Assembly (NCBI GenBank): GCA_964651705.1
Contig: CAZYWZ010000014.1
Span: 9,743 to 73,742 of the forward strand
Length of the DNA stretch: 64,000 nt
Source: an uncultured Verrucomicrobiales bacterium
Lineage (GTDB): Bacteria > Verrucomicrobiota > Verrucomicrobiia > JADLBR01
Direction of reading: 5' to 3'
Shown: positions 1 through 64,000 of the stretch, one piece after another
Layout: the number at the start of each line of letters is the position of its first letter
Position numbering within the stretch: the stretch's first letter is position 1
Made by a program: the position numbers and the translations under genes
Notes under the pieces: generated by a model
What the model was told of the DNA's origin: nothing
Database searches by the model: none
Seen by the model: the letters and a program-made list of their open reading frames with translations, nothing else

Positions 1-178
1 GCGATTCCTTGAGCGATACCGCGTGCGGCTTGCGGTGGAAGACGCCCAGGTCGAGCGCCAGCATCGCCAGCACAAACAGGGTGAAGCCTATCCAGATCCA
101 GGGTGTTCCAATCGTTTCCATGGGGCATGCGGGAGGCGTGCCGCGCCACATCGTGGACGGCAATCAGGTCGATGCGGA

Positions 179-2125
179 TCAGGAGGCCGGGATGAGCCTC
201 TCGTAATCCTCAAGCTTCCCGCCATCCAGGCAGCAGGTGATGATCTGTCTTCCAAGCGGATCGAGGTCGGGGTCGCAAAAATCCTCGAGGCACTTGTGGA
301 AAAACGCCCGGAGGATCTCCGCGCCCTGGTCGTAGGCAACTTCTCCCACCTCCGGCTGCGTGTCCACCTGGAGAAACCAGCGTGTGATCATGCGTCCTTC
401 CACCTGCAGCTGATGCAGCGTGTGGCCGAGCAGCGGGCAACGCGCGGGTCGCAGCTGGTCGGGGCGGAACTTCGCCACGCCGCGCCGGGCGAGATATTCG
501 CGCGCGATCCACTGGGGCATGAAGCCCACCCGCCAGGCGCCCACGTGCTGGTTGGGGCAAAGGATGTGGCGCATCCGGGTGTTCTCCGCGAACTGCCGGA
601 GCAGCAGGTTGGCTTGATCCACGCGCCGACCCGTCGCGAACGGCCAGTAGGAGCCAACGCCTTCGCTGGTCATGCCCTCGGTCTCCACGATGCTCGGATT
701 GGCGTGGCCGCGCGGTGAGACCAGTCGCCACAGCCAGGCCAGCGATGGCGGCAGAATGTGAAAGACGCCCATGATGCCGTAGGTGGGTTTCTCCTTGGTG
801 CAGGGGGGAGTGCGCACGCCGAAACTGCGGATGTCCACCGTGACCGCCCCCTCCACCACGCCGGGAAAGACCTTGCGCGGGATGATGAGGCGAGGATTCG
901 GACAGGGTCTGCCAGGCGCATCCTCGATGTGCTCCCAGACCAGCGCCCGGCTGCCTGGGACGGCATCAATGCTGAGAAACAGCAGCGGCACGGGCGGTTC
1001 GGCGGCCAGCTTCTCCAGGTGCACGTCGGTGCCGTAGTGCTCGAGATGATTGACGCGGACGAACCAGGCATTCTCCGCGTCGGTCAGCGTGAGCTTGCCT
1101 TTGCCGTCCTGCAACGAAGGGTGACACAGGGCCATGTCATCCGTCACGGCGTGCAGCTCGCAGCTGCGCGGGATTTCCAGGTAACGTTTCTCGCCGGTGA
1201 CCAGATTCTCGCCCAGCAGGAGGCGTCCATCCGGCTCGCGATGCGCCTGCTCCAGCATCTCGCTCTTGCCGCCACCGCTCGCGCCCTCGTGCATGATGGT
1301 CACGACGTTGTCGTAGGGCGTGATGACCTGGACGGTGGAGCAATGGTTCGTGACCCAACCCTCGCGTTCGCCCAGCCCGAGGAGGACGCCGTAGATCCCT
1401 TTCTTGGCGCTTGGCCCAGGGTAGAGGTTGTAAGAGAACAGTTCGTGCAGGCCGTTGCGGCGATTGTGCACGACCACCTGTTTGCCATCGAAGTGCGTGT
1501 GGCGGAAGACCGGCGCCACGTATATGATCGCGCGCGGCACGAAGCTCGGCGGGATCTCGTCGTAGGGGATGATGCCCTGCAACATGGCCAGGCCGAGCGC
1601 GAAGAAGCCGGCGTTGGCGGGTGCGATCACGAGGGCGTCCATGCCCAGGCCCGCGCCCCCGGCCACGAAGCCGAACATCGCGAGCTCCTGGCCCCTGAGC
1701 CACTCGAAGGTCTGCAGCCGCAGCGGCGCGAATTCCGCCCCGAAGCGCGGCAGGAAGGCGTCCTTGTCGGTGGGCAGGTCGTCGCCGATCACCATGCAGT
1801 CCGGGTCGCGGCGGCGCATGTAGGGCTCGATGTAGTTGGCGGCGACGCCATTGCGCACGCGGGCGACGGTGGCTTCGAGCACTCTTCCCTTGCCCGGCAC
1901 GTCGTAGGCGACTTCGGAGAAATCCGATTTGGGCCCACCGCAGGCCAGGTCGACGAGTTCATCCGTCGTGCTTGCGATGGAAAGCCGCTTGCAGTGGGTG
2001 AGGATCTCGGCGGCTTCGCCGGGGGGATGATATTTTTGCCAGTTCATCGTGGTGGATATTCCGTCAGGTTCTCGTTGGGGAGCGGTATGCAATTCATCGT
2101 CCTCGGCCGGCGGGGCGGCGGTCAC
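179..2125 (-). CDS. HprK-like P-loop domain protein, DUF4914-like, function unknown
   Basis: 648-aa ORF. Walker A GASGGGKSE matches the HPr kinase/phosphorylase C-terminal P-loop (GxSGxGKSE) and is followed by a VTDDMA motif. Its start overlaps the hpf stop by 4 nt (2122-2125). An alternative start MNWQKY lies at 2047. Confidence 0.6.
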   Translation of the reverse strand: MTAAPPAEDDELHTAPQREPDGISTTMNWQKYHPPGEAAEILTHCKRLSIASTTDELVDLACGGPKSDFSEVAYDVPGKGRVLEATVARVRNGVAANYIEPYMRRRDPDCMVIGDDLPTDKDAFLPRFGAEFAPLRLQTFEWLRGQELAMFGFVAGGAGLGMDALVIAPANAGFFALGLAMLQGIIPYDEIPPSFVPRAIIYVAPVFRHTHFDGKQVVVHNRRNGLHELFSYNLYPGPSAKKGIYGVLLGLGEREGWVTNHCSTVQVITPYDNVVTIMHEGASGGGKSEMLEQAHREPDGRLLLGENLVTGEKRYLEIPRSCELHAVTDDMALCHPSLQDGKGKLTLTDAENAWFVRVNHLEHYGTDVHLEKLAAEPPVPLLFLSIDAVPGSRALVWEHIEDAPGRPCPNPRLIIPRKVFPGVVEGAVTVDIRSFGVRTPPCTKEKPTYGIMGVFHILPPSLAWLWRLVSPRGHANPSIVETEGMTSEGVGSYWPFATGRRVDQANLLLRQFAENTRMRHILCPNQHVGAWRVGFMPQWIAREYLARRGVAKFRPDQLRPARCPLLGHTLHQLQVEGRMITRWFLQVDTQPEVGEVAYDQGAEILRAFFHKCLEDFCDPDLDPLGRQIITCCLDGGKLEDYERLIPAS

Positions 2126-2463
2126 TTCGTCCTGCGACCGGTTGGGCGGCGGGTGCTCGCCTGGCCTCTCTGGCGGGAGGCCTTCCGGCTCCGGCGTTGC
2201 TCGATCTGTTCCCGGAGGCGGGCCACCACCTTTTGCCAGGCGGCTGGCCAGGTGTGGTCGCGGGCAGCGGCACGGACGTCTGGGCCAGATACCGCCAGCA
2301 TGGCCACCGCCTCGAAGGCCGGCGTCATCTCGCGCTCGTGTCGCAGCCCGACCTGGGCGGAGGCCACGTCCAACAGGCGGTCGAGGGTCCGCAGATCGGC
2401 CTCCACCTGCCGCCGCAACCCGTCGTCGTCTCTCATCCCTCGGATCTGAAATTGGATGTCCAT
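2122..2463 (-). CDS. hpf: ribosome hibernation promoting factor / RaiA(YfiA)-like, short form
   Basis: 113 aa from the internal Met (MDIQFQIRG...). N-terminal beta-alpha pattern and C-terminal WQKVVARLREQIEQRR resemble the HPF/YfiA family. The ORF-track start at 2577 gives a 38-aa Arg-rich extension that I reject. Confidence 0.5.
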   Translation of the reverse strand: MDIQFQIRGMRDDDGLRRQVEADLRTLDRLLDVASAQVGLRHEREMTPAFEAVAMLAVSGPDVRAAARDHTWPAAWQKVVARLREQIEQRRSRKASRQRGQASTRRPTGRRTK

Positions 2464-2577
2464 GAAATCGGCTGGCTCAGGTTTGGTGCTCCTTCTCGGG
2501 CGCGGTATTCTCGGGGTGACCTCGTTGTCCCGAGTGCACCACCGCCCCATTCTGGCGCGCTGGGCCAGTTTAGCCAA

Positions 2578-2592
2578 ATACGATTAAGGTAT
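2578..2592. promoter_or_regulatory. dyad ATACgattaagGTAT (T-N11-A LysR-type box) in the hpf/nhaR divergent promoter
   Basis: AT-rich 50-nt divergent intergenic region. A perfect 4-nt inverted repeat with 7-nt spacer sits 36 nt upstream of the nhaR-like ATG. A second TAATACGAT half-site is at ~2612-2620. Confidence 0.3.
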
Positions 2593-2627
2593 TGTAACTT
2601 TAGCTAGAACCTAATACGATATGCGGC

Positions 2628-3518
2628 ATGGAATTCTTGAATTACCATCATCTGCGGTATTTCTGGGTCGCGGCCAAAGAGGGCGGGCTAACCCGCGCCG
2701 CCGCCAAGCTGCACGTCTCGCAGCCGAGCATCTGCACGCAGATCCAGGCCCTCGAGGGCTCGCTGGGCGAAAAATTGTTGCGGCGGACATCGCGCGGCCT
2801 GGCCCTGACCGAGGCTGGCCAGACGGTGTTCAGCTTTGCCGAGGGGATCTTCTCCCTCGGCGAGGATCTCCTGAGCACCATGAAGCAGCGCCCCACCACG
2901 CGTCCCTTGCGCGTCCACATCGGCATCGCCGATTCGGTGCCGAAGCTTCTCACCTACGGGATGCTCAAGCCGATTTTCCGCCTCCCCCAATCCGTCCAAG
3001 CTTCCTGCCGTGAGGGAAAAGTGCCCGACCTGCTCGCCCAGCTGGCGACCTATCGCCTCGATATCGTGCTGTCGGACGAGCCGGCGCCCGCCTCGGGAAA
3101 CCTCAAGACGTTCAACCATCTCTTGGTGGAATGCGGCGTCTCCTTCTGCGCCGAACCGAAACTGGCGGCTCGCCTCAGGCGCCGCTTTCCCGCCTCCCTG
3201 CATGACGCCCCGGCGCTGTTGCCCAGCGCGAGCGCGGCCCTGAGACGGTCATTGGAAAAATGGTTTCAGGAGCATCGGATTTCACCCCGCCTGATTGCGG
3301 AGTTTGACGATGCCGCCCTGATGAAAGTGGCCGCCTCCGATGGCCTGGGGTTTTTCGCGGTTCCCAGCCTGGTTGCCAACGAGGCGGTGACCCGCTACGG
3401 CCTCAAAATCATCGGGCACGCCCCCCGTTGCAGCCAGAAGTTCTATGCCATCAGCGCGGAGCGGCGGCTCACCCACCCGGCGGTGGTGGCCATCACGGCC
3501 CATGCGCAGGACGGATAG
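2628..3518 (+). CDS. nhaR: LysR-family transcriptional regulator, NhaR-like
   Basis: N-terminal HTH MEFLNYHHLRYFWVAAKEGGLTRAAAKLHVSQPS aligns to NhaR NYNHLYYFW. C-terminal EFDDAALMKVAA and YAISAERRLTHPAV match NhaR EFDDAALMKAFG / HAIFAERMIQHPAV. Confidence 0.8.
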   Translation: MEFLNYHHLRYFWVAAKEGGLTRAAAKLHVSQPSICTQIQALEGSLGEKLLRRTSRGLALTEAGQTVFSFAEGIFSLGEDLLSTMKQRPTTRPLRVHIGIADSVPKLLTYGMLKPIFRLPQSVQASCREGKVPDLLAQLATYRLDIVLSDEPAPASGNLKTFNHLLVECGVSFCAEPKLAARLRRRFPASLHDAPALLPSASAALRRSLEKWFQEHRISPRLIAEFDDAALMKVAASDGLGFFAVPSLVANEAVTRYGLKIIGHAPRCSQKFYAISAERRLTHPAVVAITAHAQDG

Positions 3519-3682
3519 GAATCCCATCGGGAGGCGCCGCGGGCGGCCGCGGGCCTTTTGCCACGCCTTCCACGCCTGGACCTTTCCGCGGCCGGCGAGC
3601 CCGCGGCTGTAGGCCATCCACTAGTCGGTCTGCCCGCAGGCGAGCAGGTAGGCCTTCAGGCGTTTCCGGTGGCGCGCGGGCT

Positions 3683-3744
3683 GCCGCGTGAACGCGGCAC
3701 TACGAGCGGGGAAAGGTTTGTAGTGACGCCTTCAGGCGTTCCGG
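3683..3744 (+). repeat. REP element, family R1, left copy (two hairpins GCCGCGtgaaCGCGGC and ACGCCttcaGGCGT)
   Basis: 62-nt sequence repeated at 4421-4482 with ~90% identity in the same orientation. The two copies flank the RAYT gene. Confidence 0.8.
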
Positions 3745-3793
3745 CGGCAGGGTTTCGGCTGTTTTCTTGTTGGCGATATGGCAGGGTTGAGGC

Positions 3794-4414
3794 GTGCGGG
3801 ATAGGGGATATCGGTGGCGAGGCATGTCCTCCGGAGAACGGGCGGAAGTGGTAGCGTTGCGAAAGGCTCGCCGGTGGCCATGGCATGCGCCCCCACACGG
3901 GAGCTTCAAGAACGGGGGGCACTTTCATTTAACGGCGGCCTGTTTCGAGCACCGGGCGCACATCGGGCACTCCATCGAACGAATGGAGGATTTTGCGGGC
4001 GGGCTGTTGCGTGCCGTGGCCGAAGGCGGAGGGCAGGCGTTGGCCTGGTGCGTGCTGCCGAACCATTATCACGCGCTGGTCGATGCCGGTGTGCTGCGGC
4101 ATCTGCTTGACGCGCTGGGCCGATTGCATGGTCGCAGCGCTTGCGCCTGGAATCGGGAGGAGGGAATGCCGGGCCGCAAGGTTTTCTTCCGCGTGGCGGA
4201 TCGGGCGATGCGCTCGGAGCGGCACTTTCTGGCGACGCTGAACTACGTGCACCACAACCCGGTCCGCCACGGCTATGTCGCGCGCTGGACGGATTGGCCG
4301 TGGTCGAGCGCATCGGAGTATTTTTCGCGCGTGGGGTGGTCGGAGGCTGAGCGTCGTTGGCGGGAGTATCCCATCGGCGATTATGGCAGGGGCTGGGACG
4401 ACGCCGACCTGTGA
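3794..4414 (+). CDS. REP-associated tyrosine transposase (RAYT, IS200/IS605-like Y1 HUH enzyme)
   Basis: HuH motif LPNHYHALV, C-terminal catalytic-Tyr region LNYVHHNPVRHGYV, and an N-terminal WPWH..GG.FHLT block typical of RAYTs. Flanked by REP R1 copies. Confidence 0.8.
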   Translation: MRDRGYRWRGMSSGERAEVVALRKARRWPWHAPPHGSFKNGGHFHLTAACFEHRAHIGHSIERMEDFAGGLLRAVAEGGGQALAWCVLPNHYHALVDAGVLRHLLDALGRLHGRSACAWNREEGMPGRKVFFRVADRAMRSERHFLATLNYVHHNPVRHGYVARWTDWPWSSASEYFSRVGWSEAERRWREYPIGDYGRGWDDADL

Positions 4415-4420
4415 GGGCAT

Positions 4421-4482
4421 GCCGCGTGAACGCGGCACTACGAGCGGGGGAAGGTTCGTCGCGACACCTTCAGGCGTTCTGG
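4421..4482 (+). repeat. REP element, family R1, right copy
   Basis: Direct repeat of 3683-3744 starting 7 nt after the RAYT stop. Confidence 0.8.
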
Positions 4483-4501
4483 GCGAAGGCGCTGCGCGAG
4501 G

Positions 4502-6628
4502 CTACTCAGTTCTTCTGCTTCTGATCTCGTACATGCGGTATCCGACCTCGCGGATGCCGGCTATGGTCTCGGGGTAGGGGGTGTCACAGACGTCCAGGAA
4601 TCCGTTCTGGAGGTTCTCGCCGTCGAAGCGGCCGGTGGTGGGCTGCTCGCCGAATTGGTGCCAGTGGGCGCCGATGATGTTCGGGTGGCGGAGGGCCGAG
4701 GCGATGTAGGTCGCGTAGGCCCTGCCCCGCGCCTCCTGATTTTCGACTTGGATGAGGCTGGGGTGGAACATGCCGCGGTCGAGCGCGCCGAAGTGGAACT
4801 CGCCGATCATGACCGGCTTGTCCACGCCCTCGGGCAATTTGAAATCATCGAGCGTATGGCGGTACAAATTGTAGCTGATGACGTCGCAGTATTTCGCGCC
4901 GATCTGGACGGCGGCCTTCGTCGAGCCCGCGAAGCGGCAACCCATGTACAGCGTGTTGGGCGCGGCGGCCTTGAACTCGTCGCGGATGTTCTTGAAGTAC
5001 GCCTCGGTCACGGCGGCGCTGAATTCGACGCAGTCCCCCTTGGACCCCGGCGGCGGCTTCTCCTGCGATGCGAGGAGCGCTTCCCAGTCGGCGTGGAGCG
5101 ATCCCCACGCCGCGTTGAGCTTGTCGACCGCGCCGTACTTGTCCTTCAGCCGGTTGACGAATTCGATCTTCGCGGGCTGGGCCGCGGGCGATGCAAGCGT
5201 CCACTCGGCCAGCGAGGTCTCGCCGCCCCAGCTGATCTCGTTGTCGACGAAGAACCCGAAGCACCATGGGTCGTCGAGTTCCTCCTTGCGGGCCAGCAGT
5301 TGCTTTCGGAGGTTCGCGCGGAACTCGGGGTGGAAGGGATCCTTGAACTTCCACCAGCCGAGGTGGGCGCCCTCGATGTCCGGGGATCGCATCTCGAATC
5401 GGTCGCAATAGGGGGTGCGGCGCTGGAGGCAGATGGCCTTGTCGGAGCTGTTGGCGATGGTGTTCATGCCCCAGCTCCTCAGGCGCCTGTGGGCCATGTC
5501 GGCGTAGCGCGCGATCCAATCGGGGCCGTATTTGCGGAAGGCGTTCGCCGACGAGAAATCGTAGGTCCGCTGGATCCCGCGGGCCTCGTAGTAGGGCCAC
5601 AGGAGCGCGTCGCGGGTCGTGTAGAACATGGCGAATGGGGAGTCCGGCGACGGGAGGTCGGTGAAATAAAATTCTCGTTCGTCCAAGGGTGTCACGGCCG
5701 AAGACGAGGTGACGCGCACCGGGCCGTGCGACCACCAGAGGCAACCCTCGGGATCCACCATCCACCATTTGCCATCGATCTTCTCGACGCGGAAGCGGCC
5801 GGTCGCCTCCCGCTTCGGTCCCTTGGCCCAGCCGCCATATTTGTTCCACCCGTCCGGGCCGGGATGCGAGGCGAGGTCGGCGCGCTCGGCGTCGATGGCC
5901 CTCTTCAGATCCTCGTCCGAGTGCGTCTTGCCGGGCCATTCATTATGCTTGAACTGTCCGTACACATCGATGAATGGGAAGAACTCGTCGGCCGAGAGTC
6001 GCATCCACGCAGGCACTTCCGGCCACCGGTAGCCGCCGAGGTAAGGAGGCGGATTCGGCTCGGTGTGCGCCACGATCCGCTTCACGCCCCAGAGCCAGTC
6101 CAGCTTGGGCTCCTTGATATAGACCGCCACGCCGACGACCTCTGCCGGATCGAGGTCGGCGACGACCCCGGTGGTGGCGAATGGCCCGCGCTTCATTCCC
6201 GCCAGTTTGCTCGTGATCTCTCGGCCATGGGGCAACGGGGGTGGGAGCGCGATGGTGTAGCCCGCAGGAGTCTTGCCCCGGATCTTCACCCGATCGATGA
6301 AGACGCCCAGGGACTTCCCGGGATCCGCGTCGGGATTGTCGAGGCGAATCGTCAGGGGCAACTCGCCCTTCCTGTCTAGGTTCGCCAGTTCGAGCGTGAG
6401 GCGGTTGCACCGGGACAGATCCCATGATCCCCGGATGATCACGCCGGGGTAGCCGGTGTCTCCCTTGGTCGCGACCTCCAGCAGGCCGTCCTGCAAATCG
6501 AATTTTCCGCCCGAGTGCGACGCCACCGACGCGATGGGGGTTTGCGCGGCATCGAAGAGCACGATCTCATCGGCCTGCGCGGTTCCCGCAGCCAAGAGCA
6601 GCACCATCCAGCAGTTCGTTTCTTTCAT
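4502..6628 (-). CDS. secreted clan GH-A (TIM-barrel) glycoside hydrolase, GH50/GH42-like, with N-terminal beta-sandwich domain
   Basis: Signal peptide MKETNCWMVLLLAAGTAQA. FFVDNEISWGG (NE acid/base-like) and VMIGEFHFG (nucleophile-like) motifs. 708 aa. Confidence 0.6.
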   Translation of the reverse strand: MKETNCWMVLLLAAGTAQADEIVLFDAAQTPIASVASHSGGKFDLQDGLLEVATKGDTGYPGVIIRGSWDLSRCNRLTLELANLDRKGELPLTIRLDNPDADPGKSLGVFIDRVKIRGKTPAGYTIALPPPLPHGREITSKLAGMKRGPFATTGVVADLDPAEVVGVAVYIKEPKLDWLWGVKRIVAHTEPNPPPYLGGYRWPEVPAWMRLSADEFFPFIDVYGQFKHNEWPGKTHSDEDLKRAIDAERADLASHPGPDGWNKYGGWAKGPKREATGRFRVEKIDGKWWMVDPEGCLWWSHGPVRVTSSSAVTPLDEREFYFTDLPSPDSPFAMFYTTRDALLWPYYEARGIQRTYDFSSANAFRKYGPDWIARYADMAHRRLRSWGMNTIANSSDKAICLQRRTPYCDRFEMRSPDIEGAHLGWWKFKDPFHPEFRANLRKQLLARKEELDDPWCFGFFVDNEISWGGETSLAEWTLASPAAQPAKIEFVNRLKDKYGAVDKLNAAWGSLHADWEALLASQEKPPPGSKGDCVEFSAAVTEAYFKNIRDEFKAAAPNTLYMGCRFAGSTKAAVQIGAKYCDVISYNLYRHTLDDFKLPEGVDKPVMIGEFHFGALDRGMFHPSLIQVENQEARGRAYATYIASALRHPNIIGAHWHQFGEQPTTGRFDGENLQNGFLDVCDTPYPETIAGIREVGYRMYEIRSRRTE

Positions 6629-6669
6629 CTTCTGTCTCCGGTCTTCATTTTATTTTGCCATGCGAAGGG

Positions 6670-8946
6670 CTACGGCGCCTCCAGCGGCGGCGGGGGATGC
6701 ACCGGGTGGGCCGCCGGCCAGGTGGCGCGGGACTCGTTTTGGCGCAACCCGATCTGCTCGAAAGGGATTCTCTCGAACCCGATATTCCAGGCGGGCGAGT
6801 CCCCCCGAAGCTGGAAGTTGCCGGCCTTTTCATTGACGAACCTGGGGTCCACATCGACCAGGTTGTCTTCCAGTCGCACCAGATCGAGGACCTTCGCTTC
6901 GATGTGTTGCCACCACGTCGCTTCGATGGGTTTGCCTTGAGACATGCGGCGCAGATACTCGCCCTGTCCCTGCCAGAAGATGTTGCGGCGAACGATGTTG
7001 CCTTTGGGCTTTGCGGGCTCATCGTCCAGCATCGTCGCAAGCTTCGGATAACGCGTGCTGAAAGGTGGCTCTTTGAAGCGAACGCCGCAAAGCTCCCCTG
7101 TCTCTCGGGCCGTCTTGAGTCGCGGCTCCACGGCATACGCCGCCCAGCCCAAGGCGCGCGCATCCAGATGAAAGGCCCGCGGGCAATCCACGAAGACGTT
7201 GTTTTCGACGAGATTATCACGCCCTCCGCCGATAAAGACCGCCTGCATGACCTGAGAAAAGACATTGTTTCGCACCGTGGCGCCGGAAAACTCGTCGTCC
7301 AGATAGATGCCCCTGCACCAGCCGCCATCCTTGCCGCTGATATGGTGCAGGTAGTTGTATTGAAATACGTTGCCGCGCAAGCACCAGCTGCGCCCGGCGT
7401 AGATCGCGCCGCAGTCGTGCGATTCATTGCAGACATTGTGGATCTCGTTGTATTCAAACAGATGCTCCTGGCCGCCGAACAGGATTGCGGCGTGGGGGGC
7501 GTCGTGGATCAGGTTGTGTGACGCGCGGAGGCCCACGCCGCTCATGAAAATCCCCGGCCGATACATTCGATCCCAGCGGCCATAGTGATGGATGTGGTTG
7601 TTCTCGGCAAAATGGCCGCCCGGCTCGAGCGTCTTTCTGTCGCCTCCGATGAGGTAGATCCCGCCGCCGCCCATGCCGTGCATGTCGCAGCCGACGACAC
7701 CGTTCTCCTTGCCTTCGAAGATGGTGACGGCGTGGTTGCCCAGATTGCGGAACGTGCAGGCGACAAGGCGGCATCGTTGGCCGCCGGTAATGGTGATTGC
7801 CGTCCCGCGCGCGGCCTCCATCAGCAGGCCGTGAATCGTGACGTGCGACGCGTCTGTCATCGTGAAGAGGCCCGGCGCCATCGAGACCTCGACCCGCGCG
7901 CGTTCGATGGGCCCCGGAGGCCAGAGGTAGAGGATTCCCGCCGCGCGGTCGATATACCATTCGCCGGGCGCGTCGATTTCGCAGAGGAGATTGAATCCGC
8001 GGAACCACTGGCCCTTCCGGTAGCCGTAATAGTGGTACGGTGGCTCGACGGAGATGATCCGCTTCTCTGGATCGATGGATGCGATCTTGTGGCGCTGTGT
8101 GGCCCAGTCGCGGAACCAGTATCCGCGGACCCACGCGTCCTTCTCGCCCAGCCACCGCCTGGGCCGGTCGCCCTCGTAGACGAACACACCCTCCTTGCAG
8201 CCCTTGGTGCCACGGACATCGATCTCCGTCTTGCCCAGCACCTCTTGAATCTTGATGAAGTCGTCGTTCGGCCAGCGCGACAGCGTCATCGGCTGGTCGT
8301 TGAAGAAGACCTCCAGTCGCGGCTTGACTGTCTTGCCCGCACTGGCGTGTGCGCTCCCAATCATGTCCTCGGCCTGATTGTCGACCTTTGCCAGCCACAA
8401 CTGGAGCTCCGCCGCGGCGTCCAGGCCGAGGTCGCCATATTCTGTCACGCCCAGCGCGCGCAGATCGGCTTGAAACACCTTGCCGCGCGCAGGCGGATCC
8501 AGACGGCTGAGGGTGGCTGGCTCGGTGACGGGGCTCCATCCACCCACGATTCGCCCTCCACTGATGTGGACCGCGTCGCCCCGTCTCGCGCGATAGATGA
8601 TGGGGGAGTCAGCGGTTCCGGAATCTTCCGCAGTCAGTGCGACGGGCTTCGAGAGCTCATATCTGCCGGCCAGAATCTCCACGACGATGCCGCCTCTCGG
8701 CAGGCCGCCATTCGCCTTGATCCGGCGGATTTCATCGCGGGCGCGCTCGATCGTGGCGAACGGCCCGTCGGTCTTTCCGGTGTTCGGTTCCGCCGCATTG
8801 CCGGACCACGCGTCGTCGCCATCCGCGGCCACGTAAATGATCGCGCCTGGATGTTCCTCGGGCGCCGCATCTCGGTCGGCGGGCGCACAGGCGGCGATCG
8901 CCGCCAGCAGGGTTGCAGACAATGCCGTTCGCAGATCGTCCCTCAT
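6670..8946 (-). CDS. secreted right-handed parallel beta-helix repeat protein (pectin-lyase fold), putative polysaccharide lyase/hydrolase
   Basis: Lipoprotein-like signal (LLAAIAAC). Repeated NxxxHD/NN[VI]F beta-helix turns. Paralog of 23856-26252 with shared blocks NHIHHYG/NHIHHLG and HDAPHAAILFGG/HDAPYSGIIGGG. Confidence 0.65.
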   Translation of the reverse strand: MRDDLRTALSATLLAAIAACAPADRDAAPEEHPGAIIYVAADGDDAWSGNAAEPNTGKTDGPFATIERARDEIRRIKANGGLPRGGIVVEILAGRYELSKPVALTAEDSGTADSPIIYRARRGDAVHISGGRIVGGWSPVTEPATLSRLDPPARGKVFQADLRALGVTEYGDLGLDAAAELQLWLAKVDNQAEDMIGSAHASAGKTVKPRLEVFFNDQPMTLSRWPNDDFIKIQEVLGKTEIDVRGTKGCKEGVFVYEGDRPRRWLGEKDAWVRGYWFRDWATQRHKIASIDPEKRIISVEPPYHYYGYRKGQWFRGFNLLCEIDAPGEWYIDRAAGILYLWPPGPIERARVEVSMAPGLFTMTDASHVTIHGLLMEAARGTAITITGGQRCRLVACTFRNLGNHAVTIFEGKENGVVGCDMHGMGGGGIYLIGGDRKTLEPGGHFAENNHIHHYGRWDRMYRPGIFMSGVGLRASHNLIHDAPHAAILFGGQEHLFEYNEIHNVCNESHDCGAIYAGRSWCLRGNVFQYNYLHHISGKDGGWCRGIYLDDEFSGATVRNNVFSQVMQAVFIGGGRDNLVENNVFVDCPRAFHLDARALGWAAYAVEPRLKTARETGELCGVRFKEPPFSTRYPKLATMLDDEPAKPKGNIVRRNIFWQGQGEYLRRMSQGKPIEATWWQHIEAKVLDLVRLEDNLVDVDPRFVNEKAGNFQLRGDSPAWNIGFERIPFEQIGLRQNESRATWPAAHPVHPPPPLEAP

Positions 8947-8971
8947 GTTCTCCTTTTCCTCTCTGGTGGTG

Positions 8972-11200
8972 TCATGATCCGTCGTGAGTAGGGCGCGGTG
9001 GTCTCCGCTTCCAGATGACCAGCCGGACGCTCTGGGCGGGAAGGGCGGCTAACGCCTCGACGTCTCCATGTTCCGGATCCGACGCGGACACCAGGTCGGC
9101 ATCGGGCGCGCTCAGCGAAAACGGCGCTGCCTTTTCGCCGGGGTTCCAGACCAATACCGCGAGCCGGTCGCCTGCCGCGAAACCTTTGGCGACGAGTCCC
9201 TCGCCGCGGAAGGCAAAACCTTCTTCGTCAACGAATCGCCCGTGCCAGAGCAGGTCGGCGTTGGCGCGCTGGAATTCGATCATCTGCCTGAGGTATCGGG
9301 TCGCCTCTTCCGGGGGGACGGATTGCATCAGCGCGATGTTGGGTTTGCTGATGACCTCGGCGTATTCCTCGGCATCGGGCACGATGTCTTCCCTCAGATA
9401 GCGCACGTCCGGCGCATAGCGCGACTCGATCTCGAAGCGGAAGCCGTAGGCGCACGTGTAGTTGGCCATCGCGCGACCCATCATCGGGGTGGGCATCCGG
9501 ATCGTGCTCATCGCCTCGGGGAACGTGTACCGGAACATCTCGGGGAATGCCGGTGCGGCGGAGGCGCCGCTGAGGCGCGTCAGGATCTCTCCCGGCGACG
9601 CCTCGAAGGTGCCAAAGGTGCAGCCGTGGAACATCGCGATCGAATCCAGGACGCTGTCGTGCAGCCCTTCGGTCATCACGATGAAGTCGGGATCGATCGC
9701 CCGCATGTGGTCCGCGATCCTCCGTATGAAGCGGACCCGGTCGGACGCGTAGACCATCGATGGGACGGGGTGCCCATGCCCCTGGGCGTAGCACGGCATC
9801 GGTTCGTAGATGCCGAGCTGGTCGTAGAGAATGCCGTCGGCCCCGAGGTCATCGGCCTGGACGGCAAGCTCCAGCATGCGGTCATACCATCCCTGTGTCA
9901 TCAGGCAGCCGAGGCCGAAATGGCGCGGGGGCGCGTTCCGGTATTTGTGGTAAGTCAATTGCGTGGGCGCACCATCGCGCCCGATGACGGTCAGGTCCTT
10001 GCCGCGCGTCTCCCAGAATTCCGTCCCGATCTCCTGGAGTTGGCCGTTTGCGTACAGGATCGTTTTCTTGCCACGATGTCGCGCCTCCTTGAGCGCCTTG
10101 CGGAGCGCGTCCGCACCGCCCATCTCGGGGTCGGGTATGTAGTCGGGGTAGAGGTGGTCGTGGCCGCCGTGGGCCCAGCCGAACAGCCCGAGGATATCAA
10201 GGCCTCTTGCGTCGGCCACATCACAGAGTTTCCCCAACGAGTGGTAGTCCCAGAGAACCTCGCCGTTCTGCTGCTTGAGAATGCAGAGCAGCCAGCCCGA
10301 GGCGTCCCGGGCCCAGGCCGGCGGATCGATCGGTCGCGCGACCGTGTCGGCCCAGGCGCGGTAGTGACGGGCCGCCGCGTGCCACGTCCCCTCGTAGGGC
10401 AATATCAAGGTCGGCGGCAGAGACCAGCGCCCGCCTGTCGGGCAGAAGATCTGGTGTTTCAGCGCCATGCCAAAGGTGTTGTCCGACGGGTCGTGGCGAA
10501 CACGGAGCGATTTTGCGCTGTGCGTCGCGTCGTGGCAGCCCAGATAGAGGCCGCCCTGTTTTCCGGCGAACGCGCACCACTGCATGGTCCCGCGGCGGCT
10601 GGGGTAGTCGGCCGAGATTTCGAAACCGCGACCCCACGCTTTCCAGGGCGCAGTTTTGCCCGCGGTGGGCGCGCGATCGAGCCGGCGACCGAATCCCTCG
10701 GGCAATAGCACGGGGTGCGCGGCCAGATCGGCCTGGATGCCATGGAGCACCGGCCCGGTGAAGCCGCAGACGACCCACCCTTTCTCGTCATTTCGGATTT
10801 CTCCCGTGATCTCGAACGCGTCGCCAGTGGGGCGGATGTCGATCGTGACCCCGATGTCCCATGTCCTCTTCCCGTCGCCGAGCGTGCCGCAGGTCAATCG
10901 GATGCCCTCCGCCATCGCGGCGCGCGTCACGGGTTGCCCCTGGTCCGTCAGGACGATCGGTTCGGCCCCCACGGGGGGTGGGGTATCTGGCTGGACCAGC
11001 ACCGCCCACAGCGGGTCGCCCTTGGCCCGGATGGCGGGGCACGCGGCGATCGCGGGCGCGAGGCCGATGCCTTGGGCATCGGCCTGGAGTTCGCCCTTCG
11101 GCCCCTTGACCCGGATCGCCTCTCCACCCTCGGTGGGCATCGACAACAGAAACCATCCCAATCCCACCACCATAGCTGTGTTTTTCGCGATCATTTGCAT
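8972..11200 (-). CDS. secreted hypothetical protein, possible glycoside-hydrolase-like TIM barrel
   Basis: 742 aa, signal peptide MQMIAKNTAMVVGLGWFLLS. Consistent codon usage within the operon. No family recognised with certainty. Confidence 0.5.
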   Translation of the reverse strand: MQMIAKNTAMVVGLGWFLLSMPTEGGEAIRVKGPKGELQADAQGIGLAPAIAACPAIRAKGDPLWAVLVQPDTPPPVGAEPIVLTDQGQPVTRAAMAEGIRLTCGTLGDGKRTWDIGVTIDIRPTGDAFEITGEIRNDEKGWVVCGFTGPVLHGIQADLAAHPVLLPEGFGRRLDRAPTAGKTAPWKAWGRGFEISADYPSRRGTMQWCAFAGKQGGLYLGCHDATHSAKSLRVRHDPSDNTFGMALKHQIFCPTGGRWSLPPTLILPYEGTWHAAARHYRAWADTVARPIDPPAWARDASGWLLCILKQQNGEVLWDYHSLGKLCDVADARGLDILGLFGWAHGGHDHLYPDYIPDPEMGGADALRKALKEARHRGKKTILYANGQLQEIGTEFWETRGKDLTVIGRDGAPTQLTYHKYRNAPPRHFGLGCLMTQGWYDRMLELAVQADDLGADGILYDQLGIYEPMPCYAQGHGHPVPSMVYASDRVRFIRRIADHMRAIDPDFIVMTEGLHDSVLDSIAMFHGCTFGTFEASPGEILTRLSGASAAPAFPEMFRYTFPEAMSTIRMPTPMMGRAMANYTCAYGFRFEIESRYAPDVRYLREDIVPDAEEYAEVISKPNIALMQSVPPEEATRYLRQMIEFQRANADLLWHGRFVDEEGFAFRGEGLVAKGFAAGDRLAVLVWNPGEKAAPFSLSAPDADLVSASDPEHGDVEALAALPAQSVRLVIWKRRPPRPTHDGS

Positions 11201-11227
11201 CCTTTCCGCATCAACAACCGGAGGCGT

Positions 11228-14200
11228 TTACTCCTTGAGCAATCCCATCCGCACCGCCCGCCAATAGGCGGCCTGGGTGTAAAAATGGCCGTAGAGAACG
11301 ACCTTCGTGTAGTCGACTTGGCCGATCATCTGCCGCACCAGCCCGAGCTGTTCTGACGACAGGGAGGGTTCGGGGAGGAGGAGCAGCGTGAGCGCCGCCT
11401 CGGCGGGTTCCCGGATCGTGCGCTCTTCCGAGATGATGGCGTCCGGCCGTGTGGGCACCTGATAGCCCCCGGAATTGCGGAGTGGCCAAGTGCGCCAATC
11501 CAGATGGATCGGCCCGGCCGCGGGGGGCCGATATTTCAGGCACCTGTCCAGGAACCCCTGGGAGCGTCCGGCCACCAGCCGCATCGCCTCGAGCCACTGC
11601 CGCTTCAATTCCGGGGAGTCCTCCAATTGATAGAGGGCTTCCAGCGAAACCTGCTCTTGCAGGAGGGCGTAGGGTACCTTCGTCGAAGCCCCCTTGGATT
11701 TCTCGGCCGCCTCGGGGCTGTATCGCCGGGCGAGTTTTTTCCAATGCCCGTCGCCGGTCATGTCCGCGCCGATCGCGTAGATCATCGGCAGGCGCGCGAT
11801 CTCGTGCGCCTCGTTCTCCCACATCTTGTCCACGATGCTATCGAAGGCGCCGGTCTCCTTCCCGATGCGGTAGCCGTTCGCCGCCACCACGTTGCGCTCG
11901 AGCCGGCGGCAGACCGCGGCGATGATCTCGCGCATCGCGGCCTTCTCTTCCGGTTGCGAGAGCGGCGAGTGGTAGTAGCGCCAGAGTCCGTAGGCGAACC
12001 ACGTGTATTGGTCGCGCGAGCTTTCGCAGTAGTGCGATTTCCCGTCGGCGGGGCTAACGCCGCGGATCACGAATCCCTTGGAAGGGCTCAGGGTTCCCAG
12101 CAGTTGCAAACCGGCGAAGACCTTGGCCGCGGATGGGCGAAGGCCGTAATCCCCGGTGGCGTCGAACCGGTCGCAGATCATCGATATCATCAACCCGCCG
12201 CTGATGGCGCAGTCCTCCATGCCGGTGCCCCAGCCGTTGGGATTGGGATATTGCCGGGCTGCCTCGTCGGGTGTCGGGAGACAGGCCAGCCGTTTCCCGG
12301 GATCGTGGCTGGAGACGTAGTCATAGAACAGGTCCGTGCGGTCGTCGTAGAAGCGGTCCCACGCGGCGCGCCATGCTTCCTCGACCTTGGCGCGGAGTTG
12401 CGCGTCGGTGAGATCGCGAGGCGTGGCGGGTGAGGCCTGCGGGGGGGGAGCCGCCTTGGATCGCGCGCCATCGACGATGTCAGCTTCTGCCTGGAAGCGC
12501 GCCTTGAGGATGAAGGAATCGCCTTCCTCGGCAACCGATGGCACGGCTGTCCTGTTGATGGAGCCAATTTCGATCAGCCGTTTCGGCACGATCACGGTCT
12601 TGTGGTGCGCCTTTTCGGGGTCGCCCGCGACGAGGGTCAGCTTCGTCATCCTCCCGCCCCCGACAACCGCGGTGGCGATCAGGCCGCCGTGGCACGCAAG
12701 CTTGAAGGAGTAATCCTTCCACGCCGCGGGCACGGCGGGCGCGATGCGGATCTCGTCCCCGCGGCTCTGCACGAGCATCTGGTTTAGCGCGTAGACCACG
12801 TTCCCCGATGCCGTCGCGAACCACGGGTGCATGGAGACTTCCTTCTCGTTGATCTCGAACATCTCCCCGAAGCAGCCCGCGCCGGATGCCGCCTCTTCGA
12901 GCAGCCGGGCCGGTTCGGTTTCATCTCCGAGCATGGCGAGCGCAGCCGCCATCCACCCCGCGTACCACGCGCAGATTGACTCGCCCACCGGATACATGTT
13001 TCCCGACGCCCGGCCGTTGGCGACAAAGTGATGGGCGGCGTTGCGTTGGAGTTCATCGTTTGCGTCAAAAAGCGGATACGGAAAGAGTCCGCCCAGCGAG
13101 GCGATGCTCTCCTCCTTGCACCCCGCGTAGGGCACATAGCGACCACCATCGTGCGGCAGCGATTCTCGCAGCTTTGCTGCGGCGCGCCTCCACGCCGGGG
13201 CCTCGGCGTCGTCGGTTTCGAGCAATGTCGCGGCGCGCGCGGCGGCCTCGAGGGTGAAGATGGCGCCACAGGATGTCATGAAAGGGTTCTGCCGCGCGGG
13301 GCCGAGGCGTTCGAGGTCGGTGCATTTGCCGATGAACATCCCGCCCTGCGGGGTCTCGTAGACCATATTGGCGAGGAAGAACCTCGCGCACTCTTTGATC
13401 ACCGGGTAGCCCGTTCCCCGGAGGTAGGATGTATCGCCCGTGTAGAGGTAATGGAGCCAGGCCGATAGCGCGATGTTCGACATGTGGAATACATGCTCCA
13501 TCCAGAAGCCGGGAGGCGTTCCCTCGGTGCCGTCTTCCAATGCCTCCCACGGATAGCGGGCGCCGTAGGTCCCCGGCTTGCCGTAGTGGCTCGCCCGGTA
13601 GAGCGCCTTCTCAAGCCCGGCGAATCGAAATTCGGGGCAACGGCGGGCGATGTCGCGGTGATTGCTGCTGATCAGGGCCTGGTAGCAGAACATCTCGTCC
13701 CACCCGAAGAACTTGCCCGCCCAATGCGTGGGGAAGATGCCGACCGGGAACGACCATTTCGTTGCGTTGGCCCGCAGGTGGTACTGCGCGGTGCAATAGA
13801 CGTTCTCCAGGCGCCGGTCGGGGATCCGCACGTGAGACTCGGCCCAGTATTTTTGCCACTCTTGCCGGTGCGAGGCCCGCATGCCGTCGAATCCCTCCTG
13901 TCGCACTCGGGATCTCAGGTGTGCCGCGCGATCCAGGTAATCGTCGCCGTCCATGGAATCCGCGAAGAGGAGGAAGAAGGTCATCTCGGTTGGGGCCGCG
14001 GCATCGAGCGCCACCTCCGCCGAGAGCCTGGCGGTCTGCCCGTCGATGGCGGCGGTGACCGGCGCGTCGGCGAAGACGGATATGATGCCGTCATAGGTGC
14101 GGTGCCCATCCACCCGGTATCGGAAATCCACGCGCTGGGGGTCGTCGCCCGGATCGGCCTTGCAGGTCGTTCGGGGCGCAACACGGTTGTCGTTCCCCGG

Positions 14201-14716
14201 CGGGGTAAACTGGTATCGGAAGGTGAGGCGGGCCGAAGTGATCGCCGGATCTTTCGCGGAGATCCGTTTTCTCACGACCACGAGGTCGTGCGACAGGTGC
14301 GTGAATACGATCGTCTCGACCGTCAGCGCCTCGCCAAAATCGTTGCGGCAGGAAACCTCGGCCTCGCGGGTGTTCAGGGTCTGCGTCCAATGGGTGGGCG
14401 TCTCTTGAGCCTTTCCACCGAAGGACAACTCATGGGCGAAGTGACCGAAGGGGACCATCTGGTCATGTCCTGGCCCAAATCGGCGCCCCTCCCACCAGAT
14501 CGCCGGCGTCATCTTGGCATAGCGGCGTTGGGCCTGGCCGCCCTGATAGTCGACGAGCATGCAGAGGCTGCCGTTGCTGACCAGCGGTGGCACATAGCCC
14601 GGCGGCAGTGCCTCGCCGCTGCCGCTAACCGCGTTCTCAAAGCTGTCGCCGACCGCAGACGCCGTTTGCACTGCCAGGCCGCACAATCCTAGCAACCAGA
14701 CAAGTCTCGTTCTCAT
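11228..14716 (-). CDS. large secreted putative glycoside hydrolase, six-hairpin/alpha-toroid-like
   Basis: 1162 aa, signal peptide MRTRLVWLLGLCGLAVQTASA. Aromatic-rich blocks typical of (alpha/alpha)6 glycosidases. Family not assigned. Confidence 0.5.
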   Translation of the reverse strand: MRTRLVWLLGLCGLAVQTASAVGDSFENAVSGSGEALPPGYVPPLVSNGSLCMLVDYQGGQAQRRYAKMTPAIWWEGRRFGPGHDQMVPFGHFAHELSFGGKAQETPTHWTQTLNTREAEVSCRNDFGEALTVETIVFTHLSHDLVVVRKRISAKDPAITSARLTFRYQFTPPGNDNRVAPRTTCKADPGDDPQRVDFRYRVDGHRTYDGIISVFADAPVTAAIDGQTARLSAEVALDAAAPTEMTFFLLFADSMDGDDYLDRAAHLRSRVRQEGFDGMRASHRQEWQKYWAESHVRIPDRRLENVYCTAQYHLRANATKWSFPVGIFPTHWAGKFFGWDEMFCYQALISSNHRDIARRCPEFRFAGLEKALYRASHYGKPGTYGARYPWEALEDGTEGTPPGFWMEHVFHMSNIALSAWLHYLYTGDTSYLRGTGYPVIKECARFFLANMVYETPQGGMFIGKCTDLERLGPARQNPFMTSCGAIFTLEAAARAATLLETDDAEAPAWRRAAAKLRESLPHDGGRYVPYAGCKEESIASLGGLFPYPLFDANDELQRNAAHHFVANGRASGNMYPVGESICAWYAGWMAAALAMLGDETEPARLLEEAASGAGCFGEMFEINEKEVSMHPWFATASGNVVYALNQMLVQSRGDEIRIAPAVPAAWKDYSFKLACHGGLIATAVVGGGRMTKLTLVAGDPEKAHHKTVIVPKRLIEIGSINRTAVPSVAEEGDSFILKARFQAEADIVDGARSKAAPPPQASPATPRDLTDAQLRAKVEEAWRAAWDRFYDDRTDLFYDYVSSHDPGKRLACLPTPDEAARQYPNPNGWGTGMEDCAISGGLMISMICDRFDATGDYGLRPSAAKVFAGLQLLGTLSPSKGFVIRGVSPADGKSHYCESSRDQYTWFAYGLWRYYHSPLSQPEEKAAMREIIAAVCRRLERNVVAANGYRIGKETGAFDSIVDKMWENEAHEIARLPMIYAIGADMTGDGHWKKLARRYSPEAAEKSKGASTKVPYALLQEQVSLEALYQLEDSPELKRQWLEAMRLVAGRSQGFLDRCLKYRPPAAGPIHLDWRTWPLRNSGGYQVPTRPDAIISEERTIREPAEAALTLLLLPEPSLSSEQLGLVRQMIGQVDYTKVVLYGHFYTQAAYWRAVRMGLLKE

Positions 14717-14723
14717 GACTGCA

Positions 14724-16805
14724 TTACCGTGTCTCTCCAGAGAGTGCCGGCAGCCATTCGTCGCTCACGCGAAGTGGCTCGCCGACCTTGATCCCCTCGC
14801 GCGCGGCGGCGTCCCCCGCGATCAGAAACGAACGCGGGGGCAGTTCGATGCCGGCGACCGAGCGCGGCTCGTTCGCAAAGTTCACGGTGACGGAGGCGCC
14901 ATTCGCGAAGGAGCTGCGCTGGAGCAGCCCGTCTTTCGTCAGGCGCTCGTGGTTCACCATCTCGGCATAGCCGACCGCGCGGCGCCAGCGGCACACCGTG
15001 TCGTAGCACGCCTTGAAGCGCTCGCGGTTGTTCGCGAAGAGTTCCTGCTGGGGTTCCCACAGCACCCACGTCGGCATGGCCGCGTGGAGGAGCGCCAAGA
15101 GATCCTTCTGTTCCCAGAGGGTGGGCATCCGGTGGCTGTTGTCGCCCCAGCGCCATGTCGTCTCGCAGCAGTCCCCGTAGACGAGTTGGAACAGCGGCAC
15201 GCGCCTCCAGGGATTGGTGCCGTACTCCTCGTAGCGGGGCTCGGAGGGAATTGAGACAAACGGCATCGCGTGGATCGCCTTCGGATTGGCGAAGAAGGCC
15301 GAGGTGCTCATGACCCCCTCGAAATAGTCGGCCACGGGAACGGCCCAGTCCCTCCCTTGCTCAGAACCCGCCACCAGGCCGAGATTCCGCGTCAGGTGTT
15401 CCAACTGTCGGACGCGCGTCTCCCGGTCGGCGGTGCGGGTGAGCGGATGGTCCGGATCCCAGCACTCGTAGAGTCGCGTGGCCGTCACGCAGTCGAGGAA
15501 ATAGGCCGTGAAAGGGGAATCGGCCAACCGCCGAGGCATCTTTTCGCGGAGGACGCGCAGGCCGGAGGTCCAGCAGATCACGAAGCTAGGATGCTTCTCT
15601 CCCGTTTTGGGATCGGTGTAGGGGCACCATCCGATCTGGTTGGAGCCATCGGTGGTCTTGATGACATCCCCCGGGAACGAGAAGCCTTCGCAACGCTCCC
15701 ACTTGGCCGGTGGCGTGCCGGGCTCGTAAAGATCGGTGTAGATATCGTAGTGCGACGACAGGTAACCCATGTCGTTGATTTGGCGGACGTGGTCCTTCGT
15801 GAAGCCGGATACGACGGCCCGTTCGATGCCGAGCGCCTTCAGCGCTTTGATATTCTCGATGTTCCGGCAGTAGATATTCACCGCGCCCACCAGGCGGTCG
15901 ATGGACGGGCGCTCCTCGCGTTTTTCGGCCAGCGTTCTCACGAGCCCCTGTCCTCGCGCATGTGCGCGGTAGCGTTTGGCGAGGGCGACATACCCACCCC
16001 GGTCGGCGAAGTGATAAAGGAGTTGGCGTGTGTAGCCGAGTTTCCCTTTCTGCGGTTGGAACCACGGCTGGAGCGCGATCACTTCCCGGCCCGTGCCGCG
16101 CACCTTGCGCCCCCGATGGGACGCGTCATCGGGAGTGGTGAAGATGCCAACGAATCCTTGGCCCGACGCGAGGTCCGTTGCCCCAAACCATGGCATCGAC
16201 ATGAAGCCGCCCGGCGTCTTGCCGTCCCATTCGAGTTCATTGACGCGGAAGAGGAGGCCGGCGTTCTGCGGGATGACGAGTACTCCTTCGGGTTCATCCA
16301 AGACGAACGGCGCGGGCAGGGAGATCTCGCCGAATGCGATGGCGGGGTCTCCCGTGATCTCGTACGACACGTCGGCCCCTGTCTTCGGGAGGGTCACGCG
16401 CGCCGTCAGAGGCAGGGGGGCATTCGTGCCCTCCGCATACGACATGCGGATCTCGACGCCGACGTCCGGGGCATCCTGTGGACGGATGGCCGACACCGTG
16501 ACGCGCACCGCCTCCGCGGCCTGGCGCCAGAGTCGGCCGCAGCGCTTGTCCAACACATCCCATGTGGCATTCGATTCGACGACGCTCACGCGGAGCGCTT
16601 CATTCTCGAATACCCACGCGCCATTGGCGCGGACGGGCTGCCCGTGTCCCGGGGTGTCCAAAAGCGCGACGGCGACCAGGCCGATTGACAGCGCGGCGCC
16701 GAACCCCCCCGCGGTGTTCGCCCGACGCCGGAGCCGGGCGGGGGGCCGGCGGAAGCCCGATCGCCCCTCGCGATTTCTGTTCCCGCTCGTCTCGATTTGC
16801 ATCAT
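14724..16805 (-). CDS. putative glycoside-hydrolase-like protein, paralog of 26249-28351
   Basis: Shares YHF...GY.A.AKRYR block with the 26249 gene. N-terminal TM/signal AALSIGLVAVALL. The ORF extends to 16850, but a start at MMQIETS (16805) avoids overlap with the upstream gene. Confidence 0.55.
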   Translation of the reverse strand: MMQIETSGNRNREGRSGFRRPPARLRRRANTAGGFGAALSIGLVAVALLDTPGHGQPVRANGAWVFENEALRVSVVESNATWDVLDKRCGRLWRQAAEAVRVTVSAIRPQDAPDVGVEIRMSYAEGTNAPLPLTARVTLPKTGADVSYEITGDPAIAFGEISLPAPFVLDEPEGVLVIPQNAGLLFRVNELEWDGKTPGGFMSMPWFGATDLASGQGFVGIFTTPDDASHRGRKVRGTGREVIALQPWFQPQKGKLGYTRQLLYHFADRGGYVALAKRYRAHARGQGLVRTLAEKREERPSIDRLVGAVNIYCRNIENIKALKALGIERAVVSGFTKDHVRQINDMGYLSSHYDIYTDLYEPGTPPAKWERCEGFSFPGDVIKTTDGSNQIGWCPYTDPKTGEKHPSFVICWTSGLRVLREKMPRRLADSPFTAYFLDCVTATRLYECWDPDHPLTRTADRETRVRQLEHLTRNLGLVAGSEQGRDWAVPVADYFEGVMSTSAFFANPKAIHAMPFVSIPSEPRYEEYGTNPWRRVPLFQLVYGDCCETTWRWGDNSHRMPTLWEQKDLLALLHAAMPTWVLWEPQQELFANNRERFKACYDTVCRWRRAVGYAEMVNHERLTKDGLLQRSSFANGASVTVNFANEPRSVAGIELPPRSFLIAGDAAAREGIKVGEPLRVSDEWLPALSGETR

Positions 16806-16834
16806 CCCCGTGATTTCTTGTTGGCCCGCATCCG

Positions 16835-19297
16835 TCAGAACAGCAGCCACTCGGGCGAAGCCAGGAGGCCGACATCGGGGTGGTGTTCAGGAGGCGGCAC
16901 CCAGAACTTCTTGTTCCATGCGCCCGCGGGGTTCTTCCAGTCGCCAAAGAGGGGTGCCACCGAGGTCCATGTCGTGATTTTCAGTGTGGCCTTCTTGCCC
17001 TTGGCTTCCGGCGGCACGGCCCATTCGAATGGGGCCCAGGCGCGCTCGCCCAAGGCCCTGCCATCCAGTTCGACGGCCGTGTATAGCCCGCCCGTTTCGA
17101 GCCGCAGCCGGACGTCGCCGCCGTGGGCCGGAACCGCGACCTCGGTCTCGTAACTCACGGTGCCCGCGAAATCGGCCAACCCCTGCTTCCACAGCGCGCC
17201 CGGACCAACCCGCCCTGGAAGCGCCGTGACGGCGTCGCCCTCGACGGCGAAGTCTCCCGCTAGCCAGGCAACCGGGAGGAAGTAGTTGGTGTCGCCACCG
17301 CCCGATGCGATGCTGAAGGCGTGCTCGCCCGCCGCCAGACGGAAGGGGGCGGATTGGAGGTAAAGCTCGTTGAGGCCCTGGCGCAGCGAGTCGCAGGGAT
17401 GTTTTGCCGTCAGGGGGTTCCCGTCCATGGCCACGACGTTCGGTCCCGGGTGATTGCGCACGACGAGGCGGGCGGCCGCGATCGGATGTTCGACGTCGAT
17501 CCGGGCCACGCCGTTCGTCCCAAAGGCCAGCCGGAGCGTGTTGCGCGCGCCGAGCGCGATCCCAAAGGACGCGCCCTCCGCCACCGGACGGATCGCCCTG
17601 GGCGTGGTCGGCACCGATCCCTCGCCATCGAACAGGAACACGCCGCGGGCCGGCAAATCGAAAGGGATGGGTTCCTTGCCGCGGCGCATCAGTCGCATCC
17701 GTCCGTGCTTCCTTGCCGTGAGTCCGAGCACGGCGACAGCGCCATCCTCGTATTGCCGAAGCAGGAGGTTCTCATCTGCCCCGCCGTCGGCCGTCTCGAC
17801 CCGCGCCTCTGGCGGAGCAATCGTCTTGGCGAATGCGGCGGCCTCATCGGGCGAGGGAAAGACGCGGCCGGATGTCTCCTCCTTCAAAGTCGTGCCATCG
17901 AAGCCGAACACCAGCGGCTTATCGCAAGGCTCGTCTTCTTCGTAGAGGTCGTAGGTGAGCTGGTGCGCAGAAAAGCGACGGAGCGTGGCGAGGAGGGCGG
18001 GATGCGTCTTGCGTTGGGCCGCCAGGCGCGCGGCCTCGCGCTGCGGGTAGCGGATCGCGATGTTGCACCGGGCCCGTTTGTTCGCGTAGCGCGCGGCCGT
18101 CCGCGCCTCGGCGCCCAGCAGGCGGAACGCGGGGAACCAGGGCTGCATTCGGGTGAGGGGGTTGAAGTAGCCGGCCTTCTCGACATTGCCCCGGGCGTCG
18201 AGGGGCGCGATCGCCAGCACGTAGCGGTCCACCTGGTGCATCGCGCACAGCCAGATCATCTGGCGCTGCGTGGCGTGTGTCATGTCGCTCGGGCCCAGCG
18301 CGAAGAGTTCGGCCAAACCCCCGTTCCCCCGCCGCCCGATCGCGTGCTGCGCCACCGCGAGGGTGAGCCACTCGATCGTTTCCGGGTCCAGGCGCGTCCC
18401 GATCTCATCGATGCCGGGGAGCGTCAGGCCCGTCAGCGCGTGGAGCGGATCGCCGTTGTAGAGGGCGGAGTTGCGCGTGTCGTTTTCGGAGATCATGTGC
18501 CCCGTCGCGAGGACGCCCGCGCGCTCGCACCACGCGCGGATCGGATCGAAGTAGGCCTTGCGGAAGCGTGCCCCGAGCAAGCCATAGTACGCGGCCCAGA
18601 CATCGTCCCGGGCGGGGTCGTCGAGATACGCCTGGATGTCCCGGCGCAGGTCGTGGCCCGTGGCGGCCCGGTATTCGTCCTCCGCGCCATCGAAATGGCG
18701 GAACACCAGGGACGGTTTGCCTTCGGGCTTTACCGGCACGGGGTGCGCGGGCTCGTCGGTAAAGATCCCGACGACGGTCGATCCCAGATAGGGGCCGAGG
18801 CGGCGCTCGTATTCCTTGTGGGTCAGCTCGATGAACCGCCCCATGGCCTTGAAGCTGTAGTTGTCTACCCAGCCGGGGGAGTGAACGACCTTCCAGTCGA
18901 ACGAGCCGTCGGCCCGCTTATAGACCGCGAACTCGCGGGACTCGAAATCCGGGCTCTCCGCGGGCACGCGGCCCTTGCAGGAACCGCTGGGCCAGTTGTA
19001 CTCGTCGTAGAGCCAGATCGCCATGTCCAGCCGTTGGGCGTGCTTGCAGAACCACTCGCACAGCTGGAGCCACTCCTCGCCCATGTACTCCAGTTCCAGT
19101 CCGCTCCGCGCGTAGATCAGGTATTGGTCGATCCCCACGGCCTTGTAGGCCTCGAGGGTCTCCCGGACGGTCGCCTCGTCGGGCCTTCCCGTGATGGCGC
19201 CCATCGGGATCAGCGGGCACCGCGGCTCGGCCGCCGTCGTTGCGAGGGCCCAGCCAGTCGCCAGCACAAACCATGTTGCCGTCGTCTTCATTCTCAT
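16835..19297 (-). CDS. secreted putative glycoside hydrolase with C-terminal GH2-type sugar-binding-like jelly-roll
   Basis: Signal MRMKTTATWFVLATGWALATTAA. 820 aa. ATGA overlap with the downstream gene at 19294-19297. The ORF-track N-terminal extension to 19555 is Arg-rich and rejected. Confidence 0.55.
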   Translation of the reverse strand: MRMKTTATWFVLATGWALATTAAEPRCPLIPMGAITGRPDEATVRETLEAYKAVGIDQYLIYARSGLELEYMGEEWLQLCEWFCKHAQRLDMAIWLYDEYNWPSGSCKGRVPAESPDFESREFAVYKRADGSFDWKVVHSPGWVDNYSFKAMGRFIELTHKEYERRLGPYLGSTVVGIFTDEPAHPVPVKPEGKPSLVFRHFDGAEDEYRAATGHDLRRDIQAYLDDPARDDVWAAYYGLLGARFRKAYFDPIRAWCERAGVLATGHMISENDTRNSALYNGDPLHALTGLTLPGIDEIGTRLDPETIEWLTLAVAQHAIGRRGNGGLAELFALGPSDMTHATQRQMIWLCAMHQVDRYVLAIAPLDARGNVEKAGYFNPLTRMQPWFPAFRLLGAEARTAARYANKRARCNIAIRYPQREAARLAAQRKTHPALLATLRRFSAHQLTYDLYEEDEPCDKPLVFGFDGTTLKEETSGRVFPSPDEAAAFAKTIAPPEARVETADGGADENLLLRQYEDGAVAVLGLTARKHGRMRLMRRGKEPIPFDLPARGVFLFDGEGSVPTTPRAIRPVAEGASFGIALGARNTLRLAFGTNGVARIDVEHPIAAARLVVRNHPGPNVVAMDGNPLTAKHPCDSLRQGLNELYLQSAPFRLAAGEHAFSIASGGGDTNYFLPVAWLAGDFAVEGDAVTALPGRVGPGALWKQGLADFAGTVSYETEVAVPAHGGDVRLRLETGGLYTAVELDGRALGERAWAPFEWAVPPEAKGKKATLKITTWTSVAPLFGDWKNPAGAWNKKFWVPPPEHHPDVGLLASPEWLLF

Positions 19298-20496
19298 TTG
19301 TCGCCGACGAGAACTTTGCGGAGCGCTTCGATCCTGGCGGCACCTTCCCCGTCTGGCGGCGGCAGGGCCGGCGCTAGCCAGCCGCCCTCGTCGAACTCGT
19401 TCCACGCGTAGATCAGCACCAGCTCGGCGCCGTCCGGCCCCGGATGCTTCTTGAACCACTCGACGCCGCGCCCGACGTGGGCCGCGATTTCCTGCGGGGT
19501 GCCCCGCCGGTAATAATACTGGTCGGCATCCGGCTTCAGGTGGAACGACTCCCATGAGACGGGGTTCATCACGCGGGTCCGACGGTCCCAGCCGGTCATG
19601 CAGATGGGGACCGCCGGCGTGCCCGTCTCCTCGCAGGATGCCCAGAATGCCTCCGCGTGCGCCGCCAGATCGGCGAACGGTGCCGCCTTCGCCCTTCCGT
19701 CCGACTTGGCGTAGGCGCTGAGCGCATCACCCCCGAACATGTCGCAGTACCTCTTCGCGGCCTTTGGCGAACCATCGCAGAATACCAGGTAGGGTTTTCC
19801 GAGGCCGCACGCCGCGACCTCGTTCGCAAAGGATGGCCAGGGGCCGGCGAGGACCTTGTTCGCCAGGGCGTCGTTGAAGAACCCCATGAACAAGACCGGC
19901 CGGTTTCCCCGCACCTTCAGGTAATTCGGTTCCCTGACCACGCGCAGCAGGTGCGCCCAATAGGCGCGCTCCGCGCCCTCGTCCGGCAGCCGTCCGTACG
20001 CCGGCCACATCGGCACGAAGAGCGAGAAGCGGATCTTGTCGCGGTTCCTGCACGCGAGGAACGTCTTCAGCGTGTAACTCAGCGGCGAGGCCTCAGGATA
20101 GGCGGTGAACGCCCAATAGTCCAATCCCCCGTGGACGGCATGCTCGATCTCCCGCTCGATGATCTCGGGGCGGTCGCCGTTGAAGGATTGGGCCGTTCCG
20201 TCCGCGTTTAGCGTCGTGAAGAACGGCCAGCGGTAGCGCCACGGTTCGGCGGCCAGCGATCGCTGCGTCTCCCTGCCCGGATCCTGACTCACCTTTCGGT
20301 TGCGGGTGGGATCGAATCCGGGAAACTCGACCGAGGCCGGTGGCCGTGCCGATGCGGGCAGCGTCCCATACCACGCGTCCCATCGGATGGCGCCGACCAG
20401 GGGCCGCGCCTCGTTGGTCTTTTCTGCGGCGCAAAGCGCGAAGGGCACCATTGGGTTGAGCCCCAGCACGAGGATCAGTGTCTTTGCGGCATTCAT
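19294..20496 (-). CDS. secreted (beta/alpha)8 glycosidase candidate, GH99/GH71-like, paralog of 21900-23033
   Basis: Signal MNAAKTLILVLGLN. Conserved C-terminal IYAWNEFDEGGWL (E-x-x-E) shared with the paralog (IYAWNEIGEGGWL). Confidence 0.5.
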   Translation of the reverse strand: MNAAKTLILVLGLNPMVPFALCAAEKTNEARPLVGAIRWDAWYGTLPASARPPASVEFPGFDPTRNRKVSQDPGRETQRSLAAEPWRYRWPFFTTLNADGTAQSFNGDRPEIIEREIEHAVHGGLDYWAFTAYPEASPLSYTLKTFLACRNRDKIRFSLFVPMWPAYGRLPDEGAERAYWAHLLRVVREPNYLKVRGNRPVLFMGFFNDALANKVLAGPWPSFANEVAACGLGKPYLVFCDGSPKAAKRYCDMFGGDALSAYAKSDGRAKAAPFADLAAHAEAFWASCEETGTPAVPICMTGWDRRTRVMNPVSWESFHLKPDADQYYYRRGTPQEIAAHVGRGVEWFKKHPGPDGAELVLIYAWNEFDEGGWLAPALPPPDGEGAARIEALRKVLVGDK

Positions 20497-20515
20497 CGTG
20501 CGGCCCGCCTTCGGT

Positions 20516-21874
20516 CTAGGGATGCGCGGCGGGCGTGATCGCGTAGGCGTGCGGGATCGGGGCGCGGCTGGCCAGCGCCTCTTTCTCAAGGGCGGCCACC
20601 TGTTTGAGAAGTTCGCCGTACTGCGACCACTTCTTGATATAGGTGAGCGCCGAGGCCGCGCTGTATTCCGTCTTGTCTTTGAAACTGTCGTAGTGCGCCT
20701 GCACCGCGGCCGGATCGTCGGGATCGATCTTGTAGTGGCTCTGCATCCAGCGGCGCGTGTTCATCAGCCGGCAGGCCTGTGCCTCCGCATCCCGCCGCTG
20801 GGCGTTGAATCGGGCGACTGCCTTCGCCTGTTTGAACTGCGGCGTCGCCTCCTTGAGGGCGAGATTGATCCCGCCCTCCAACTCGCTCGCGGAGTGGCGA
20901 CCCACCACCGCTCCATCGATCTTCAGCTCGTAGGTGCCGGCCGTCAGGCCTCGGACCGATAGGATCTCCTGATTGAGATCTCTCTCGATTGGCAGCAGTT
21001 CGAGCGCCATCTTGGCCGCTGGGTCGACAGGAAACGGCAGCGCCTTCGCCAGCACCGTGAACGTGATGCCCCCGTCCTTCTTCGCCACGGATATGACCTC
21101 GGCGTTGGCGCAGCCTGCCGCGGCATCCAACGCGACTTTGGAGACGACGGGCGGCGCGCCCTGTGCCTTCAGAAACAGCCATGCCATCATCAGGTGTCCC
21201 GGCGCGCCCGGATGCACGCGGTCGGCCCCGACGATGGTCCACCCCGGGTCCTTCTTCTGTCGTTCCAGGTTGAGCGTCGTCATCGGCCCGTGGAAATCCA
21301 CGACCGTGCCGTTGTTACTTGCGGCCAGTTCTCGCACGAACTCCGCGCAGCGGCCCAGGCCGTCGTTGCAGCCGGGCTGGTTGTTGTCTTTGTCGAGTTG
21401 CACGGTCTGGTCGAACGGCGACGGCGTGATGAAGAACAGCTTCGGATCGCCGGCTTCGGTCCGGATGCGGCTGACGACGGTGGCCATGTTCGTCCTGTAG
21501 CTGTTGATGGCGTTCTCCTGGATTGCCCTCTTCTTGTCGTCCGGATTGGCGATATACGATCCGCGGCTCACGTCGTTCATGCCAAACATGATCGTGACTG
21601 CGGTCGGTCGCTTCTCGATGACATCCTCCTGCAAGCGCTTCAGCGACCCGCCCGCCGTATCGCCGGGACGTCCCGCGTTGACGAATCGGATCGTCCGATC
21701 GGGAAAGCGCGTCAGGTAATAGTCGGAGATCATGGTCTGATAGCTTCCGGCGGCGGTGATGCTGTCCCCGAGGAGCACCACCGTCTCGCCGTCCTTGAAC
21801 ATCTCGGCGGGCGCGGTGGTTCCGGGCATCCACGCGCCGATCAGAAGGGCCGCCGCCTTTATGGATATCTTCAT
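20516..21874 (-). CDS. SGNH/GDSL hydrolase (carbohydrate esterase) with C-terminal extension
   Basis: Block I LLGDSIT, block III FGMND, block V DRVHP. Signal peptide MKISIKAAALLIGAWMP. Confidence 0.75.
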   Translation of the reverse strand: MKISIKAAALLIGAWMPGTTAPAEMFKDGETVVLLGDSITAAGSYQTMISDYYLTRFPDRTIRFVNAGRPGDTAGGSLKRLQEDVIEKRPTAVTIMFGMNDVSRGSYIANPDDKKRAIQENAINSYRTNMATVVSRIRTEAGDPKLFFITPSPFDQTVQLDKDNNQPGCNDGLGRCAEFVRELAASNNGTVVDFHGPMTTLNLERQKKDPGWTIVGADRVHPGAPGHLMMAWLFLKAQGAPPVVSKVALDAAAGCANAEVISVAKKDGGITFTVLAKALPFPVDPAAKMALELLPIERDLNQEILSVRGLTAGTYELKIDGAVVGRHSASELEGGINLALKEATPQFKQAKAVARFNAQRRDAEAQACRLMNTRRWMQSHYKIDPDDPAAVQAHYDSFKDKTEYSAASALTYIKKWSQYGELLKQVAALEKEALASRAPIPHAYAITPAAHP

Positions 21875-21899
21875 CGCAAACCTCCGCCCGATTCCTCTT

Positions 21900-23033
21900 T
21901 CACTTGCCAAGCACGGCCCGCCGGATCGCCTTGAGGTATGCACCGTCGGGGTCGTCCTTGCAGGGCACGAGCCAGCCGCCCTCGCCGATCTCGTTCCACG
22001 CGTAGATCAGCGCGAGCCGGTCCTTCGTGGTCTGGCTCGGGTTCGCGTCCATCCAGTCCGCCATCTGGATCATGTAGCGCTCGAGCTCCTCCGGCGTGCC
22101 CCGGGCAAAATGGGGGGAGACGCCAGAACCTTGCCCCAGTCCTTCCCCGTTCTTGGCCTCCCAGGGGCGCCGGTCCCAGCCTTGGGTTGCCACCGGGATG
22201 TAGGGTAGGGGCGGTCGGTCGGTGCGATGCCACACGGACACGTTCCAATCCACGAGCAACTTAAACGGGTAGATGTCCTCTAGGTTGAGGCCTTCGCGCG
22301 GCTTGGTGTTGTAGGCGGTCACGATCTGATATCCCTCTTCGGCCGTGACGTTGCCGCAGCCCGCCGCCCACACGCCCGGAAAGCCGGCCTTCTTGGCCGC
22401 CTCCTGGAGGTAGGCTAGCCCGGCCTTGTCGGCGCCCTTGGGCGAGAAGATCATGATCACGGGCCTGCCCTCGGACCGCAGGTAGCGGGGATGCTTGAAA
22501 TAGTTCGCGATCCAGTAGTCGGCGGCCTGCCGCCATGCGTCCGGGCCCACGATTTCGGCACCGCGGTGATTCGCGACCAGCAGGGAAAACTCCATCCGGT
22601 CATTGTTCTTCGCTCCCATGAATAGGCGCATCGGCAGATGCTTCGAGTCCTCCTCGATGCCGCCGACATTGATGGGCGCCTTATTGTCGTGCCAATACCA
22701 GCAGAACGAGAAGTGCGCGATGCCGTGGTCCGCGGCCAACGCGATCTGGCGCTCCATCAGCTCGGGGGTATCGTCGCGCCATCCCCAGACCGGCGTGCGG
22801 CCCGAGAACTCGGTCGCCAGTTTCTTGGTGAAATGGGTCGGCATTCCGCGGGCCCACGCGTTTGAGACGGAGCCGTCGTCGTAGGGGCTCTTGCCCGACC
22901 AGCCGGCGAAATAGTAGGCGCCCAGTTTCATCCGGGGCTTTGTCCCCGGCGGTTCGGCGCCCCATGTTTGTGCCGACAGGACCAGGAACGCGGCCCACAG
23001 GATCGCCTGGGTGTGATTCATGGTGCATTTCAT
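21900..23033 (-). CDS. secreted (beta/alpha)8 glycosidase candidate, GH99/GH71-like, paralog of 19294-20496
   Basis: Signal MKCTMNHTQAILWAAFLVLSAQTWG. C-terminal LALIYAWNEIGEGGWLVP. The ORF-track start at 23342 is rejected as an Arg-rich extension. Confidence 0.5.
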   Translation of the reverse strand: MKCTMNHTQAILWAAFLVLSAQTWGAEPPGTKPRMKLGAYYFAGWSGKSPYDDGSVSNAWARGMPTHFTKKLATEFSGRTPVWGWRDDTPELMERQIALAADHGIAHFSFCWYWHDNKAPINVGGIEEDSKHLPMRLFMGAKNNDRMEFSLLVANHRGAEIVGPDAWRQAADYWIANYFKHPRYLRSEGRPVIMIFSPKGADKAGLAYLQEAAKKAGFPGVWAAGCGNVTAEEGYQIVTAYNTKPREGLNLEDIYPFKLLVDWNVSVWHRTDRPPLPYIPVATQGWDRRPWEAKNGEGLGQGSGVSPHFARGTPEELERYMIQMADWMDANPSQTTKDRLALIYAWNEIGEGGWLVPCKDDPDGAYLKAIRRAVLGK

Positions 23034-23061
23034 CGGGGTGCTCCTTCGGGTGTGTTGCATT

Positions 23062-23778
23062 TCATCTCTCGTCCTTCCGTTGTTTCCGGTTGGCGATGCC
23101 TTCCAGAATCGCGTTCGCGATGGCCCGCATCCCCGTATCGCCAGGATGCGCGGCGACGCCCTTGTGCGAAAAATCGCGCTCGGCGCGGGCATAGTTGGCC
23201 TCGTCTTTGGCGAGCGCGCCGATATCGACGAACGTGCCCCCGACCTCCTGGCAGGCCATTTTGAGCGCCTCGTCCTTCGCGGGATTCGCCCAGAAGCAAC
23301 TGCGCACGACGATGGTTGGCTTGCGGTTTGCGGTGATCGCATGCAGGAGTTTTACCACCGCTTGACCGAACTGTGCCTTGGATGCCGCATCGGTCGGCGC
23401 CGCCGCGTTTTCGCCGATCGCCAGGATGATCAGATCCGAGTTAAAGGCGGCGGCGTCCTCCAGTTGTGCGGCCGCGTCATATGTGGTGTATTCTCGCTCG
23501 AACGCCGCGATGTTCTTGACCAGCGTCTCCGGATCGGGGCCGCCTTTCTGCGTCAATCCCCGGGTGACGAGATGCACGTAGTCCTTGTCCTCCGAGCTGG
23601 CGGCCATGCCCCAGTTCCCGGACCAGCCGATATCCTGCTTGGGGGCGTGACGGGTGATGCTGTTACCGAGGAAGAGGATCTTCCGAAACGCGGGCGGCTC
23701 TTTTGGGGGCGCCTGGTCCGCCGCGGCCGCGGCGAGCGCCGATGCGATCACGAGCGCCGTCGTCGATATGTATCTCAT
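23062..23778 (-). CDS. SGNH/GDSL hydrolase (acetyl-esterase-like)
   Basis: FLGNSIT block I and a GDxGM-like catalytic block. 238 aa with signal peptide. Confidence 0.75.
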   Translation of the reverse strand: MRYISTTALVIASALAAAAADQAPPKEPPAFRKILFLGNSITRHAPKQDIGWSGNWGMAASSEDKDYVHLVTRGLTQKGGPDPETLVKNIAAFEREYTTYDAAAQLEDAAAFNSDLIILAIGENAAAPTDAASKAQFGQAVVKLLHAITANRKPTIVVRSCFWANPAKDEALKMACQEVGGTFVDIGALAKDEANYARAERDFSHKGVAAHPGDTGMRAIANAILEGIANRKQRKDER

Positions 23779-23855
23779 GGTCTTCGCCTCATTTCGCTTC
23801 TGAAGGAGTTGGCAAGGATTCTCGCGCCAGAGACCTTTGCGTGCGGATCAGGGAG

Positions 23856-26252
23856 TCACTTCAACTCGATCATCCCGGCCTCATCGAGCCTCCAATTTTC
23901 CCCAAGCGTCCCCTCCCAGCAGTGCCATTCGCCGAACTCGCTATAGAAGGCGGCCATGTTGAAAGCGGCCCGGCGGTCTGTTGCCGGATTCAGGCCGAGG
24001 GCGGCGAACGGGATGGCCCATTCGCCGCGCCAGCCCTTGCCGAAGAGGCCGCCGGGGCCGGGGATGGACCCGGCGGCGAACCGCGTCGCCTTGCCCACTC
24101 GCTCGGCGGCGTCGGCGGGCGCGCCGGCATCCGTGCCGCTCTGGAGCGCGCCGCACGGGTAACCGCGCACGATAAACGTCGCGGGTTTCCCGTCGGGGGT
24201 CTTTCCCGCGATGCAGATCTCGACGCCGTCGTCCTTGCCCCAGACCGAGTTGGTGCTGACCTTGGCGGGGCCAAACATGGTGACGTTGGCGGCCACGTAG
24301 AGGCAGGTGTCGTCGTACGCAAACTTCGCCATGGCGGGAGCGCCACCGACGCTGAAGCGGGATGGTTCCCGGTCCAGCGTCTGGAGTTTCCCCGGCCATT
24401 CGCCAGTCTTCATCTCGCCGTCGATCGCCGGCGCGGCATCCGCGCGCTCGGCCACGGCGGGGCCCTTCTTGCGCGCCGGCGTGGGTTCTGGCGGCATCGC
24501 GTCGCTGATGGTGAATGGCTCTGGCGCGCCATTCGTTTTGCCGCCGTAGTAGATCACGTTGTTCTTCCATGCGCGGATGCCGTTCGCCTGGCGGACGTTG
24601 AGCTTGCCTGGCACGAACAGCGTATTGCCCTCGAAGGTGCAGCCCACGGATCGCTGGAACGAGACCGTCATGTCGCCATCGGCGATGAAGACGTTGTCGC
24701 GCACGGTGATGTTGCGCGTGATGTGATTGTGGGTGGGCATCGGAACCCCCACGGCCACGTTGCGCTCTATGACGCAGTCCCGAGCGCCCTCGTCGAGGTA
24801 GTAGGCCGAGGCCCCGAAACCGCTGCCCGCCTGCACGACATCCCGGACGACGTTTCCCCGGATGGTGCAGGCATTCATGTTGCCGTAGATCGCCGCGCCG
24901 TCATGCATCTCGCGCATCACGCGGTAGATCAGGTTCTCCTCGATGAGGTTGCCCGTGGATCCGCCCCCGCCGATGATCCCGGAGTAGGGCGCGTCGTGGA
25001 TCTCGTTTCGGAGGATGCGCAGCCTGTTTCCGGTGAGCATGGACGCGGCGGCGCCGGGGTAGTACACGCCCAGGTGATGGATGTGGTTCCGGGCGATGAG
25101 CGTCTCCTCGCCCTGGATCTTTGCGCCGCACGCGCCGATGTGATGGATCCGGCAGCCGGTGAGGCGGCAGTTGAAAAGCTGATCCCCCCGGAAGCCGACG
25201 CCGCCGACGTTGCGGATCTCGAGATCCTCGAACGCGCAGTTCTTTCCGGAGACCACGTGGATGGCGCCGTCGAATGCGGTGGCGCCGAAGCTCGCGGGCT
25301 TGAGCGGCGCGGTGGTCGCCTGCACGCCCAGGCCGCGAATCGTCATGCCCTCGACGGGTTTGTCGCGAGAGCCGGTGATGCCGATGACCCTTTGGGTGGC
25401 TGGCGCGACGATCTTGATCTTGGCCATGTCCTCGCCCTGGAGCGGCCAATAGACGAGGCGGCCGGCCGTGCGGTCGAGGTACCACTGGCCCGGGCGGGTC
25501 ATTCCCTCACGCGTGTTGTAGATCACGTACTTCCTCCGGTTCAAGGCCCCGGGTGGCCAGGCGGGCTCGGAGGAGAGGATCAGCGCGTGCCGTTGGAGAT
25601 CGTTGCTGGAGACCCCGACGAGCGATTCGGCCCACATGTGGTACAGGCGGACCTCGGCGTTTCTCACGTCGAGCGTGGGCGGGATGTCCTTTGGGTCGTA
25701 GGGCATCGTGGTGAGTTCCTCGTGCGTCGGCTTGCGCTCCCAATGTCCCGCTACGGCGGGCAGGAGGGGCAGGTTCCAGGTGCCTAGGTTCTCGAACGCG
25801 TTGGTCGCCGGGAAGCGGGCGCGCTCGGCGAGTCGGCCGTCGACGACCAGGGCGCGAAAATCCCATGTCCCCTCCTTGACGCCGGGCAAGTCCGCGCACC
25901 ACAGGGCGCCGCCGCAGCGCTTCCAGCCCGTCACGCGGCGGCCACCGTACAGCGTGGCGCCGTTGGTGGTCGCCGACTCGATGGTCAGGCCGTTGTCGCG
26001 GGCGTCGAACTCGACGGGCCGATGAAGGAAATACTCGCCTGGCATCACGGCGATGCGATGGGGTCCCGTGCCGGCCTTCCTCGCCGCATCGCGCGCCGCC
26101 TCCAGCGTCGCGAACGGTTGCTGCTCGGTTCCGGCGTTCGTGTCGTCGCCCCCGGGGGCGACATGGAAGGTGGCGGAATCCGCCGGCTCAATGAAGGCCA
26201 GCGCGACGGCGGCCAAGATCGCCGCATGGTTGGTGTGGATCGCCTGATTCAT
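23856..26252 (-). CDS. secreted right-handed parallel beta-helix repeat protein with C-terminal extra domain, paralog of 6670-8946
   Basis: Start MNQAIHTNHAAILAAVALAF at 26252 overlaps the upstream stop (ATGA, 26249-26252). Beta-helix repeats RNHIHHLG, NEIHDAPYSG, NLIEENLIY. The ORF-track N-terminal 337 codons (to 27263) are rejected. Confidence 0.65.
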   Translation of the reverse strand: MNQAIHTNHAAILAAVALAFIEPADSATFHVAPGGDDTNAGTEQQPFATLEAARDAARKAGTGPHRIAVMPGEYFLHRPVEFDARDNGLTIESATTNGATLYGGRRVTGWKRCGGALWCADLPGVKEGTWDFRALVVDGRLAERARFPATNAFENLGTWNLPLLPAVAGHWERKPTHEELTTMPYDPKDIPPTLDVRNAEVRLYHMWAESLVGVSSNDLQRHALILSSEPAWPPGALNRRKYVIYNTREGMTRPGQWYLDRTAGRLVYWPLQGEDMAKIKIVAPATQRVIGITGSRDKPVEGMTIRGLGVQATTAPLKPASFGATAFDGAIHVVSGKNCAFEDLEIRNVGGVGFRGDQLFNCRLTGCRIHHIGACGAKIQGEETLIARNHIHHLGVYYPGAAASMLTGNRLRILRNEIHDAPYSGIIGGGGSTGNLIEENLIYRVMREMHDGAAIYGNMNACTIRGNVVRDVVQAGSGFGASAYYLDEGARDCVIERNVAVGVPMPTHNHITRNITVRDNVFIADGDMTVSFQRSVGCTFEGNTLFVPGKLNVRQANGIRAWKNNVIYYGGKTNGAPEPFTISDAMPPEPTPARKKGPAVAERADAAPAIDGEMKTGEWPGKLQTLDREPSRFSVGGAPAMAKFAYDDTCLYVAANVTMFGPAKVSTNSVWGKDDGVEICIAGKTPDGKPATFIVRGYPCGALQSGTDAGAPADAAERVGKATRFAAGSIPGPGGLFGKGWRGEWAIPFAALGLNPATDRRAAFNMAAFYSEFGEWHCWEGTLGENWRLDEAGMIELK

Positions 26253-28351
26253 TGGGGCGACTCCAGCAGCAGGTAGTTTCGGGGCGGGACGGCGACGCCG
26301 GCAGGCAGCGCGAATGGCTCCTCGCGATAGTTGACCAGCACCCGCTGGCCGTTGGCGTAGGTGGTCTCGACGACGCCCTCTTCTATCTGGCGGTGGCTCT
26401 CGAGAAATTCCATCTGGAGATGCCCGAGGCGTCCGACATCGTCGTATACGCGTCGCAGGCCCGCCACGGTCTCCTTCAGTTGCCCGGGGTCGTCGTAGCG
26501 GTAGTCGTTTTTGCCGAGCCAGTTCTTGGCGGCGTCGAGGAGGAAGTGGCCGTAGAAATACGCCAGTGGCGCCGCGCCGTACTCGATGCCGCGCAGGTAG
26601 GCGTCCTCGCCCGGGCGGCTGTTCACGGATTCGGTGGATAGCGTGTACAGCATGACGCCGTGGTAGACGGTCTCGTAAAGCGGAACGCGCGCGTCCACGT
26701 AGGGTCGATTCGTCAGGGGCAGCCACTTGTCGCAATCGACGTAGAGGAGGCGGTCGAGCGCTGGCGCGGCGAAGTCCAGCGAGCCCTCGGACTGTGAGCC
26801 GCCGAACGTCTTTTGCGCGAGCGCGAGGATGCGGGTGGTGGCTTTGGCATCTTGGCCTCGGGTCTGTGGGTGGGCCGGGTCGTAACAGGGGCGTGGACCG
26901 AGGATCGAGAGCACGTCGGAGTAGTGGAGGCCATTGAATCCGAGCGCGCGGATGCGGGGCATGTCGCGTTTGGCGAAGAGGTCCAACGCGCGCGCGAGGC
27001 AGATGTTGTAGCTCTGTCCGCCGCCCCAGGCGCCGCCCTTTTGCGGCGAACCATCGCGCTCCTTGCGCAGATATTCCTCGCTCCAGTCCTCGGAGATGCG
27101 GTACGCGCCGTAGTAGCAGTCGTGAGCGACCATCTGGTAGCCGAGGGATTGCCCGTGGCGGATGGTCGTGCGCAGCGCGTCCTCGCCTCCCAGCGCGGGC
27201 TCGACGGGGAAGACCTGCGGGTAGCGGCCGTCGTGGCCGCCGCGGTTCCAGCCGACGAGGCAAAATTCGGCGCGCGCGATCCCCTGCCGGTGGAACTCAT
27301 CGAGGATGTCGCGCACGCGGCGGAAATCGCAGAAGACGCGAACGGGCGGTTCGGTCTCGGGCGTCTGCTCTTTGATCTCATGGGGAACTGGTTTGACGCC
27401 GAGCCGTATGCGGACCTCGATGGCGCGCGCCGAATATGCCAGGGCCGTGGACCCCGCCGCGCGCTCGCGCAGGGGCCGGATGCCGCGATGCGCGAAGTTG
27501 TATTGACGGTAGCGTTTGCCGATGGCGGGCCACCCTGCCTCGGGGGCGGGGAGAAAATGGTAGTCCACCGCGATGTCGTCCGGCAGGCGGGCCTCCTCGC
27601 GGAAAGAGCGGAGCGTGAACGCCGGATCGATCCCGTACTGGTGCCGTGGGCCCACGTTTGTCGCGACGCAAAACCGCGCGTCGAACTGCCCGCCCGTGAT
27701 GATCCCGGCGAGGGCGCCGCCGCCGCGCACGATGCCGAACAGCGGCATCGGGCACTGGCAGGAACTCTGGTACACCGACACCCAGTGTTCGCCGGGCCGC
27801 TTGTCCCGAAAATGGCACAGCGCGCCCGACTGCTGCGCGATGACCAGGTAGCCGTCATCTCCCTCCGATGCCGCGCCGAAACGCGGCAGCAGCCGCAGTG
27901 TCTTCAGTCGCGCCTGGCCGGTCTCTTGCATGCTGTCGGCGGGGGCGCGGGCGGTCAGCGTGTCGTTGGTGGCGGTCAGCCTCAGGTCCAAGAAGAAGCC
28001 GAGGTCCGCGTGTTGGCATCCGAGCCGGAATCCGCCTTCGATCGCGCGGCGCTCGATCGTCCAGCCCTCGTCCGGGATCAGGCCGAGCGAGCGCTCTTTG
28101 CCCGCGGCGTCCCAGAAGGTGACCTCGGCGAGGCGATCGCACCTCCAGGCCAGCGGGTCGTCGCTTCGTTGGACGGAAATGGCGCCGCTGTCCGGGGCGA
28201 CATCCCACGCCAGGCTACCGGCGGCGCCTGTGTGGGGCGGCCCCGCAAACGATGCCAGGGCCATGGCGAGCCACGGCAGGCATGCGCGCGCCGTCACGAG
28301 ATGGGATTTTGGGGTGCGTCTGGCCGGGGACCGGTTGGGGTGCCGGGCCAT
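26249..28351 (-). CDS. putative glycoside-hydrolase-like protein, paralog of 14724-16805
   Basis: Shared YHFLPAPEAGWPAIGKRYR block. Start chosen at MARHPNRS..LPWLAMALASFAG (signal-like). The ORF extends to 28432. Confidence 0.55.
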   Translation of the reverse strand: MARHPNRSPARRTPKSHLVTARACLPWLAMALASFAGPPHTGAAGSLAWDVAPDSGAISVQRSDDPLAWRCDRLAEVTFWDAAGKERSLGLIPDEGWTIERRAIEGGFRLGCQHADLGFFLDLRLTATNDTLTARAPADSMQETGQARLKTLRLLPRFGAASEGDDGYLVIAQQSGALCHFRDKRPGEHWVSVYQSSCQCPMPLFGIVRGGGALAGIITGGQFDARFCVATNVGPRHQYGIDPAFTLRSFREEARLPDDIAVDYHFLPAPEAGWPAIGKRYRQYNFAHRGIRPLRERAAGSTALAYSARAIEVRIRLGVKPVPHEIKEQTPETEPPVRVFCDFRRVRDILDEFHRQGIARAEFCLVGWNRGGHDGRYPQVFPVEPALGGEDALRTTIRHGQSLGYQMVAHDCYYGAYRISEDWSEEYLRKERDGSPQKGGAWGGGQSYNICLARALDLFAKRDMPRIRALGFNGLHYSDVLSILGPRPCYDPAHPQTRGQDAKATTRILALAQKTFGGSQSEGSLDFAAPALDRLLYVDCDKWLPLTNRPYVDARVPLYETVYHGVMLYTLSTESVNSRPGEDAYLRGIEYGAAPLAYFYGHFLLDAAKNWLGKNDYRYDDPGQLKETVAGLRRVYDDVGRLGHLQMEFLESHRQIEEGVVETTYANGQRVLVNYREEPFALPAGVAVPPRNYLLLESPQ

Positions 28352-28421
28352 CGGATCCACGGTCGGACGACCGCGGTTGCGATCTGGAGTGTTCGTGCGG
28401 CATCCCTCGGATACTTTCGGG

Positions 28422-29816
28422 TCAGTTTCCATGTTCGGTTATCCGGTCGTTTCGAAACGTCCACGCCAGCGCCGCGAGGATGGCGAGCGCCCCGATGAGG
28501 TAGGCGGCGGACAGGCCGGCAAAACCCAGGGACAGGCCGCGGACCTGCCCGAGCGATTGGGCGCCCAGGCCGATGAGCCATGGGGAGAGCGACCCGGCGA
28601 GGAACGCGACCATCACCATGACGGAGACAGCAGACGCGCGGAAGCGGGGTTCGATGACATCGAACAGCGAGGCGTGGGTGTTGCTCTCATAGAGGCCGCG
28701 GAACAGGCCGAAGGCCGACATCGCGAGCAGGGTGGCGCCGAGGTCGGATGCGAGGCCCATCACGGCGATGGCGGGTGCGCCCAGCGCCATCGAGATGGCC
28801 TGCATCCTGAGACGTGACGCGGGCCAGCGCGCCGCCCACCGGTCGGAGAGATGGCCGCCGACGATGACGCCCACGAGCGCCAGCAGGTGGTGGAAAAACA
28901 TCGCATAACCGCCCGACACCGTGAGCGAGAGCGAGAATTTCTCTTTGAGGAACACCGGGGCCCAGACGACGTAGGCGTTGTTGACGGTGACGATGGCGGT
29001 GAAGCCGATGGTCAGGAGGATTGCGGTGGGCACCCGGAACAGTTTTCCCAGCGCCTCGAATGGGTGCAGCCAGCGCGTGCCGGCGGCGGCAGGCATTCCT
29101 GCCTGCGCCGGCGGCCCTGAGCCGACCTTGGCAGACAGGAATGTCTGCCTCACGGGCGCCCCGTTGTCCCGAGAACGCGGCGCGTCTTTGAGTCGGAACA
29201 CAAAGACGGCGCCGAGGAAGATGCCGCAGCCCCCGAAGGCGTAGAACGCCGAGCGCCAGCCCCAGCGCTCGGCGATCCAGCCGCCCAGGAAGCCGCTGGC
29301 CATCACGCCGACGTAGAGGGCCGCCTGATGGATCGACATGGCGAGGGCGCGGGTCTCCCGATGGTAGGTCCCCAGCAGGGAATAGGCCGCCGGGGCGTAG
29401 AAGGACTCCCCGCCCGCGGTCGCGACGCTGCGCAGCAGGATGAGGCTCACGATCCCGCCCGCAAATCCCGTGAATAGCGTCGCCGAACTCCAGAAGATGA
29501 GGGCGCCGGTGATGAGCCACTTGCGGCTCAGGATGTCGCCGAGGTACCCGGCGAAAGGCATCAGCACCGCAAGGGTCGCGAACAGGACCGTTCCCACGAG
29601 CCCCACCTGGGGATCGCTCAGCCCGAGATCGGCGCGGATGTCGGCGAGCACGACCCCGAAGATCGCGCGGTCGCCCTGGTGGAAAAAGAAGGCGAGGCAG
29701 AGGAGCGCGAGGAGCTCCCATTTGTAGCGCTGGGCTGGGGGAGAGTGATTCAAGGAAGATGGACAGATTGTAGGCCGGCTGTGCCGGCCGGCAATCTTGA
29801 GTGCGGCGGCTGACAC
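28422..29816 (-). CDS. MFS transporter (sugar acid / oligosaccharide type)
   Basis: 12 predicted TM segments. MFS motifs GDRAIFG and LGDILSRKW (D-R/K-x-G-R-[KR]-like). Confidence 0.8.
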   Translation of the reverse strand: MSAAALKIAGRHSRPTICPSSLNHSPPAQRYKWELLALLCLAFFFHQGDRAIFGVVLADIRADLGLSDPQVGLVGTVLFATLAVLMPFAGYLGDILSRKWLITGALIFWSSATLFTGFAGGIVSLILLRSVATAGGESFYAPAAYSLLGTYHRETRALAMSIHQAALYVGVMASGFLGGWIAERWGWRSAFYAFGGCGIFLGAVFVFRLKDAPRSRDNGAPVRQTFLSAKVGSGPPAQAGMPAAAGTRWLHPFEALGKLFRVPTAILLTIGFTAIVTVNNAYVVWAPVFLKEKFSLSLTVSGGYAMFFHHLLALVGVIVGGHLSDRWAARWPASRLRMQAISMALGAPAIAVMGLASDLGATLLAMSAFGLFRGLYESNTHASLFDVIEPRFRASAVSVMVMVAFLAGSLSPWLIGLGAQSLGQVRGLSLGFAGLSAAYLIGALAILAALAWTFRNDRITEHGN

Positions 29817-29822
29817 AGCCGC
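29804..29822 (-). terminator. hairpin GGCGGCTGtgtcAGCCGCC downstream of the SDR gene (no U-tract)
   Basis: 7-bp perfect stem between the SDR stop and the MFS start. GC-rich organisms often lack a poly-U tail. Confidence 0.25.
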
Positions 29823-29851
29823 CCTACAAACATAGCATGCGCTTTCATCGC

Positions 29852-30628
29852 CTAGACCTCGGCATCCGGCGGGACGAGTTGCACCGAGCAGCCGCCATCG
29901 ACGACGAGCCGCGCCCCGGTGATCCGGGCGGCGTCGTCCGACGCCATGAAGAGGACGGCCCCGGCGATGTCATCGGCCGATGACTCGCGGCCCAGCGGGA
30001 CGTTGGCGCGGCGGCGGGCGACCTGCGCGTCGTCGAGCGCATCCCAGCGATCCGTGTGGATGTAGCCGGGCGCGACGGTGTTGACGCGGATGCCGTGGGG
30101 ACCGAGCTCGATGGCCATGGCGCGCGTCAGGGCATCGACGCCACCCTTGGAGGCGCAGTAGGCGCTCCGGTTTCGGATGGGGCGCTCGGAGACGTTCGAG
30201 CCGACGTTGACGATCGCGCCGCCGGTCCCCTGAGCGATCATCATGCGGGCGGCCAGTTGGGCGCAGTGGAACAGGCCGATCAGGTTGACGCGGAGGGTCT
30301 TTTCCAGCAGATCCAGCGGGGTGTCGACGAAGGAGGGGCCGATGGCTTGCGCGACGGCGTTGTTGACGAGAATGTCCAGGCCGCCGCATTCGCTTCGGAC
30401 GAGGTCAAACATCGCCTGGATCTGCGCGGGGTCGGAGAGGTCCGCGGGCGCCTCGATGAGGCGCGCGCCGGCAGCGGATCGGATCGCGGCGGCGGCGGCG
30501 GCCGCGCCCTTGGCGGTGGAGCCGTTGATCGCGACGGTGGCGCCCGCCTCGGCGAAGCGGCGGGCGATGCCCAGGCCCGTGTTGCGGGAGGCGCCGGTGA
30601 CTAGGATGCGTTTGCCCCCGAAGTTCAT
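29852..30628 (-). CDS. short-chain dehydrogenase/reductase (KduD/UxuB-like 2-keto-3-deoxy-sugar-acid reductase candidate)
   Basis: TGASRNTGLG Rossmann motif, NNAV, S..YCASK (Y-x3-K) catalytic motif. Confidence 0.8.
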   Translation of the reverse strand: MNFGGKRILVTGASRNTGLGIARRFAEAGATVAINGSTAKGAAAAAAAIRSAAGARLIEAPADLSDPAQIQAMFDLVRSECGGLDILVNNAVAQAIGPSFVDTPLDLLEKTLRVNLIGLFHCAQLAARMMIAQGTGGAIVNVGSNVSERPIRNRSAYCASKGGVDALTRAMAIELGPHGIRVNTVAPGYIHTDRWDALDDAQVARRRANVPLGRESSADDIAGAVLFMASDDAARITGARLVVDGGCSVQLVPPDAEV

Positions 30629-30695
30629 GCTGAATCGAAACTTCTGGGTGTAGCCACGGTCGTGAGACCGTGGACGTGCTGGCCGAGCGCCCGGA

Positions 30696-30720
30696 CCCAT
30701 CTGTTACCAGATGGGCTACA
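30696..30720. repeat. hairpin motif CCCATCTGttacCAGATGGGCTACA, family R5, copy 1
   Basis: 8-bp perfect stem and 4-nt loop. Also at 36800-36824 and 38528-38551 in the same orientation, each upstream of a minus-strand gene start. Confidence 0.7.
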
Positions 30721-30737
30721 TTCTTGATCGCCTAGAA

Positions 30738-31919
30738 TCATGCTTTCGTTCCTCCGGTTCCAAAATACGACGTCGCATCGGGTGGGCGGATCTGCGTGAG
30801 CGCGCCGGTGTAGTGGCGGAGGTCGCGCGGCACGTAGGGATGTTTCGCGATCTCGCCCTCCCGGATGTCGATGCCGAGGCCCGGGGCATCCGGGATGAGC
30901 ATGTGGCCGTTCTCGAGGCGCGCGGCCTCGGTGCTGACCTCGCGGCGGTGCGCCACGTCGGAGGACATCGTTTCCAGAAGGAAGAAATTGGGCGTGCAGG
31001 CGGCGAGTTGCAGGGTCGCGGCGTTGGCGACGGGTCCGGAGGGGTTGTGGGGGCAGACGGGGATGTGGTGGGCCTCGGCCATCGCGGCGATCTTCCGGAC
31101 CTCGCCGATGCCGCCGGCGTGGCTCACGTCCGGTTGGATGTAATCGGCGCACCCGAGCCGGAGGTAATTGCGGTAGTCCCAGCGGCTGTAGAGGCGCTCG
31201 CCCCCGGCGATCGGCACCTTCACCCGGCGTTTGATCTCGGCCAGCGCCTCCGGGTTATCGGGGGGGATCGGTTCCTCGAACCAGGTGATATCGAAGTCCT
31301 CCAGCGCGTGGGCGATGCGGACTGCGGTCGGCACGTTGAAGCGGCCGTGGCCCTCGATGAGGATGTCCACCTCGGGACCCGCGGCCGAGGCCACGGCGGC
31401 GATGCATTCCAGCGCCCCGCGCAACTCGCGCTTTCCGATGTCCCTGTACGCGCTGCCGAAGGGATCCCACTTCAGCCCGCGGAAGCCTTGCGCCACGGCG
31501 GCCCTGGCTTTCTCCGCGAACTCGTCCGGCGTCACGGCCGGCGCAAACCATCCGTTGGCATAGCAGGGCACGCGGTCGCGCACCCGGCCCCCGAGCAACT
31601 GCCACACCGGAACCCCGAGCGCCTTGCCCTTGATGTCCCAGAGGGCCATCTCGACCCCGGCCAGCGCGCTCATCAGGACGGGGCCGCCCCGCCAGTACGC
31701 ATCGCGATACGCGTCGTGCCAGAAGGCCTCGATGTCGTGCGGATCGCGGCCCACGAGATAGCGTCCCAATTCGCGGCAGGCTTGCGCCACGGTCTGCTCG
31801 CGCATCTCCAGCGTGGCTTCGCCAACGCCGTGAAGGCCGCCGTCGGTGTCGACCCTGACGAAGACCCAGTTCGTCCGGTACGCGTGGCAGAGGAAGGTCT
31901 GGATGCCGGTGACTTTCAT
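30738..31919 (-). CDS. enolase-superfamily D-galactonate / D-mannonate dehydratase family (DgoD/ManD)
   Basis: AYWRGGPVLMSALAGVEMALWDIKGKALGVPVWQLLGG matches the DgoD/ManD capping-domain block. LSHAGGI barrel motif. 393 aa. Confidence 0.8.
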   Translation of the reverse strand: MKVTGIQTFLCHAYRTNWVFVRVDTDGGLHGVGEATLEMREQTVAQACRELGRYLVGRDPHDIEAFWHDAYRDAYWRGGPVLMSALAGVEMALWDIKGKALGVPVWQLLGGRVRDRVPCYANGWFAPAVTPDEFAEKARAAVAQGFRGLKWDPFGSAYRDIGKRELRGALECIAAVASAAGPEVDILIEGHGRFNVPTAVRIAHALEDFDITWFEEPIPPDNPEALAEIKRRVKVPIAGGERLYSRWDYRNYLRLGCADYIQPDVSHAGGIGEVRKIAAMAEAHHIPVCPHNPSGPVANAATLQLAACTPNFFLLETMSSDVAHRREVSTEAARLENGHMLIPDAPGLGIDIREGEIAKHPYVPRDLRHYTGALTQIRPPDATSYFGTGGTKA

Positions 31920-31931
31920 GGGAGATTATTG

Positions 31932-32002
31932 AACCACGGATGGACACGGATGGGCGCGGATGGCGCGGCGGAATTGGTGTCCATCGGAGTCCATTCGTGG
32001 TT
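31932..32002. promoter_or_regulatory. candidate operator: three CGGATGG direct repeats at 10-bp spacing plus inverted copies (dyad AACCACGGATGGAC / GTCCATTCGTGGTT)
   Basis: Lies 15-85 nt upstream of the dgoD/manD start, the first gene of the 27-kb operon. The 10-bp periodicity puts repeats on one helix face. Confidence 0.35.
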
Positions 32003-32092
32003 GAGGGTGGGCCCGTGCCACCCGGAGGCCAACTGGCAAATTGCGTCAGTGATTTGCGAAACTGCGACATCCCGCGCCGCGGGGCCGGCGCC

Positions 32093-32150
32093 CGTAACGC
32101 GGACACTCCTGTCCGCGATCCATGGGCGGACAGGAGTGTCCGCCCTACGG
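32093..32150 (+). repeat. REP doublet, family R2 (GCGGACActccTGTCCGC / GCGGACAggagTGTCCGC), left
   Basis: Two 7-bp-stem hairpins in inverted orientation. Repeated at 32945-33039 (three hairpin units). The two sites flank RAYT 2. Confidence 0.8.
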
Positions 32151-32255
32151 CATTTGGGCTTGCCGGGTCGGGAGGGATTCGCGATAGGGTTCTCTCCGGG
32201 TATGGAGAAGGGTCGGGGAAATTCGTATCCTTTTGAATTCAAGGCTCGGGATGGG

Positions 32256-32918
32256 ATGGGGTGCGGCCCGCGCCCCCGGATCCCATTCATCGGCCTGAAC
32301 CAAGATGGGCAAATCCGCATCACATGTCGGCGATTGCCGCATTGGACTCAGGCGGGCGTGTCGTACTTTGTGACGTATCGTCTAGCCGATTCCGTACCAT
32401 TGAAACTATTGCGCCGATGGCGTGAAGAGAGGGATATTTGGTTGCGCTGGCACCCTGAGCCTTGGACCAGAAAGGTGCAGGAGGATTATGAAGAGCGATT
32501 CACCGAACGCATGGAGCGATGGGTGGATGCGGGAGTGGGCGCGTGTCAACTGCGCCGTCCCGAGATTCGAGCGATAGCCGAAAGGCACCTATTGCACGGC
32601 GATGGATCGAGGCACGATGTGGATTCGTATGTGATCATGCCAAACCACGTGCATGCGATCCTGACCCCGAGGGCGGGCAACGACCTGTTCGGGCTCCTCC
32701 AGGGCATCAAGGGCGTGAGCGCGCGCAACATCAACCGGCTCCTTGGCCGTATCGGCGCGAGGCTCTGGATGGAGGACGCGTATAACAGGATCGTGCGTGA
32801 CGCGAGAGAACTATGGGCGTTCCGCCAATACATCGCACTGAACCCGGTTAAGGCCCGGCTGCGTCCGAATGAATATACCCTGGTGTTCGCGGACGTGCTG
32901 GAGGCCAGCGGACCGTAG
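32256..32918 (+). CDS. REP-associated tyrosine transposase (RAYT) of a second, different group
   Basis: N-terminal RITCRRLPHWTQAGVSYFVTYRL, HuH motif IMPNHVHAIL, catalytic Tyr region AFRQYIALNPVKA. 220 aa. Only the C-terminal part of ORF-track 30711-32918 is taken; the rest is antisense to dgoD. Confidence 0.8.
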   Translation: MGCGPRPRIPFIGLNQDGQIRITCRRLPHWTQAGVSYFVTYRLADSVPLKLLRRWREERDIWLRWHPEPWTRKVQEDYEERFTERMERWVDAGVGACQLRRPEIRAIAERHLLHGDGSRHDVDSYVIMPNHVHAILTPRAGNDLFGLLQGIKGVSARNINRLLGRIGARLWMEDAYNRIVRDARELWAFRQYIALNPVKARLRPNEYTLVFADVLEASGP

Positions 32919-32944
32919 CGGTGACTCTTTTGTGGGACGGGGGC

Positions 32945-33039
32945 GTAACGCGGACACTCCTGTCCGCGATCCATGGGCGGACAGGAGTGTCCGCCCTACG
33001 GCGTTCGGGTTGGGGCGGACAGGAGTGTCCGCCCTACGA
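32945..33039 (+). repeat. REP triplet, family R2, right
   Basis: Starts ~27 nt after the RAYT 2 stop. Near-identical to 32093-32150 plus one extra hairpin unit. Confidence 0.8.
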
Positions 33040-33071
33040 TATGGCTATTGCGGGCGCGTTTGGCGGTTGGC

Positions 33072-34262
33072 ATGATGTGTGCGATGGCTTCGAAAATGCG
33101 TCGGGGTCGAGGGTCCTCGGGTGGCGCGGCGGTGGGCCGGAGGCCCTCGGTGGCGGTGTGCATCGACACGCGGGACGGGCCGGGGCGCGAGCGGTTGCTG
33201 GGGGTGTACCGTTTTGCGGTGGAGCGGGGCTGGCGGCTGTACCTGTTGCGTGGGGAGGACCGGGCGGTGTTGGCGCGGTTGCGGCGGCTGCGGCTGGACG
33301 GGGCGATCGTGTACGACAAGCCTGCTTCGATCCACCGGGTGCTGGTGGCGCGGGGCGTGCCGTGCGTGGAGACGGGGGCGAGGAATCTGGGGATCGATGA
33401 CGCGGCGGTCTTCGTGGATGACGACGCGTTGGCCAAGCTGGCGGTGGGGCACCTTTCGGGGCTGGGGCTGGCTGGGCTGGCGTATTGCGGGCTGGGGCGC
33501 CGTTGGCCGTCGGCGCGGCGCGCGGAGCATTTCTGCAAACACGCCGGGGGCGCCGGCTATCTGGCGAGCGTTTTTGAGGAGTCGGTGCCGGAGGGCGAGG
33601 CGGATCTGGATCGGCTGACGCAGTGGCTGCGCAAGTTGCCGAAGCCCGTGGGGGTGCTCGCCTACGACGACAAGATGGCGGAGCGGGTGCTGGCGGCCTG
33701 CGCTTGGGGCGGCATTGCGGTGCCGGGGGAGGTGGCGGTGGTGGGCATCGGCAATGACGAGCTGATGTGCCAGTTGGCGCACCCGTCGCTATCGAGCGTG
33801 GCATTGCCGACGGCGGAGATCGGGCGCCGGGCCGCCGAGCTGCTGGATCGTCGGCTGCGGGGAAGGGGCCGTTGGCGGATGAGGGAGGCGCTGGCGCCGC
33901 GCGAGGTGATCGCGCGGGCATCGACGGACCGTTTCCCCACGGTGGACCCGGTGGTCTGCGCGGCCATCGAGGTTATCGTGGGGCGGGACTCTGGTCCCCT
34001 GGGAACCGATCAGGTGGCCGGGGCGATCGGCGTGTCGCGGCGGACGCTGGAGCGCCGCTTCCGCGAGGTCATGCGGCAGACGGTGCATGACTTTCTGGTG
34101 GGGCGGCGCATGCGCCGCGCGGCCGAACTGCTGCGGCTGCACCCGAGCCCGCTTTCGGATATCGCGTCCCGGTGTGGCTATGGGGCGCTGTCGGCATTCA
34201 TCCGCGCGTTCCGGGCGGCCATGGGCTGCCATCCGCGGGCCTATCGGGAGCGGTACCGGTGA
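33072..34262 (+). CDS. XylR-type AraC-family transcriptional regulator (periplasmic-binding-protein-like sensor domain plus AraC HTH)
   Basis: C-terminal RRTLERRFREVMRQTVHDFL...IASRCGYGALSAFIRAFRAAMGCHPRAYR is an AraC/XylS HTH. N-terminal domain VGVLAYDDKMAERVLAACAWGGIAVPGEVAVVGIGNDEL is LacI/PBP-like. Start after the REP. Confidence 0.75.
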   Translation: MMCAMASKMRRGRGSSGGAAVGRRPSVAVCIDTRDGPGRERLLGVYRFAVERGWRLYLLRGEDRAVLARLRRLRLDGAIVYDKPASIHRVLVARGVPCVETGARNLGIDDAAVFVDDDALAKLAVGHLSGLGLAGLAYCGLGRRWPSARRAEHFCKHAGGAGYLASVFEESVPEGEADLDRLTQWLRKLPKPVGVLAYDDKMAERVLAACAWGGIAVPGEVAVVGIGNDELMCQLAHPSLSSVALPTAEIGRRAAELLDRRLRGRGRWRMREALAPREVIARASTDRFPTVDPVVCAAIEVIVGRDSGPLGTDQVAGAIGVSRRTLERRFREVMRQTVHDFLVGRRMRRAAELLRLHPSPLSDIASRCGYGALSAFIRAFRAAMGCHPRAYRERYR

Positions 34263-34538
34263 GGTCGGTTCCCGTGGGCGGAGGAACTTCCGTGGCCACG
34301 TTTCCCTCTACGTGGACGACGTGGAGATTTCCGATCAGGCGCTTTGATCCTCCTCACTGTTTCGTGGGAGAATCGTGAGAGGGACGCCGGCCTCGGCGTC
34401 CGCGCGCCACCAGCATGCGGGGACCTCGACCCACCCGGCCCGCGAGGCCGCGGGCCCTCCCAAACATTGCTTAACTTAGCGCCATCCGTGTCCGGCCCCG
34501 ACATCGATGTCGGGGTTGGCCGACGGCCCTGGTCGCGC

Positions 34539-34567
34539 GGGCCAAACGCTAGCGCGTTCGGCTACGG
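34539..34567. repeat. motif GGGCCAAACGCtagcGCGTTCGGCTACGG, family R4
   Basis: Hairpin AACGCnnnnGCGTT. Second copy at 53092-53122 (GGGCCAAACGCcttggggCGTTCGGCTGCGG). Both are at gene 3-prime ends. Confidence 0.5.
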
Positions 34568-34855
34568 ATTTTGCCGCTGGCTGCGGTGGGCCAGGCGGAG
34601 ATGCTGGGCGGGGGGCGCCGGGCGGCGGGCGACGGTGCGTCGGCGTTGGCGCATGGCGGCCTGAGCCATCTGGGCATCTCCGGCCGTGACCTCGCGGGTG
34701 CCGAGGGAGGAGGCGCATCCGGTGCAGAGGTAGTCGTAGATCTCCTTGTCGGGGAGCACCAGCAACAATCGCTCGCGGACCTCGCGGGGCCCGCCGCATT
34801 TGGGGCAGTACAGTTGCGCGGCGCGGAGGTGCTCGAATTGCTGCATGGCGATCAT
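34562..34855 (-). CDS. small zinc-ribbon protein (CPKC-x22-CTGC), function unknown
   Basis: 97 aa. Its start ATG overlaps the adk stop (ATGA at 34852-34855). MIAMQQFEHLRAAQLYCPKCGG...YLCTGCASS. Confidence 0.5.
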   Translation of the reverse strand: MIAMQQFEHLRAAQLYCPKCGGPREVRERLLLVLPDKEIYDYLCTGCASSLGTREVTAGDAQMAQAAMRQRRRTVARRPAPPAQHLRLAHRSQRQNP

Positions 34856-35445
34856 CCTCCCCGCTCGACTCGCTCGAAGCAATCCAGGATCGAGCGGAGG
34901 ACCTGGAATGGTTTTCGGGATGCGTCGATGGGCACGACGCGGTCCCGGTAGTGATCGAGCACGGGCTTGGTCTCCTCGTCGAAGATGCGGAAGCGGCGCT
35001 GTATGATCTCGTCGTTGATATCGTCGAGGCGGTTCTCGTGGAGGGAGCGCTGGCGGATGCGGTCGGCGAGTTTTCTCCGGTCGGGGCAATCGAGGTGGCA
35101 GACCATCAGGATGTCGGCCTCGGATTCCATGAGTTTGGCCTGGTGGACGTTGCGCGGGATGCCGTCGAGGACGAGGAGGTGCTCGGCGGGGCGGAGTTCG
35201 CCCATGATGGCGAGGTTGCGGAGGTGCTGGTGCCAGAGGCGGATGGTGATGTCGTCGGGGACGAGCTGGCCCTTGGAGGAATGGGCGATGAACTCGCGGC
35301 CCAACTCGGATCGGGGATCGAGGGAGCGGAACACCTCGCCGCAGGCGACGTGGAAGAAGCCGGGGACGTGGCCCAGGATCTTGCCGACGGTGCCCTTGCC
35401 GGCGCCGGGGGAGCCGATCAGAAGTATCGATTTATATCGCGTCAC
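34852..35445 (-). CDS. adk: adenylate kinase (short-LID type)
   Basis: P-loop LLIGSPGAGKGT, NMP-binding LDGIPR, R-x-DD motif HENRLDDINDEIIQRRFR. 197 aa. Confidence 0.75.
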   Translation of the reverse strand: MTRYKSILLIGSPGAGKGTVGKILGHVPGFFHVACGEVFRSLDPRSELGREFIAHSSKGQLVPDDITIRLWHQHLRNLAIMGELRPAEHLLVLDGIPRNVHQAKLMESEADILMVCHLDCPDRRKLADRIRQRSLHENRLDDINDEIIQRRFRIFDEETKPVLDHYRDRVVPIDASRKPFQVLRSILDCFERVERGG

Positions 35446-35450
35446 CAGCG

Positions 35451-36779
35451 CTAATGTTTGGCGCGTCTATACGCTTGCGCAAGCAGGGAGATGGGGTGGA
35501 CGACGGGGCGGTCGGGGCGGGGGGAGGCGGCGATGCCGGTTTCCAGCTGGATGGTGCAGCCGGGGTTGGAGGTGACGACCGTCTCGGCGCCGGTGTTATC
35601 GATGTGGCCCAGTTTGCGATTCAGGAGTTTACCGGACATCACGGGCTGGGTGATATTGTACACTCCTGCGCTGCCGCAGCACCAGGTGCTCTCGTGGAGT
35701 TCGACGAGGTCCAGCCCGGGTATGGCGCGGAGGATCTCGCGGGGCTGCTGGGTGATCTTCTGGCCATGGCAGAGGTGGCAGGCCTCGTGGTAGGTGACCT
35801 TGCCGGGGCCACCGTTGCCGCAGCAGGTGGGCGGCGCGGCGGGCTTCTTGAAGCCGATCTCCACGAGGAACTCGTGGATATCACGGGCCTTCCGGTCCCA
35901 CGCCTCGGCGCGGGAGCGGTATCTGGGGTCGTCGTGCAAGAGGTGGCCGTAGTGTTTGAGGTGCGAGCCGCAGCCGGCGGCATTGATGATGATCGCGTCG
36001 AGTGTCTCCGGCCCGAAGGCGTCGATGTTGCGGCGGGCCAATTTCTTCGCCATTTCCCACTCGCCGTTGTGGCCGTGGAGCGAGCCGCAGCAGGCCTGGC
36101 CGCGGGGCGTGAAGACCTCGCATCCGTTTTCCAGCAGCACATCGACGGTATCGCGGTTGACGTGGGAGAAGACGAAATCGGCGACGCAGCCGGTGATCAT
36201 GCCGACGCGGCGCCTGACCTCGCCCTCGGGGCGCTCGGTCTCGCGGATGAGGTCGAAGGAGAACTTGGCCTGGACCTTGGGCGTGAGCGGCTCCAGTTCC
36301 CGGAACCGTTTCGGGGCGAGGGCCATGAGGCCGAATTTCCGGACGACCCATTGGAGGCCGGTGATTTGGTAGAGCCACATGAGGCGGCCGATCAGGCGCA
36401 GCAGCGGCGGGTGGCAGAAGGCCATCTCGATGAGCGACCACCGGATCAGGCGTCGGAAGGGGTTGTCGGAGACGCGGGTGCGCTCGACCTCGGCGCGGCC
36501 CATTTCGAACAGTTCGGCGTAATTCACGCCCGCCGGGCAGGCGGTCATGCAGGCGAGGCAACCGAGGCAGAAGGACATCTCCCTGGCGAACCCGCGCGAG
36601 ACGTCGAGCCGGCCGTCGGCGACCGCGCGCATCAGGGCGATGCGGCCGCGGGGGCTGGAGCGCTCCATGAGGGTCGCGTCGTAGGTGGGGCACGTCGGCA
36701 GGCACATGCCGCAGTGCATGCACTGCTGGAGGACCGAATAGTCGAGGTCCTTGAGGTAGCTGGAGGGGGAGGGGCTCAT
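35451..36779 (-). CDS. glcF: glycolate oxidase iron-sulfur subunit GlcF-like (2x4Fe-4S ferredoxin plus two CCG domains)
   Basis: CMHCGMCLPTCPTY and CLGCLACMTACPAG ferredoxin motifs. CCG motifs GCVADFVF...ACCG and HEACHLCHG...WCCGSAG. Confidence 0.8.
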   Translation of the reverse strand: MSPSPSSYLKDLDYSVLQQCMHCGMCLPTCPTYDATLMERSSPRGRIALMRAVADGRLDVSRGFAREMSFCLGCLACMTACPAGVNYAELFEMGRAEVERTRVSDNPFRRLIRWSLIEMAFCHPPLLRLIGRLMWLYQITGLQWVVRKFGLMALAPKRFRELEPLTPKVQAKFSFDLIRETERPEGEVRRRVGMITGCVADFVFSHVNRDTVDVLLENGCEVFTPRGQACCGSLHGHNGEWEMAKKLARRNIDAFGPETLDAIIINAAGCGSHLKHYGHLLHDDPRYRSRAEAWDRKARDIHEFLVEIGFKKPAAPPTCCGNGGPGKVTYHEACHLCHGQKITQQPREILRAIPGLDLVELHESTWCCGSAGVYNITQPVMSGKLLNRKLGHIDNTGAETVVTSNPGCTIQLETGIAASPRPDRPVVHPISLLAQAYRRAKH

Positions 36780-36799
36780 CGGATTCTCTCGCGGCGGGG

Positions 36800-36824
36800 C
36801 CCATCTGTTACCAGATGGGCTACA
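36800..36824. repeat. hairpin motif CCCATCTGttacCAGATGGGCTACA, family R5, copy 2 (glcD-glcF intercistronic)
   Basis: Identical to copy 1. 21 nt upstream of the glcF start. Confidence 0.7.
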
Positions 36825-36854
36825 TCGGGATCTTTCGCATCGGCGCGCATGGTG

Positions 36855-38219
36855 CTAGAACATCTTTCCGGGGTTGAGTATCCCGTTGGGGTCCATGGCC
36901 GCCTTGATGCGTTTGTGCAGGCCGATGCTGGCCTCGCCGAGCTGGCCGGGCAGGAACGGTTTCTTCGCGATGCCGACGCCGTGTTCGCCGGTGATCGTGC
37001 CACCGAGCCCGATGGCGCAGTCGAAGATTTCCTTCATGGCGGCCTCGACCTTTTCGATCTCCTCCCTGTTGCGCTCGTTGGTGAGGAAGGTGGGGTGGAG
37101 GTTGCCGTCGCCCATGTGGCCGAAGGTACCTATCTTGAGGCCGTACTTCTTCGAGATGTCCTGGATGAAGGCGACCATCTTGGCCAATTCGCTGCGGGGG
37201 ACCGTGGCGTCCTCCAGGATGACGGTCGGGGCGATGCGGGCCAGCGCGGAGAAGGCGGTGCGTCGGGCGGCGGCCAGGGTGGCGGATTCGATCGCGTCGG
37301 CGGCGATGCGCACGTCGCGCGCGCCGTTCTTGCGGGCGATCTCTGCCATGGCGGCGGCCTCCTCCTCGACGACGGCGGGGTGGCCATCGGTTTCCATCAA
37401 CAGGATCGCCTCGGCGTCCCGCGGCAGCCCGATCTTCGCGTAGTCCTCGACGCAGTTGATCGTGACCGAGTCCAGGAACTCCAGCGTGCAGGGGATGATC
37501 TTCGCCGCGATGATCGCGGAGATCGTCTCGGCGGCATCGGTCATCTTGCCGTAGGTGGCCAGCAGCGTCCGCTTGGCCTTCGGTTTCGGGATCAGGCGCA
37601 GCAGGACCTCGGTGATCACCCCCAGCGTCCCCTCGGAGCCGATGAAGAGATCCTTGATCGTGTAGCCCGCGACGTCCTTCACGCACTTGTTGCCCGTGTC
37701 CAGGACCGTGCCGTCCGCCAGGACGACCTTCAGTCCCATCACGTAGTTCCGGGTGATGCCGTACTTCAGGCCCCGCAGGCCGCCGGAGTTGTACGCGACG
37801 TTGCCGCCGATCGTGGAGATCTTCATCGAGCCGGGATCCGGCGGGTAGAACAGCCCCGCCTTGTCTGCGGCGTCGCTGATGGCCTGCGTCAGCGCCCCGC
37901 ACTCGACCCGCATGGTCAGGTTGCGCGCGTCCACCTCCAGGATCCGGTTCATCTTCACCGTGCACAGCACGATCGAACCCGCCGACGGCACGCTCCCCCC
38001 GGAAAGCCCCGTCCCGGAGCCGCGCGGCACCACCGCGATCTTTCTCTCGTCCGCCAGCCGCAGCACCGACGCCACCTGATCCGTCGATTCCACCATCACG
38101 ACGCACAGCGGGCGCTCGTTCAGCATCGCCGTCCCGTCGTACGCGTAGACCGCCAGCTCCTCCTCCTGGGTCAGCACGTTCCCCTCGCCCACGATCCGCT
38201 TCAGTGCCTCTATCGCCAT
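36855..38219 (-). CDS. glcD: FAD-linked glycolate oxidase / D-2-hydroxyacid dehydrogenase subunit GlcD
   Basis: VVPRGSGTGLSGGSVP FAD-binding motif, GYTIKDLFIGSEGTLGVITEV, DAEAILLMETDG. 454 aa. Confidence 0.85.
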   Translation of the reverse strand: MAIEALKRIVGEGNVLTQEEELAVYAYDGTAMLNERPLCVVMVESTDQVASVLRLADERKIAVVPRGSGTGLSGGSVPSAGSIVLCTVKMNRILEVDARNLTMRVECGALTQAISDAADKAGLFYPPDPGSMKISTIGGNVAYNSGGLRGLKYGITRNYVMGLKVVLADGTVLDTGNKCVKDVAGYTIKDLFIGSEGTLGVITEVLLRLIPKPKAKRTLLATYGKMTDAAETISAIIAAKIIPCTLEFLDSVTINCVEDYAKIGLPRDAEAILLMETDGHPAVVEEEAAAMAEIARKNGARDVRIAADAIESATLAAARRTAFSALARIAPTVILEDATVPRSELAKMVAFIQDISKKYGLKIGTFGHMGDGNLHPTFLTNERNREEIEKVEAAMKEIFDCAIGLGGTITGEHGVGIAKKPFLPGQLGEASIGLHKRIKAAMDPNGILNPGKMF

Positions 38220-38331
38220 GGTGAACCTTTCTTGTGAAGGGGCTCATTTATGCGTGAGGTCGATCAAAAAGGCAAGTGCGGGTGTGGCGCCTGTGGCGGG
38301 GCGTACACGGTCTGGCGATCGCGGTTGCGAA

Positions 38332-38494
38332 TTTTCGAGCTAGATCCCGTGTCCCGCCCGCGGGGCACCACCGGGGGTGAAAATGTAGGGCGCGAAATCC
38401 CTTTCGCGCCACGGGCAACCGGCAGGGCCCTCGTGGCGCGGATGGGAATCCGCGCCCTACAGGCCGATCCCGTGGCCGATTTTCGAGTCAGGTC
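38332..38494. repeat. composite REP/MITE-like element: 50-nt conserved head, GTAGGGCGCGAAATCCCTTTCGCGCCAC palindrome doublet (family R3), GATTTTCGAGTC tail
   Basis: Same three-part architecture at 53125-53268. Doublet units at 38385-38412 and 38433-38460 are mutual reverse complements. Followed by further hairpins CCCGCCCgatGGGCGGG and R5 copy 3 (38528-38551). Confidence 0.7.
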
Positions 38495-38604
38495 ACATCC
38501 CGCCCGATGGGCGGGACCATCGGGGAACCCATCTGTGACCAGATGGGCTACGTTTTTGGATTCTCGAATCGGCGGGGAGGGTGGCGGGTATTCCCTGGCG
38601 GGGA

Positions 38605-39621
38605 TCAATCCACCTGTTTGAACTGGCCGCCCTTGGACTGTTTGGCGAGGTCGCGGAGGGAGGAGCCAGCCTGGGGTGCGCCGAGGGCGATGGTGTTGAC
38701 CTTGATGTTCTTGGCCTTCTCGGCGAGGAGTTTAACGCCCTTTTCGGCCTCGGCCTTGCCCTCGGCGCCGTCGGTCATGAAGAAGATGACGTCGGGCGGG
38801 GGTTTCATGGCGAGCGCGACGCCGAGCGCGGGGACCCAATCGGTGCCCCAGACAAGTTCCTGTTTTTCGATCTCGCGGAGGCTGCGTCGCTTGTTGTTTT
38901 CGGTGGCCGCGATCCACTTGGCCTTGGGCACGTCATCGGGGTCCTTGGTGTGCCAGTTGTTGTTGTCCTTGTGGGCCCACCGTTTCTCTTTGACGTCCTC
39001 GCCGGCGAGCCAGACGGGTCCGGCGAAGAAGACGAGGGCGTAATTGGCCTCGGGGCTGAGGCCCTTGACGGCCCTGGAGAGTTCCTCGCGCATGAGGGCC
39101 TCGCGGGTCTTGCCGCCCTTGGCCTTGCCCTTCATGGATTCGGAGAGGTCGACGACGAAGGCGATGTACTGGCCGGTGGCCTTGAGGCCGAAGAACTCGA
39201 CGCCCATCATGCCCGCGGCGGAATTGCCGCGGCCTCCCATCATGGAGGTCACGTCAGAGACCTGATCGGAGACGAGGCTTGTGGGGTCGAACTCGAGCAT
39301 GTCGACGGGGACCTTTGGGATGTCGGGCAGCGCGAACTTGGCCTCGCGGACCGAGGCGATTTTCTGGTCGATGACGGGGCGGGGGGCGGCGGCCTCGAGT
39401 TCCTGTATGGTGACCTTCGGGTCGATGATCTTCGGGGGGATCTTGACGGGGCGGGAGACGAAGGTGGCCTCCGGCGGCGGGAAGAAGCGGGCGATGATCC
39501 AGTATAGCGCGCCGACGCCGATGATCGCGTGGACGACGATGCTGAGCGTGATGGCGGCGGCGACGATCTTGCGCCGTTTGCCCTTCGCTGTGTCTTTCAG
39601 CTCTTCGACGTTGACGGACAT
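38605..39621 (-). CDS. TonB-like membrane anchor (TM with S-x3-H, Pro-rich spacer) fused to a C-terminal von Willebrand factor A domain
   Basis: N-terminal KRRKIVAAAITLSIVVHAIIGVGALYWII (TonB-type S-x3-H signal-anchor), then PPPEATFVSRPVKIPPKIIDPKV proline-rich segment, then vWA-like IAFVVDLSESM...VIFFMTDGAEG (MIDAS-like D-x-S-x-S...T...D). Last gene of the exbB-exbD-exbD operon. Confidence 0.65.
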   Translation of the reverse strand: MSVNVEELKDTAKGKRRKIVAAAITLSIVVHAIIGVGALYWIIARFFPPPEATFVSRPVKIPPKIIDPKVTIQELEAAAPRPVIDQKIASVREAKFALPDIPKVPVDMLEFDPTSLVSDQVSDVTSMMGGRGNSAAGMMGVEFFGLKATGQYIAFVVDLSESMKGKAKGGKTREALMREELSRAVKGLSPEANYALVFFAGPVWLAGEDVKEKRWAHKDNNNWHTKDPDDVPKAKWIAATENNKRRSLREIEKQELVWGTDWVPALGVALAMKPPPDVIFFMTDGAEGKAEAEKGVKLLAEKAKNIKVNTIALGAPQAGSSLRDLAKQSKGGQFKQVD

Positions 39622-39653
39622 CGCGGAAACAACTCCCTTTCCCGCGCGCGGCG

Positions 39654-40103
39654 CTAGAAGGTTTCCTCCTCGAGGGCCCCGCCGAAGGTGACGCCTTGGA
39701 TGCCGGCGGCGGCGCAGGTGTTCATGACATCGATGACGCGCTGGTGGGGGACGGTGTCGTCGCCGTAGATGGTGACCAGCGCGTCGACCTTGTTGGCCTC
39801 GGCGGTCTTTCGGAAGCGCTCGAGGATGCCGCGGAGCTTGGGCAGTTCGGTGTTGTCCGGCGAGTCGACGGCGAGCTCGTTAAGGAAGACCTGGCCGTTC
39901 TCCCGGATGGTGATCCGCTGCTCGTCGGGAATGGTGAGGGCGCTCTCCTGGGAGACGGTGCCTGGGAGGGTGATGCCGACGTCGCTTTCCGGTTTGATGG
40001 GCTTGGCGGTGACCATGAAGAAGACGAGGAGCAGGAAGACCATGTCGATGAGGGGGCCCATCTGCATCTCGATGGTCTGCATGTCTCGGCGGCGGATCTT
40101 CAT
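39654..40103 (-). CDS. exbD: biopolymer transport protein ExbD/TolR (copy 2)
   Basis: MKIRRRDMQTIEMQMGPLIDMVFLLLVFFMV matches the ExbD/TolR N-terminal TM signature. 149 aa. Confidence 0.8.
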   Translation of the reverse strand: MKIRRRDMQTIEMQMGPLIDMVFLLLVFFMVTAKPIKPESDVGITLPGTVSQESALTIPDEQRITIRENGQVFLNELAVDSPDNTELPKLRGILERFRKTAEANKVDALVTIYGDDTVPHQRVIDVMNTCAAAGIQGVTFGGALEEETF

Positions 40104-40107
40104 GGCG

Positions 40108-40521
40108 TCACCGGCTGCTCCTGTAGGTGCCGAAGATGACCTCGATGGCGCCGGCCTCGGCGCAGGTCTGCATGATGCGGCGGATCTCCTTGAGGTGGGT
40201 GGTCTTGTCGGCGCGGACGTAGATGCGGAGGCCCGGCTGATCCTTGATGCGCCGCAGCAGGTGGGCCTTGAGGCCCGGGATGTCGGTGGGCCGCTCGCCA
40301 ATGAAGAGAGCGCCCTCGCTGTCGATGTTGATGATCTCCCGGCCCTTCCAATCGTCTGGGGTCTTGGCGGCCGAGGCGATGGGCAGTTTGACGTCGAGCT
40401 TGAGTTTCTCCTTGGTGATCTTCGTGGTGAGCATGAAGAAGATCAGGAGGAGGAAGACCATGTCGATCATGGGCGTCAGGGGGAACGCCACGTCGTCGGG
40501 CTCTCGTCGCTTGGCTCGCAC
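40108..40521 (-). CDS. exbD: biopolymer transport protein ExbD/TolR (copy 1)
   Basis: MRAKRREPDDVAFPLTPMIDMVFLLLIFFMLT. 137 aa. Confidence 0.8.
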   Translation of the reverse strand: MRAKRREPDDVAFPLTPMIDMVFLLLIFFMLTTKITKEKLKLDVKLPIASAAKTPDDWKGREIINIDSEGALFIGERPTDIPGLKAHLLRRIKDQPGLRIYVRADKTTHLKEIRRIMQTCAEAGAIEVIFGTYRSSR

Positions 40522-40561
40522 TTTGTTTGGGTTCTGGGTTCGCGGTTCTCTGTTCTGGGCT

Positions 40562-41377
40562 TCAGGGCGAGGGTGGCGCCTGCGGTGTTTCGGGTGGGGA
40601 GGCCGCGGACTTCTCGGCGGTGGCGAGTGAGACCTCGCCGGTGAAGAGGTCGAAACAGAGGCTGACGGCCTTCTCGATGTCGGTGAGGGCGCCCTGGAGG
40701 ATGTTGCGGAAGAAGAAGAAGCAGAACATGGCGGGGATGCCGACGATGAGGCCTCCGGCGGTGGTGATCATGGCCTCGCCGATGCCGCCCGCGAGGTCGG
40801 CGGGCTCGCTGCGGCCGGCGGCGAGTTCGCTGAAGGACTCGATCATGCCGAAGACGGTGCCGAGCAGTCCGAGCATGGGGGCGATGGTGGCGAAGAGGTT
40901 GAGGTAGTTGATCCAGAGCATGTAGCGGGTTTCCTCGTGGGCGATGGTCTCGGAGGCCGTCTCCTCCATGGCCTTCTTGTTGTAGAGGTCGCGGTTGAAA
41001 TCCACCTTCACCAGCGCGGCGAGGATCGTGGTGGTGAATGGGCTGGGGTTGGCGCGGCAGAACTGGAACGCGCCATCGACGTCGCGCTCGGACAACAGCT
41101 TGTTGGTTTGCGCGACGACCTCGGCGGGGAGCATCTTGCGACGGTTGATCTGGATGATGCAGTAGGCGGCGACGGCGATGGTGCCCAGGGATGCGGCGGC
41201 GATGAAGTGCATGAGGGGCCCGCCTATGAGGTAGAGGTCCCAGAGGGTTTGCTCGGTGGGGGCGGGGGGCGCCTTCGCGGCCGGCTCGGCCTGAGGTGCC
41301 GGTTGGGCGAGGGCGGCGGCCGCGGCGACCGCGAGGAGGCAGGCCATCACGGCGTGGCTGGGTGCTTTGATCTTCAT
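40562..41377 (-). CDS. exbB: MotA/TolQ/ExbB proton-channel protein with cleavable signal peptide and N-terminal periplasmic extension
   Basis: Signal MKIKAPSHAVMACLLAVAAAAALA. C-terminal TM bundle with LGLLGTVFGMIESF and GEAMITTAGGLIVGIPAMF motifs. Confidence 0.8.
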   Translation of the reverse strand: MKIKAPSHAVMACLLAVAAAAALAQPAPQAEPAAKAPPAPTEQTLWDLYLIGGPLMHFIAAASLGTIAVAAYCIIQINRRKMLPAEVVAQTNKLLSERDVDGAFQFCRANPSPFTTTILAALVKVDFNRDLYNKKAMEETASETIAHEETRYMLWINYLNLFATIAPMLGLLGTVFGMIESFSELAAGRSEPADLAGGIGEAMITTAGGLIVGIPAMFCFFFFRNILQGALTDIEKAVSLCFDLFTGEVSLATAEKSAASPPETPQAPPSP

Positions 41378-41427
41378 ATGCGCTGATTTCCTATTCTGGG
41401 TTCCGGGATGAGATTGGGGGTTCTGCT

Positions 41428-42360
41428 CTAGCGGTCCAGTTTGTTCAAGAGTTCCCTGGCGCGCTCGAGCCATTCGGGGTCGGGAAAATAGTCGATGATC
41501 TCGCGGAGCCGGGTCCGGGCGTCATCCTTCTTGTCGAGGTGCCGATAGATCTCGGCGGCGCGGTAGAGTCCGCGCGCGGTGGCGGAGGTGAACTCGGGGT
41601 GCATGGCTGCCGGGAGGAGGAAACCGTTGAGGGCCGCGTCGATGTGGTCCTGGCGCTCAGCCATCTGCTTTGGCATCTGTTCCCACTTGGGCCACTCGGT
41701 CTCCATCTGGCGGACGGAGGCCCATGCGATCTCGGCCCGGGCCAGGGTGGCCTCGAGCATTGCCTCGACGTGGGGGCCGGTTGTGGCGGCGCCGGGGTCG
41801 TCGATTTCCTTGGCCAGGGCCTGCGCTTTCTCGAGTTGGCCGATTTGGGCGTAGATCGTGAGGCGCTGCAGCCTGGCCCCAGTCTTCCGTGCCGGGTCCC
41901 ACGCCTTGGCCTCGATTTGCTGGAGGATGTCGAGGGCCGGTTTGGCGGCGGCCTCGTCGCGGGGCGTGGCGTGGATTCGGGCGAGTGCGGCGCCGGCGTC
42001 GGCGGCGGGGGACTCGGGGAGGGCGAGGTAGGGGCGGAGTTCCTTCCAGAGCGATTCGAGGCGGGCGCGCCGGTTGTCAGAGGGCGAGGCGATGGCCGAC
42101 CTCTCTTGCTCGTCCATCGCGAACTCGACTTTCTCGACGCGTTCCATGGGGTAGGGCACCCGGGCGGTGCCCGCGCCGATGGTGGAATTGAGCGTGATGC
42201 TCTGGCCGTCGTAGGCGACGATCTCCCCCTCTTGGGTGGAGCCGTCCTTGAGGTAGGCGGTGACCTGGCGGGCGGCGGGGAGGGGCGCGGCCCCGAGGCA
42301 CAGCGAGAACAAGAGGATGCCGTTGGGAATGCGGGCGCGGGCTGGGTGGCGGCGGTTCAT
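41428..42360 (-). CDS. secreted protein with N-terminal beta-rich domain and C-terminal TPR-like helical repeats
   Basis: Signal-like N-terminus ILLFSLCLGAAPLPA. 4-nt overlap with the upstream TPR gene (42357-42360). Helical repeats with A/L/E-rich periodicity. Confidence 0.55.
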   Translation of the reverse strand: MNRRHPARARIPNGILLFSLCLGAAPLPAARQVTAYLKDGSTQEGEIVAYDGQSITLNSTIGAGTARVPYPMERVEKVEFAMDEQERSAIASPSDNRRARLESLWKELRPYLALPESPAADAGAALARIHATPRDEAAAKPALDILQQIEAKAWDPARKTGARLQRLTIYAQIGQLEKAQALAKEIDDPGAATTGPHVEAMLEATLARAEIAWASVRQMETEWPKWEQMPKQMAERQDHIDAALNGFLLPAAMHPEFTSATARGLYRAAEIYRHLDKKDDARTRLREIIDYFPDPEWLERARELLNKLDR

Positions 42361-45209
42361 GTCGTGGGTGCGGCGGCCGGTGCGGGACCGAGCTCGCGGA
42401 GGCGTTTGGTCGCCTTCTTGTGGGCATCGAATTCCTTGAGCGTCTCGTTGTCGATCATTTCCTGATAGGTGTTGCGCGCCTCGGTCTGCATGCCGAGTTT
42501 CTCGAAGGCCTGGCCGCTCTCCCAGTAGGCATCGGCGACGAGATCGGTCCAGCGCCCATGCATGACATAGAGCCGCTGGAAGTAGGCGATGGCCTTCCTG
42601 GGGTCATTGCGCCTCATCTGGAGGCGGCCCAGCTCCAGCAGAGCCTCGGCGATGGGCCTGCCACGGAGGCCCTGTATCTCCAAGATGCGGTTCAGTTCGC
42701 CCGCGGCGCGCTCAAATTCTTGCCCGTCCGCGTAGATGGCGGCGCGGGTGCGGAGGACCTCGACGAGCAGGGGCGTGGAAGTGGAGACCGCCTCGAACTC
42801 CTCGAACTGTTTGAGCGCCTCATTGTTCTTGTTCTCGGCCCGTGCGATCAGGCCCAGGCCGAGATAGGCGCGGTCGCGGAACATGGAGCGCGGGTGCCAG
42901 GTGAGGATGGTCTTGTACAATTCTCGGGCCTTTCGCTTGCGGCCGGCGCGGCGCTCGGAATCGGCGATCTCGATCAGGACGAGGGCTGGCAGGGCCTTTG
43001 GGTCGACGTCGTTGGCGACGCGGGCCAGCTCGGCGTCTGCGGCCTTCGGGTTCTGCGGGCGGAGGAGGGCCGAGCGGAGCCAGAGGCAGCGCGCGAAGAG
43101 GGTGTGTTTCCCTTGCTTTTCGGCCCCTGCGGCCATCTCGCGCAATTTTCCAAAGAGGGCCTCGCGCTGCTCGGGGCCGGCGTAGTACTTCCCGAGCGTC
43201 AGGAGCATGGACTCGATGGCCTCGGCCTCGGGGTTGTTGCCGTGGCGGGCGATGGCGTCCCAATAGAGTTCCCGGGCGTTTTCGGACTCGCCGCGGATCC
43301 GCTTGAGGTTGGCCAGGTTCTGGATCGCCTCGGGGGCGCGGCCGCTGTCGGGGAATTCGTCGATGAACTTCTGGAGGTGGGTTTCAAGTTCGGGGGTTCG
43401 CTCGAGGGTCTGGAGCGCCTTGGCGATGCGGAAGACGGCGTGCTCGTAGAGGCGGGGGATGCGGGTGGTGACCTTGCGGAAGACCTCGAGACCCTGCGGC
43501 ACCTCGCCGATGGCGTAGAGCGAATCGCCGAGTGCGTTGCGCGCCTCGTCGGCCACCTGGGATTCGGGGTTCGCGTCGAGAAATTCTTTCAGCTCGGGGA
43601 CGGCCTCGGCGAATCGTTCCGAATTGAACAGGCAGTGCGCCTTGCGATACGCCGCATCGACGGCGAACTCGCCGTTGGGGTGTTTGGCGAGGTAGGCGAT
43701 GAAGCCCTCGCGGGCCTCGGGGTACGCCTTCTTATAATAGTGGCCCATCGCGCGCCAATACCGGGCCTGCTCGGCATATTCGCCCCCGGGGTTGGCCTCG
43801 AGGTATTTGCCGAGCATGCGGATGGCGTCATCCTGCTGGTCGGCCATCATGTAGGCATAGCCGGATAGGAACAGGCAACGCGCCGCCTGCGCGAAGTCCG
43901 TGAATTCCGTGCCGGTGCGCTCGAAGGTGGCGCCCGCACCCTTGAATCGCATGAGGCGCATCTCGGCCTCGCCGCGGAGGTAGAGCGCGGAGGGGAGCAA
44001 CCCGCGGGCGTCGGGGAACTTCTTCTCGAAGGCCTTGGCCTCTTCGATGAGCCTCGGCCAAGATTCCATGTCCGCGAGGCAGGCGAGCATCATGTAGTGG
44101 GATTGCTTGAGCAACTCGCTCTCGGGCATCTTGGCGACCAGGTCGCCTAGCGCGAGATAGGCCTCCCGGCTCCGGTCGAGGGCGTCGAAGCACTGGGCGA
44201 TCCGTGCCCCCCGTGCGGTGTCATAGTCGGGGATCTTCTTCAATTGCTCGATCTCGGCCTTGATGCGCGCGGCGAGGGCGTCGAGGGACATCAGGTCGTA
44301 CGGGTCGGCGTCTCCGCGGGCCTTGAGGCGCGCGATGCGGTAGTCGAGTTGCGCGAGTCGTTCCTGTTGGCGGGCGAGGATGCGTTCCAGGGTCCAGACG
44401 CGCTGAAAGACCTGAAGCGCCTTGCGGGGCTGCTCTTTCTTAAACAGCTCGTTGCCAAGCTGGATCGAGAGCAAGTGGAACCCGGCGAGGGTCAGGTTGT
44501 CTCTGGATTCGGAGTCGAAGGCCATGACCATCGCCGTGGCGCCATCGAGGTCCTCGGCCTTCAGCAGGGCGTGGAGGCGGAGCGCGGTGGCCTGGGAGTT
44601 GATGGCGGGATCCAGCTTGCCCACCATGGGTTCCAAAAAATTGGCCAGCTCCTTGAACTTCTCATCGATTTCCAGCGAAAGTGCGATCACGAGCCGGGCG
44701 TAATCGAGGCGCGCCCCGGCGGGATATTTGGCGAGATAATCCTGCATGGCCTTGCGGGTGGCCTCCCCCTCTTTCTCCTGCAGGTGGCAGACGCCCTTCC
44801 AGAACAGCATCTCCTCGGCGGCGACGCCCTGGGAGTATTCCTTCAGGTAGCGATCAACCGGCCCGAGGGCTTCCTTCCATTTGCCCTGGTGGATGCGGCA
44901 GAGCGCCAGCATCCGCACGATCTCGTCGAGGCGCTCGACCTTCAGGCGCCCCGCCTTGATGTCCGCGAGCAGGCCCACGAGCTTCGTCTCCGCCGAGGCG
45001 TATTTCTTCCCGCGGAAGTCCATGATCGCGGCATTCAGGACCAGGGTCTTATCCTTCGGGGTCTGTTCTTCGACCATGGCGGGTTCCGGCTGCGGCGCAC
45101 CCTTGCCCTTCTTCTTCTTGCCCTTTTGCTGCGCGTGGGAGGAGAGTGGGCCGATGAAGAGGGCGCACAGAAGGAGCAGCGCGGTGCCGGTAGCTTGCCT
45201 TCGGCGCAT
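42357..45209 (-). CDS. large secreted tetratricopeptide-repeat (TPR) protein, CpoB/BatC-like scaffold
   Basis: About 950 aa. Signal MRRRQATGTALLLLCALFIGPLSSHA (start could also be 45227). Many W/Y-x-x-A-x-x-x-Y 34-residue repeats. Confidence 0.65.
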   Translation of the reverse strand: MRRRQATGTALLLLCALFIGPLSSHAQQKGKKKKGKGAPQPEPAMVEEQTPKDKTLVLNAAIMDFRGKKYASAETKLVGLLADIKAGRLKVERLDEIVRMLALCRIHQGKWKEALGPVDRYLKEYSQGVAAEEMLFWKGVCHLQEKEGEATRKAMQDYLAKYPAGARLDYARLVIALSLEIDEKFKELANFLEPMVGKLDPAINSQATALRLHALLKAEDLDGATAMVMAFDSESRDNLTLAGFHLLSIQLGNELFKKEQPRKALQVFQRVWTLERILARQQERLAQLDYRIARLKARGDADPYDLMSLDALAARIKAEIEQLKKIPDYDTARGARIAQCFDALDRSREAYLALGDLVAKMPESELLKQSHYMMLACLADMESWPRLIEEAKAFEKKFPDARGLLPSALYLRGEAEMRLMRFKGAGATFERTGTEFTDFAQAARCLFLSGYAYMMADQQDDAIRMLGKYLEANPGGEYAEQARYWRAMGHYYKKAYPEAREGFIAYLAKHPNGEFAVDAAYRKAHCLFNSERFAEAVPELKEFLDANPESQVADEARNALGDSLYAIGEVPQGLEVFRKVTTRIPRLYEHAVFRIAKALQTLERTPELETHLQKFIDEFPDSGRAPEAIQNLANLKRIRGESENARELYWDAIARHGNNPEAEAIESMLLTLGKYYAGPEQREALFGKLREMAAGAEKQGKHTLFARCLWLRSALLRPQNPKAADAELARVANDVDPKALPALVLIEIADSERRAGRKRKARELYKTILTWHPRSMFRDRAYLGLGLIARAENKNNEALKQFEEFEAVSTSTPLLVEVLRTRAAIYADGQEFERAAGELNRILEIQGLRGRPIAEALLELGRLQMRRNDPRKAIAYFQRLYVMHGRWTDLVADAYWESGQAFEKLGMQTEARNTYQEMIDNETLKEFDAHKKATKRLRELGPAPAAAPTT

Positions 45210-45459
45210 CCTGCTCCCTCGGATCATGATGCCAAAAGTTTCCAGATTGAACGTTGACGCACAAGGGGGAAAAGGGGTTTTGGGACGGTGGCCCTGAGCG
45301 ATCGGAGCGCGGGCGTTGGCCCAGGTGCGCGGGTCCCGGCTCCGCCGGGAGCCAAAGCGGTGTCGCCGCTGCGCTCTGCCACCGCAGTCCAAAAGTGGGT
45401 CGCCTCCCGCGCTGCCCTCGAGAGTGGGCGCGCAACCCCAACCAACATGAAGTTTCAGG

Positions 45460-46473
45460 TCAGAACTGCCGGAGGAAACGGAGGTCGTTCTGCTCGAAGA
45501 GGCGGATATCTGGGATGCCGTGGAGGATCATGACGATGCGTTCGACGCCGAGGCCGAAGGCGTAGCCGGTGAGGGCCTCGGGGTCGTAGCCGACGGCCTG
45601 GAAGACGGCGGGGTCGACCATGCCGCAGCCGGCGATCTCGAGCCAGTCTTTGCCCGCGCGGCCGAGGCTCTCGGAGGAGAGGTCGACCTCGAATGAGGGC
45701 TCGGTGAAGGGGAAGAAGTGGGGGCGGAAGCGCATGCGGGTGCCGGGGCCGAGGAGTTCGCGGAAGAAGAATTCCAAGGTGCCCTTGAGGTCGGCGAGGG
45801 AGACGCCGCGATCCACGCAGAGGCCCTCGATCTGGTGGAAGGAGGAGGAGTGGGTGGCGTCGATCTCGTCGCGGCGGTAGCAGCGGCCGGGGCAGATGAC
45901 GCGGACGGGCGGGGGCTGCGACCGCATGACGCGGATCTGGACCGGCGAGGTCTGGGTGCGCAGGAGGAAGCGCCCGTATTTCGGGTCCGCGGGGCGATCG
46001 AGGTAGAAGGTGTCCTGCTCGTTGCGGGCGGGGTGGTCGGGCGGGGTGTTGAGGGCGTCGAAGTTGTGCCATTCCGTTTCCACATCCGGCCCTTCGGCGA
46101 TGGCGAAGCCGAGGCGGCGGAAGATGGAGACGATGCGGTCGGTGACCTGCGTGATGAGGTGGAGGTGGCCGTCGGGCACCGGCCGGCCGGGGAGGGTCAC
46201 GTCGATGCCGGCCTCGTCGGTGGCGGCCTCGAGCCGTTCCTTGGCCGCGTCGAACAGCGACTGGATGCGGGTCTTGAATTCGTTGAGGCGCTGGCCGACC
46301 TCGCGCTTCTTCTCGTTGGGCACCTCCTTGAGGCGCTCCATGAGGGCGGGTATGGTCCCCTTGCGGGAGAGGAATTTCAGGCGGGCCTCCTCGAGGGCCT
46401 TGGCGTCGGCGACGGCATCGAGGGCCCGCGTCGCCTCGCGCTCCAATTCGGGGATCTGTTCGAGAATGTTCAC
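45460..46473 (-). CDS. pheS: phenylalanine--tRNA ligase alpha subunit
   Basis: Class II aaRS motifs FRPHFFPFTEPSFEVD and GCGMVDPAVF..GYAFGLGVERIVMILHGIPDIR. GTG start with a GGAG RBS 6 nt upstream. 337 aa. Confidence 0.9.
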   Translation of the reverse strand: MNILEQIPELEREATRALDAVADAKALEEARLKFLSRKGTIPALMERLKEVPNEKKREVGQRLNEFKTRIQSLFDAAKERLEAATDEAGIDVTLPGRPVPDGHLHLITQVTDRIVSIFRRLGFAIAEGPDVETEWHNFDALNTPPDHPARNEQDTFYLDRPADPKYGRFLLRTQTSPVQIRVMRSQPPPVRVICPGRCYRRDEIDATHSSSFHQIEGLCVDRGVSLADLKGTLEFFFRELLGPGTRMRFRPHFFPFTEPSFEVDLSSESLGRAGKDWLEIAGCGMVDPAVFQAVGYDPEALTGYAFGLGVERIVMILHGIPDIRLFEQNDLRFLRQF

Positions 46474-46581
46474 GTCTGGCTCCAGAGGGGAATTTAATAA
46501 GTGGCGGAGGGCGGGGAGGGAAGCGCGAATCTGGGGGAATGCCGGCGGTTGGCACTGGCTTCACCGGTCGGTGTTTCCGAT

Positions 46582-46613
46582 GCGGGGCCGCGCGAGTTGT
46601 CGTTCCCGCCCCG
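46582..46613 (-). terminator. hairpin GCGGGGC-(loop 18 nt)-GCCCCGC immediately after the stop of the HExxH gene
   Basis: 7-bp G/C stem directly downstream (minus strand) of the TAG at 46614-46616. No U-tract, so could instead be part of the pheS leader. Confidence 0.25.
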
Positions 46614-49600
46614 CTATCGGTGGAGTTGGGACTGCGTCGACAACCGGGCGATCCCCCCGCGGCTGACCTGTTGCCATTCGAATACCCGATCGTACGTGAT
46701 GCTGGAGCGCCCCGCCGTCATCCGTGCCCTGAGGATCAGGGTATCGCCCAACTTGTTGCCGGGCGGCACCTCCTGCCCTCTGGTGAGCGGCATGTTCTCC
46801 GTGCCGGGAGACACCTCTACGATCGGGGCGAAGCTCGTGTCGAACACATTCCAAGCGGTTCCTGGTCGCTGAAAAGAGATCCATCCGGCGATCTCTCCCT
46901 GGCCGGTCTCGTCCGTGATCGAGGCGGTTATCTCCAGGGTCGCCCCGGGCTGCAGGATTTCCATGCCCGTCTTGCACGACCACGTCATGGTACCGGAGTG
47001 GACGCCCTTCAGTTCCCCAAGTGTCCATTCCTCGCGCGAGTGAAGCGAGCCGTCGGTCGCCGTTCCGCTCTGTTTCGAGTAATCCGCCAGATTGTACTCT
47101 TCGCTCTTGTGGGTCTTCCGGGCGATGGATTTCCAGTGGAATCCGGCGCCGCCGGATGTATCCGGGGAGGGGGTGGGCGGCGAGCCCCTGCCGCCAACCT
47201 GCGGGTTGGCTCCCTCGTCCGATATCCGCACGACGACGGATGCCGGATCCTTTATTCCCGTGTTGAAGGCGACGACGAAGATCATGTCTTCCGGGCCGAC
47301 ATCCAGGCGGGTCGCAAATCCCTCCTTTTCGAGGCGCAGCCTGGGCGCGGGCTGGCCGCCGGGTTTCAGTGCCCGCCTGTCGATATCTTTCTCGTCTTTC
47401 CACTCCGTGCTCAGCGGCAAGACATAGACATCGGCCACCGTGGCAGGATCCCTTCGGACGAGCTCGACCTTCAGGGTCCTGTTGGTGAGCGTGCCCGCGT
47501 CCGACTTGGCGGGTTCGGGTTTCACGGCCCACAGGCGGATGGCGTAGTATGCCGGCACGGCAAAGGTATGCTCGATTGGGGCCGCCGCGGCCCCGCCCTT
47601 TGCCGGGAGCGGATAGGGGTCGAATTTCTCGGCGCAGTCCCTTTGCGGGACCGCGGTCAAGAGGACGCTGTCTTTGCTGAAGAGCAAGAAACCGGCGAAG
47701 TCCCGGTAGATCGTTTGCAGGCTTTCGCCGGTCCGTTCCTTGAGAAAGCTCCCGAGATTGTCGATCACGGGGTCAAGGCTTGGCCTGGCATCGACGATGG
47801 TGTGGGCGGTGGATACGATGGTGGGGTCTTTCCGGTTGGCCACGGCCAAATGCATTTCCTTGAAAGGTGCCTTCTTTTGGTTGACCAGATAGTCGATGAA
47901 CCAGGCCTTGTCGTACTCCAGTTCCTTGAAATCCGGGTGCGGGGGCAGCCCGTAGTAATTTAGGGGGAAATCCAGCAGCTTGGGATAGACAGTTCCGTGG
48001 CCGACCAATTGCTTCGACTGGGTGACTAGGCGCCCGGCGACGAAGTCGGCGCAGGCCTCGGCCCACCAGAGGTACGTGCCCCCCGTCTGCGCGTACGGGT
48101 GGTCGAACCAGCGACGGCCGATGACCTTATGCTGGAAGGCGTGAAAGAGCTCGTGCGCCGCACGGAATTTCAGGTTGGTAGCGCTCCAGGAATCCTTGGT
48201 GTCTGACCGGAAGTGGATGCGGTCGTAGTCGGGCTCGAAACAGCCGGGCCCCCCGCCGGGGACAAGCTTCGCCATCCAACTGTCGATCTTGACCACGATC
48301 GGGGTATCTGGCGGCTCCAGCCCAAGATCCGTCACGTAATACGCCATGGCCTCGTCGAGCGCGGCGCCCAGATCCCACACGAACAGCGGGATGCCGGGCC
48401 GTTCGCCGACGGGTATAGGTGGTCCCACGCGGTTGTTGCCCCACGCCAGATCACCCACGTGCGGGCTATTCGCCAGCGCGTCAGAGTCGCACAGGACGCG
48501 GAAGGCGGCGCTCATGCGGGGACGATTGAGCGTCCACTCGTACGCGGTGTGCGGGATGGTCCCGTTCATCTGGAAGTAGGAATTCGCAGCCCATTTGAGA
48601 TACCTTCCACCCTCCCTAACCGCGCCGCTCACCCCCTCGGTGATCCATTTGACGGGGCACAGGTGCAGGGTGCGCGTGATAATGGCCCGGTCGCCCTCGT
48701 CCACCTCCACCGGCATGCGGATCCACTTGTGTGGGCCCTCGTCCCAACGCCAGCCGCTGATCTGGTCCGCGGGCGCCAGATGCGGATTGAGGTCCTTCGG
48801 ATCGTACTTAGCCCGGATGACAATGCCCTGGTCGAAAACATTGGTCTTTCCGACGGTGATGTCGGCGGTGGCGAGGGTGCGGAAGCAACTGTCAATGGGA
48901 CTGAAGTCGTCACGGCCGCTGGCCCTGGTGATGTGGATCGCATCGGCGTCAGTGACCGAGCCTCTCGGGACGAGCACCGTGATGTCACCTGCTGAGTGTG
49001 CGATGAAGGCGCCATCGGGCTCGTGGGGGCGCGGCCCCGGCCCGCTGCCGGGCGATACTTCGTGTCCGAGGACTTCGACGCGGGCCAGGTGCAGGTAATC
49101 CCGGCGGCGCAGGCCGAGTTTGACGTATCGGGCGGGCTCCGGGGTCGACAGGTGGATATCCCATGCCGCCCTCACGTCGTCGAGTCTGGCGACCTCGCGC
49201 CACGAGCGCCGATCGCCAGACAACCAGACGGTGAGGCCCCTGGCCCGCTCTCGCAACTGGCGTCGGCGGTTCTCGACCCTCAGCCCGGTGATGGTGCTCG
49301 GGCGACCAAGGTCGATCTCTATATACGGGCTGTCTTCAAGAGCGGTATGGAACGCGAACTCCTCGGCCAGTTCGGGCTGGTCAGGGAGGCGCGCCGTGTG
49401 GAGAGGGCCAACGCCCGTGAGGAGAACTGGCAGTGGGCGGTAATCGCGCGCGTAGTCGGAACTTGTGCGATAGGTGGCGCTGAGGGAAATGACCGTGTCC
49501 TTTTCCGGGCCCGAAGGCGGCAAAGATGCGGTCTCCCCGCATTGGCCCGACCGAGCGGGCATGAGCGTCGCGACGGCGACGATGGCCAGTGACACCACGC

Positions 49601-49634
49601 GGGATGGATGCCGGTGGGGTAACCATCCGCCCAT
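46614..49634 (-). CDS. large secreted protein with HExxH zinc-metallopeptidase-like motif (HELFHAFQH)
   Basis: Start MGGWLPHRHPSRVVSLAIVAVATLMPA (signal) preceded by an AT-rich TATACATTATAT box. ~1006 aa. The ORF track extends to 49748. Confidence 0.6.
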   Translation of the reverse strand: MGGWLPHRHPSRVVSLAIVAVATLMPARSGQCGETASLPPSGPEKDTVISLSATYRTSSDYARDYRPLPVLLTGVGPLHTARLPDQPELAEEFAFHTALEDSPYIEIDLGRPSTITGLRVENRRRQLRERARGLTVWLSGDRRSWREVARLDDVRAAWDIHLSTPEPARYVKLGLRRRDYLHLARVEVLGHEVSPGSGPGPRPHEPDGAFIAHSAGDITVLVPRGSVTDADAIHITRASGRDDFSPIDSCFRTLATADITVGKTNVFDQGIVIRAKYDPKDLNPHLAPADQISGWRWDEGPHKWIRMPVEVDEGDRAIITRTLHLCPVKWITEGVSGAVREGGRYLKWAANSYFQMNGTIPHTAYEWTLNRPRMSAAFRVLCDSDALANSPHVGDLAWGNNRVGPPIPVGERPGIPLFVWDLGAALDEAMAYYVTDLGLEPPDTPIVVKIDSWMAKLVPGGGPGCFEPDYDRIHFRSDTKDSWSATNLKFRAAHELFHAFQHKVIGRRWFDHPYAQTGGTYLWWAEACADFVAGRLVTQSKQLVGHGTVYPKLLDFPLNYYGLPPHPDFKELEYDKAWFIDYLVNQKKAPFKEMHLAVANRKDPTIVSTAHTIVDARPSLDPVIDNLGSFLKERTGESLQTIYRDFAGFLLFSKDSVLLTAVPQRDCAEKFDPYPLPAKGGAAAAPIEHTFAVPAYYAIRLWAVKPEPAKSDAGTLTNRTLKVELVRRDPATVADVYVLPLSTEWKDEKDIDRRALKPGGQPAPRLRLEKEGFATRLDVGPEDMIFVVAFNTGIKDPASVVVRISDEGANPQVGGRGSPPTPSPDTSGGAGFHWKSIARKTHKSEEYNLADYSKQSGTATDGSLHSREEWTLGELKGVHSGTMTWSCKTGMEILQPGATLEITASITDETGQGEIAGWISFQRPGTAWNVFDTSFAPIVEVSPGTENMPLTRGQEVPPGNKLGDTLILRARMTAGRSSITYDRVFEWQQVSRGGIARLSTQSQLHR

Positions 49635-49768
49635 GGATATAATGTATAGGCTGTCGCATGGGAGTCGAGTGGAATGCGGGCGATGGCGAGCGGTTGCCGC
49701 GGCGTGCGCCACCGGGGTTAAATTCGGATTGGGCGGTGGAACAGACATTCCTGTCTGCCCCCGGGAAT

Positions 49769-50001
49769 CCCGTGCCCCAAATCCTCGCGTAAGGATCGCT
49801 CCCCGAGTGACGTACCCTCAACGAACCGTATAGGACACAGGCACGTCACTTTGCCAAGTTTTGTAGGGCGCGGATTCCTATCCGCGCCACGCACGGTCCT
49901 GCCGGTTGCCCGTGGCGCGAAAGGGATTTCGCGCCCTACATTCCCAAGTGTTGCGCCTCCGGGTAGTGCCTTACGCGAGGATTTGGGTCCGTGCGCACGG
50001 G
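49769..50001. repeat. MITE-like palindromic element: ~26-nt terminal inverted repeats (CCCGTGCCCCAAATCCTCGCGTAAGG / CCTTACGCGAGGATTTGGG..CACGGG) enclosing an R3 palindrome doublet (49863-49939)
   Basis: The internal doublet is the reverse-complement arrangement of the 38385-38460 doublet. TIR arms match 23 of 26 positions with one 7-nt insertion. Confidence 0.6.
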
Positions 50002-50138
50002 CCTTGACGTGGGCTACCAGAGACGCCGGATGGCAGACAACTTGCCCGCCTTGGGCCGGGGCATTGTCTGCCTGGTGCGGATGGGCGACCGCTTGCGAGC
50101 TAGTGATTTGACATCGTGCCGTTGGCGGACTCACGCTC

Positions 50139-53030
50139 TTGGGCATGCGGCGAACCGAAGAACGGGTGCGGTCTTCGATCTGGGGTGGGTTATCGGTCTT
50201 GGCGTTAGTCGCGTCTGCGGCCGCGTCGTTCTCGGATGAGCCATTCGATCCGATCGCGGAGCTGCGGCGTCACGACGTGGTGTGGGATTCGCCGAGCCGA
50301 GACTGGAATGGGACGATGCCGATTGGCAACGGCGAGATCGGGGTGAACGCGTGGTGGGAAGAGGGCGGCGATCTGCGCCTGCTGATGGCGCGGACGGACG
50401 CGTGGGATGAGTGGGGGAGGCTGGTGAAGGTTGGCATGGTGCGGATCGGGTTGAGACCGAATCCGGTGGTTGAGGGGAAGACGTTCCGGCAGGCCTTGCG
50501 GCTGGCGGACGGGACGATCCAGTTTGTTTTGGACGGTGGGAGGATCGAGGTGCGGCTGTGGGTGGACGCGCATCGGCCCGTCATCATGGTTGAGATTTCC
50601 GGCGAGGGTGAGGTCGGGGCCACCGCGACCATCGAGAGCTGGCGCCAGGGACCGCGGACGATCCGGTACGACGGCAAGGGGTATTTCGGCGACCCGGAGT
50701 TCCGGCGGCCTGCGCCCTCGGAGATCGTCTCGTTGCCGGATGCGATCCTGTCATTGCGGCAATTGCCCGGCGATGGGCGGATCGGCTGGTTGCATGACAA
50801 CGGGGAGACGGACTGTTACGAGCGAAGCGCGCGGCTCCAGGGGCTCGAGGGGTATCCGGGGAAAGATCCTTTGGAGAATCGGGCCTTCGGCGGGGTGGTG
50901 TCTTGCGGGGGCGCGAGGCGCGTGGATGACGCCACGCTGGTGGCCGGGCCGGGGCGCACGCATTGTTTTGAGATCGCGGTGGTGACGCGGCATCCGAGTG
51001 CCGCCGACGCGTGGGTCGAGGCGGCGCTCGGCGCGCTGGAGGAGGCGGGTCGGGAGCCGGTCGGGGCGCGGCGCGCGGCGCACGAGCGCTGGTGGCGGGA
51101 CTTCTGGGGGCGAAGCTGGATCTTTGTTTCGGGCGAATTGGAGGCGAAGCCGGGGCCGATCGTACCGGGGAACGAATACCCGCTGCGGTTCGGGTCGGAC
51201 CAGTCGGGAGGGAGCCGGTTTCCGGGAGAGATTGGCCGCGTGAGCCTCTTCCCTCGCGCGCTGGGAGAGGCGGATCTGGCGGCGCTCATGGCCGCGGCTC
51301 ACGACCAGCCGCTGCCCGCGGGCATGGGAGCGGTCGCCGGCGCCATGGGCGCGGCCGAGCGTGTCCGCTGGGACGATGCGCTGGGCGAGGCGGGCGCGCT
51401 TGGGATCGAGGCCTGGGTGAAGATGGCCGCGGGCGATAGCCGGGGCGGCCGGATCGCGGACAAGATCAAGCCGGGCGGCGGCGATGGATTCCTGTTCGAC
51501 ACGCATCCCGGCAAGGGATTGCGTCTCATCATCGGGCGCCGCGTCCTCACGAAGCCCCTGATATTGCCGGTGGGGCGGTGGGTGCATCTGGCCGCGAGCG
51601 CAGAAGGCGGCGGCGGGCGATGGCGCCTGTTCGTGAATGGCGCCGAGGTCGCGGCGGATGGCTCGCCGGCATCGGACGAGAATGCGGCGCTCGCCGTCAC
51701 GCGCGGCTACATCTTGCAGCGGTGGATCACGGCGTGCGCCGGGCGCGGGGAGCTGCCGATCAAGTTTAACGGCTCCCTGTTCACGGTGCCAACCGACGAG
51801 GCGCCGGAGACGTGGAAGGGAGATCCCGACTACCGGCGCTGGGGCTCGGGCTACTGGTGGCAGAACACCCGCCTGCCGTACATCTCGGCCTGCGCGGCCG
51901 GCGACTTTGACCTGTTGCTGCCGCTGTTCCGCATGTATGCGGGCGAGACGCTGGAGGTGGCGAAGTATCGCAACCGGCACCACCTGAAGGCGCCCGGCGC
52001 CTTCCTCAACGAGTGCTCCTATTTCTGGGGACATGCGTTCAACGAGTGCTACGGGTTCGAGCGGGAGCCGGGCCTGCCCGCCGGGATCAACGAGAACGGG
52101 TATCACCGGTGGGAATTCACGGCCGGGTACGAGTTGCTCTGGATGATGCTGGATTATCACGATCACACCCGGGATGACACGTTCCTCGAAAGAACGCTGT
52201 TGCCCTTCTCCCGGGAGATCTTGGCGTTCTACGATGGGCATTACCCGACCGATGGCGATGGGCATATCGTCATCCATCCGGCCCAGGCGCTCGAGACGTG
52301 GTGGGACTGCACCAACCCGATGACCGATGTCGCGGGGCTCGCCGCGGTGTGCGAGCGGTTGCTCGAAATGCCGGGGAAGAAGGGCATTTCCGGCGTGTTG
52401 TTCCGGCGCGCCGCCGGCGGACTGCCGGATGATTTGGACGCCCTCGTGCGCCGGTTGCGCGCCAAGATGCCCCCGCTGCCCACGATCGAGCGGGACGGCG
52501 CACGGATGCTCGCGCCCGCAGGGCGGTTCGAGAACAAGCGCAACATCGAGAACCCCGAACTGTACGCCGTGTTCCCCTTCCGTCGCATCGCGGTGGGTCG
52601 CCCCGATCTGGAGTGGGGCGTCCGGGCCTTCCACGCCAGGACCGACAAGGGCGATTCCGGCTGGCGTCAGGATGATATCTTCGCGGCGTATCTTGGCCTC
52701 GCCGACGAGGCCGCGAGGCTGCTGGTCGGCCGCGCCCGCAAGCGGCATGCCGCGTCGCGTTTCCCCGCGTTCTGGGGGCCGAACTATGACTGGGTGCCGG
52801 ACCAGGACCACGGCGGCGTGCTGATGCGCGCGCTGCAGGCCATGCTGATGCAGACGGACGGTCGCGGGATCCATCTCTTGCCGGCATGGCCGAAGGGATG
52901 GGAAGCCCGGTTCAGACTCCATGCCCCGGACCGGACGACGGTCGAGGGTCGGATCGAGGGCGGGCGTGTCGTGGATCTCGCCGTGTCGCCCGCGGCGCGT
53001 CGCGCGGACGTTAGGGTGATGGGGCAGTGA
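50139..53030 (+). CDS. large secreted putative glycoside hydrolase with inserted concanavalin-A/LamG-like domain (DUF5703-like N-terminus)
   Basis: 963 aa. Signal SSIWGGLSVLALVASAAASF. Central segment GRVSLFPRALGEADLAALMAA...RLFVNGAEVAADG resembles a LamG insertion. C-terminal aromatic-rich catalytic-like region. Confidence 0.55.
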   Translation: MGMRRTEERVRSSIWGGLSVLALVASAAASFSDEPFDPIAELRRHDVVWDSPSRDWNGTMPIGNGEIGVNAWWEEGGDLRLLMARTDAWDEWGRLVKVGMVRIGLRPNPVVEGKTFRQALRLADGTIQFVLDGGRIEVRLWVDAHRPVIMVEISGEGEVGATATIESWRQGPRTIRYDGKGYFGDPEFRRPAPSEIVSLPDAILSLRQLPGDGRIGWLHDNGETDCYERSARLQGLEGYPGKDPLENRAFGGVVSCGGARRVDDATLVAGPGRTHCFEIAVVTRHPSAADAWVEAALGALEEAGREPVGARRAAHERWWRDFWGRSWIFVSGELEAKPGPIVPGNEYPLRFGSDQSGGSRFPGEIGRVSLFPRALGEADLAALMAAAHDQPLPAGMGAVAGAMGAAERVRWDDALGEAGALGIEAWVKMAAGDSRGGRIADKIKPGGGDGFLFDTHPGKGLRLIIGRRVLTKPLILPVGRWVHLAASAEGGGGRWRLFVNGAEVAADGSPASDENAALAVTRGYILQRWITACAGRGELPIKFNGSLFTVPTDEAPETWKGDPDYRRWGSGYWWQNTRLPYISACAAGDFDLLLPLFRMYAGETLEVAKYRNRHHLKAPGAFLNECSYFWGHAFNECYGFEREPGLPAGINENGYHRWEFTAGYELLWMMLDYHDHTRDDTFLERTLLPFSREILAFYDGHYPTDGDGHIVIHPAQALETWWDCTNPMTDVAGLAAVCERLLEMPGKKGISGVLFRRAAGGLPDDLDALVRRLRAKMPPLPTIERDGARMLAPAGRFENKRNIENPELYAVFPFRRIAVGRPDLEWGVRAFHARTDKGDSGWRQDDIFAAYLGLADEAARLLVGRARKRHAASRFPAFWGPNYDWVPDQDHGGVLMRALQAMLMQTDGRGIHLLPAWPKGWEARFRLHAPDRTTVEGRIEGGRVVDLAVSPAARRADVRVMGQ

Positions 53031-53091
53031 GATTTGCGCGGCGCGGCACGGCCGTGGCGCAGAGCCGGGGTGTGGTGGGCCCCGGTGGCGC

Positions 53092-53268
53092 GGGCCAAAC
53101 GCCTTGGGGCGTTCGGCTGCGGGAATCTTCGAGCTAGATCCCGTGCCCCGCGTGCGGGGCACCACCGGGGCGGAAAATGGTAGGCTGCGCCTTGGCGCAC
53201 GCTGCCGAATCGAATGTCCGCGTGCGCCAAGGCGCAGCCTACATCGCGACCCGATTTTCGAGTCGGGT
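53092..53268. repeat. composite REP/MITE-like element (R4 motif, R7 head TTCGAGCTAGATCCCGTGCCCCGCGTGCGGGGCACCACCGGGG, TAGGCTGCGCCTTGGCGCAC palindrome doublet, GATTTTCGAGTC tail)
   Basis: Same head and tail as 38332-38494. The core doublet is a sequence variant (53180-53200 and 53222-53242, mutual reverse complements). Confidence 0.65.
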
Positions 53269-53274
53269 CCCTGG

Positions 53275-53883
53275 TCACTCCCCGTCCTCCGCGCTTGGCA
53301 GGCGGATGTCCCATTTCAGCGCGGCCATGCGCAGGAGGAAGATCACGGTCAATCCGGCGGGCATCGTGACCTGCGCGGGGGCGCCCGCTTGGCCTAGGAG
53401 GAGGTACACCCACGCCCCGATGAATGCGCAGGTCGCGTGTAGCGGTGCCGAGCGGAACAGGCTGGGGATCTCGTTGCAGATGACGTCGGCTATGACGCCG
53501 CCGAAGGTGCCGGTGATCACCGCGAGGATCGAGGCGATCAGACGCGAGGTCCCGGACTCCAGCGCATAGGCCGCGCCGGTGATGCTGAAGAGCGCGAGCC
53601 CGAGCGCGTCGGGGATGGGCAGGAAACGCTCGAGGCGCCGCATCGCGCGCGGCATCAGGGACCCCGCGATGGCCAGCCCCAGCACGATGGCCGCGTAGTG
53701 ATGCTTGGCGATCCAGAACAGCGGGTGGCGATCGAGGAACACGTCCCGCAACGTGCCGCCGCCGAAGGCGATCGCCCCCGAGACCGCGAATAGGCCCACC
53801 GCGTCGAAACGCTTCCGGCAGCCGAGCAGGATGCCGTACATCGCGGAGGAGATGACCGCGAAGCACTCGATGGTGGTGAGCAT
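53275..53883 (-). CDS. UPF0126/TRIC-family membrane protein (YicG/YadS-like, two UPF0126 repeats)
   Basis: GGGTLRDVFL glycine-rich motif in repeat 1 and GTFGGVIADVI in repeat 2. 6-7 TM segments. Start MLTTIECFAV. Confidence 0.7.
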   Translation of the reverse strand: MLTTIECFAVISSAMYGILLGCRKRFDAVGLFAVSGAIAFGGGTLRDVFLDRHPLFWIAKHHYAAIVLGLAIAGSLMPRAMRRLERFLPIPDALGLALFSITGAAYALESGTSRLIASILAVITGTFGGVIADVICNEIPSLFRSAPLHATCAFIGAWVYLLLGQAGAPAQVTMPAGLTVIFLLRMAALKWDIRLPSAEDGE

Positions 53884-54037
53884 TCCGACGCCATGATACG
53901 ACCCGCGGGCGCGAGCGGGAGGAGATTCTCGTGCCGGCCGGCCGGGATGTCCGCTGTAGCGAAGGGCGCCCAGAGATAAGCGGGCATGTGACCATTCGCC
54001 CGAGAGCGTGTATATATTCTCACGAGGAACGCGCCCC

Positions 54038-55060
54038 ATGCGAAATCAGGACCCTCCCCCTAGCTCCCCTCATTCTCATTTTCTGCCGGTTGTCGCCCTT
54101 TTCATCATGGCGCCGGTCTTCTCCGAGCTGCTCTCGGGATACCTGCCGCCCGCGAAGTTCTTTCAGCTTCGGAGCCTCGCGCTGAACATCGCCTTCTATA
54201 GCAGCGGCGCGATTCTGATTCGCGAGCTGTTGGTCCGCTGGGAAAAGGGGTGGCCGACCCTGCTCTTGCTCGGCGCGGCCTACGCCCTGCTTGAGGAAGG
54301 ACTGATGACCAAAGCCTTCTTTGATCCGGAGTGGCATGAGGTGGGGATGCGCGCGGGCTATGGCCGGCTCGGGGGTGTCAATTGGATACTGGCCTTGCGC
54401 CTGATTATTTTCCATTCGGTCTTGAGCATCTCCATTCCGATCGTGATGGCCCATTTCATGTTCCCGAAGCGCAGCGCCGAACCCTGGATCAACAACTGGC
54501 TTTTCGCGTTTTTCTTGGTGCTCTTGGCGGCGGGCACGGGGCTTGGCTATTTCTTTGCGACGCCCTATCGCATTCCGCCTCTCCAACTTTGTCTTGGCTG
54601 GCTGGCTTTCTTTCTGCTGATCGCCCTTGCCAGACTGCTGCCCCGCGAGCCGTTCAAGCTTCGCGGGCGGCCAAGCGTCTCCCGCTGGTGGTTCTTTTTG
54701 ATAGGTCTTCTGGCGCCCATTGGCTTTGTGGTATTCGGATTCAAAGTTCCCTCGGATGGCAAGCTCCCCGCTTGGGCGGCGCTGCTTCTTTTGGCGGGCT
54801 TCGCGGGCTTCATCCTCTGGCTTGTCATGAAGCTTTCGGGCAATTGCGGGGCATGGAAGGCGCGCCAGCGCTTTGCTTTGGCTTCAGGCGTCGTGATGTT
54901 TTCCACCATATTGATGATTATGAACGAGCAGGACGATGGCTCGAAGCGGTTGGTCGGTCTGGCGGGCCTGATCTTTGTGATTATGATGGCCCGGCAGGCC
55001 CGCCGTGTGGAAAAATGGGAAGCAGTCGAATCCGGGGGCGGCCCACGATTCCCTTGTTGA
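54038..55060 (+). CDS. polytopic membrane protein, function unknown
   Basis: About 340 aa with 8 or more hydrophobic segments. Divergently oriented to the UPF0126 gene. Start could be 54008. Confidence 0.5.
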   Translation: MRNQDPPPSSPHSHFLPVVALFIMAPVFSELLSGYLPPAKFFQLRSLALNIAFYSSGAILIRELLVRWEKGWPTLLLLGAAYALLEEGLMTKAFFDPEWHEVGMRAGYGRLGGVNWILALRLIIFHSVLSISIPIVMAHFMFPKRSAEPWINNWLFAFFLVLLAAGTGLGYFFATPYRIPPLQLCLGWLAFFLLIALARLLPREPFKLRGRPSVSRWWFFLIGLLAPIGFVVFGFKVPSDGKLPAWAALLLLAGFAGFILWLVMKLSGNCGAWKARQRFALASGVVMFSTILMIMNEQDDGSKRLVGLAGLIFVIMMARQARRVEKWEAVESGGGPRFPC

Positions 55061-55091
55061 GGGCGCAGCCGCCCCGCTAAGATGTCCATCA

Positions 55092-56306
55092 ATGGATCTC
55101 GGGCAACCAGACTGGTTTCTCCTCGCGTTGGTCGGTGCGCTGGCGCTCCTGGCGGGGGCTGGGCTCGGGTGGGCGATCTGCTATGCTCGGCTGCACGGGC
55201 GGTTGGCGGTGGCCCGGGAGGAGAACGCCGTATTGCGCGAGCGGCAGTCATCGCTGGAGGAGGCTGGCGAGCGCATGAGGCTCGAGATGGAGGCGCTGGC
55301 GGGGCGGATCTTCCAGGATGCGACGACGGCATTTCGGCAGCAGAGCCAGGGGGATATCCAGGCGCTGCTGGTCCCGCTGCAGCGGCAGATCGGGGATTTC
55401 CGGCAGCGGCTCGATCAGGTGCACACCGCCGAGACCGATCAGGTGGGGCAATTGAAGAACAAGCTCGACACGATCGCGAAGCTCAACGAGCAGCTCAGCA
55501 GCGAGGCGCACCATCTGGCCTTGGCCCTGAAACAGGACCCGCAGGCCCAGGGCGCGTGGGGAGAGATGACCTTCGAGAACCTCCTGCAGGCCGCAGGATT
55601 CCAGCCGGGCGTGGACTACGAGACGCAGCCGGTTTTCGAGGTCGAGGGCCAGAGGCTTCGGCCGGATTTCGTGCTGAAGGTGCCCGCCGAGCGAGAGGGC
55701 GAGTCGCCGCGGCACCTGATCGTGGACTCGAAGGTGTCGCTGACGGATTATGAGAGGTTGTGCCGATTGGAGGGTGCCGGGCGCGAGGCCGCACTCCGCG
55801 CGCACTGCGACTCGATCCGGGGGCACATCGACGAGCTGTGGGACAAGGGCTACCACGATATTTCCGGGCTCAACGCGCTGGGGCGGGTGTTCATGTTCGT
55901 GCCGGTGGAGTCGGCGCTCGCGGTGGCCCTGCGCGCGATGCCCGAATTGCAGCCCTATGCGGCCAAGCGGAATGTCGTGCTGCTCTCGCCGTCGCTCGCG
56001 CTATCGGTCCTCACGGTGGTGGCGGGGCTCTGGCGCGCGGAGCGCCAGAGGCAGAACGTGGGCGAGATCATGGCGCAGGTCGGCCGCATGCTGGACAAGC
56101 TCTCGGATTTCGTCGCGGATCTCGACAAGGTCGGCGAGCGGCTCGCGCAGGCGGAAGAGAGCCTCGCGAGCGCGCGCGCGAGGCTCGCCACCGGCAAGGG
56201 GAACGTGCTGAACCGCGCGCGCAAGATCGTGAAGCTCGGCGTCTCCGCGAACAAGGAATTGCCGGCGCCCGCCGAGGGCGAGGGGGATGAGGAGGAAGAA
56301 GGCTGA
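55092..56306 (+). CDS. rmuC: DNA recombination protein RmuC
   Basis: N-terminal TM then long coiled coil. Conserved C-terminal PDFVLKVP...LIVDSKVSLTDYE...FMFVPVESAL...VVLLSPSLALSVL blocks characteristic of RmuC. Confidence 0.8.
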   Translation: MDLGQPDWFLLALVGALALLAGAGLGWAICYARLHGRLAVAREENAVLRERQSSLEEAGERMRLEMEALAGRIFQDATTAFRQQSQGDIQALLVPLQRQIGDFRQRLDQVHTAETDQVGQLKNKLDTIAKLNEQLSSEAHHLALALKQDPQAQGAWGEMTFENLLQAAGFQPGVDYETQPVFEVEGQRLRPDFVLKVPAEREGESPRHLIVDSKVSLTDYERLCRLEGAGREAALRAHCDSIRGHIDELWDKGYHDISGLNALGRVFMFVPVESALAVALRAMPELQPYAAKRNVVLLSPSLALSVLTVVAGLWRAERQRQNVGEIMAQVGRMLDKLSDFVADLDKVGERLAQAEESLASARARLATGKGNVLNRARKIVKLGVSANKELPAPAEGEGDEEEEG

Positions 56307-56369
56307 TCGGGCCCGCGGGGTCGTCAGGGTGAGGATGACCGGCTCGCGTCGGGACTGAGTTTTGGGGCT

Positions 56370-56420
56370 GTAGGGCGCGAAATCCCTTTCGCGCCACAAG
56401 CAACCGGCAGGACCGCGCGC
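56370..56420. repeat. single R3 palindrome unit GTAGGGCGCGAAATCCCTTTCGCGCCAC plus spacer, followed by further hairpins (GGCGGTTTGcaaCCGCC, GGGGCGCTTccAAAGCGCCCC)
   Basis: Located between rmuC and the sulfatase. The hairpins may also serve as the rmuC terminator. Confidence 0.6.
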
Positions 56421-56591
56421 AGCGCTCTGGGAGCGGTCTGAAGCTGCGCGGGCATCGGGCCATCAAGGAGCGGCGGTTTGCAACCGCCGGGGGCGCTTCC
56501 AAAGCGCCCCTCCTTGTGAGTGGATCGGTGGCCCATTCGCGGGCCCCGAAGCGGCATTGACCCGCGCGACCGTTGCACCTTGAATTTCATC

Positions 56592-57992
56592 ATGCGCCGT
56601 CTGCTATTCCCCCTCCTCTTCGCCGGGGCCGTTTCCGCCGCCATCGCCGCCGATCGCCCCAACATCCTGCTGATCCTGACCGACGACCAGGGCTGGTCCC
56701 AGATGTCGGGGCCGATGGACCCGGGGATCCCCGGGTCGCGCTCCGCGTATCTGGAGACCCCGAACATGGATCGGCTGGCGCGCGAGGGCATCCGTTTCAC
56801 GAGCGGCTATTCCCCGGCGCCGCTGTGCACGCCCACGCGGCGGAGCATCTTGTGCGGGACGACCGCGGCGCGCAGCGGGTCGGAATTCAAGAGCGCGTGG
56901 GTGCCCGCCGACCACATGACGATCCCGAAGGCCCTCAAACTGGCGTCCCCCGACTATCGTTGCGCGCACTTTGGCAAGTGGGGCGAAGACATGATCTCCA
57001 CGCCGGAGGAGTGCGGCTATGACGCGAGCGACGGCATGACCGGAAACAACACGGGCGGGATGCCATCGACGCTCGGCGTGGAGTCCCGCAGCCACGAGGC
57101 CGGCCCGTCGCACTTCATCGACAACGACGACCCGAAGCGCACCCGCACGGTCACCGATAGCGCGATCGCCTTCATGAGCGAGCAGGTCGGTGCAAAGCGG
57201 CCATTCTACGTGCAGGCGAGCTATTACGCGGTGCATCTCTCCGTCGTGTGCCGGGAGGCGAAACTGAAGAAGTACGAGTCTAAGGGCGTGCCGGACCGGG
57301 GGTACACGCAGGCGTGGGCCGCGATGATGGAGGACCTCGATGCCGGCGTCGGGCGATTGATGGGTGCCATCGAGGAATTGGGCGTCGCGGGAAACACCTA
57401 TGTCTTCTTCACCGCGGACAACGGGGGGCGAGACACCGTGCCCGGCGGCGACGCGGCGCGCGCCGCGACCAACCACCCCCTGACGGGTGCGAAGCATAGC
57501 CTTTACGAGGGCGGCATCCGCGTGCCTTTCCTGGCGCGCGGGCCGGGCATCCCCGGCGGCTCCGCGTGCCGGACGCCGGTGGCGGGATACGATTTTTTGC
57601 CCACGTTCTATGATCTCGCCGGGGGGACTGGGGAACTTTCCGGCGCGATGGATGGAACGAGCCTCCGCCCATTGCTGGAGGATCCCGCCGCGGGGACGAT
57701 CCGTCGCCCGCGGGGCGCGTTGTTCTTTCACCGCCCCAATCGGAAATTTTCCGCCATCCGCCAGGGGGATCACAAGCTGATGCTGTTCTGGACCGGGGAT
57801 GGCTCGGTCGCGTCGCGAGAACTGTATCGGCTCGAGCCTGACCCGGTCGAGGAGGGTCGCAACATCGCCGACAGGGAGCCGGCCAAGGCCGACGAGTTGC
57901 AGGAATTACTGCTCGGGCATCTGAAGTCCGTCAACGCGGAGACGCCCAACCCGTTGGGTCCGAAACCGAAGAAGTCGAGGAAGAAAAAATGA
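56592..57992 (+). CDS. sulfatase (formylglycine-dependent; arylsulfatase family)
   Basis: Signal MRRLLFPLLFAGAVSAAIA. ILTDDQGW and the CTPTRRSILCG motif (C-x-P-x-R FGly site). 466 aa. Confidence 0.85.
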   Translation: MRRLLFPLLFAGAVSAAIAADRPNILLILTDDQGWSQMSGPMDPGIPGSRSAYLETPNMDRLAREGIRFTSGYSPAPLCTPTRRSILCGTTAARSGSEFKSAWVPADHMTIPKALKLASPDYRCAHFGKWGEDMISTPEECGYDASDGMTGNNTGGMPSTLGVESRSHEAGPSHFIDNDDPKRTRTVTDSAIAFMSEQVGAKRPFYVQASYYAVHLSVVCREAKLKKYESKGVPDRGYTQAWAAMMEDLDAGVGRLMGAIEELGVAGNTYVFFTADNGGRDTVPGGDAARAATNHPLTGAKHSLYEGGIRVPFLARGPGIPGGSACRTPVAGYDFLPTFYDLAGGTGELSGAMDGTSLRPLLEDPAAGTIRRPRGALFFHRPNRKFSAIRQGDHKLMLFWTGDGSVASRELYRLEPDPVEEGRNIADREPAKADELQELLLGHLKSVNAETPNPLGPKPKKSRKKK

Positions 57993-59563
57993 ACCGCAAT
58001 GTTAGTCAGCCTGTTTTCCGCCATGTGACCGGGATGCCGGGGATCGGTGTTTCTGGCAAAGCCGGTGGCGCCTGTGGCGGGAAATGGTCGCCTCGGGCGG
58101 CGTCGGGCGCGGGTCGCGCGCGCTCCCCGCTGAGGCGGGGTTCCGTTGCGGCGGCGTGCGCCATCGGCGCGCTGGCGTGCGCGACCGCGATGGCGGACGA
58201 TGCGACGCTCCGGGCTGGCGCGGCGGTGGTCGACATCACGCCAAAGCAGTATCCCATCAACATGCCCGGAGGCTTCACGCCAAACCCGGCCGAGTCGGCG
58301 CACGACCCGTTGCGCGCCCGCGCGCTGGTGTTGGATGACGGGGCCACCGCGCTCGCGATGGTCGTGGTGGATAATCTGGGCCTGGCCCGGGAGGTGGCGG
58401 ACGAGGCAAAGGCCCTCGCCTCGGGGCGCTGCGGCATTCCCTCCGAGAGGATGCTCGTCTCGGCGACGCACACGCACAGCGGCCCGCCGTCCAATGCGCG
58501 GGAGGGCGACGCGGCCGCCGTGGCGTATCGCAAGGTCTTGGTCGAGGGGGTCGCGGAGTCCATCGTGCGGGCCCACGCGGCCCTTCGGCCGTCGGCCATC
58601 GCCGCCGCGGCCCATCCGTTGCCCGAAGAGGTATTCAATCGCCGCTGGTTCCTCAAGCCGGGCAAGATGCCCCCGAATCCCTTTGGCGGCCTGGATCAGG
58701 TGAAGATGAATCCCGGCACGAGCCCGGACGTCCTGGATCGGCCGGCGGGGCCGACGGATCCCGACGTGACGATTTTGTCGGTGCAGGAAGCCAAGGGCCA
58801 GAAGCCGCTTGCGCTATTCGCGAACTACTCGCTGCACTACGTGGGCAGACCGCCCAAGGGGATGATTTCGGCCGATTACTATGGCGAGTTTGCCCGGCTC
58901 GTGCCCTCGAGGTTGAATGCGGGGGAGGGTTTTGTCGCGGCGATGTCCAATGGCACCTCGGGCGATGTCAACAACGTCCCGTTCCTCGCCACCCGGCCCC
59001 CGCGCGAGCCCTTCGAGCAGATCCGCATCGTCGCGCAGAAGGCCGCGGATGCGGCTTGGCATGCCTGGAAGGGAATTGGCGAGCATCGGTCCGACGCGAG
59101 GCTCGGGATGGTCCAGCGCGAGATCACCCTCCGGGTGCGCCGGCCCACCGAGGAGCAGGTCGCCGAGGCGAAGAAGGTGCTGGCGGTCAAAGAGGAGGCC
59201 GAGCGCGCCAAACTGCCGAGGCTCGCGGACAATTACGCGAGGCGCGTGCTGGCGCTGGACAAGGGCGAGGAGACCGTTGCGATACTGCTGCAGGCGCTCC
59301 GCATCGGCGACTTCGCGGTGTGCGCCATTCCCTTCGAGACATTCGCGGAGACCGGCCTCGATCTGAAAAAGCGGAGCCCATTCCCGCAAACGATGGTCGT
59401 CAGCATCGCCAACGGTTCCAACGGCTACCTGCCGACGCCCCGCCAGCACGAGTGGGGCGGCTACGAGACGTGGATGGGCACTTGCCGGGTACAGGAGGAC
59501 GCATCGGTCATCATCACCGACAACCTGCTGGCGATGTTGGGGGAACTCAAGGGTGGTGGGTGA
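57989..59563 (+). CDS. neutral/alkaline ceramidase-like N-terminal domain protein, possibly Tat-secreted
   Basis: ATG overlaps the sulfatase stop (ATGA). RRGSVAAACAIGALACATAMA resembles a twin-arginine signal. The start may be MPGIG at 58034. Family resemblance is from memory and uncertain. Confidence 0.5.
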   Translation: MNRNVSQPVFRHVTGMPGIGVSGKAGGACGGKWSPRAASGAGRARSPLRRGSVAAACAIGALACATAMADDATLRAGAAVVDITPKQYPINMPGGFTPNPAESAHDPLRARALVLDDGATALAMVVVDNLGLAREVADEAKALASGRCGIPSERMLVSATHTHSGPPSNAREGDAAAVAYRKVLVEGVAESIVRAHAALRPSAIAAAAHPLPEEVFNRRWFLKPGKMPPNPFGGLDQVKMNPGTSPDVLDRPAGPTDPDVTILSVQEAKGQKPLALFANYSLHYVGRPPKGMISADYYGEFARLVPSRLNAGEGFVAAMSNGTSGDVNNVPFLATRPPREPFEQIRIVAQKAADAAWHAWKGIGEHRSDARLGMVQREITLRVRRPTEEQVAEAKKVLAVKEEAERAKLPRLADNYARRVLALDKGEETVAILLQALRIGDFAVCAIPFETFAETGLDLKKRSPFPQTMVVSIANGSNGYLPTPRQHEWGGYETWMGTCRVQEDASVIITDNLLAMLGELKGGG

Positions 59564-59661
59564 CGTTAGAGCCAACCATGAGGCGATGCCCTGGCGCGAA
59601 GAGTGAATCCTCGCGCAGGGACGCGGGGACGCGGGGAAGTTCTTGGTTTGGCCGATCGCGC

Positions 59662-59802
59662 CAAAGCGGTGCGGGGACGCACCGCACTCCAGAGCGCTGC
59701 GCGCGAAATCTCGCAAGATCCCATGACGGTTGCCGCGTCAGTCGACTTGGCGCCGTTTCGGCCGAAGGCCTTTGGAGTGCGGGTCGTCCCCGCACCGCTT
59801 TG
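59662..59802. repeat. 33-nt inverted repeats (CAAAGCGGTGCGGGGACGCACCGCACTCCAGAG / revcomp-like CTTTGGAGTGCGGGTCGTCCCCGCACCGCTTTG) separated by 75 nt
   Basis: Arms match 30 of 33 positions. Each arm also contains its own hairpin GCGGTGC..GCACCGC. Lies in the leader of the GH32 gene. Confidence 0.55.
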
Positions 59803-59829
59803 TCCGCGACGCGAGACCATGTCACATCG

Positions 59830-61767
59830 TTGCCGGGTCGCCTCGCGCTCGGCCTGCTCCTCTGCGGTCTCGCGAACGCGCCGTCGTCGGCCAACGCGCC
59901 TGCCGAAATCGTGATCGGCGATTTCGAGGGCGAGGGCTTTGGGGGTTGGAAGGCGGCGGGCGAGGCCTTCGCCGCGCCGTTTCACCCGGCGCCCGCGAAG
60001 CGCCCGGAGGGCCTGGAGGGTGAGCGCATGGCGTGGAGCGGCGCGTCAGGGGTGGCGGCGCAGGGAGAATTACTCTCACCCGAGTTCGTCGTCGAGCGCC
60101 GGTATATTAACTTCCTGATCCGCGGCCAGCGGGATTTCGCGCGCGTGCTCGGTGCGGAATTGGTCGTTGGCAATGCGGTGGTGCGCTCGGCCTGCGCGAC
60201 GGAGGACCGGGGTGGCGCGGGCCTGTATTGGAGGACGTGGGACGTTGACGATTTGCGCGGGCGGCCCGCCCGGATTCGGGTCAACGACCATTCGGGCCGG
60301 GGCGATGTGGCGGTGGATCAGTTCGTGCGGGACGAGAGGCCCCGCGGGGTACCCTGCGATGCGACGCGCTTTCTCCACGAGAGCCATCGCCCGCAATTCC
60401 ACTACACCGCGCCGGCCCACTGGCTGAACGATCCCAACGGCCTCTTTTATTACCGGGGGACGTGGCACCTGTTCCACCAGCATCGCAGCCCGGCCTTCGC
60501 GGGGACCGTCTGGGCGCATGCCTCGGGCCCCGACCTCATGCATTGGAGGCATCTCCCGATCGCGATCAGCGCGGATGGCGAGGACAGCCATTATTCGGGA
60601 TCCGGTTTGGTCGATTGGGATAACATCTCAGGGCTGAAGGCGGGAGAGCATCCGCCCATTCTCCTTTTCTATGGGCTCCGGCCGCCGGGCCCGGCGGAGT
60701 TGCCGCATCCGTCTCCGGACGACCGCCGCGCGACGCAATGCATGGCATTCAGCACGGATGGGGGGCAGACCTTCGCCAAGTTCGCCGGAAACCCGATCCT
60801 CAGCACCCCGGATTATCGGGACCGCGACCCGAAGGTCTTCTTCCACAAGCCGTCCCGGGCCTGGATCATGGTCCTCTCCCTCTCCCGCAATAACGCGGAC
60901 CGGGAGGCCGCGACCTTCGGCATCTTCCGATCGAAGGACCTCCGCGATTGGGAGCTGGCGCAAGAGGTGGGGCCCGGCGCTTGGTACTGGGAATGCCCCG
61001 ACATGTTTGAGATGGCGGTCGATGGCGATCCGGCAAAGACGAAATGGCTGCTGCTGCGGGGCAGCGGCGAATACATCCTCGGCGCCTTCGATGGCCGGCG
61101 CTTCGAGCCGGAGAGCGAGCCGATCCGCAATCGGTGGGGTGCGTCCTATTACGCGACGCAGACTTTCAGCGATGCGCCTGACGGGCGACGCGTCCAGATC
61201 GGCTGGATGAATACGGGCAAGGCCAGGGCCCCGAACAGTTATCCCGGCATGCCCTTCAACCAGCAGATGAGCATCCCTCGCGAACTGGTCCTCCGAGAAA
61301 CCCCGCAGGGCCCCCGCCTCTTCCGCGAACCGGTCGAGGAGATCGGCGGCCTCTATGCCAAGGCGCACCAGTTCGAGAGGCGCGAGCTGGCGCCGGGCGA
61401 GAATCCGCTGGAGGGCGTCTCCCATGACCTTCTGGACATCGAGGCCGAGATCGTCCTGGGCGCGGCGCGGGCCATCCGGCTGGCGCTCCGGGGCGAGCCC
61501 GTGGAGTACGACGTGAAGGAGCGGGCGCTCAAGGGCTTTGGGGTCTGCGCGCCCGTGGCGTGCCCGGATGGGCGACTGCACCTGCGGGTCTTGCTGGATC
61601 GCACCAGCATCGAGGTGTTCGGAAACCACGGTGAGGCCGACCTGTCCGGCGTCTTTTTCCCGCACCCGGAGAACCGCGGCATTTCCCTGTCGGCCGAGGG
61701 CGGCGCGGCGACCCTGGAACGGCTCGAGGTCCGAGAACTGCGATCCGTCTGGCCAGACGGCGAATGA
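59830..61767 (+). CDS. glycoside hydrolase family 32 (beta-fructofuranosidase / levanase / inulinase type), secreted
   Basis: WLNDPNG (nucleophile Asp), YRDRDPKVF (RDP), WECPDMF (EC acid/base). Proposed TTG start gives signal LPGRLALGLLLCGLANAPSSANA. The ORF-track start at 59056 is rejected as an overlap artifact. The start codon is uncertain. Confidence 0.75.
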   Translation: MPGRLALGLLLCGLANAPSSANAPAEIVIGDFEGEGFGGWKAAGEAFAAPFHPAPAKRPEGLEGERMAWSGASGVAAQGELLSPEFVVERRYINFLIRGQRDFARVLGAELVVGNAVVRSACATEDRGGAGLYWRTWDVDDLRGRPARIRVNDHSGRGDVAVDQFVRDERPRGVPCDATRFLHESHRPQFHYTAPAHWLNDPNGLFYYRGTWHLFHQHRSPAFAGTVWAHASGPDLMHWRHLPIAISADGEDSHYSGSGLVDWDNISGLKAGEHPPILLFYGLRPPGPAELPHPSPDDRRATQCMAFSTDGGQTFAKFAGNPILSTPDYRDRDPKVFFHKPSRAWIMVLSLSRNNADREAATFGIFRSKDLRDWELAQEVGPGAWYWECPDMFEMAVDGDPAKTKWLLLRGSGEYILGAFDGRRFEPESEPIRNRWGASYYATQTFSDAPDGRRVQIGWMNTGKARAPNSYPGMPFNQQMSIPRELVLRETPQGPRLFREPVEEIGGLYAKAHQFERRELAPGENPLEGVSHDLLDIEAEIVLGAARAIRLALRGEPVEYDVKERALKGFGVCAPVACPDGRLHLRVLLDRTSIEVFGNHGEADLSGVFFPHPENRGISLSAEGGAATLERLEVRELRSVWPDGE

Positions 61768-61783
61768 CGCCTACCTTTTCCCC

Positions 61784-63193
61784 ATGCGCCCATTCCTTTT
61801 CGCCGCATGTCTCCTGGGCTCCCTCGCGTCGCCGACCGTGCGCGCCGCGGACAAGCCCAACGTCCTATTCATCGCCGTCGATGACCTGAATCACTGGGTC
61901 CATCACCTCGGCCGCAACCCGCAATCCAAGACGCCGAACCTCGATCGCCTCGCCGCGCGGGGAGTGACGTTCACCCGCGCGTACTGCGCGGTGCCCGCCT
62001 GCAACCCGTCGCGCGCGGCACTCATGAGCGGCCGTCGGCCGTGGAAGACCTCCTGCTACACGAACAACGACTTCTGGACAAATCACATCGAGGAAGGGAT
62101 TGGCCTGAGCGCGCAGTTCCTGAAGGCCGGGTACCACGTCGCCGGCGCGGGGAAAATTTACCACAGCGACAGTTATTACCCCTCCGAGTGGACCGAGTAC
62201 ATGAGCAAGGAGGGATTTCTGGGGCACGGCGCCGGCGTCAAAAAGGACGAGGGCTTCCACGAGCCGCTGAAACATGACCTCAAGGACGAGGATCTCGGCG
62301 ACTGGCAGACGGCCGACTGGTGTATCGAGCGCCTGAAGAAGGAATGGGACAAGCCCTTCTTCCTGGCGTGCGGGTTTCACAAGCCGCACCTGCCCTTCGC
62401 CGTGCCGAGAAAGTACTACGAGATGTTTCCCCTGGAAACGATACAGCTGCCGCCCTACCGCGAGGACGACCTGGAGGACATCCCCCCCGCCGGCGTCAAG
62501 ATGGCCGCCCCGGAAAAGGACCACGCGAAATTTCAGGCCTCCGGCCGCTGGAAGGCGGCGATCCAGTCCTACCTCGCCACCTGCGCCTACCTCGACATGA
62601 ACCTGGGCCGGGTGCTCGACGCGCTGGACGCGAGCCCGCATCGCGACAACACCATCATCGTGCTCTGGGGCGACCACGGCTGGCATTTCGGCGAGAAACA
62701 CCATTGGAGGAAATTCGCCCTATGGGAGGAGGCCACCCGCGCGCCGCTCATGTGGGTCGTTCCCGGCGTGACCAAGGCGGGCGGCGCCTGCGACCGGACC
62801 GTCGATTTCATGTCGATCTATCCGACCCTGTGCGAATTGGCAGGGCTCCCGATCCCCGGACATGTCGAGGGGCGCAGCATCAAGGCCCTGCTCCAGGACC
62901 CGAAGGCGGCATGGGATCTGCCGGCAATTACGACCCACGGCTACAAGAACCACGCCGTCCGCACCGAAAAGTGGAGATATATCCAGTACGAGAATGGCGA
63001 CGAGGAACTCTACGACGAAACGAAAGACCTGTACGAGTGGACCAACCTCGCCGCGAAGCCAGAGTTCGCCGAGATGAAGGCCCAGTTGGCCGCCCACCTC
63101 CCCGACCACAACGCGCCAAAGCCCGAGGCCAAGAGCAAGAAGGAGAAACGCGAGGGCAAGGGGAAGCGCAAGGCCGACCCCGACGACGAGTGA
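61784..63193 (+). CDS. sulfatase (iduronate-2-sulfatase-like)
   Basis: Signal MRPFLFAACLLGSLASPTVRA. FIAVDDL, CAVPACNPSRAALMSGR (C-x-P-S-R FGly motif), GDHGW. Confidence 0.85.
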   Translation: MRPFLFAACLLGSLASPTVRAADKPNVLFIAVDDLNHWVHHLGRNPQSKTPNLDRLAARGVTFTRAYCAVPACNPSRAALMSGRRPWKTSCYTNNDFWTNHIEEGIGLSAQFLKAGYHVAGAGKIYHSDSYYPSEWTEYMSKEGFLGHGAGVKKDEGFHEPLKHDLKDEDLGDWQTADWCIERLKKEWDKPFFLACGFHKPHLPFAVPRKYYEMFPLETIQLPPYREDDLEDIPPAGVKMAAPEKDHAKFQASGRWKAAIQSYLATCAYLDMNLGRVLDALDASPHRDNTIIVLWGDHGWHFGEKHHWRKFALWEEATRAPLMWVVPGVTKAGGACDRTVDFMSIYPTLCELAGLPIPGHVEGRSIKALLQDPKAAWDLPAITTHGYKNHAVRTEKWRYIQYENGDEELYDETKDLYEWTNLAAKPEFAEMKAQLAAHLPDHNAPKPEAKSKKEKREGKGKRKADPDDE

Positions 63194-63278
63194 GGCCCCG
63201 GGGCCACGGCGGGGAGTCAGGAACGCTGATCTTCGCTAATCAACGCTGATCTCTTAAGGCACCGGAGAGAAATCAGCG
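63194..63278. terminator. convergent-gene terminator region: GGCCCCGGGGCC palindrome right after the sulfatase stop, then three CGCTGAT(C/T)T repeats forming a hairpin
   Basis: A 12-nt perfect palindrome at 63193-63204. AACGCTGATCT at 63222 and 63242, inverted AGAGAAATCAGCG at 63266. Sits between convergent genes. Confidence 0.3.
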
Positions 63279-63381
63279 ACGATGGTCTTCGGGGTCATGC
63301 CTCATGGGGTGGGATCGATGATCCGCCGCGTTCACCCGTGGAGGGATGTGGTGGCGTGGGCCCGGAATCGTCCCGAGTCCA

Positions 63382-64000
63382 TCAATGGAGCTGCACCTTG
63401 AGGCGGGCGAAGTGGGCGCTGGCGCTGAGCGTGACGCGCTCGAGATCGTTTGCGGCGAGCGCGCGGGAAAGTTCCGTGGCGTGCGCGTTGGACCCGGTGC
63501 TCCCGGAGATCGAGTAGGCGGGGCCGTCATGCCACGTGATGAGATCATCGCTGAATTGCGGGATGATCGTGACGCCATCGGCGATGAGCGATCGGTTGAA
63601 TACAAATTTCATGGCATCGCCGTCCATGGTGACGACCGGCGCGGGCCGGTTGCCCGTGGCATAGTCGATCAGATCGGGAATGGAGTTGTGATTGGAATCA
63701 TCCGTGGGCCCGGAACATCCGGCGTTGGCGGCCCACGACGGCCAGTCCCAGGCGGTGGTGAAAGTGGCGTCGGTGCCTTCGGTCGATCCGCTGGCGTTGC
63801 GTGCGGTGGCGCGGAAGTGGTAGGTGGTGTGGGGCGATAGGCCGCCTATGGCTTGTTCGGCGAGCACCGGGATCGTGCCGGACAGGGGCGACAGCGCGTT
63901 GGTGGTGCCATAGCTGGTGGTGGCACCGTGCACGAAGGTGGCGGTGGTCGGCAGATTGGAGGCGTTGAGTTTGGCCCGGAAGGTGGCGCCGGTGGACGTG
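63382..64000 (-). CDS. C-terminal part of a secreted protein with tandem fibronectin-III-like repeats (5-prime truncated by window edge)
   Basis: Repeating ...TTYHFRATARNASGSTEG... / ...ATFRAKLNASNLPTTATFVHGATTSYG... pattern. The reading frame stays open to position 64000. Confidence 0.45.
   Translation of the reverse strand, partial: TSTGATFRAKLNASNLPTTATFVHGATTSYGTTNALSPLSGTIPVLAEQAIGGLSPHTTYHFRATARNASGSTEGTDATFTTAWDWPSWAANAGCSGPTDDSNHNSIPDLIDYATGNRPAPVVTMDGDAMKFVFNRSLIADGVTIIPQFSDDLITWHDGPAYSISGSTGSNAHATELSRALAANDLERVTLSASAHFARLKVQLH

Follow-up and report, generated by a model that had tools for sequence, protein, structure and literature searches.

A verrucomicrobial polysaccharide-utilisation-type cluster likely directed at an O-acetylated, galactose-rich heteroglycan

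Fifteen co-directional genes of an uncultured Verrucomicrobiales bacterium raise the question of which glycan they degrade and what becomes of the released sugar. We analysed the 64,000-nucleotide stretch of DNA that carries them (the window) and consider it rather probable that they form a polysaccharide-utilisation-type cluster that degrades an O-acetylated, galactose-rich heteroglycan and feeds galactose into the initial reactions of the De Ley-Doudoroff pathway. The genes, numbered g1 to g15 along the minus strand, are:

30738..31919, minus strand: g1, DgoD-type enolase-superfamily acid-sugar dehydratase, 393 aa, without signal peptide
29852..30628, minus strand: g2, classical SDR oxidoreductase, 258 aa (Pfam adh_short_C2, 4.5e-60)
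28422..29816, minus strand: g3, DgoT-like MFS permease (anion:cation-symporter type), start at 29816 or 29753
26249..28351, minus strand: g4, DUF5696 protein, distantly GH129/GH101-like, signal peptide, alternative start at 28432
23856..26252, minus strand: g5, right-handed beta-helix protein of GH141-like type, overlaps g4 by ATGA, signal peptide
23062..23778, minus strand: g6, SGNH/GDSL-type esterase, 238 aa, signal peptide
21900..23033, minus strand: g7, WbsX-family (PF14307, "GH99-like") protein, signal peptide
20516..21874, minus strand: g8, SGNH esterase with signal peptide and GDSIT motif, C-terminal half (about 200 aa) unassigned
19294..20496, minus strand: g9, WbsX-like protein, divergent paralogue of g7, overlaps g10 by ATGA, signal peptide
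16835..19297, minus strand: g10, secreted protein of a family without Pfam entry, 820 aa, distant GH106 relative, TIM barrel and beta-sandwich domains
14724..16802, minus strand: g11, GH129-like protein, long basic N-terminal region followed by a hydrophobic segment
12437..14716, minus strand: g12 N-terminal module (g12N), GH65/GH95-like (alpha/alpha)6 glycosidase, signal peptide
11228..12436, minus strand: g12 C-terminal module (g12C), new (alpha/alpha)6-barrel family, about 400 aa, fused to the GH65-like module
8972..11194, minus strand: g13, DUF6259 protein, distantly GH101/GH129-like, signal peptide
6670..8946, minus strand: g14, beta-helix lipoprotein candidate, GH141-like paralogue of g5, lipobox-like N-terminus LLAAIAAC
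4502..6628, minus strand: g15, GH50 glycosidase (clan GH-A), last gene of the cluster, signal peptide

These fifteen genes follow one another from 31919 down to 4502, as judged by ORF listing, GC3 frame analysis and start-codon inspection; these revealed no plus-strand gene with coding-like composition in this interval. With the best-supported starts (from signal peptides, L006 gene calls and the L093 orthologue), the spacers from g1 to g8 measure 109, 35-98, 70 (or an 11-nt overlap), -4, 77, 28 and 25 nt and those from g8 to g15 19, -4, 32, 7, 33, 25 and 41 nt, in agreement with the limit of 110 nt given in a preliminary description of the locus. The four ATGA overlaps counted there are right only nominally: two join neighbouring genes (g4/g5 at 26249-26252, g9/g10 at 19294-19297), and the other two flank a 38-codon ORF at 30625-30741, between g1 and g2, for which the nearest relative has no conserved counterpart. 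Inside the cluster, terminator-like sites (17 vs 12.9±3.3; 4 vs 6.7±3.0) and promoter-like sites (1 vs 2.4; 2 vs 1.3) occur at chance level, an Rfam scan returned zero matches, and the GC content of 63-68% is that of the flanks. The genes probably constitute one long operon, possibly with internal promoters. Among the fifteen proteins, hydrophobic signal-like N-terminal segments were found only in g4-g15, and these twelve proteins are apparently exported.

Upstream of g1 lie a control region and a divergent regulator gene, whose start at about 33150 was inferred from the gene call on a near-identical strain contig (L001):

31920..33149, no strand: divergent control region, into which an 863-bp REP-RAYT element is inserted at 32150-33012
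33150..34262, plus strand: XylR-type regulator (periplasmic-binding-protein fold and AraC HTH), divergent from the cluster

The regulator (Peripla_BP_3, 2.9e-30; HTH_18, 1.1e-20) probably controls the cluster. The same architecture is found divergent from an SDR-MFS-MBL-dehydratase module in a Lentisphaerae MAG, and regulator homologues (30-76%) occur near g1 and g15 orthologues. The REP-RAYT insertion contains a Y1_Tnp ORF at about 32331-32918 and five REP-like palindromes (0 expected). It is missing from L001, where 32149 is joined directly to 33013; by this sequence comparison, its move into the control region is recent.

The promoter-proximal genes point to galactonate metabolism. The g1 protein contains MR_MLE_N and MR_MLE_C, scores 351 bits against the galactonate dehydratase equivalog NF010624 (cut-off 311) and shares 35% full-length identity with E. 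coli DgoD, retaining H185, E209, E235, D258 and H285, with D183 replaced by E. For g2, whose start (MNFGGKR) is confirmed by L093, the top NCBIfam model is glucose 1-dehydrogenase (209.8 bits, cut-off 215), followed at similar scores by so many other models that, on this basis, its specific SDR type is not assignable; we propose that it acts as an aldose (galactose) 1-dehydrogenase. The MFS permease noted earlier is confirmed as such in g3 (MFS_1, 7e-48; about 10 hydrophobic segments detected). Its identity to E. coli DgoT is 27%, and its top NCBIfam model, the D-galactonate transporter subfamily, is matched at 109 bits, far under the cut-off of 395. Its cargo could be an aldonate, a uronate or an oligosaccharide instead of galactose.

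The neighbourhoods of g1 orthologues in 80 metagenome loci contain an SDR (65/80), an MFS permease (23/80), an MBL-fold hydrolase (19/80), a GH39/42-like enzyme of about 490 aa (20/80) and a directly adjacent GH50 enzyme (4/80). Next to g1 orthologues with 67-68% identity we found DgoK (PF05035, 5e-52), a KDPG/KDPGal aldolase and a GntR/FCD regulator (L117, L119-121), a synteny that rests on four loci, probably from one or two lineages. DgoK, DgoA and lactonase genes are absent within the window. Because the orthologous modules combine a putative MBL-fold lactonase with DgoK and KDPGal aldolase, they argue for the De Ley-Doudoroff galactose route and not a uronate funnel. Thus, of the "aldonate/uronate funnel" in the preliminary description, the aldonate dehydratase and SDR at the promoter-proximal end stand and the uronate part does not, the funnel being of the galactonate type; a galactose-derived substrate gains support from g1 and from DgoK and KDPGal aldolase beside its orthologues. 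However, a UxuA mannonate dehydratase gene has been inserted behind the MFS gene of L093, the closest relative to include the proximal part, and uronate input may therefore still occur in this lineage.

The apparently exported proteins belong to a few recurring families. Three are related to GH129/GH101: g11 (Glyco_hydro_129, 4.8e-20), which matches the GH129 alpha-N-acetylgalactosaminidase 5wzn at 2.4e-25; g4 (DUF5696, 3e-55), which matches it at 4e-14 and shows weak paralogy to g11 (3e-10) and g13 (2e-8); and g13 (DUF6259, 1.1e-27), which has no PDB sequence match. Two are beta-helix proteins: g5 (Beta_helix, 1.8e-13; GH141_M, 3.5e-8; BT_1002, 5mqp, 3e-22) and g14 (Beta_helix, 5e-17), which is 28% identical to g5 (2e-21). 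The WbsX-like pair comprises g7 (Glyco_tran_WbsX, 1e-16; 377 aa in the L006 gene call; no PDB sequence match) and g9 (WbsX at only 0.003; 25% identical to g7, 2e-22). Both SGNH proteins are recognised by Lipase_GDSL_2: g6 at 9.6e-10, over the cut-off, with weak similarity to acetylxylan esterase models of NCBIfam, and g8 at 1.4e-20 (Lipase_GDSL, 2.8e-18). The gene fusion g12 begins with a module related to kojibiose hydrolase 7fe3 (3.6e-21; Glyco_hydro_65m, 1e-13; GH95_cat, 3e-10; GH65C, 7e-5). A GH88/GH105-like assignment was considered for its C-terminal module, which proved not specifically so. Finally, g15 matches exo-beta-agarases Aga50D (4bq2, 1.1e-79) and 5z6p (1.4e-79) and keeps both catalytic Glu motifs, F(I/V)DNE and IGEFH(I/F)GA. 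Its orthologues at 60-90% identity, named "beta-agarase" by NCBI, are widely distributed among Verrucomicrobiota, Kiritimatiellia, Lentisphaeria and Bacteroidales.

The 820-aa protein g10 has no Pfam, NCBIfam or PDB sequence match. Its AF2 model (pLDDT 89, pTM 0.90) most resembles the GH106 rhamnosidases 6q2f and 5mwk (E 5e-22, TM 0.54; about 10% structural-alignment identity), followed by GH35 and GH42. BLASTP against a bona fide PF17132 protein gave 7e-12, with an FTDEP motif common to both; E182 after beta-4 and E330 within beta-7 are invariant. The family comprises 193 50%-identity clusters (E<=1e-30). The gene order and family labels proposed earlier are appropriate for 14 of the 15 genes, the exception being the "GH2-like" g10, which is GH106-related instead. 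The remark that several members lack a CAZy family was correct: several have no CAZy-type assignment.

In Verrucomicrobiota, Lentisphaerota, Kiritimatiellia, Planctomycetota and Bacteroidota, orthologues of g10 and g1 are surrounded by shuffled subsets of these families. On L006, a metagenome contig with 98% identity, the order g5-g14 is kept. The L003 MAG, the nearest sequenced relative, has only g10 and g12-g15 (82-91% identical); g11 is an indel, so that g12 directly follows g10, and this block is immediately preceded by a WYL regulator and an IS91 transposase. The cluster is thus built of modules and may comprise two or more transcription units, and at least one internal promoter is plausible. 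Among 26 loci in four phyla with a g10 orthologue at least 50% identical, roughly 16 are flanked by subsets of g4, g8, g9, g12N, g12C, g13 and g14. Orthologues of g9 (57-72%) lie directly upstream of those of g10 in L012, L017, L023 and L024, g14 orthologues (67%) adjoin them in L013 and L018, and 50%-identical homologues of g8 are located about 7-8 kb away on the opposite strand in Thermoguttaceae MAGs. Orthologues of g13 adjoin those of g1 or g10 in L014, L016, L021, L096, L100 and L114, and in L094, L096, L168 and L169 the g1 module has g15 as its neighbour. Proximal and distal members are combined in L014 and L016 (g1-g4, g10, g12C, g13) and in L096 (regulator, SDR, MFS, DUF6259, GH50, g1); the Lentisphaerae module continues with GH, SGNH, DUF5696/6259, g10 and g12C genes. 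The Bacteroidota recurrence lies within a SusC/SusD locus of a Bacteroidales MAG, with orthologues of g12N (57%, stand-alone), g13 (42%) and g15 (63%). Esterase fusions (SASA, SGNH, alpha/beta-hydrolase) are seen among homologues of g10 and g12C; together with the two SGNH esterases they make the previously suggested acetylation of the substrate plausible.

Three other readings have to be weighed. The varying gene subsets and orders, the L003 arrangement, the g12 fusion and the recent entry of the REP-RAYT element would also fit a mosaic CAZyme island, in which at least two independent sub-operons (e.g. g1-g9 and g10-g15) accreted head to tail and serve different glycans. We regard this as a doubtful, minority possibility: the same families re-associate around the g10 and g1 anchors in four or five phyla, proximal and distal members occur together in three loci, spacers do not exceed 109 nt, and terminator-like sites are not enriched. 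An acetylated acidic target (pectin-like or uronic-acid), with uronate uptake by an ExuT-like MFS and a uronate/aldonate funnel, is improbable. Rhamnogalacturonan acetylesterases are SGNH enzymes, and the two SGNH esterases, two beta-helix proteins, the anion:cation-symporter type of g3, the L093 UxuA, the GH106 relationship of g10 and true GH106 rhamnosidases near its orthologues (L004, L010, L012, L017, L031) are all consistent with such a target. However, the beta-helix proteins match GH141 (BT_1002) and not pectate lyases or GH28, the sole lyase-model match having an E value of 0.006, and among the 15 proteins Pfam and NCBIfam identified no PL, GH28, GH88, GH105, GH2, GH79 glucuronidase, UxaC, UxaA, Udh or other uronate isomerase or dehydratase. 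We found no further pectin- or uronate-type genes elsewhere in the window, and neither g12C nor the DgoD-type g1, with DgoK/DgoA alongside its orthologues, favours this target. The acidic or uronic-acid substrate of the preliminary description, pectic or otherwise, is therefore not supported.

The strong match of g15 to characterised exo-beta-agarases brings agar or another red-algal galactan into consideration, with a GH129-like anhydrogalactosidase replacing GH117 and g1 as 3,6-anhydrogalactonate cycloisomerase. Indeed, g11 (1.9e-12) and g4 weakly match the GH129 3,6-anhydro-D-galactosidase 5opq, and g1 is homologous to the carrageenan enzyme DauB (5olc, 2e-49). Yet g1 is nearer to DgoD-type proteins than to 5olc (249 vs 171 bits), and its modules with a putative MBL-fold lactonase, DgoK and aldolase fit an ordinary aldose. 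Family scans of the 15 proteins detected no GH16, GH86, GH117, GH2, sulfatase or aldehyde dehydrogenase, and the sources of the homologous loci are activated sludge, lakes, digesters, rumen and human gut, not seaweed habitats. Agar is not known to be O-acetylated, which would leave two acetyl-esterase-type enzymes without an obvious role. Agar is thus an unlikely substrate, and this reading a very improbable one.

Known systems place the cluster further. Like Bacteroidota PULs, it co-localises co-directional exported glycosidases and esterases with a sugar-sensing regulator and a transporter. In contrast to these, its uptake route consists solely of an inner-membrane MFS, with a regulator of the XylR type (PBP and AraC) in place of a hybrid two-component or ECF/anti-sigma system. 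As stated before, the co-directional cluster lacks SusC/SusD: the scanned ORFs of the window include neither SusC/SusD nor a TonB-dependent receptor, which is unremarkable for a Verrucomicrobiota genome. With E. coli dgoRKADT it shares the DgoD-type dehydratase and the MFS type, and some orthologous metagenome modules include DgoK, DgoA and a DgoR-like GntR/FCD regulator; unlike dgoRKADT, the window has no DgoK, DgoA or DgoR, and here the module forms part of a glycosidase cluster. The added SDR, and the MBL-fold hydrolase in relatives, suggest entry at the aldose and not at galactonate. The catalytic domain and Glu motifs of g15 resemble Aga50D of Saccharophagus degradans, and g4, g11 and g1 (DauB superfamily) resemble members of the Zobellia carrageenan locus; besides the missing agar-type families, non-marine habitats and acetyl esterases set the cluster apart, and g15 orthologues form a separate, highly conserved clade in PVC and Bacteroidales. 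Two Bacteroides thetaiotaomicron RG-II enzymes have counterparts here: BT_1002, whose similarity to g5 includes the GH141 insertion domain and is remote and confined to the N-terminal half, and BT_0986 (GH106), among the best structural matches of g10 and also remote. Unlike in RG-II degradation, GH137-140, GH143, GH78, GH28 and PL1 are not present. Verrucomicrobial algal-glycan clusters (e.g. Lentimonas fucoidan) likewise lack SusC/SusD and contain many exported exo-glycosidases and deacetylases, GH141- and GH95-like enzymes among them. The Lentimonas-type loci belong to the same phylum; this operon differs in having no sulfatases, GH29, GH107 or GH168 and a galactose instead of a fucose branch.

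We therefore return to the O-acetylated, galactose-rich heteroglycan as the likely substrate. The twelve apparently exported enzymes would dismantle it in the periplasm or on the cell surface, with acetyl groups taken off by g6 and g8 and beta-galactosidic bonds cut by g15. Alpha-linked galacto-type, 6-deoxyhexose, alpha-glucose and similar residues would be removed by the three GH129/GH101-like, two GH141-like and two WbsX/GH99-like proteins, the GH65-like module, g10 and the new (alpha/alpha)6 module. The released sugar, D-galactose by default, would enter through the DgoT-like permease, be converted by g2 to a lactone or aldonate and by g1 to 2-keto-3-deoxy-galactonate, with kinase and aldolase encoded outside the window; a breakdown product is probably sensed by the XylR-type regulator. 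The locus is a polysaccharide-utilisation-type cluster of an ordinary kind, in which several enzymes come from uncharacterised families and are candidates for new enzyme families.

Fifteen consecutive genes, g1 (promoter-proximal) to g15, occupy the minus strand from 31919 down to 4502, and with refined starts all spacers between them measure 109 nt or less. Because the window has about 65% GC, third-position GC was used to tell real genes from shadow ORFs. Starts were refined from signal-peptide-like N-termini, from the gene calls of a 98%-identical metagenome contig (L006) and from the orthologous short-chain dehydrogenase (SDR) start in L093, an activated-sludge relative with the proximal genes. 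Terminator-like and promoter-like sites are no commoner in the cluster than chance predicts, its base composition is that of the flanks, and the genes are co-directional with short spacers; the cluster is thus genuine and laid out like an operon, which does not imply a single transcript. On this point the preliminary description of a co-directional, short-gap cluster holds. Rfam gave no match to riboswitches or other RNA elements in the cluster. Four ATGA overlaps had been reported: two do join neighbouring genes (g4/g5 at 26249-26252 and g9/g10 at 19294-19297), and the other two only bracket a 38-codon minus-strand ORF (30625-30741) that fills the g1-g2 spacer, its ATG overlapping the g1 stop and its stop the g2 ATG. 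We ruled this ORF out as a coupled small gene because it is not conserved in L093, the closest relative, where the C-terminal tail of g1 is longer and itself in ATGA overlap with the SDR start, and no spacer ORF exists. It probably represents what is left of a truncated g1 tail.

The first three genes form a catabolic head. The g1 product, a DgoD-type dehydratase, scores 351.3 bits on the NCBIfam galactonate-dehydratase equivalog NF010624 (cut-off 311), and every other acid-sugar dehydratase model in the NCBIfam scan stays below its own cut-off. In a pairwise alignment with E. coli DgoD (35% identity), H185, E209, E235, D258 and H285 are kept and D183 is replaced by E; we take these positions to be the catalytic or metal-binding residues of DgoD. 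The g2 product is a classical SDR whose top model, glucose 1-dehydrogenase, falls just under its cut-off, with many further SDR models scoring similarly. The g3 product is an MFS transporter of the anion:cation-symporter type, 27% identical to DgoT and far under the subfamily cut-off.

A metagenome scan anchored on g1 returned 80 loci with orthologues 62-91% identical (counts from tblastn and ORF clustering). An SDR adjoins the g1 orthologue in 65 of the 80 loci, an MFS transporter in 23, a GH39/42-like enzyme of about 490 residues in 20, an MBL-fold hydrolase, likely a lactonase, in 19, and a DUF6259 protein in six; a GH50 gene lies directly beside it in L094, L096, L168 and L169. Four loci (L117 and L119-121), probably representing one or two lineages, have the module flanked by 2-keto-3-deoxygalactonokinase (DgoK; PF05035, 5e-52), a KDPG/KDPGal aldolase and a GntR/FCD regulator, a full dgo set; kinase and aldolase adjoin the g1 orthologue, here 67-68% identical, in only these four of the 80 loci. 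The window itself contains no kinase, aldolase or lactonase gene. Because of these neighbourhoods (SDR, MFS, MBL-fold hydrolase and dgo set), we interpret g1-g3 as encoding a putative De Ley-Doudoroff-type route from aldose through lactone and galactonate to 2-keto-3-deoxygalactonate. An oxidative 6-deoxyhexose (rhamnose or fucose) pathway for g1-g2 was considered because of a GH106 kinship in the cluster, the Lut-type lactate genes found near a Bacteroidales GH50 gene and the GlcD/GlcF-like genes at 35451-38219. We do not adopt it as the main reading, since on the L-rhamnonate dehydratase model g1 reaches 138 bits against 351 on DgoD, no fuconate-dehydratase model is among its matches, and its orthologues adjoin DgoK and KDPGal aldolase.

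All twelve proteins from g4 to g15 carry N-terminal hydrophobic, signal-like segments, with a lipobox-like motif in g14 as well; g1 and g2 have neither. The last of them, g15, matches characterised GH50 enzymes over residues 218-702 (phmmer 1.1e-79 to Aga50D, 4bq2, and 1.4e-79 to 5z6p). Its alignment with 4bq2 pairs FFVDNEISWG with VFIDNEKSFG and MIGEFHFGA with IIGEFHIGA, and, following Aga50D, we take the Glu of (I/V)DNE as acid/base and the Glu of GEFH as nucleophile. Judged by this alignment, g15 is a predicted GH50 member that keeps both clan GH-A Glu motifs, and beta-agarase or beta-galactosidase activity is only putative. The beta-helix protein g5 matches BT_1002 (5mqp, 3e-22) over residues 28-336 only, and PF21231 (GH141_M) at 33.9 bits (cut-off 27); g14 owes its GH141 standing solely to paralogy with g5 (2e-21).

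Three further proteins, g4 (DUF5696), g11 and g13 (DUF6259), are remotely related to one another, and g11 is the only one of them to match the GH129 profile (PF11308 72.3 bits, cut-off 25.6; 5wzn 2.4e-25). A match of g4 to 5wzn at 4e-14 and the lack of any PDB match for g13 are consistent with these two being more remote relatives of the GH129/GH101 group than g11. The N-terminal module of g12 (g12N, residues 1-750) is GH65/GH95-like (PF03632 51.5 bits, cut-off 27; 7fe3 3.6e-21); its score on the NCBIfam kojibiose-hydrolase model, 94.8, is far under the cut-off of 800, and the kinship to GH65 is therefore at family level only. The last 400 residues (g12C) belong to a separate family without a Pfam model, which makes g12 a fusion; this family has more than 1000 homologues, mostly stand-alone and some fused to SGNH or alpha/beta-hydrolase esterases. 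The paralogous pair g7 and g9 matches only PF14307 (Glyco_tran_WbsX; 1e-16 and 0.003, respectively) in the Pfam scan at E <= 0.01, with no match to GH99 proper or to any other glycoside-hydrolase family, and g7 lacks a PDB sequence match; we take "GH99-like", as applied to WbsX proteins, to be a clan-level label. The SGNH proteins g6 and g8 score 39.7 and 75 bits on PF13472 (cut-off 32.9) with block-I motifs GNSIT and GDSIT, and we infer acetyl specificity for both. A literature search on DUF5696, on DUF6259, on PF14307/WbsX as a hydrolase and on co-occurrence of GH50, GH129, GH141 and GH106 found nothing usable.

The 820-residue g10 product went unmatched in Pfam and NCBIfam (E <= 0.01) and among PDB sequences (E <= 1). 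It had been called GH2-like, a label we abandon: there is no GH2 domain match, and the top structural matches are to other families. The AF2 model (pLDDT 89) has a TIM barrel followed by beta-sandwich domains, and its best Foldseek matches are GH106 rhamnosidases (E 5e-22, TM 0.54, about 10% identity), followed by GH35 and GH42. On the GH106 profile PF17132 g10 gives no match; it aligns by BLASTP (7e-12 over 172 residues) with a PF17132 protein from another retrieved locus (L011), with FTDEP and GH(M/L)xxE motifs in common. Sequence and model together point to a distant sister family of GH106, not to a member of it. Invariant E182 lies directly after strand 4 and invariant E330 in strand 7 of the model, a placement that we infer to be typical of clan GH-A catalytic pairs. 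The family comprises 193 clusters at 50% identity (E <= 1e-30), and among its homologues there are fusions with a SASA esterase domain or with a GH13 domain. Its named members come nearly all from Verrucomicrobiota, Kiritimatiellia, Lentisphaerota and Planctomycetota, from lakes, digesters, rumen and gut.

Proteins g10 and g12-g15 are 82-91% identical (g10 85%) to those of the nearest named genome, the Verrucomicrobiia MAG JAPKHT01, and a 399-kb activated-sludge Verrucomicrobiae contig has g1 at 90-91% identity and appears also to carry a 78%-identical g15 homologue. A genome scan anchored on g10 gave 26 loci with a g10 orthologue of 50% identity or more. In about 16 of them a further family of the cluster, or more than one, lies within 10 kb: g9 immediately upstream of g10 in four loci, g12C in six, a g14 orthologue (67% identity) in two, and g4, g8, g12N and g13 in others. 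True GH106 genes and the GH39/42-like family also recur near g10 orthologues. A Lentisphaerae MAG from a lake has an XylR-type regulator divergent from a series comprising SDR, MFS, MBL-fold hydrolase, dehydratase, GH39/42-like, SGNH, DUF5696/6259, g10 and g12C genes and ending with DUF6259, and in a Bacteroidales MAG orthologues of g13, g12N and g15 adjoin SusC/SusD. Lut-type lactate-utilisation genes come after the GH50 orthologue in the latter. That the same families come together again and again in different phyla is our chief reason for assigning the cluster genes to one putative pathway.

The cluster is also modular. In its closest named relative (the MAG locus L003) g11 (14724-16802 in the window) is absent and g12 follows g10 after 17 nt; the block g10, g12-g15 starts there directly after a WYL-domain gene and an IS91-family transposase, so this distal block is able to stand alone. 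In L093, g3 and g4 are separated by an insert (13429-19709 of that contig) that encodes a mannonate dehydratase of UxuA type, a DUF4832 protein and a 1189-residue protein with no Pfam match. Because of the UxuA-type gene, the version of the cluster in that lineage may also process a uronic acid.

Upstream of g1 lies a divergent XylR-type gene (periplasmic-binding-protein fold and AraC HTH), which probably controls the cluster. A REP-RAYT unit (32093-33038, insertion proper 32150-33012) separates the two; five copies of the palindrome GCGGACAGGAGTGTCCGCCCTACG flank its Y1-transposase-like ORF, with none elsewhere in the 64 kb and none expected by chance. The near-identical strain contig L001 (99.7% identical) joins 32149 directly to 33013, which shows the 863-bp unit to be an insertion/deletion polymorphism of recent origin. 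In the long regulator ORF the ATG at 32973 falls within a REP copy, and the real start is near 33150. Features around the cluster are as follows.

Features outside g1-g15
~32331-32918, plus strand: Y1-transposase-like ORF of the REP-RAYT unit (Pfam Y1_Tnp 9e-6)
34852-35445, minus strand: adenylate-kinase-like gene
35451-36779, minus strand: GlcF-like Fe-S/CCG protein
36855-38219, minus strand: GlcD-like FAD oxidase
46614-49817, minus strand: 1067-aa protein with F5/8 type C (discoidin) domain, apparently exported and glycan-related
50112-53030, plus strand: 972-aa DUF5703_N and Laminin_G_3 protein, apparently exported and glycan-related
56520-57992, plus strand: sulfatase
57989-59563, plus strand: neutral-ceramidase-like protein
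~59566-61767, plus strand: GH32 fructan hydrolase-type gene (Pfam GH32N 1.7e-59)
~61517-63193, plus strand: second sulfatase

The GlcD-like, GlcF-like and adenylate-kinase-like genes are situated immediately upstream of the regulator; their order is the same in L093 (86-92% identity), and a link of the glycan cluster to lactate or glycolate oxidation is possible. Housekeeping genes (PheS, ExbB/ExbD, TPR and VWA proteins) lie between the cluster and the 1067-aa and 972-aa proteins, and the plus-strand genes at 56520-63193 form a second carbohydrate-type group unrelated to g1-g15. At the other end, two Logan contigs from independent metagenome assemblies of the strain (L088 and L089) both end 80 nt past the g15 stop, at about 4420; this shared break points to a repeat, or to a junction that varies between strains, immediately downstream of the cluster and close to an unannotated 206-aa ORF (3794-4414).

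We consider it reasonably probable that the cluster works as follows. Esterases would remove O-acetyl groups; exported exo- and endo-glycosidases, with GH50 and the GH129/GH101-like proteins as conserved core, would take apart a galactose-rich heteroglycan; the released sugar would be imported by the MFS transporter; and oxidative catabolism would be begun by the SDR and continued by the DgoD-type enzyme. That g1-g15 is instead a mosaic of sub-operons is rather unlikely; the modularity seen in relatives stands here beside the cross-phylum re-association of the same families. The preliminary description had drawn an acetylated, acidic substrate (uronic-acid or galactose-derived) from the esterases, the beta-helix proteins and the dehydratase. 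A pectin/uronate model of this kind we regard as improbable: the family scans of the 15 proteins matched no lyase, GH28, GH88, GH105 or uronate enzyme, and the beta-helix proteins are GH141-like. An agar system, in keeping with the database label of GH50, "beta-agarase", has the least to recommend it and is quite improbable, because the g1 module occurs in a lactonase, DgoK and aldolase context, esterases are present, GH16, GH86 and GH117 are absent from the operon, and the distribution is non-marine.

Starting from the deacetylation, depolymerization and galactonate route that we favour, a broader reading can be offered only tentatively. It holds that an enzyme set for an O-acetylated galactose/deoxyhexose glycan of non-marine habitats is conserved across Verrucomicrobiota, Lentisphaerota, Kiritimatiellia, Planctomycetota and Bacteroidota; that at least two proteins, the GH106-related g10 and the (alpha/alpha)6 g12C, would found new GH families; and that the widespread non-marine GH50 clade would consist of galactosidases or galactanases feeding the De Ley-Doudoroff pathway, not of agarases. 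DUF6259, DUF5696 and WbsX-like proteins would be further candidates for new families.

The type of locus is already known and expected, and the system as such is not new in kind. Its first three genes, the catabolic head, represent a variant dgo/De Ley-Doudoroff system. As a whole it works like a polysaccharide utilization locus (PUL) of Bacteroidota but falls outside that class, since no scanned ORF of the 64-kb window has a Plug, TonB_dep_Rec or SusD Pfam match; SusC/SusD are thus lacking, as had been noted from the start, and their absence is expected for Verrucomicrobiota. New here are the particular enzyme set, the g12 fusion and at least two families that have no Pfam model and a confidently predicted fold, although some of the proteins without a family here may already be in recently created CAZy families. 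Through clusters of this sort, PVC-group bacteria in sludge, lakes, digesters and guts obtain carbon from complex glycans, and most of the enzymes involved are unannotated. The present one offers a compact, testable set, namely a non-marine GH50, three remote GH129/GH101 relatives and two Pfam-less families, all in physical linkage with acetyl esterases and an oxidative galactose pathway. Expression of these proteins might establish new CAZy families and put right a systematic mis-annotation.

Follow-up and report, generated by a model that had tools for sequence, protein, structure and literature searches.

The E. coli REPtron is built around TnpA-REP (also named RAYT or YafM; PDB 4ER8), a protein with the HUH/Y1 fold and a YIxxNP tyrosine motif. 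REPs whose stem-loops bear a GTAG tag 5' at the foot flank its gene; the Y and Z REPs lie within BIMEs. In Pseudomonas fluorescens SBW25, the RAYT is flanked by REPINs, pairs of inverted REPs folding into a single hairpin (Bertels and Rainey; PMC3116915, PMC5581495). A genome may contain several RAYTs, every one with a REP family of its own, and two RAYT/REP systems per genome is a documented situation; classical REPtrons are not believed to move as whole units (PMC6006769). For Opitutus terrae and other PVC bacteria, Di Nocera et al. 2013 (PMC3733652) describe verrucomicrobial genomes with an abundance of coexisting GTAG/GTGG-tagged stem-loop families and repeat-specific REPtrons, the families occurring as monomers or as head-to-head or tail-to-tail dimers; the case of a REPtron whose REP family is missing from the genome is described there too. 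Elements of the IS200/IS605 type, such as IS608 and ISDra2, have the same fold, HUH/Tyr chemistry and subterminal hairpin ends; an Asn versus Gln signature separates TnpA-REP from TnpA-IS200 (PMC6006769, Table 1 and legend to Fig. 1).

The unit described here occupies positions 32069-33039 of a 64-kb stretch of DNA from an uncultured Verrucomicrobiales bacterium, hereafter the window. It is very probably a REPtron, made of an intact RAYT/TnpA-REP-type gene (RAYT 2), two identical REPINs in direct orientation and an extra REP. What carries this reading is the anatomy of the unit, the conservation of the catalytic motifs, the fold and a family-wide link between gene and hairpin, together with gene-less hairpin copies in other genomes and the variation among close relatives, in which this exact site holds the unit whole, in reduced form or not at all. 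With the E. coli REPtron it shares the fold, the tyrosine motif and tagged flanking REPs, and its doublets of two variants (GTAA-C and GTAG-G arms) recall the Y and Z REPs within BIMEs; with the SBW25 systems it shares inverted doublets on either side of the RAYT. It differs from the former in that RAYT 2 shows only about 14% structural-alignment identity with 4ER8 and scores below the NCBIfam equivalog cut-off, and from the latter in that its protein is of another clade (RRLPHW type) and comes from another phylum.

The RAYT 2 gene and protein

RAYT 2 (32256..32918, + strand) has a single copy in the window and encodes a 220-aa HUH/Y1 REP-associated tyrosine transposase of the RRLPHW type; the RRLPHW N-terminus and the IMPNHVHAIL motif reported in an earlier note on this DNA are both found in this ORF, between the repeats. 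The ORF is full-length, with an HUH motif at H131-V-H133, a candidate catalytic tyrosine, Y192, in YIALNP, and all family-invariant residues intact. In an alignment of 30 homologues, N130, H131 and H133 are invariant and Y192, N196 and P197 nearly so (N196 and P197 are kept in at least 90% of the sequences, the tyrosine motif being of the YIxxNP type), and the family tyrosine aligns on catalytic Y132 of ISDra2 TnpA (profile match, E = 3e-7). There are 1128 homologues, several of them called RayT by their sources; the closest is 65% identical.

The Pfam profile PF01797 (Y1_Tnp) matches RAYT 2 with 25.6 bits (E = 1.4e-5), a marginal score above the gathering cut-off of 23, and precomputed Pfam annotation gives this domain for nearly all listed homologues. 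The sole NCBIfam match is REP_Tyr_transpos (NF047646; E = 5e-16), limited to profile positions 46-136 and, at 58.9 bits, under the equivalog cut-off of 80, which weighs against the REPtron reading. The comparison gene, RAYT 1 (3794..4414, + strand; 206 aa, with PNHYH and YVHHNP), scores 71.8 bits with the same profile. Both proteins thus fall, by score, outside the canonical equivalog, though NF047646 is the only match of each.

In the AlphaFold model (pLDDT 89.8), Y192 lies within a predicted helix, 183-199. The best Foldseek match in the PDB is 4er8_A, the E. coli RAYT-REP complex (E = 3.9e-6, probability 1.00), and all of the top 30 matches are Y1 transposases. The TM-scores reach only 0.38-0.6 because RAYT 2 has a helical insertion, modelled as about 50-60 residues (about 45-100, mainly helices H49-65 and H72-91) between the first core strand and the helix preceding HUH. 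This insertion, and an N-terminal beta-hairpin bearing the invariant LPHW motif, set RAYT 2 apart from E. coli TnpA-REP. The Pfam score, the HUH/Tyr motif and the fold each place RAYT 2 in the Y1/HUH superfamily. Judged by features (median length 213, NHVH, YI..NP, GT[AG]G REPs), the subclass of PMC6006769 that fits best is 2.7, a putative placement.

The fold, being common to IS608 and ISDra2 TnpA, would also suit an autonomous IS200/IS605-like insertion sequence. In such a scenario the unit, 969 nt in all (24 nt, REPIN, gene, REPIN and REP), transposes as a whole, the hairpins are plain left and right ends, and the unit was recently inserted between a dehydratase gene and a regulator gene. 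We regard this as unlikely: the tyrosine motif, YIxxNP, has Asn in the place of the Gln of IS200-type enzymes, no TnpB accompanies the gene, and neither a Y...Q motif nor distinct end hairpins were found in the unit, the ends of which are symmetrical, identical REPINs. According to another scenario, which we hold to be very improbable, the hairpins serve the host in regulation or structure, as mRNA stabilisers, attenuators or protein-binding sites, and were duplicated locally, and the transposase-like gene is an inactive relic that no longer plays a part in their spread. A part in mRNA stability and in protein binding has been reported for REPs (PMC6006769; PMC3733652), but a relic would hardly be expected to have kept a full-length ORF with its HUH, tyrosine and other family-invariant residues.

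Repeats around RAYT 2 and RAYT 1

The window was scanned with the pattern GCGGACANNNNTGTCCGC, allowing at most one mismatch. The hairpin GCGGACA-nnnn-TGTCCGC has five matches in 64 kb, against 0.06 expected, and none of 100 shuffles reached five. All of them (32099-32116, 32126-32143, 32950-32967, 32977-32994 and 33015-33032) bracket RAYT 2, two on the left and, on the right, an identical doublet plus an extra unit, which bears out the inverted doublet and triplet proposed before. The pattern itself also stands; the stem, given earlier as 7 bp, is perfect and extends to 8-9 bp by folding, and short, perfect stems of this kind are a further difference from the E. coli REPs.

The left REPIN (32093..32150), delimited by pattern scan and self-comparison, consists of two inverted REP units around the 9-nt spacer GATCCATGG, with arms of 25 nt that are 92% complementary. 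By direct reading and pattern match, its first unit (32093..32116, + strand) has the tag CGTAAC (GTAA-C) and the hairpin CGCGGACA-CTCC-TGTCCGCG; its second (32124..32150, - strand) reads GTAG-GGCGGACA-CTCC-TGTCCGCC, with a tagged-hairpin hit on the - strand at 32148. The right REPIN (32944..33001) lies in direct orientation and is identical to the left one over all 58 nt, the likeness extending to 82 nt at 89%. A third, single REP unit (33013..33039, - strand), again GTAG-GGCGGACA-CTCC-TGTCCGCC, was found by the tagged-hairpin scan and by folding. The identity of the REPINs (58/58) points to recent copying or homogenisation, which does not favour old host elements. As single-stranded DNA each REPIN folds as one long hairpin, at -29 to -31 kcal/mol on either strand with z about -8 (-8.0 at -29), and the third REP alone folds at -11.9 kcal/mol (z = -5.6). 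The possibility that the hairpins are intrinsic terminators was rejected, there being no T-run and, in 31850-33250, no terminator-like site.

Every unit carries a 5' tag, GTAG-G on the - strand and GTAA-C on the + strand, a feature that the earlier note had missed. Three units read GTAG-GGCGGACA-CTCC-TGTCCGCC and two GTAA-C-GCGGACA.... All RAYT 2 repeats belong to one hairpin family, tagged GTAG or GTAA, in which GGCGGACA forms the stem and CTCC the loop. They are classical GTAG-type REPs, short stem-loops that have a stem of 6-9 bp and, at one end, GTAG or a degenerate version of it (Di Nocera 2013).

By analogy with E. coli TnpA-REP and IS200/IS605 TnpA, RAYT 2 would bind the folded REP hairpin on transiently single-stranded DNA and read the tetranucleotide tag 5' of the stem. 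Cleavage via Tyr192, with a metal bound by His131/His133, would be followed by strand rejoining, and the two steps would copy or move REP or REPIN units and leave no target duplication. The predicted cut would fall next to the GTAG/GTAA tag, for example at the CTAC|GA boundary at 33037/33038. RAYT 2 is an intact, 'domesticated-type' single-strand DNA transposase gene, for which we infer enzymatic activity, cleavage positions and dispersal of REPs in the source genome.

RAYT 1, 28 kb away, has other repeats: a left copy (3682..3751), which contains GTAG-TGCCGCG-TTCA-CGCGGCA on the - strand (repeat comparison and tagged-hairpin scan), and a right copy (4420..4489) 87% identical to it. The five hairpins around RAYT 2 make up a second REP-RAYT-REP unit, as the earlier note had stated, with a REP family of its own (stem and loop GGCGGACA-CTCC versus TGCCGCG-TTCA). 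The two RAYTs are far from identical, at 30% over a 76-residue core, and the systems are indeed distinct, yet to call them unrelated was too strong, as the proteins share a distant homology and a GTAG tag is common to both repeat families. The window contains 21 GTAG-tagged hairpins in at least seven groups, compared with about 1.9 expected from simulations; likened by description, this resembles the Opitutus terrae-type families of PMC3733652. At least five of the groups are additional to the RAYT 1 and RAYT 2 families, and these other groups are dispersed, whereas no copy of either RAYT's REP family was found in the 64-kb window away from its own gene. This confinement weighs against the REPtron reading, and would suit both an insertion sequence and locally duplicated host elements; it suggests that the RAYT 2 REP family may be very low-copy in the source genome. 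Also weighing against a REPtron, the exact 45-nt REPIN had no match in JGI metagenome contigs, and six-frame REPIN translations had no scoring match in a set of 5.8 billion proteins. The hairpin sequence was not found in the searchable text of the published literature.

Homologous loci and gene-less hairpins

Nine homologue loci, at 34-64% protein identity, are flanked by hairpins with a 7-8-bp stem, a 4-nt loop and the tag GTAA, GTAG, GTGG or GGAG (L243, L244, L041, L246, L247, L014, L086, L134 and L223). Most have hairpins on both sides, L243 ending within its downstream hairpin and the upstream copy of L223 being degenerate, and L246 repeats the pattern of a left doublet and a right triplet. 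Two of these tags, GTAA and GGAG, are not among the degenerate forms given in PMC3733652. Homologues with the repeat-gene-repeat layout, at 35-64% identity, come from Verrucomicrobiota and from contigs with an acidobacterial-type tag. The proposal that each RAYT has a cognate REP family holds only at the level of the family, in relatives and other genomes. The persistence of the link between gene and hairpin down to 34-35% identity, contigs with an acidobacterial-type tag included, argues against host elements beside a dead gene.

The last two loci, L134 and L223, lie on metagenome contigs with the acidobacterial-type tag and have the same hairpin, GTAG-G/A-GCGGACA-CTCC-TGTCCGC, in a REPIN-gene-REPIN layout. 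Their 166-aa RAYTs with an RRMPHY N-terminus resemble the acidobacterial TIRYT/TIRtron transposases of Di Nocera et al. 2013 (PMC3733652). Their identity to RAYT 2 is only 35%, the helical insertion is missing from them, and their TIRYT membership is putative. Hairpin identity does not track protein relatedness, as the exact hairpin occurs at 34-38% identity and altered stems at 51-64%. One conjecture, which we consider doubtful, is that RAYTs of the RRLPHW and RRMPHY types and their near-invariant hairpin form one Verrucomicrobiota-Acidobacteriota super-family, in which, moreover, the whole REPtron is still mobile as a unit. In such a super-family it may be mainly the 5' tag that diversifies (GTAG, GTAA, GTGG, GGAG), while the hairpin GGCGGACA-CTCC-TGTCCGCC stays. 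Whole-unit mobility, if true, would go against the idea that REPtrons are immobile, lineage-specific and inherited strictly vertically.

The exact hairpin is present at at least 120 reference-genome loci and at least 120 metagenome loci (more than 230 public loci). Among the hairpin matches listed, a RAYT-like gene is found in the stored DNA at four reference and four metagenome loci, and about 97% are without one. Such a predominance of gene-less copies distinguishes the RAYT 2 hairpin from IS200/IS605 ends and argues against an insertion sequence. In a relative at about 86% identity, GTGG-GGCGGACA-TTGC-TGTCCGCC lies far from any RAYT. On the other hand, the cognate hairpins of three long homologue loci (8.9-20.6 kb) are almost only beside the gene, which weighs against the REPtron reading. 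The homologues occur as single genes in differing genomic contexts, which does not favour an insertion sequence, and many are on 1-3-kb contigs, which would suit one.

Alleles at the site in close relatives

The unit is placed in the divergent control region between a galactonate-dehydratase-family gene (30738..31919, - strand; NCBIfam NF010624, 351 bits against a cut-off of 311), its upstream neighbour, and the gene of the regulator of this sugar-acid dehydratase, downstream (33087..34262, + strand), which is XylR-like, with a periplasmic-binding domain and an AraC HTH. The probable start of the regulator is ATG 33087, with 33075 and GTG 33150 as alternatives, and L253 and L255 share its N-terminus, MASKMRR. 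The right-hand REP had been said to abut this start, which it does not do directly; it ends at 33039, 47 nt before the ATG and 35-110 nt before the other candidates. Directly left of the insertion point, a 42-nt block, ccaactggcaaattgcg...tgcgac (32027..32068), is conserved in all relatives (blastn) and is a candidate operator or promoter element. Location in a control region is what one would expect of host regulatory elements. Terminator-like and sigma-70-like sites, also expected of them, were not found in 31850-33250, in a scan that is uncalibrated for this phylum and uninformative.

The site has three states: full unit (window), solo REPIN and no unit. On a 99.7%-identical contig (L001) there is a solo REPIN without RAYT 2, preceded by the 24-nt left-end segment ATCCCGCGCCGCGGGGCCGGCGCC (32069..32092) that is also present in the window and is missing from the empty site of a 97%-identical contig (L254). 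In L254 the dehydratase and regulator genes are adjacent and no REP is left, and in three more distant relatives the site is likewise empty of REP, with the two genes adjacent. The tag end of the third REP (33013..33039) is the right edge of the segment missing in relatives. Insertion of a whole element would account for these empty sites and for a boundary that coincides exactly with the outer edge of the GTAG tag, and the clean empty site at 97% identity could mean movement of the whole unit, which weighs against the REPtron reading. However, L249 has at the site 13 nt that resemble the insert's junctions in fused form and, by this resemblance, may be a deletion footprint; the empty sites would then stem from loss, not gain. 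The solo REPIN of L001 further opposes an insertion sequence, since it shows repeats persisting without the gene. The most likely origin of this allele is recombination between two direct REP repeats of 26 nt (32124-32149 and 33013-33038), which would have deleted RAYT 2.

Two other readings of contigs were rejected. The alignment of L001 does not run into RAYT 2 and is that of a RAYT-less solo-REPIN allele. The end of contig L002 inside the REPIN is no sign of dispersal: two flanking copies suffice to account for it, because 32122 is the exact point where 31-mers become common to both REPINs.

A REPtron thus remains the reading that we favour, and the RAYT 2 REPtron is an ordinary, well-preserved one that leaves the current picture of such systems unchanged. 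It adds a clean verrucomicrobial case to a REP/RAYT catalogue that draws mostly on Proteobacteria. It also provides a natural allelic series (full, solo REPIN and empty) in the divergent stretch from which a sugar-acid operon and its XylR-type regulator are controlled. Because natural alleles exist in both forms, carrying the unit and lacking it, an effect of the REPtron on the regulator is plausible, and the series could be used to gauge the effect of a REPtron on the expression of its neighbours and to infer the cut site relative to GTAG.

The second REP-RAYT-REP unit and its enzyme

A pattern search of the 64-kb window for GCGGACA-nnnn-TGTCCGC found five copies, starting at 32099, 32126, 32950, 32977 and 33015, against 0.06 expected by chance; no shuffle attained five, and a looser core search of the window added none. 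They surround RAYT 2 (32256..32918, + strand). Two pairs, left (32093-32150) and right (32944-33001), form direct repeats that match at 58/58 positions. Inside each pair the units are inverted, their 25-nt arms being 92% complementary across a 9-nt spacer, and a fifth unit (33013-33039) follows the right pair. Pattern search and repeat comparison agree on the left inverted doublet and right triplet described in the earlier note. The hairpin core that it gave also stands, but not its stem length of 7 bp, which is actually 8-9 bp. For both strands, each pair folds as single-stranded DNA into a single long hairpin (-29 to -31 kcal/mol, z about -8), and the fifth unit alone reaches -11.9 kcal/mol (z = -5.6). 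Every unit has a conserved tag immediately 5' of its stem: three units read GTAG-GGCGGACA-CTCC-TGTCCGCC on the - strand, and two read GTAA-C-GCGGACA-CTCC-TGTCCGC on the + strand. These repeats are GTAG-type REPs as defined by Di Nocera et al. 2013 (PMC3733652), and each flanking doublet is a REPIN.

The RAYT 2 product, of 220 aa, passes the Pfam Y1_Tnp model marginally (25.6 bits, cut-off 23), and its sole NCBIfam match is REP_Tyr_transpos (E = 5e-16, 58.9 bits, under the cut-off of 80). Of its 1128 homologues in the protein collection (best, 65% identity), the majority lie on 1-3-kb contigs. Few have an organism assigned, in each case a Verrucomicrobiota MAG, and several carry the source name 'REP element-mobilizing transposase RayT'. 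In a 30-sequence alignment, there is little or no variation at L27-P28-H29-W30, the HUH residues H131 and H133, N130 and W171, while Y192, N196 and P197 (YIxxNP) are conserved in at least 90%. RAYT 2 has the YIxxNP signature, with Asn replacing the Gln of IS200-type enzymes, that separates TnpA-REP from TnpA-IS200 (PMC6006769). The AlphaFold model computed from this alignment is confident (pLDDT 89.8); in the PDB it matches 4er8_A best, the complex of the E. coli RAYT and a REP hairpin, and next the transposases of ISDra2 and IS608. Alignment of a family profile places the tyrosine on Y132 of ISDra2 TnpA, which is the position mutated in 2XO6 (PDB). Unlike the E. coli RAYT, RAYT 2 has an N-terminal beta-hairpin bearing LPHW and a pre-core insertion of ~50-60 residues, mainly two helices (H49-65 and H72-91).

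RAYT 1 (3794..4414, + strand) shares 30% identity with RAYT 2 across a 76-residue core, the rest not being alignable, and the stems of its repeats differ. The two are distinct, each with its own repeats, as the earlier note held; its word 'unrelated', however, goes too far, as the proteins are distant homologues. Genomes with more than one RAYT, where each RAYT has a REP family of its own, have already been documented (PMC6006769). RAYT 1 has the motifs NHYH and YVHHNP and a WPWSS tail, which in sequence resemble those of subclass 2.1 of PMC6006769. That subclass is listed there as being without REPs, whereas RAYT 1 is flanked by GTAG-tagged hairpins (GTAG-TGCCGCG-TTCA-CGCGGCA).

Gene-hairpin association, and hairpin dispersal at family level

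The gene-hairpin association holds beyond this locus. Nine homologue loci were examined for flanking hairpins, and these lie on both sides of the gene in most of them. At 64, 60 and 57% identity to RAYT 2, the hairpins are GTAAC-GCGGGCA-ATCC (L243, where the contig stops within the downstream hairpin), GTAAG-N-CGGACA-CTCC doublets (L244) and GTAAA-GCGGACA-CTCC (L041). L246 (53%) has GTGG-GGCAGGCA-CTCC as a left doublet and a right triplet, and L247 (51%) has GTAAT-CGGGCCA-TTCC and GGGGGCA-GGAA-...-ATTAC as a pair. GGAG-C-GCGGACA-CTCC accompanies both L014 (38%) and L086 (34%). Finally, L134 and L223 (35%), contigs with an acidobacterial-type tag, carry GTAG-G/A-GCGGACA-CTCC, in a clean REPIN-gene-REPIN arrangement in L134 and with a degenerate upstream copy in L223; their 166-aa enzymes start with RRMPHY and are without the helical insertion. 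Repeat anatomy, motifs, fold and this conserved association together bear out the proposal of a genuine second REPtron.

Gene and repeat overlap in some of these loci. In L243 (3075-3077), L247 (10637-10639) and L041 (reverse strand, gene end), the RAYT stop codon TAA is part of the GTAA tag that begins the REP downstream, and in the 166-aa enzymes of L134 and L223 the REP supplies the codons for the final residues, CRADTPVRR.

Within the window, neither the RAYT 2 nor the RAYT 1 repeat family was found away from its own gene; the exact 45-nt REPIN had no match in JGI metagenomes, and a peptide-based REPIN search found nothing. Family-level dispersal of the RAYT 2-type hairpin is nevertheless clear. 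In GTDB reference genomes, at least 120 stretches contain the exact 18-mer hairpin GCGGACAGGAGTGTCCGC; most are from Acidobacteriota, and roughly a dozen of the 80 matches listed are from Verrucomicrobiota. GTA-NN plus hairpin occurs in at least 120 metagenome stretches. A RAYT-like gene was present in the stored DNA of 4 of the at least 120 loci in each set. Three loci (L045, L191 and L216) hold GTAAC doublets without a gene, and L255, a ~86% identical relative of the source, has a GTGG-GGCGGACA-TTGC-TGTCCGCC unit and another REP between two other genes. Tags vary by lineage, being GTGTAG or GTGTGG in Acidobacteria and GGAGC or, as in the window, GTAA/GTAG in Verrucomicrobia. Judging from these sequences, the stem does not simply track protein relatedness, since the identical 18-nt hairpin lies next to RAYTs just 34-38% identical to RAYT 2, and the stem is changed in homologues that are closer.

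Scanned for perfect hairpins preceded by GTAG, the window gave 21 matches, against 1.9 ± 1.5 in first-order Markov simulations. Seventeen are clearly repeat-like and form six groups; an imperfect GTAG doublet at 53180-53242, from a repeat finder, makes a seventh. At least five groups besides those of the two RAYTs adjoin no transposase (29770-29827, 30650-30721, 36796-36825, 38385-38553, 40053-40082, 49862-49947, 53180-53242 and 56362-56425). Two of them are spread across 30.7-56.4 kb: GTAG-CCCATCTG-GTAA-CAGATGGG, with three perfect copies and one degenerate, and GTAG-GGCGCG(AAA/GAT)-TCCC, with five tagged units, mainly doublets. With 21 tagged hairpins, including scattered transposase-free groups, the segment is REP-rich, and in this it is like the published REP-rich genome of the verrucomicrobium Opitutus terrae (PMC3733652). 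Compared with the relative L253, which connects positions 38276 and 45462 within ~350 nt, the window carries ~7.2 kb extra (38277-45461), and this synteny breakpoint coincides with the REP doublets at 38385-38553.

Alleles at the dehydratase-regulator site

RAYT 2 lies between a galactonate-dehydratase-family gene (30738..31919, - strand) and a XylR-like regulator gene (33087..34262, + strand). In the four contexts with regulator orthologues (97, 85, 78 and 76% identity), the two genes are immediate neighbours that point away from each other across 197-445 nt of intergenic sequence, and a RAYT is absent (L254, L249-L251, L255 and L253). L254, at 97% nucleotide identity, joins window position 32068 directly to ~33037. 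It lacks 969 nt, made up of 24 nt, REPIN, RAYT 2, REPIN and REP, and its site is free of REPs; the right edge of the gap coincides with the GTAG tag's outer end (CTAC|GA). A third allele is found in L001 (Logan SRR17604964), which is 99.7% identical and aligns with 30647-32149 and 33013-33462. There, the 24 nt and one REPIN run directly into the regulator leader, RAYT 2 and the right REPIN being missing. Such a solo REPIN, comparable to a solo LTR, is what recombination between the direct 26-nt repeats at 32124-32149 and 33013-33038 would be expected to leave. Logan assemblies use 31-mers, which exceed the repeat in length, so assembly is unlikely to have created this join. In L249 (85%), the insertion site reads ATCCGCCGTACGA, similar to what the two junctions of the insert would give if fused (ATCC + GCCCTACGA); either a footprint left by deletion or a target resembling CGTACG could account for it. 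The allele differences could reflect gain or loss of the unit. REPtron loss via deletion is known in E. coli (PMC3733652), while REPtron movement as a unit is not known (PMC6006769).

The regulator most probably starts at ATG 33087, 47 nt downstream of the last REP: L253 and L255 both retain MASKMRR, and divergence sets in upstream of it. GTG 33150 is the start given by other gene callers. A 42-nt block (32027-32068, ccaactggcaaattgcgtcagtgatttgcgaaactgcgac) is conserved in all four relatives amid otherwise diverged intergenic sequence, and may be an operator or promoter for the divergent pair. In L254 it lies within ~40-80 nt of the regulator start candidates, whereas in the window the entire REPtron separates the two. 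If the regulator's promoter or operator lies in this block, the regulator and RAYT 2 would share a transcript, with the REPs in the regulator's leader. A sigma-70 and terminator scan of this control region found nothing. Directly upstream of the dehydratase start codon (- strand), 31925-32010 holds an imperfect, CGGATGG-rich inverted repeat (AACCACGGATGGAC...GTCCATTCGTGGTT). It has no other copy in the window, and L254 and L249 have related sequence in the corresponding position.

The REPtron at 32069-33039 belongs to an already known kind of system. Its anatomy, motifs, fold, conserved association, the gene-less hairpins in other genomes and the allelic series are observed features, and from E. 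coli TnpA-REP and the IS608/ISDra2 TnpA enzymes we infer the activity of RAYT 2, where it cuts and the spread of its repeats through the source genome: it would bind the folded REP on single-stranded DNA, reading the 5' tag, and cleave and rejoin via Tyr192 and an HUH-bound metal, such that REPs and REPINs would spread without target duplication. What deserves attention here is the allelic series at the site, and a single hairpin common to two phyla.

Follow-up and report, generated by a model that had tools for sequence, protein, structure and literature searches.

The DNA analysed here, referred to as the window, is a 64,000-nt (64-kb) stretch of a contig from an uncultured Verrucomicrobiales bacterium, whose nearest public relatives are Verrucomicrobiia MAGs. 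Composite repeats occupy four loci of this window. Locus 1 (38330-38491) lies between a VWA-domain gene and glcD, and locus 2 (53124-53266) between convergent DUF5703 and YeiH-like genes. The other two, at 49.8 kb and 56.4 kb, are located between divergent genes and between rmuC and a sulfatase gene, respectively. All four loci are intergenic in a gene map based on GC3, in agreement with the boundary placement given by the original prediction. Three parts are common to the two full loci: a head of 55 nt, an inverted doublet of REPs (GTAG...CTAC) and a tail carrying ATTTTCGAG. The window also contains two RAYT-type (HUH/Y1) transposase genes, each located between its own REPs. The features are as follows.

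3682-4489, + strand: RAYT-1 unit, with the gene (3794-4414) between two 70-nt REP-containing repeats (3682-3751 and 4420-4489).
32069-33035, + strand: RAYT-2 unit, consisting of a 25-nt hairpin leader resembling the head core (ATCCCGCGCCGCGGGGCCGGCGCCC), a REPIN, the gene (32256-32918), again a REPIN, and a further REP with CTAC at its end; the related contig L023 lacks the entire 967-nt unit.
36782-36849, + strand: 68-nt insertion located between the glcD stop and the glcF start, with a leader, a D1 REP, CTAC and a ATCTTTCGCAT-type tail; the site is empty in the related contigs L023 and L022.
38276-38604, no strand: variable intergenic mosaic between the VWA-domain gene (38605-39621, - strand) and the conserved glcD promoter region; the L023 blastn alignment breaks at 38604 and 38281, and the L022 alignment starts at 38276.
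38331-38343, + strand: junction motif ATTTTCGAG-CTAG, identical to the tail motif; it probably represents either the flank or the 3' terminus of a decayed unit that came before; arrays of relatives end in exactly this 13-mer.
38344-38384, + strand: locus-1 head core, with ATCCCG, the hairpin GTGTCCCGC/GCGGGGCAC, CACCGGGGG and GAAAAT, supported by the covariance model R1 and by folds.
38385-38460, no strand: locus-1 REPIN, with unit A (38385-38412, + strand), a 20-nt spacer and unit B (38433-38460, - strand), GTAG being outermost on each.
38461-38491, + strand: locus-1 tail, with a family-specific spacer, ATTTTCGAG (38479-38487) and TCAG.
38492-38527, + strand: second, diverged head core GTCACATCCCGCCC-GAT-GGGCGGGACCATCGGGGAA, with its parts in the same order as in canonical heads.
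38528-38569, + strand: single D1-family REP CCCATCTGTGACCAGATGGG-CTAC (38528-38551) followed by a degenerate tail GGATTCTCGAAT; D1 copies are at 30692, 36796 and 38524, and a terminator-like call was made on the + strand.
49863-49939, no strand: REPIN A/B, oriented the other way and lacking both head and tail; the neighbouring genes are divergent (repeat matches of 98% and 97%).
53094-53120, - strand: half REPIN of family iii (GCCAAACGCCTTGGGGCGTTCGGCTGC) upstream of the locus-2 head, with iiiR at 53120 (- strand); family iii also precedes heads in the related contigs L007 and L010.
53125-53178, + strand: locus-2 junction motif ATCTTCGAG-CTAG (53125-53137) and head core (53138-53178), matched by R1 with 81.3 bits (E=8e-17).
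53180-53242, no strand: locus-2 REPIN, of another family, GTAGGCTGCGCCTTGGCGCACGC ... inverted copy.
53243-53266, + strand: locus-2 tail, which includes ATTTTCGAG (53254-53262); 13 nt further on, the convergent gene 53275-54039 has its stop codon.
56370-56414, + strand: single REP unit A with most of the REPIN spacer, the second unit being missing (46 nt, 93% identity).

The composite organization originally predicted, a REP-like repeat made of a head, an inverted doublet and a tail, was found again with every feature at its predicted position or within 1-8 nt of it. The heads of both full loci follow the formula AAT(T/C)TTCGAG-CTAGATCCCGTG(T/C)CCCGC-NNN-GCGGGGCAC-CACCGGGG-NN-GAAAAT, and the hairpin GTG(T/C)CCCGC..GCGGGGCAC can be drawn in each. 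A hairpin-bearing head is thus common to the two loci, as had been proposed: its 18-mer TTCGAGCTAGATCCCGTG occurs exactly twice in the window, at 38334 and 53128, both on the + strand, against 0.03 copies expected from shuffles, and none of 100 shuffles gave two copies. A repeat search of the window aligned 38296-38385 with 53090-53179 at 77% identity over 90 nt. At the other end of the element, the tail CCGATTTTCGAGTC is exact in the window only at 38476 and 53251.

The units between head and tail are imperfect palindromes of 23-28 nt, each with a terminal GTAG and predicted to form a hairpin, which places them in the GTAG superfamily of REPs (imperfect palindromes of 20-40 nt). The expected length of 28 nt holds for locus 1, but the units of locus 2 are only about 23 nt long. 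The unit GTAGGGCGCG-N10-CGCGCCAC is present five times in the window (38385+, 38433-, 49863+, 49912- and 56370+) against 0.43 expected. The inverted arms 38384-38413/38432-38461 are 87% complementary, and those at 49862-49891/49911-49940 are 83% complementary. At locus 2 the doublet is formed by GTAGGCTGCGCCTTGGCGCACGC at 53180 (+ strand) and 53242 (- strand). In each doublet the two inverted REPs are separated by a short spacer and fall into a single long hairpin in the minimum-free-energy fold, i.e. they form a REPIN. The units are also multicopy and extragenic, since the five A/B units and the other REP families of the 64 kb, which include D1, are all intergenic and the families are common to related contigs. 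The opposite orientation announced for the doublet at 49863-49939 was recovered (units at 49863+ and 49912-, with neither head nor tail). A single unit is indeed present at 56370-56397, but the copy extends further, through the spacer, to 46 nt at 93% identity. The window also has, at 59650-59810, a non-REP palindrome of about 150 nt, called palindrome X here.

The doublets of the two full loci had been read as one sequence in which compensatory changes preserve the palindrome. This does not hold: they belong to unrelated REP families with only GTAG/CTAC in common. True compensatory change is seen between the two units of one A/B doublet, where the stem is AAA:TTT in one unit and GAT:ATC in the other, and also in a variant of the head hairpin. 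Locus 1 is itself a two-unit array, composed of the head, REPIN A/B and tail, then a degenerate head, the D1 REP and a degenerate tail. Head motifs located between doublets, and tandem arrays at 38330-38569, in L010 (600-1030) and in L007, make these regions a BIME-like mosaic.

The covariance model R1 was built from 13 head copies and used to scan about 187 kb, comprising the window and related contigs. At E<0.005 it retrieved 22 heads, and four more with weaker scores. In the window, which carries two canonical heads and one degenerate head, the full locus-1 head (38330-38384) scores 81.7 bits (E=7e-17), and the diverged second head of this locus is one of the weaker matches (38478-38528, 18.7 bits, E=0.09). 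Pattern scans also found heads in related genomes, so that the further copies anticipated by the original prediction do exist. With an exact pattern and one genome per prokaryotic species, the head was found only in two Verrucomicrobiia MAGs, together with one chance match. A looser pattern applied to metagenome contigs yielded nine true loci, two of which are duplicate records, and five chance matches.

The head core is nearly invariant among these copies, with a mean column identity of 88%. Its hairpin is paired in 93.9% of the cells, which bears out the expected conservation of structure, and three pairs are changed on both sides. These changes correspond to a variant, CGCCC-GAG-GGCGG instead of CCCGC-NNN-GCGGG, and stem from one subfamily of about four copies. 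A REP doublet begins within 0-3 nt after GAAAAT in 23 of the 26 heads, and at least seven unrelated REP families occupy this position. Each doublet is followed by a family-specific spacer, by ATTTTCGAG-(CTAG|TCAG) and then by the next head (ATCCCG...) or the end of the array. The repeating unit is made of a head core (ATCCCG, an 8-9-bp GC hairpin, CACCACCGGGG, NN and GAAAAT), an inverted REP doublet and a family-specific spacer that terminates with ATTTTCGAG-YYAG. Head and tail are common to units whose REPs belong to different families, and the units are stacked head-to-tail downstream of gene 3' ends. In L010 (600-1030) the succession is (head-REPIN)x3 with three different families. It ends in ATTTTCGAG-CTA, the CTA being at the same time the stop of the convergent gene; L007 carries a two-unit array.

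Five metagenome contigs terminate 65-111 nt from a head, and Logan short-read contigs of the window's own glcD terminate inside the head. Such ends are the usual signature of a multi-copy repeat and indicate a high copy number in relatives. The head-REPIN arrays explain the fragmentation of assemblies at gene ends in these Verrucomicrobia.

Both RAYT genes carry visible HUH and catalytic-Tyr motifs in their translations, the HUH of RAYT-1 being HYH. RAYT-1 (3794-4414) matches NCBIfam NF047646 (REP_Tyr_transpos, 'REP-associated tyrosine transposase') with 71.8 bits (E=5e-20), and RAYT-2 (32256-32918) with 58.6 bits (E=6e-16) as well as Pfam Y1_Tnp (9e-6); both NF047646 scores are below the equivalog cut-off of 80 bits. 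In the databases, homologues of RAYT-2 carry the name 'REP element-mobilizing transposase RayT'; most of them lie on contigs of 1-3 kb, as expected for genes flanked by repeats. Among its orthologues with 61-64% identity, those of L026 and L027 also have the gene flanked by the REPIN core GGACAGGAGTGTCC. In the four orthologues of this identity range (L026-L029) the REPIN is kept and no canonical head is present. The head is therefore not part of the RAYT gene unit, the leader of the window RAYT-2 alone being weakly head-like. The two RAYT genes of the window are flanked by REP families R1 and R2, and no RAYT cognate to families A/B or ii was found in the window.

The comparison with Logan contig L023, which shows about 95% DNA identity to the window between 25.5 and 40.8 kb, reveals how these elements vary between strains. 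Every break in the alignment falls at a REP site, and the differences consist almost only of the presence, absence or swap of such elements. At the RAYT-2 locus the filled site reads CTGCGAC|ATCCCGCGCCGCGGGGCCGGCGCCC-GTAA-REPIN...RAYT...REPIN...CTAC|GATATGGC, and the empty site of L023 reads TTGCGAC|GAAATGGC. No target duplication accompanies this 967-nt insert (32069-33035). Its left end is exactly the ATCCCG-hairpin leader (|ATCCCGCG-hairpin) and its right end is CTAC|. The sequence GATTTGCGAAACTGCGAC upstream of RAYT-2 was considered as part of a head and discarded, as it is also present in the empty site of L023. Between glcD and glcF, L023 and the MAG contig L022 have 6-17 nt in place of the 68-nt insert, again without duplication. 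At 30628-30760 the window and L023 carry different REPINs, and at locus 1 the mosaic of the window (38282-38603) is replaced in L023 by a vapBC toxin-antitoxin pair. From the differences with L023 and L022, it follows that the gain, loss and replacement of elements take place within the time in which strains diverge.

These sites bear directly on the nature of the element, which the original prediction had labelled a MITE. A classical MITE would be a deletion derivative of an IS with a DDE transposase, with terminal inverted repeats GAAAAT...ATTTTC and target-site duplications. The doublet does lie between the short inverted repeats GAAAAT and ATTTTC, the unit has ATTTTCGAG at either side, in the manner of a direct repeat, and CTAG is the target of the IS630 family. 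However, unrelated loci, and different genomes as well, have the very same flanking ATTTTCGAG, and for this reason it is not a target duplication. Moreover, the real filled and empty sites show none, as is the case for IS200/IS605-type elements, both for the RAYT-2 unit and for the 68-nt REP unit. The interior consists of GTAG REPs, RAYT genes with matching REPs are present, and a DDE transposase with such ends did not turn up. Insertion occurs in a way that is closer to Y1/HUH than to DDE transposition, the enzymes associated with the elements being RAYT/Y1-HUH proteins. The MITE reading is already largely refuted, and we regard it as extremely improbable.

The same sites define the boundaries of the unit. 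Partial heads at the termini of arrays stop exactly before ATCCCG, and the RAYT-2 insert starts there. Two independent observations thus agree on |ATCCCG as the left boundary of the unit. As for the ATTTTCGAG-like tail, the 68-nt insertion shows that it moves together with the REP. Therefore, the head as first delimited has to be split: the initial 13 nt (ATTTTCGAG-CTAG) correspond to the tail motif and in all likelihood come from the preceding unit or flank, so that the unit consists of head core, REPIN and tail. In the window ATTTTCGAG is confined to these elements, and its absence elsewhere excludes that it is a common native target.

Downstream of the gene 53275-54039 the orthologous site in L030 (91% protein identity) carries a diverged head with a different REP, and that of L035 (82%) a REPIN without head. 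A clean empty site for canonical head, REPIN and tail was found neither at locus 1 in L023 nor at locus 2 in L030 and L035. The pattern in L030 and L035 is compatible with independent insertions at a hot spot, and also with a persistent head at which REPINs were exchanged. The diverged L030 head with its different REP means that the head could be a persistent landing site rather than cargo.

If so, the head would be a resident attachment site after whose GAAAAT REPINs of many families integrate and are exchanged like cassettes. The fixed junction between the head and at least seven REP families is what such a site would produce, and both the window and L030 have a head with different REPs downstream of an orthologous gene. 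In L006 and L022 the place between GAAAAT and ATTTTCGAG is taken by palindrome X, a head without REPIN exists (L004:2086), and integration beside a resident REP or BIME has been proposed for TnpA-REP (PMC3333891). However, the polymorphic RAYT-2 insert contains a head-like leader of its own, and the 68-nt D1 insertion brought its own leader and tail. The window has no empty head-only sites, nor is ATTTTCGAG found elsewhere in it. In addition, the hairpin variant CGCCC/GGGCG and REP family iii are found together, which is what joint copying of head and REPIN would give. We therefore consider a resident landing site unlikely.

A related view can be proposed. The left hairpin module down to GAAAAT, together with a right ATTTTCGAG-YYAG that recreates the insertion target, may constitute a docking frame independent of REP family. 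RAYT-type enzymes would stack doublets of many families, and even palindrome X, head-to-tail within this frame at stop codons (C-TAG/C-TGA). It is the position of palindrome X in the GAAAAT...ATTTTCGAG frame of L006 and L022 that favours this proposal. We put it forward tentatively and consider it rather unlikely. If true, REPINs would be assembled as arrays of cassettes, at a target and a joining site that are both defined.

Twelve independent arrays lie between convergent (six) or co-directional (six) gene pairs, and none between divergent ones. The tail side is directed towards the 3' end of a gene in 10 of the 12. In 7 or 8 arrays the facing gene ends with a TAG or TGA stop that, read on the other strand, is the YYA of ATTTTCGAG-YYAG. 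Either C-TAG/C-TGA is targeted by the element, or the stop is supplied by it. On the strand of the facing gene the REP hairpin is directly followed by CTAC-ATTTTC, which was scored as terminator-like by the scan. The region of the elements also has a more stable fold than shuffled sequences (z=-4.6 and -3.7).

The original prediction had also considered the head as a small structured RNA. In its wider form, this explanation sees the head, alone or with the REPIN, as a small RNA or as a 3'-UTR terminator or stabilizer of the neighbouring transcript, and it is not exclusive of the other readings. Conservation of the hairpin, with its three pairs changed on both sides, agrees with it, as do the location of nearly all arrays downstream of a gene 3' end, the terminator-like CTAC-ATTTTC and the folding scores. 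However, no Rfam family matched the head in gathering or E-value mode, even at E<=5, and a promoter scan detected no promoter-like site near the elements. The covariation is limited to the single hairpin variant, G·T and A·C mismatches are equally frequent (4 vs 4) and favour no strand, and no U-tract follows the head hairpin on either strand. Furthermore, conservation extends to the sequence itself, as expected of recent repeat copies. A structured RNA thus appears very unlikely as the explanation of the head.

Other searches concerned the REPs and the wider window. On the REPs, Rfam returned only hairpin matches below threshold (mraW, 28 bits for a threshold of 50; Acido-Lenti-1, 23 bits for 37). 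A tRNA scan of the window found none, and no matches suggesting a phage or plasmid origin were obtained. A Chi-like reading of CCGGTGGTG was set aside, as the match is partial and on the wrong strand for a Chi site. All three heads of the window are on the G-rich strand. Across contigs, however, the GC skew of the strand that carries the head is positive in some cases and negative in others, one contig has heads in both orientations, and the skew is unreliable on short contigs; a replication-strand bias of heads is unsupported across these contigs.

Taken together, these data make it probable that the loci form a cluster of GTAG-tagged REPs and REPINs, organized as a BIME-like mosaic handled by RAYT proteins, in which the head is a left-end cis module of a non-autonomous unit. 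The role of the head as the left-end module of a RAYT-mobilized unit is the most likely one. Several observations count against this interpretation: the more distant RAYT-2 orthologues have no canonical head, RAYTs cognate to families A/B and ii are not in the window, head orientation has no consistent GC-skew bias such as IS200/IS605 would give, two canonical heads and one degenerate head are all that 64 kb contain, and the comparison of filled and empty sites gave no clean pair for a canonical unit. By analogy with E. coli TnpA-REP and with IS200/IS605, a RAYT would bind the REP hairpin with its 5' GTAG on single-stranded DNA and would cut in flanking or linker DNA. Rejoining would then take place without target duplication, preferably beside resident units, and could generate the arrays. 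In such a scheme, cleavage and joining could plausibly take place at the conserved C|TAG of the junction. As a side effect, the REPIN hairpin and the AUUUUC after it could serve, on the strand of the neighbouring gene, as a 3'-end hairpin or terminator.

The E. coli BIMEs (REP/PU with the extra-palindromic motifs L, S, A and B; RIP/RIB) provide a close parallel. They also show alternating GTAG REPs, conserved non-palindromic linkers and a tandem arrangement after gene 3' ends, with a Y1/HUH transposase gene located between REPs (PMC3333891, PMC2817692). E. coli TnpA-REP binds the hairpin of GTAG REPs on single-stranded DNA, cleaves at C|T sites of the iREP and linker and recombines BIMEs beside resident ones (PMC3333891). 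However, the linker is here a 55-nt head with its own hairpin, more conserved than the REPs, and it joins at least seven unrelated REP families, unlike E. coli, where the Y and Z variants belong to one family. The host is moreover a member of the Verrucomicrobiota and not of the Enterobacteria, and no IHF-type site is evident, inspection by eye revealing no obvious IHF consensus. The REPIN-RAYT system of Pseudomonas fluorescens SBW25 (Bertels and Rainey 2011) shares the inverted doublet forming a long hairpin as replicative unit, a RAYT located between its REPINs, and vertical inheritance with turnover at the strain level (PMC3116915). A classical REPIN, however, consists of two REPs and a spacer, without shared leader or tail and with one RAYT per family, whereas many families are found here with common flanking modules and in mixed arrays.

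According to Di Nocera et al. 2013, GTAG REPs are highly enriched in the verrucomicrobium Opitutus terrae, where several families coexist (PMC3733652). That study, whose O. terrae families were compared by their description, mentions neither a head-like hairpin module nor (head-REPIN)n arrays (PMC3733652). In A. variabilis and H. neapolitanus, REP dimers lie inside conserved palindromes with GAAA...TTTC, for example GCTTCGAAAaACC--GGTaTTTCgAAGC (PMC3733652). The Neisseria NIMEs, in which dRS3 is interleaved with RS elements, are likewise intergenic mosaics where a short conserved repeat alternates with other families (cited in PMC3733652). However, dRS3, the constant part of NIMEs, is a CGTC-type REP; in the present elements it is the head, not a REP, that stays constant, and the REP doublets vary. 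With IS200/IS605 elements such as IS608 and ISDra2 the system shares a Y1 HUH transposase, subterminal hairpins at the ends, the lack of target duplication (RAYT-2 unit) and possibly insertion 3' of a short target. It differs from them in units without a transposase gene, in the lack of a detected replication-strand bias, and in ends made of REPs and head instead of the imperfect palindromes LE and RE.

REPs, BIMEs, REPINs and RAYTs are well known, and so are GTAG REPs in Verrucomicrobia. In the cited REP, BIME and REPIN literature we found no description of a 55-nt hairpin module at a fixed position before many REP families, of regular mixed (head-REPIN)n arrays or of arrays abutting stop codons. 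REP, BIME and REPIN elements are among the commonest bacterial repeats. The copying of REPs by RAYTs and the assembly of mosaics are unsettled, and mechanistic work has almost all been carried out in E. coli and Pseudomonas. If the head is simply a hitch-hiking linker, the elements described here would represent an ordinary lineage-specific BIME. This lineage nevertheless offers a single hairpin module to which REPs of many families are attached at one defined nucleotide, as well as regular arrays, exact junctions (|ATCCCG and ATTTTCGAG-YYAG|) and strain-level filled and empty sites that include a whole RAYT unit. The fixed junctions, arrays and filled and empty sites make the cleavage and joining sites predictable and amenable to tests with oligonucleotides, and they could reveal whether linkers, besides REPs, carry cis-acting information.

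The strain-level presence or absence of the window's second RAYT unit is notable because the usual description of RAYTs is of single-copy genes passed on vertically. A whole RAYT gene with its flanking REPINs (window 32069-33035) is precisely missing from L023, a contig approximately 95% identical in DNA to this part of the window, and its insertion in the window shows no target duplication. In the same strain comparison, the exact position of the window's REP mosaic (38282-38603) is occupied in L023 by a vapBC-like toxin-antitoxin pair (2186-2855), consisting of an 80-aa gene and a 149-aa PIN gene. Differing insertions thus mark this intergenic region as a hot spot. A further REP unit, of 68 nt, is inserted after the stop codon of glcD and ahead of the start of glcF (window 36782-36849). 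As the glcD-glcF gap of relatives is only 6-17 nt, this unit splits a gene pair that is probably translationally coupled.

In seven to eight of the arrays of head-REPIN units (those of L005, L007, L010, L011, L018, L020 and L008), the motif ATTTTCGAG-CTA/TCA closes with three bases that, read as their reverse complement, form the convergent gene's stop codon. Each such array thus begins exactly at the stop codon. Another short repeat, GCGCCGCATCATTCATGTGGAA, recurs near arrays of related contigs (at ~1860-1885 in L004, at ~330-355 in L005 and, in L008, on the upstream side of the head at 75-129) and was not found in the window.

A long imperfect palindrome, here called X, gave z=-6.8 for the DNA fold in the window and has two related copies.

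Palindrome X and related copies
Window 59650-59810: long imperfect palindrome of ~150 nt, CAAAGCGGTGCGGGGACG...CGTCCCCGCACCGCTTTG
L006 ~6530-6700: related copy between a head-like ...GAAAAT and ATTTTCGAG/ATGTTCGAG
L022 13050-13190: related copy between a head-like ...GAAAAT and ATTTTCGAG/ATGTTCGAG

The presence of these motifs on either side of X in both related contigs argues that X is a non-REP 'cargo' carried in the same frame as the REPINs. On a crude gene map, high-GC3 ORFs were not found in window 23779-26248, 54008-55060 and 59564-61537. The second of these stretches contains a 350-aa ORF whose GC3 is lower and which may be a foreign gene or one for a membrane protein.

Finally, REP hairpins in two stretches (window 38378-38471 and 38528-38561) gave sub-threshold Rfam matches to mraW RNA (28 bits versus a threshold of 50) and Acido-Lenti-1 RNA (23 bits versus 37). 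These matches probably reflect generic hairpin similarity; they nevertheless prompt one to ask whether certain hairpin motifs in Rfam could be REP-like repeats.
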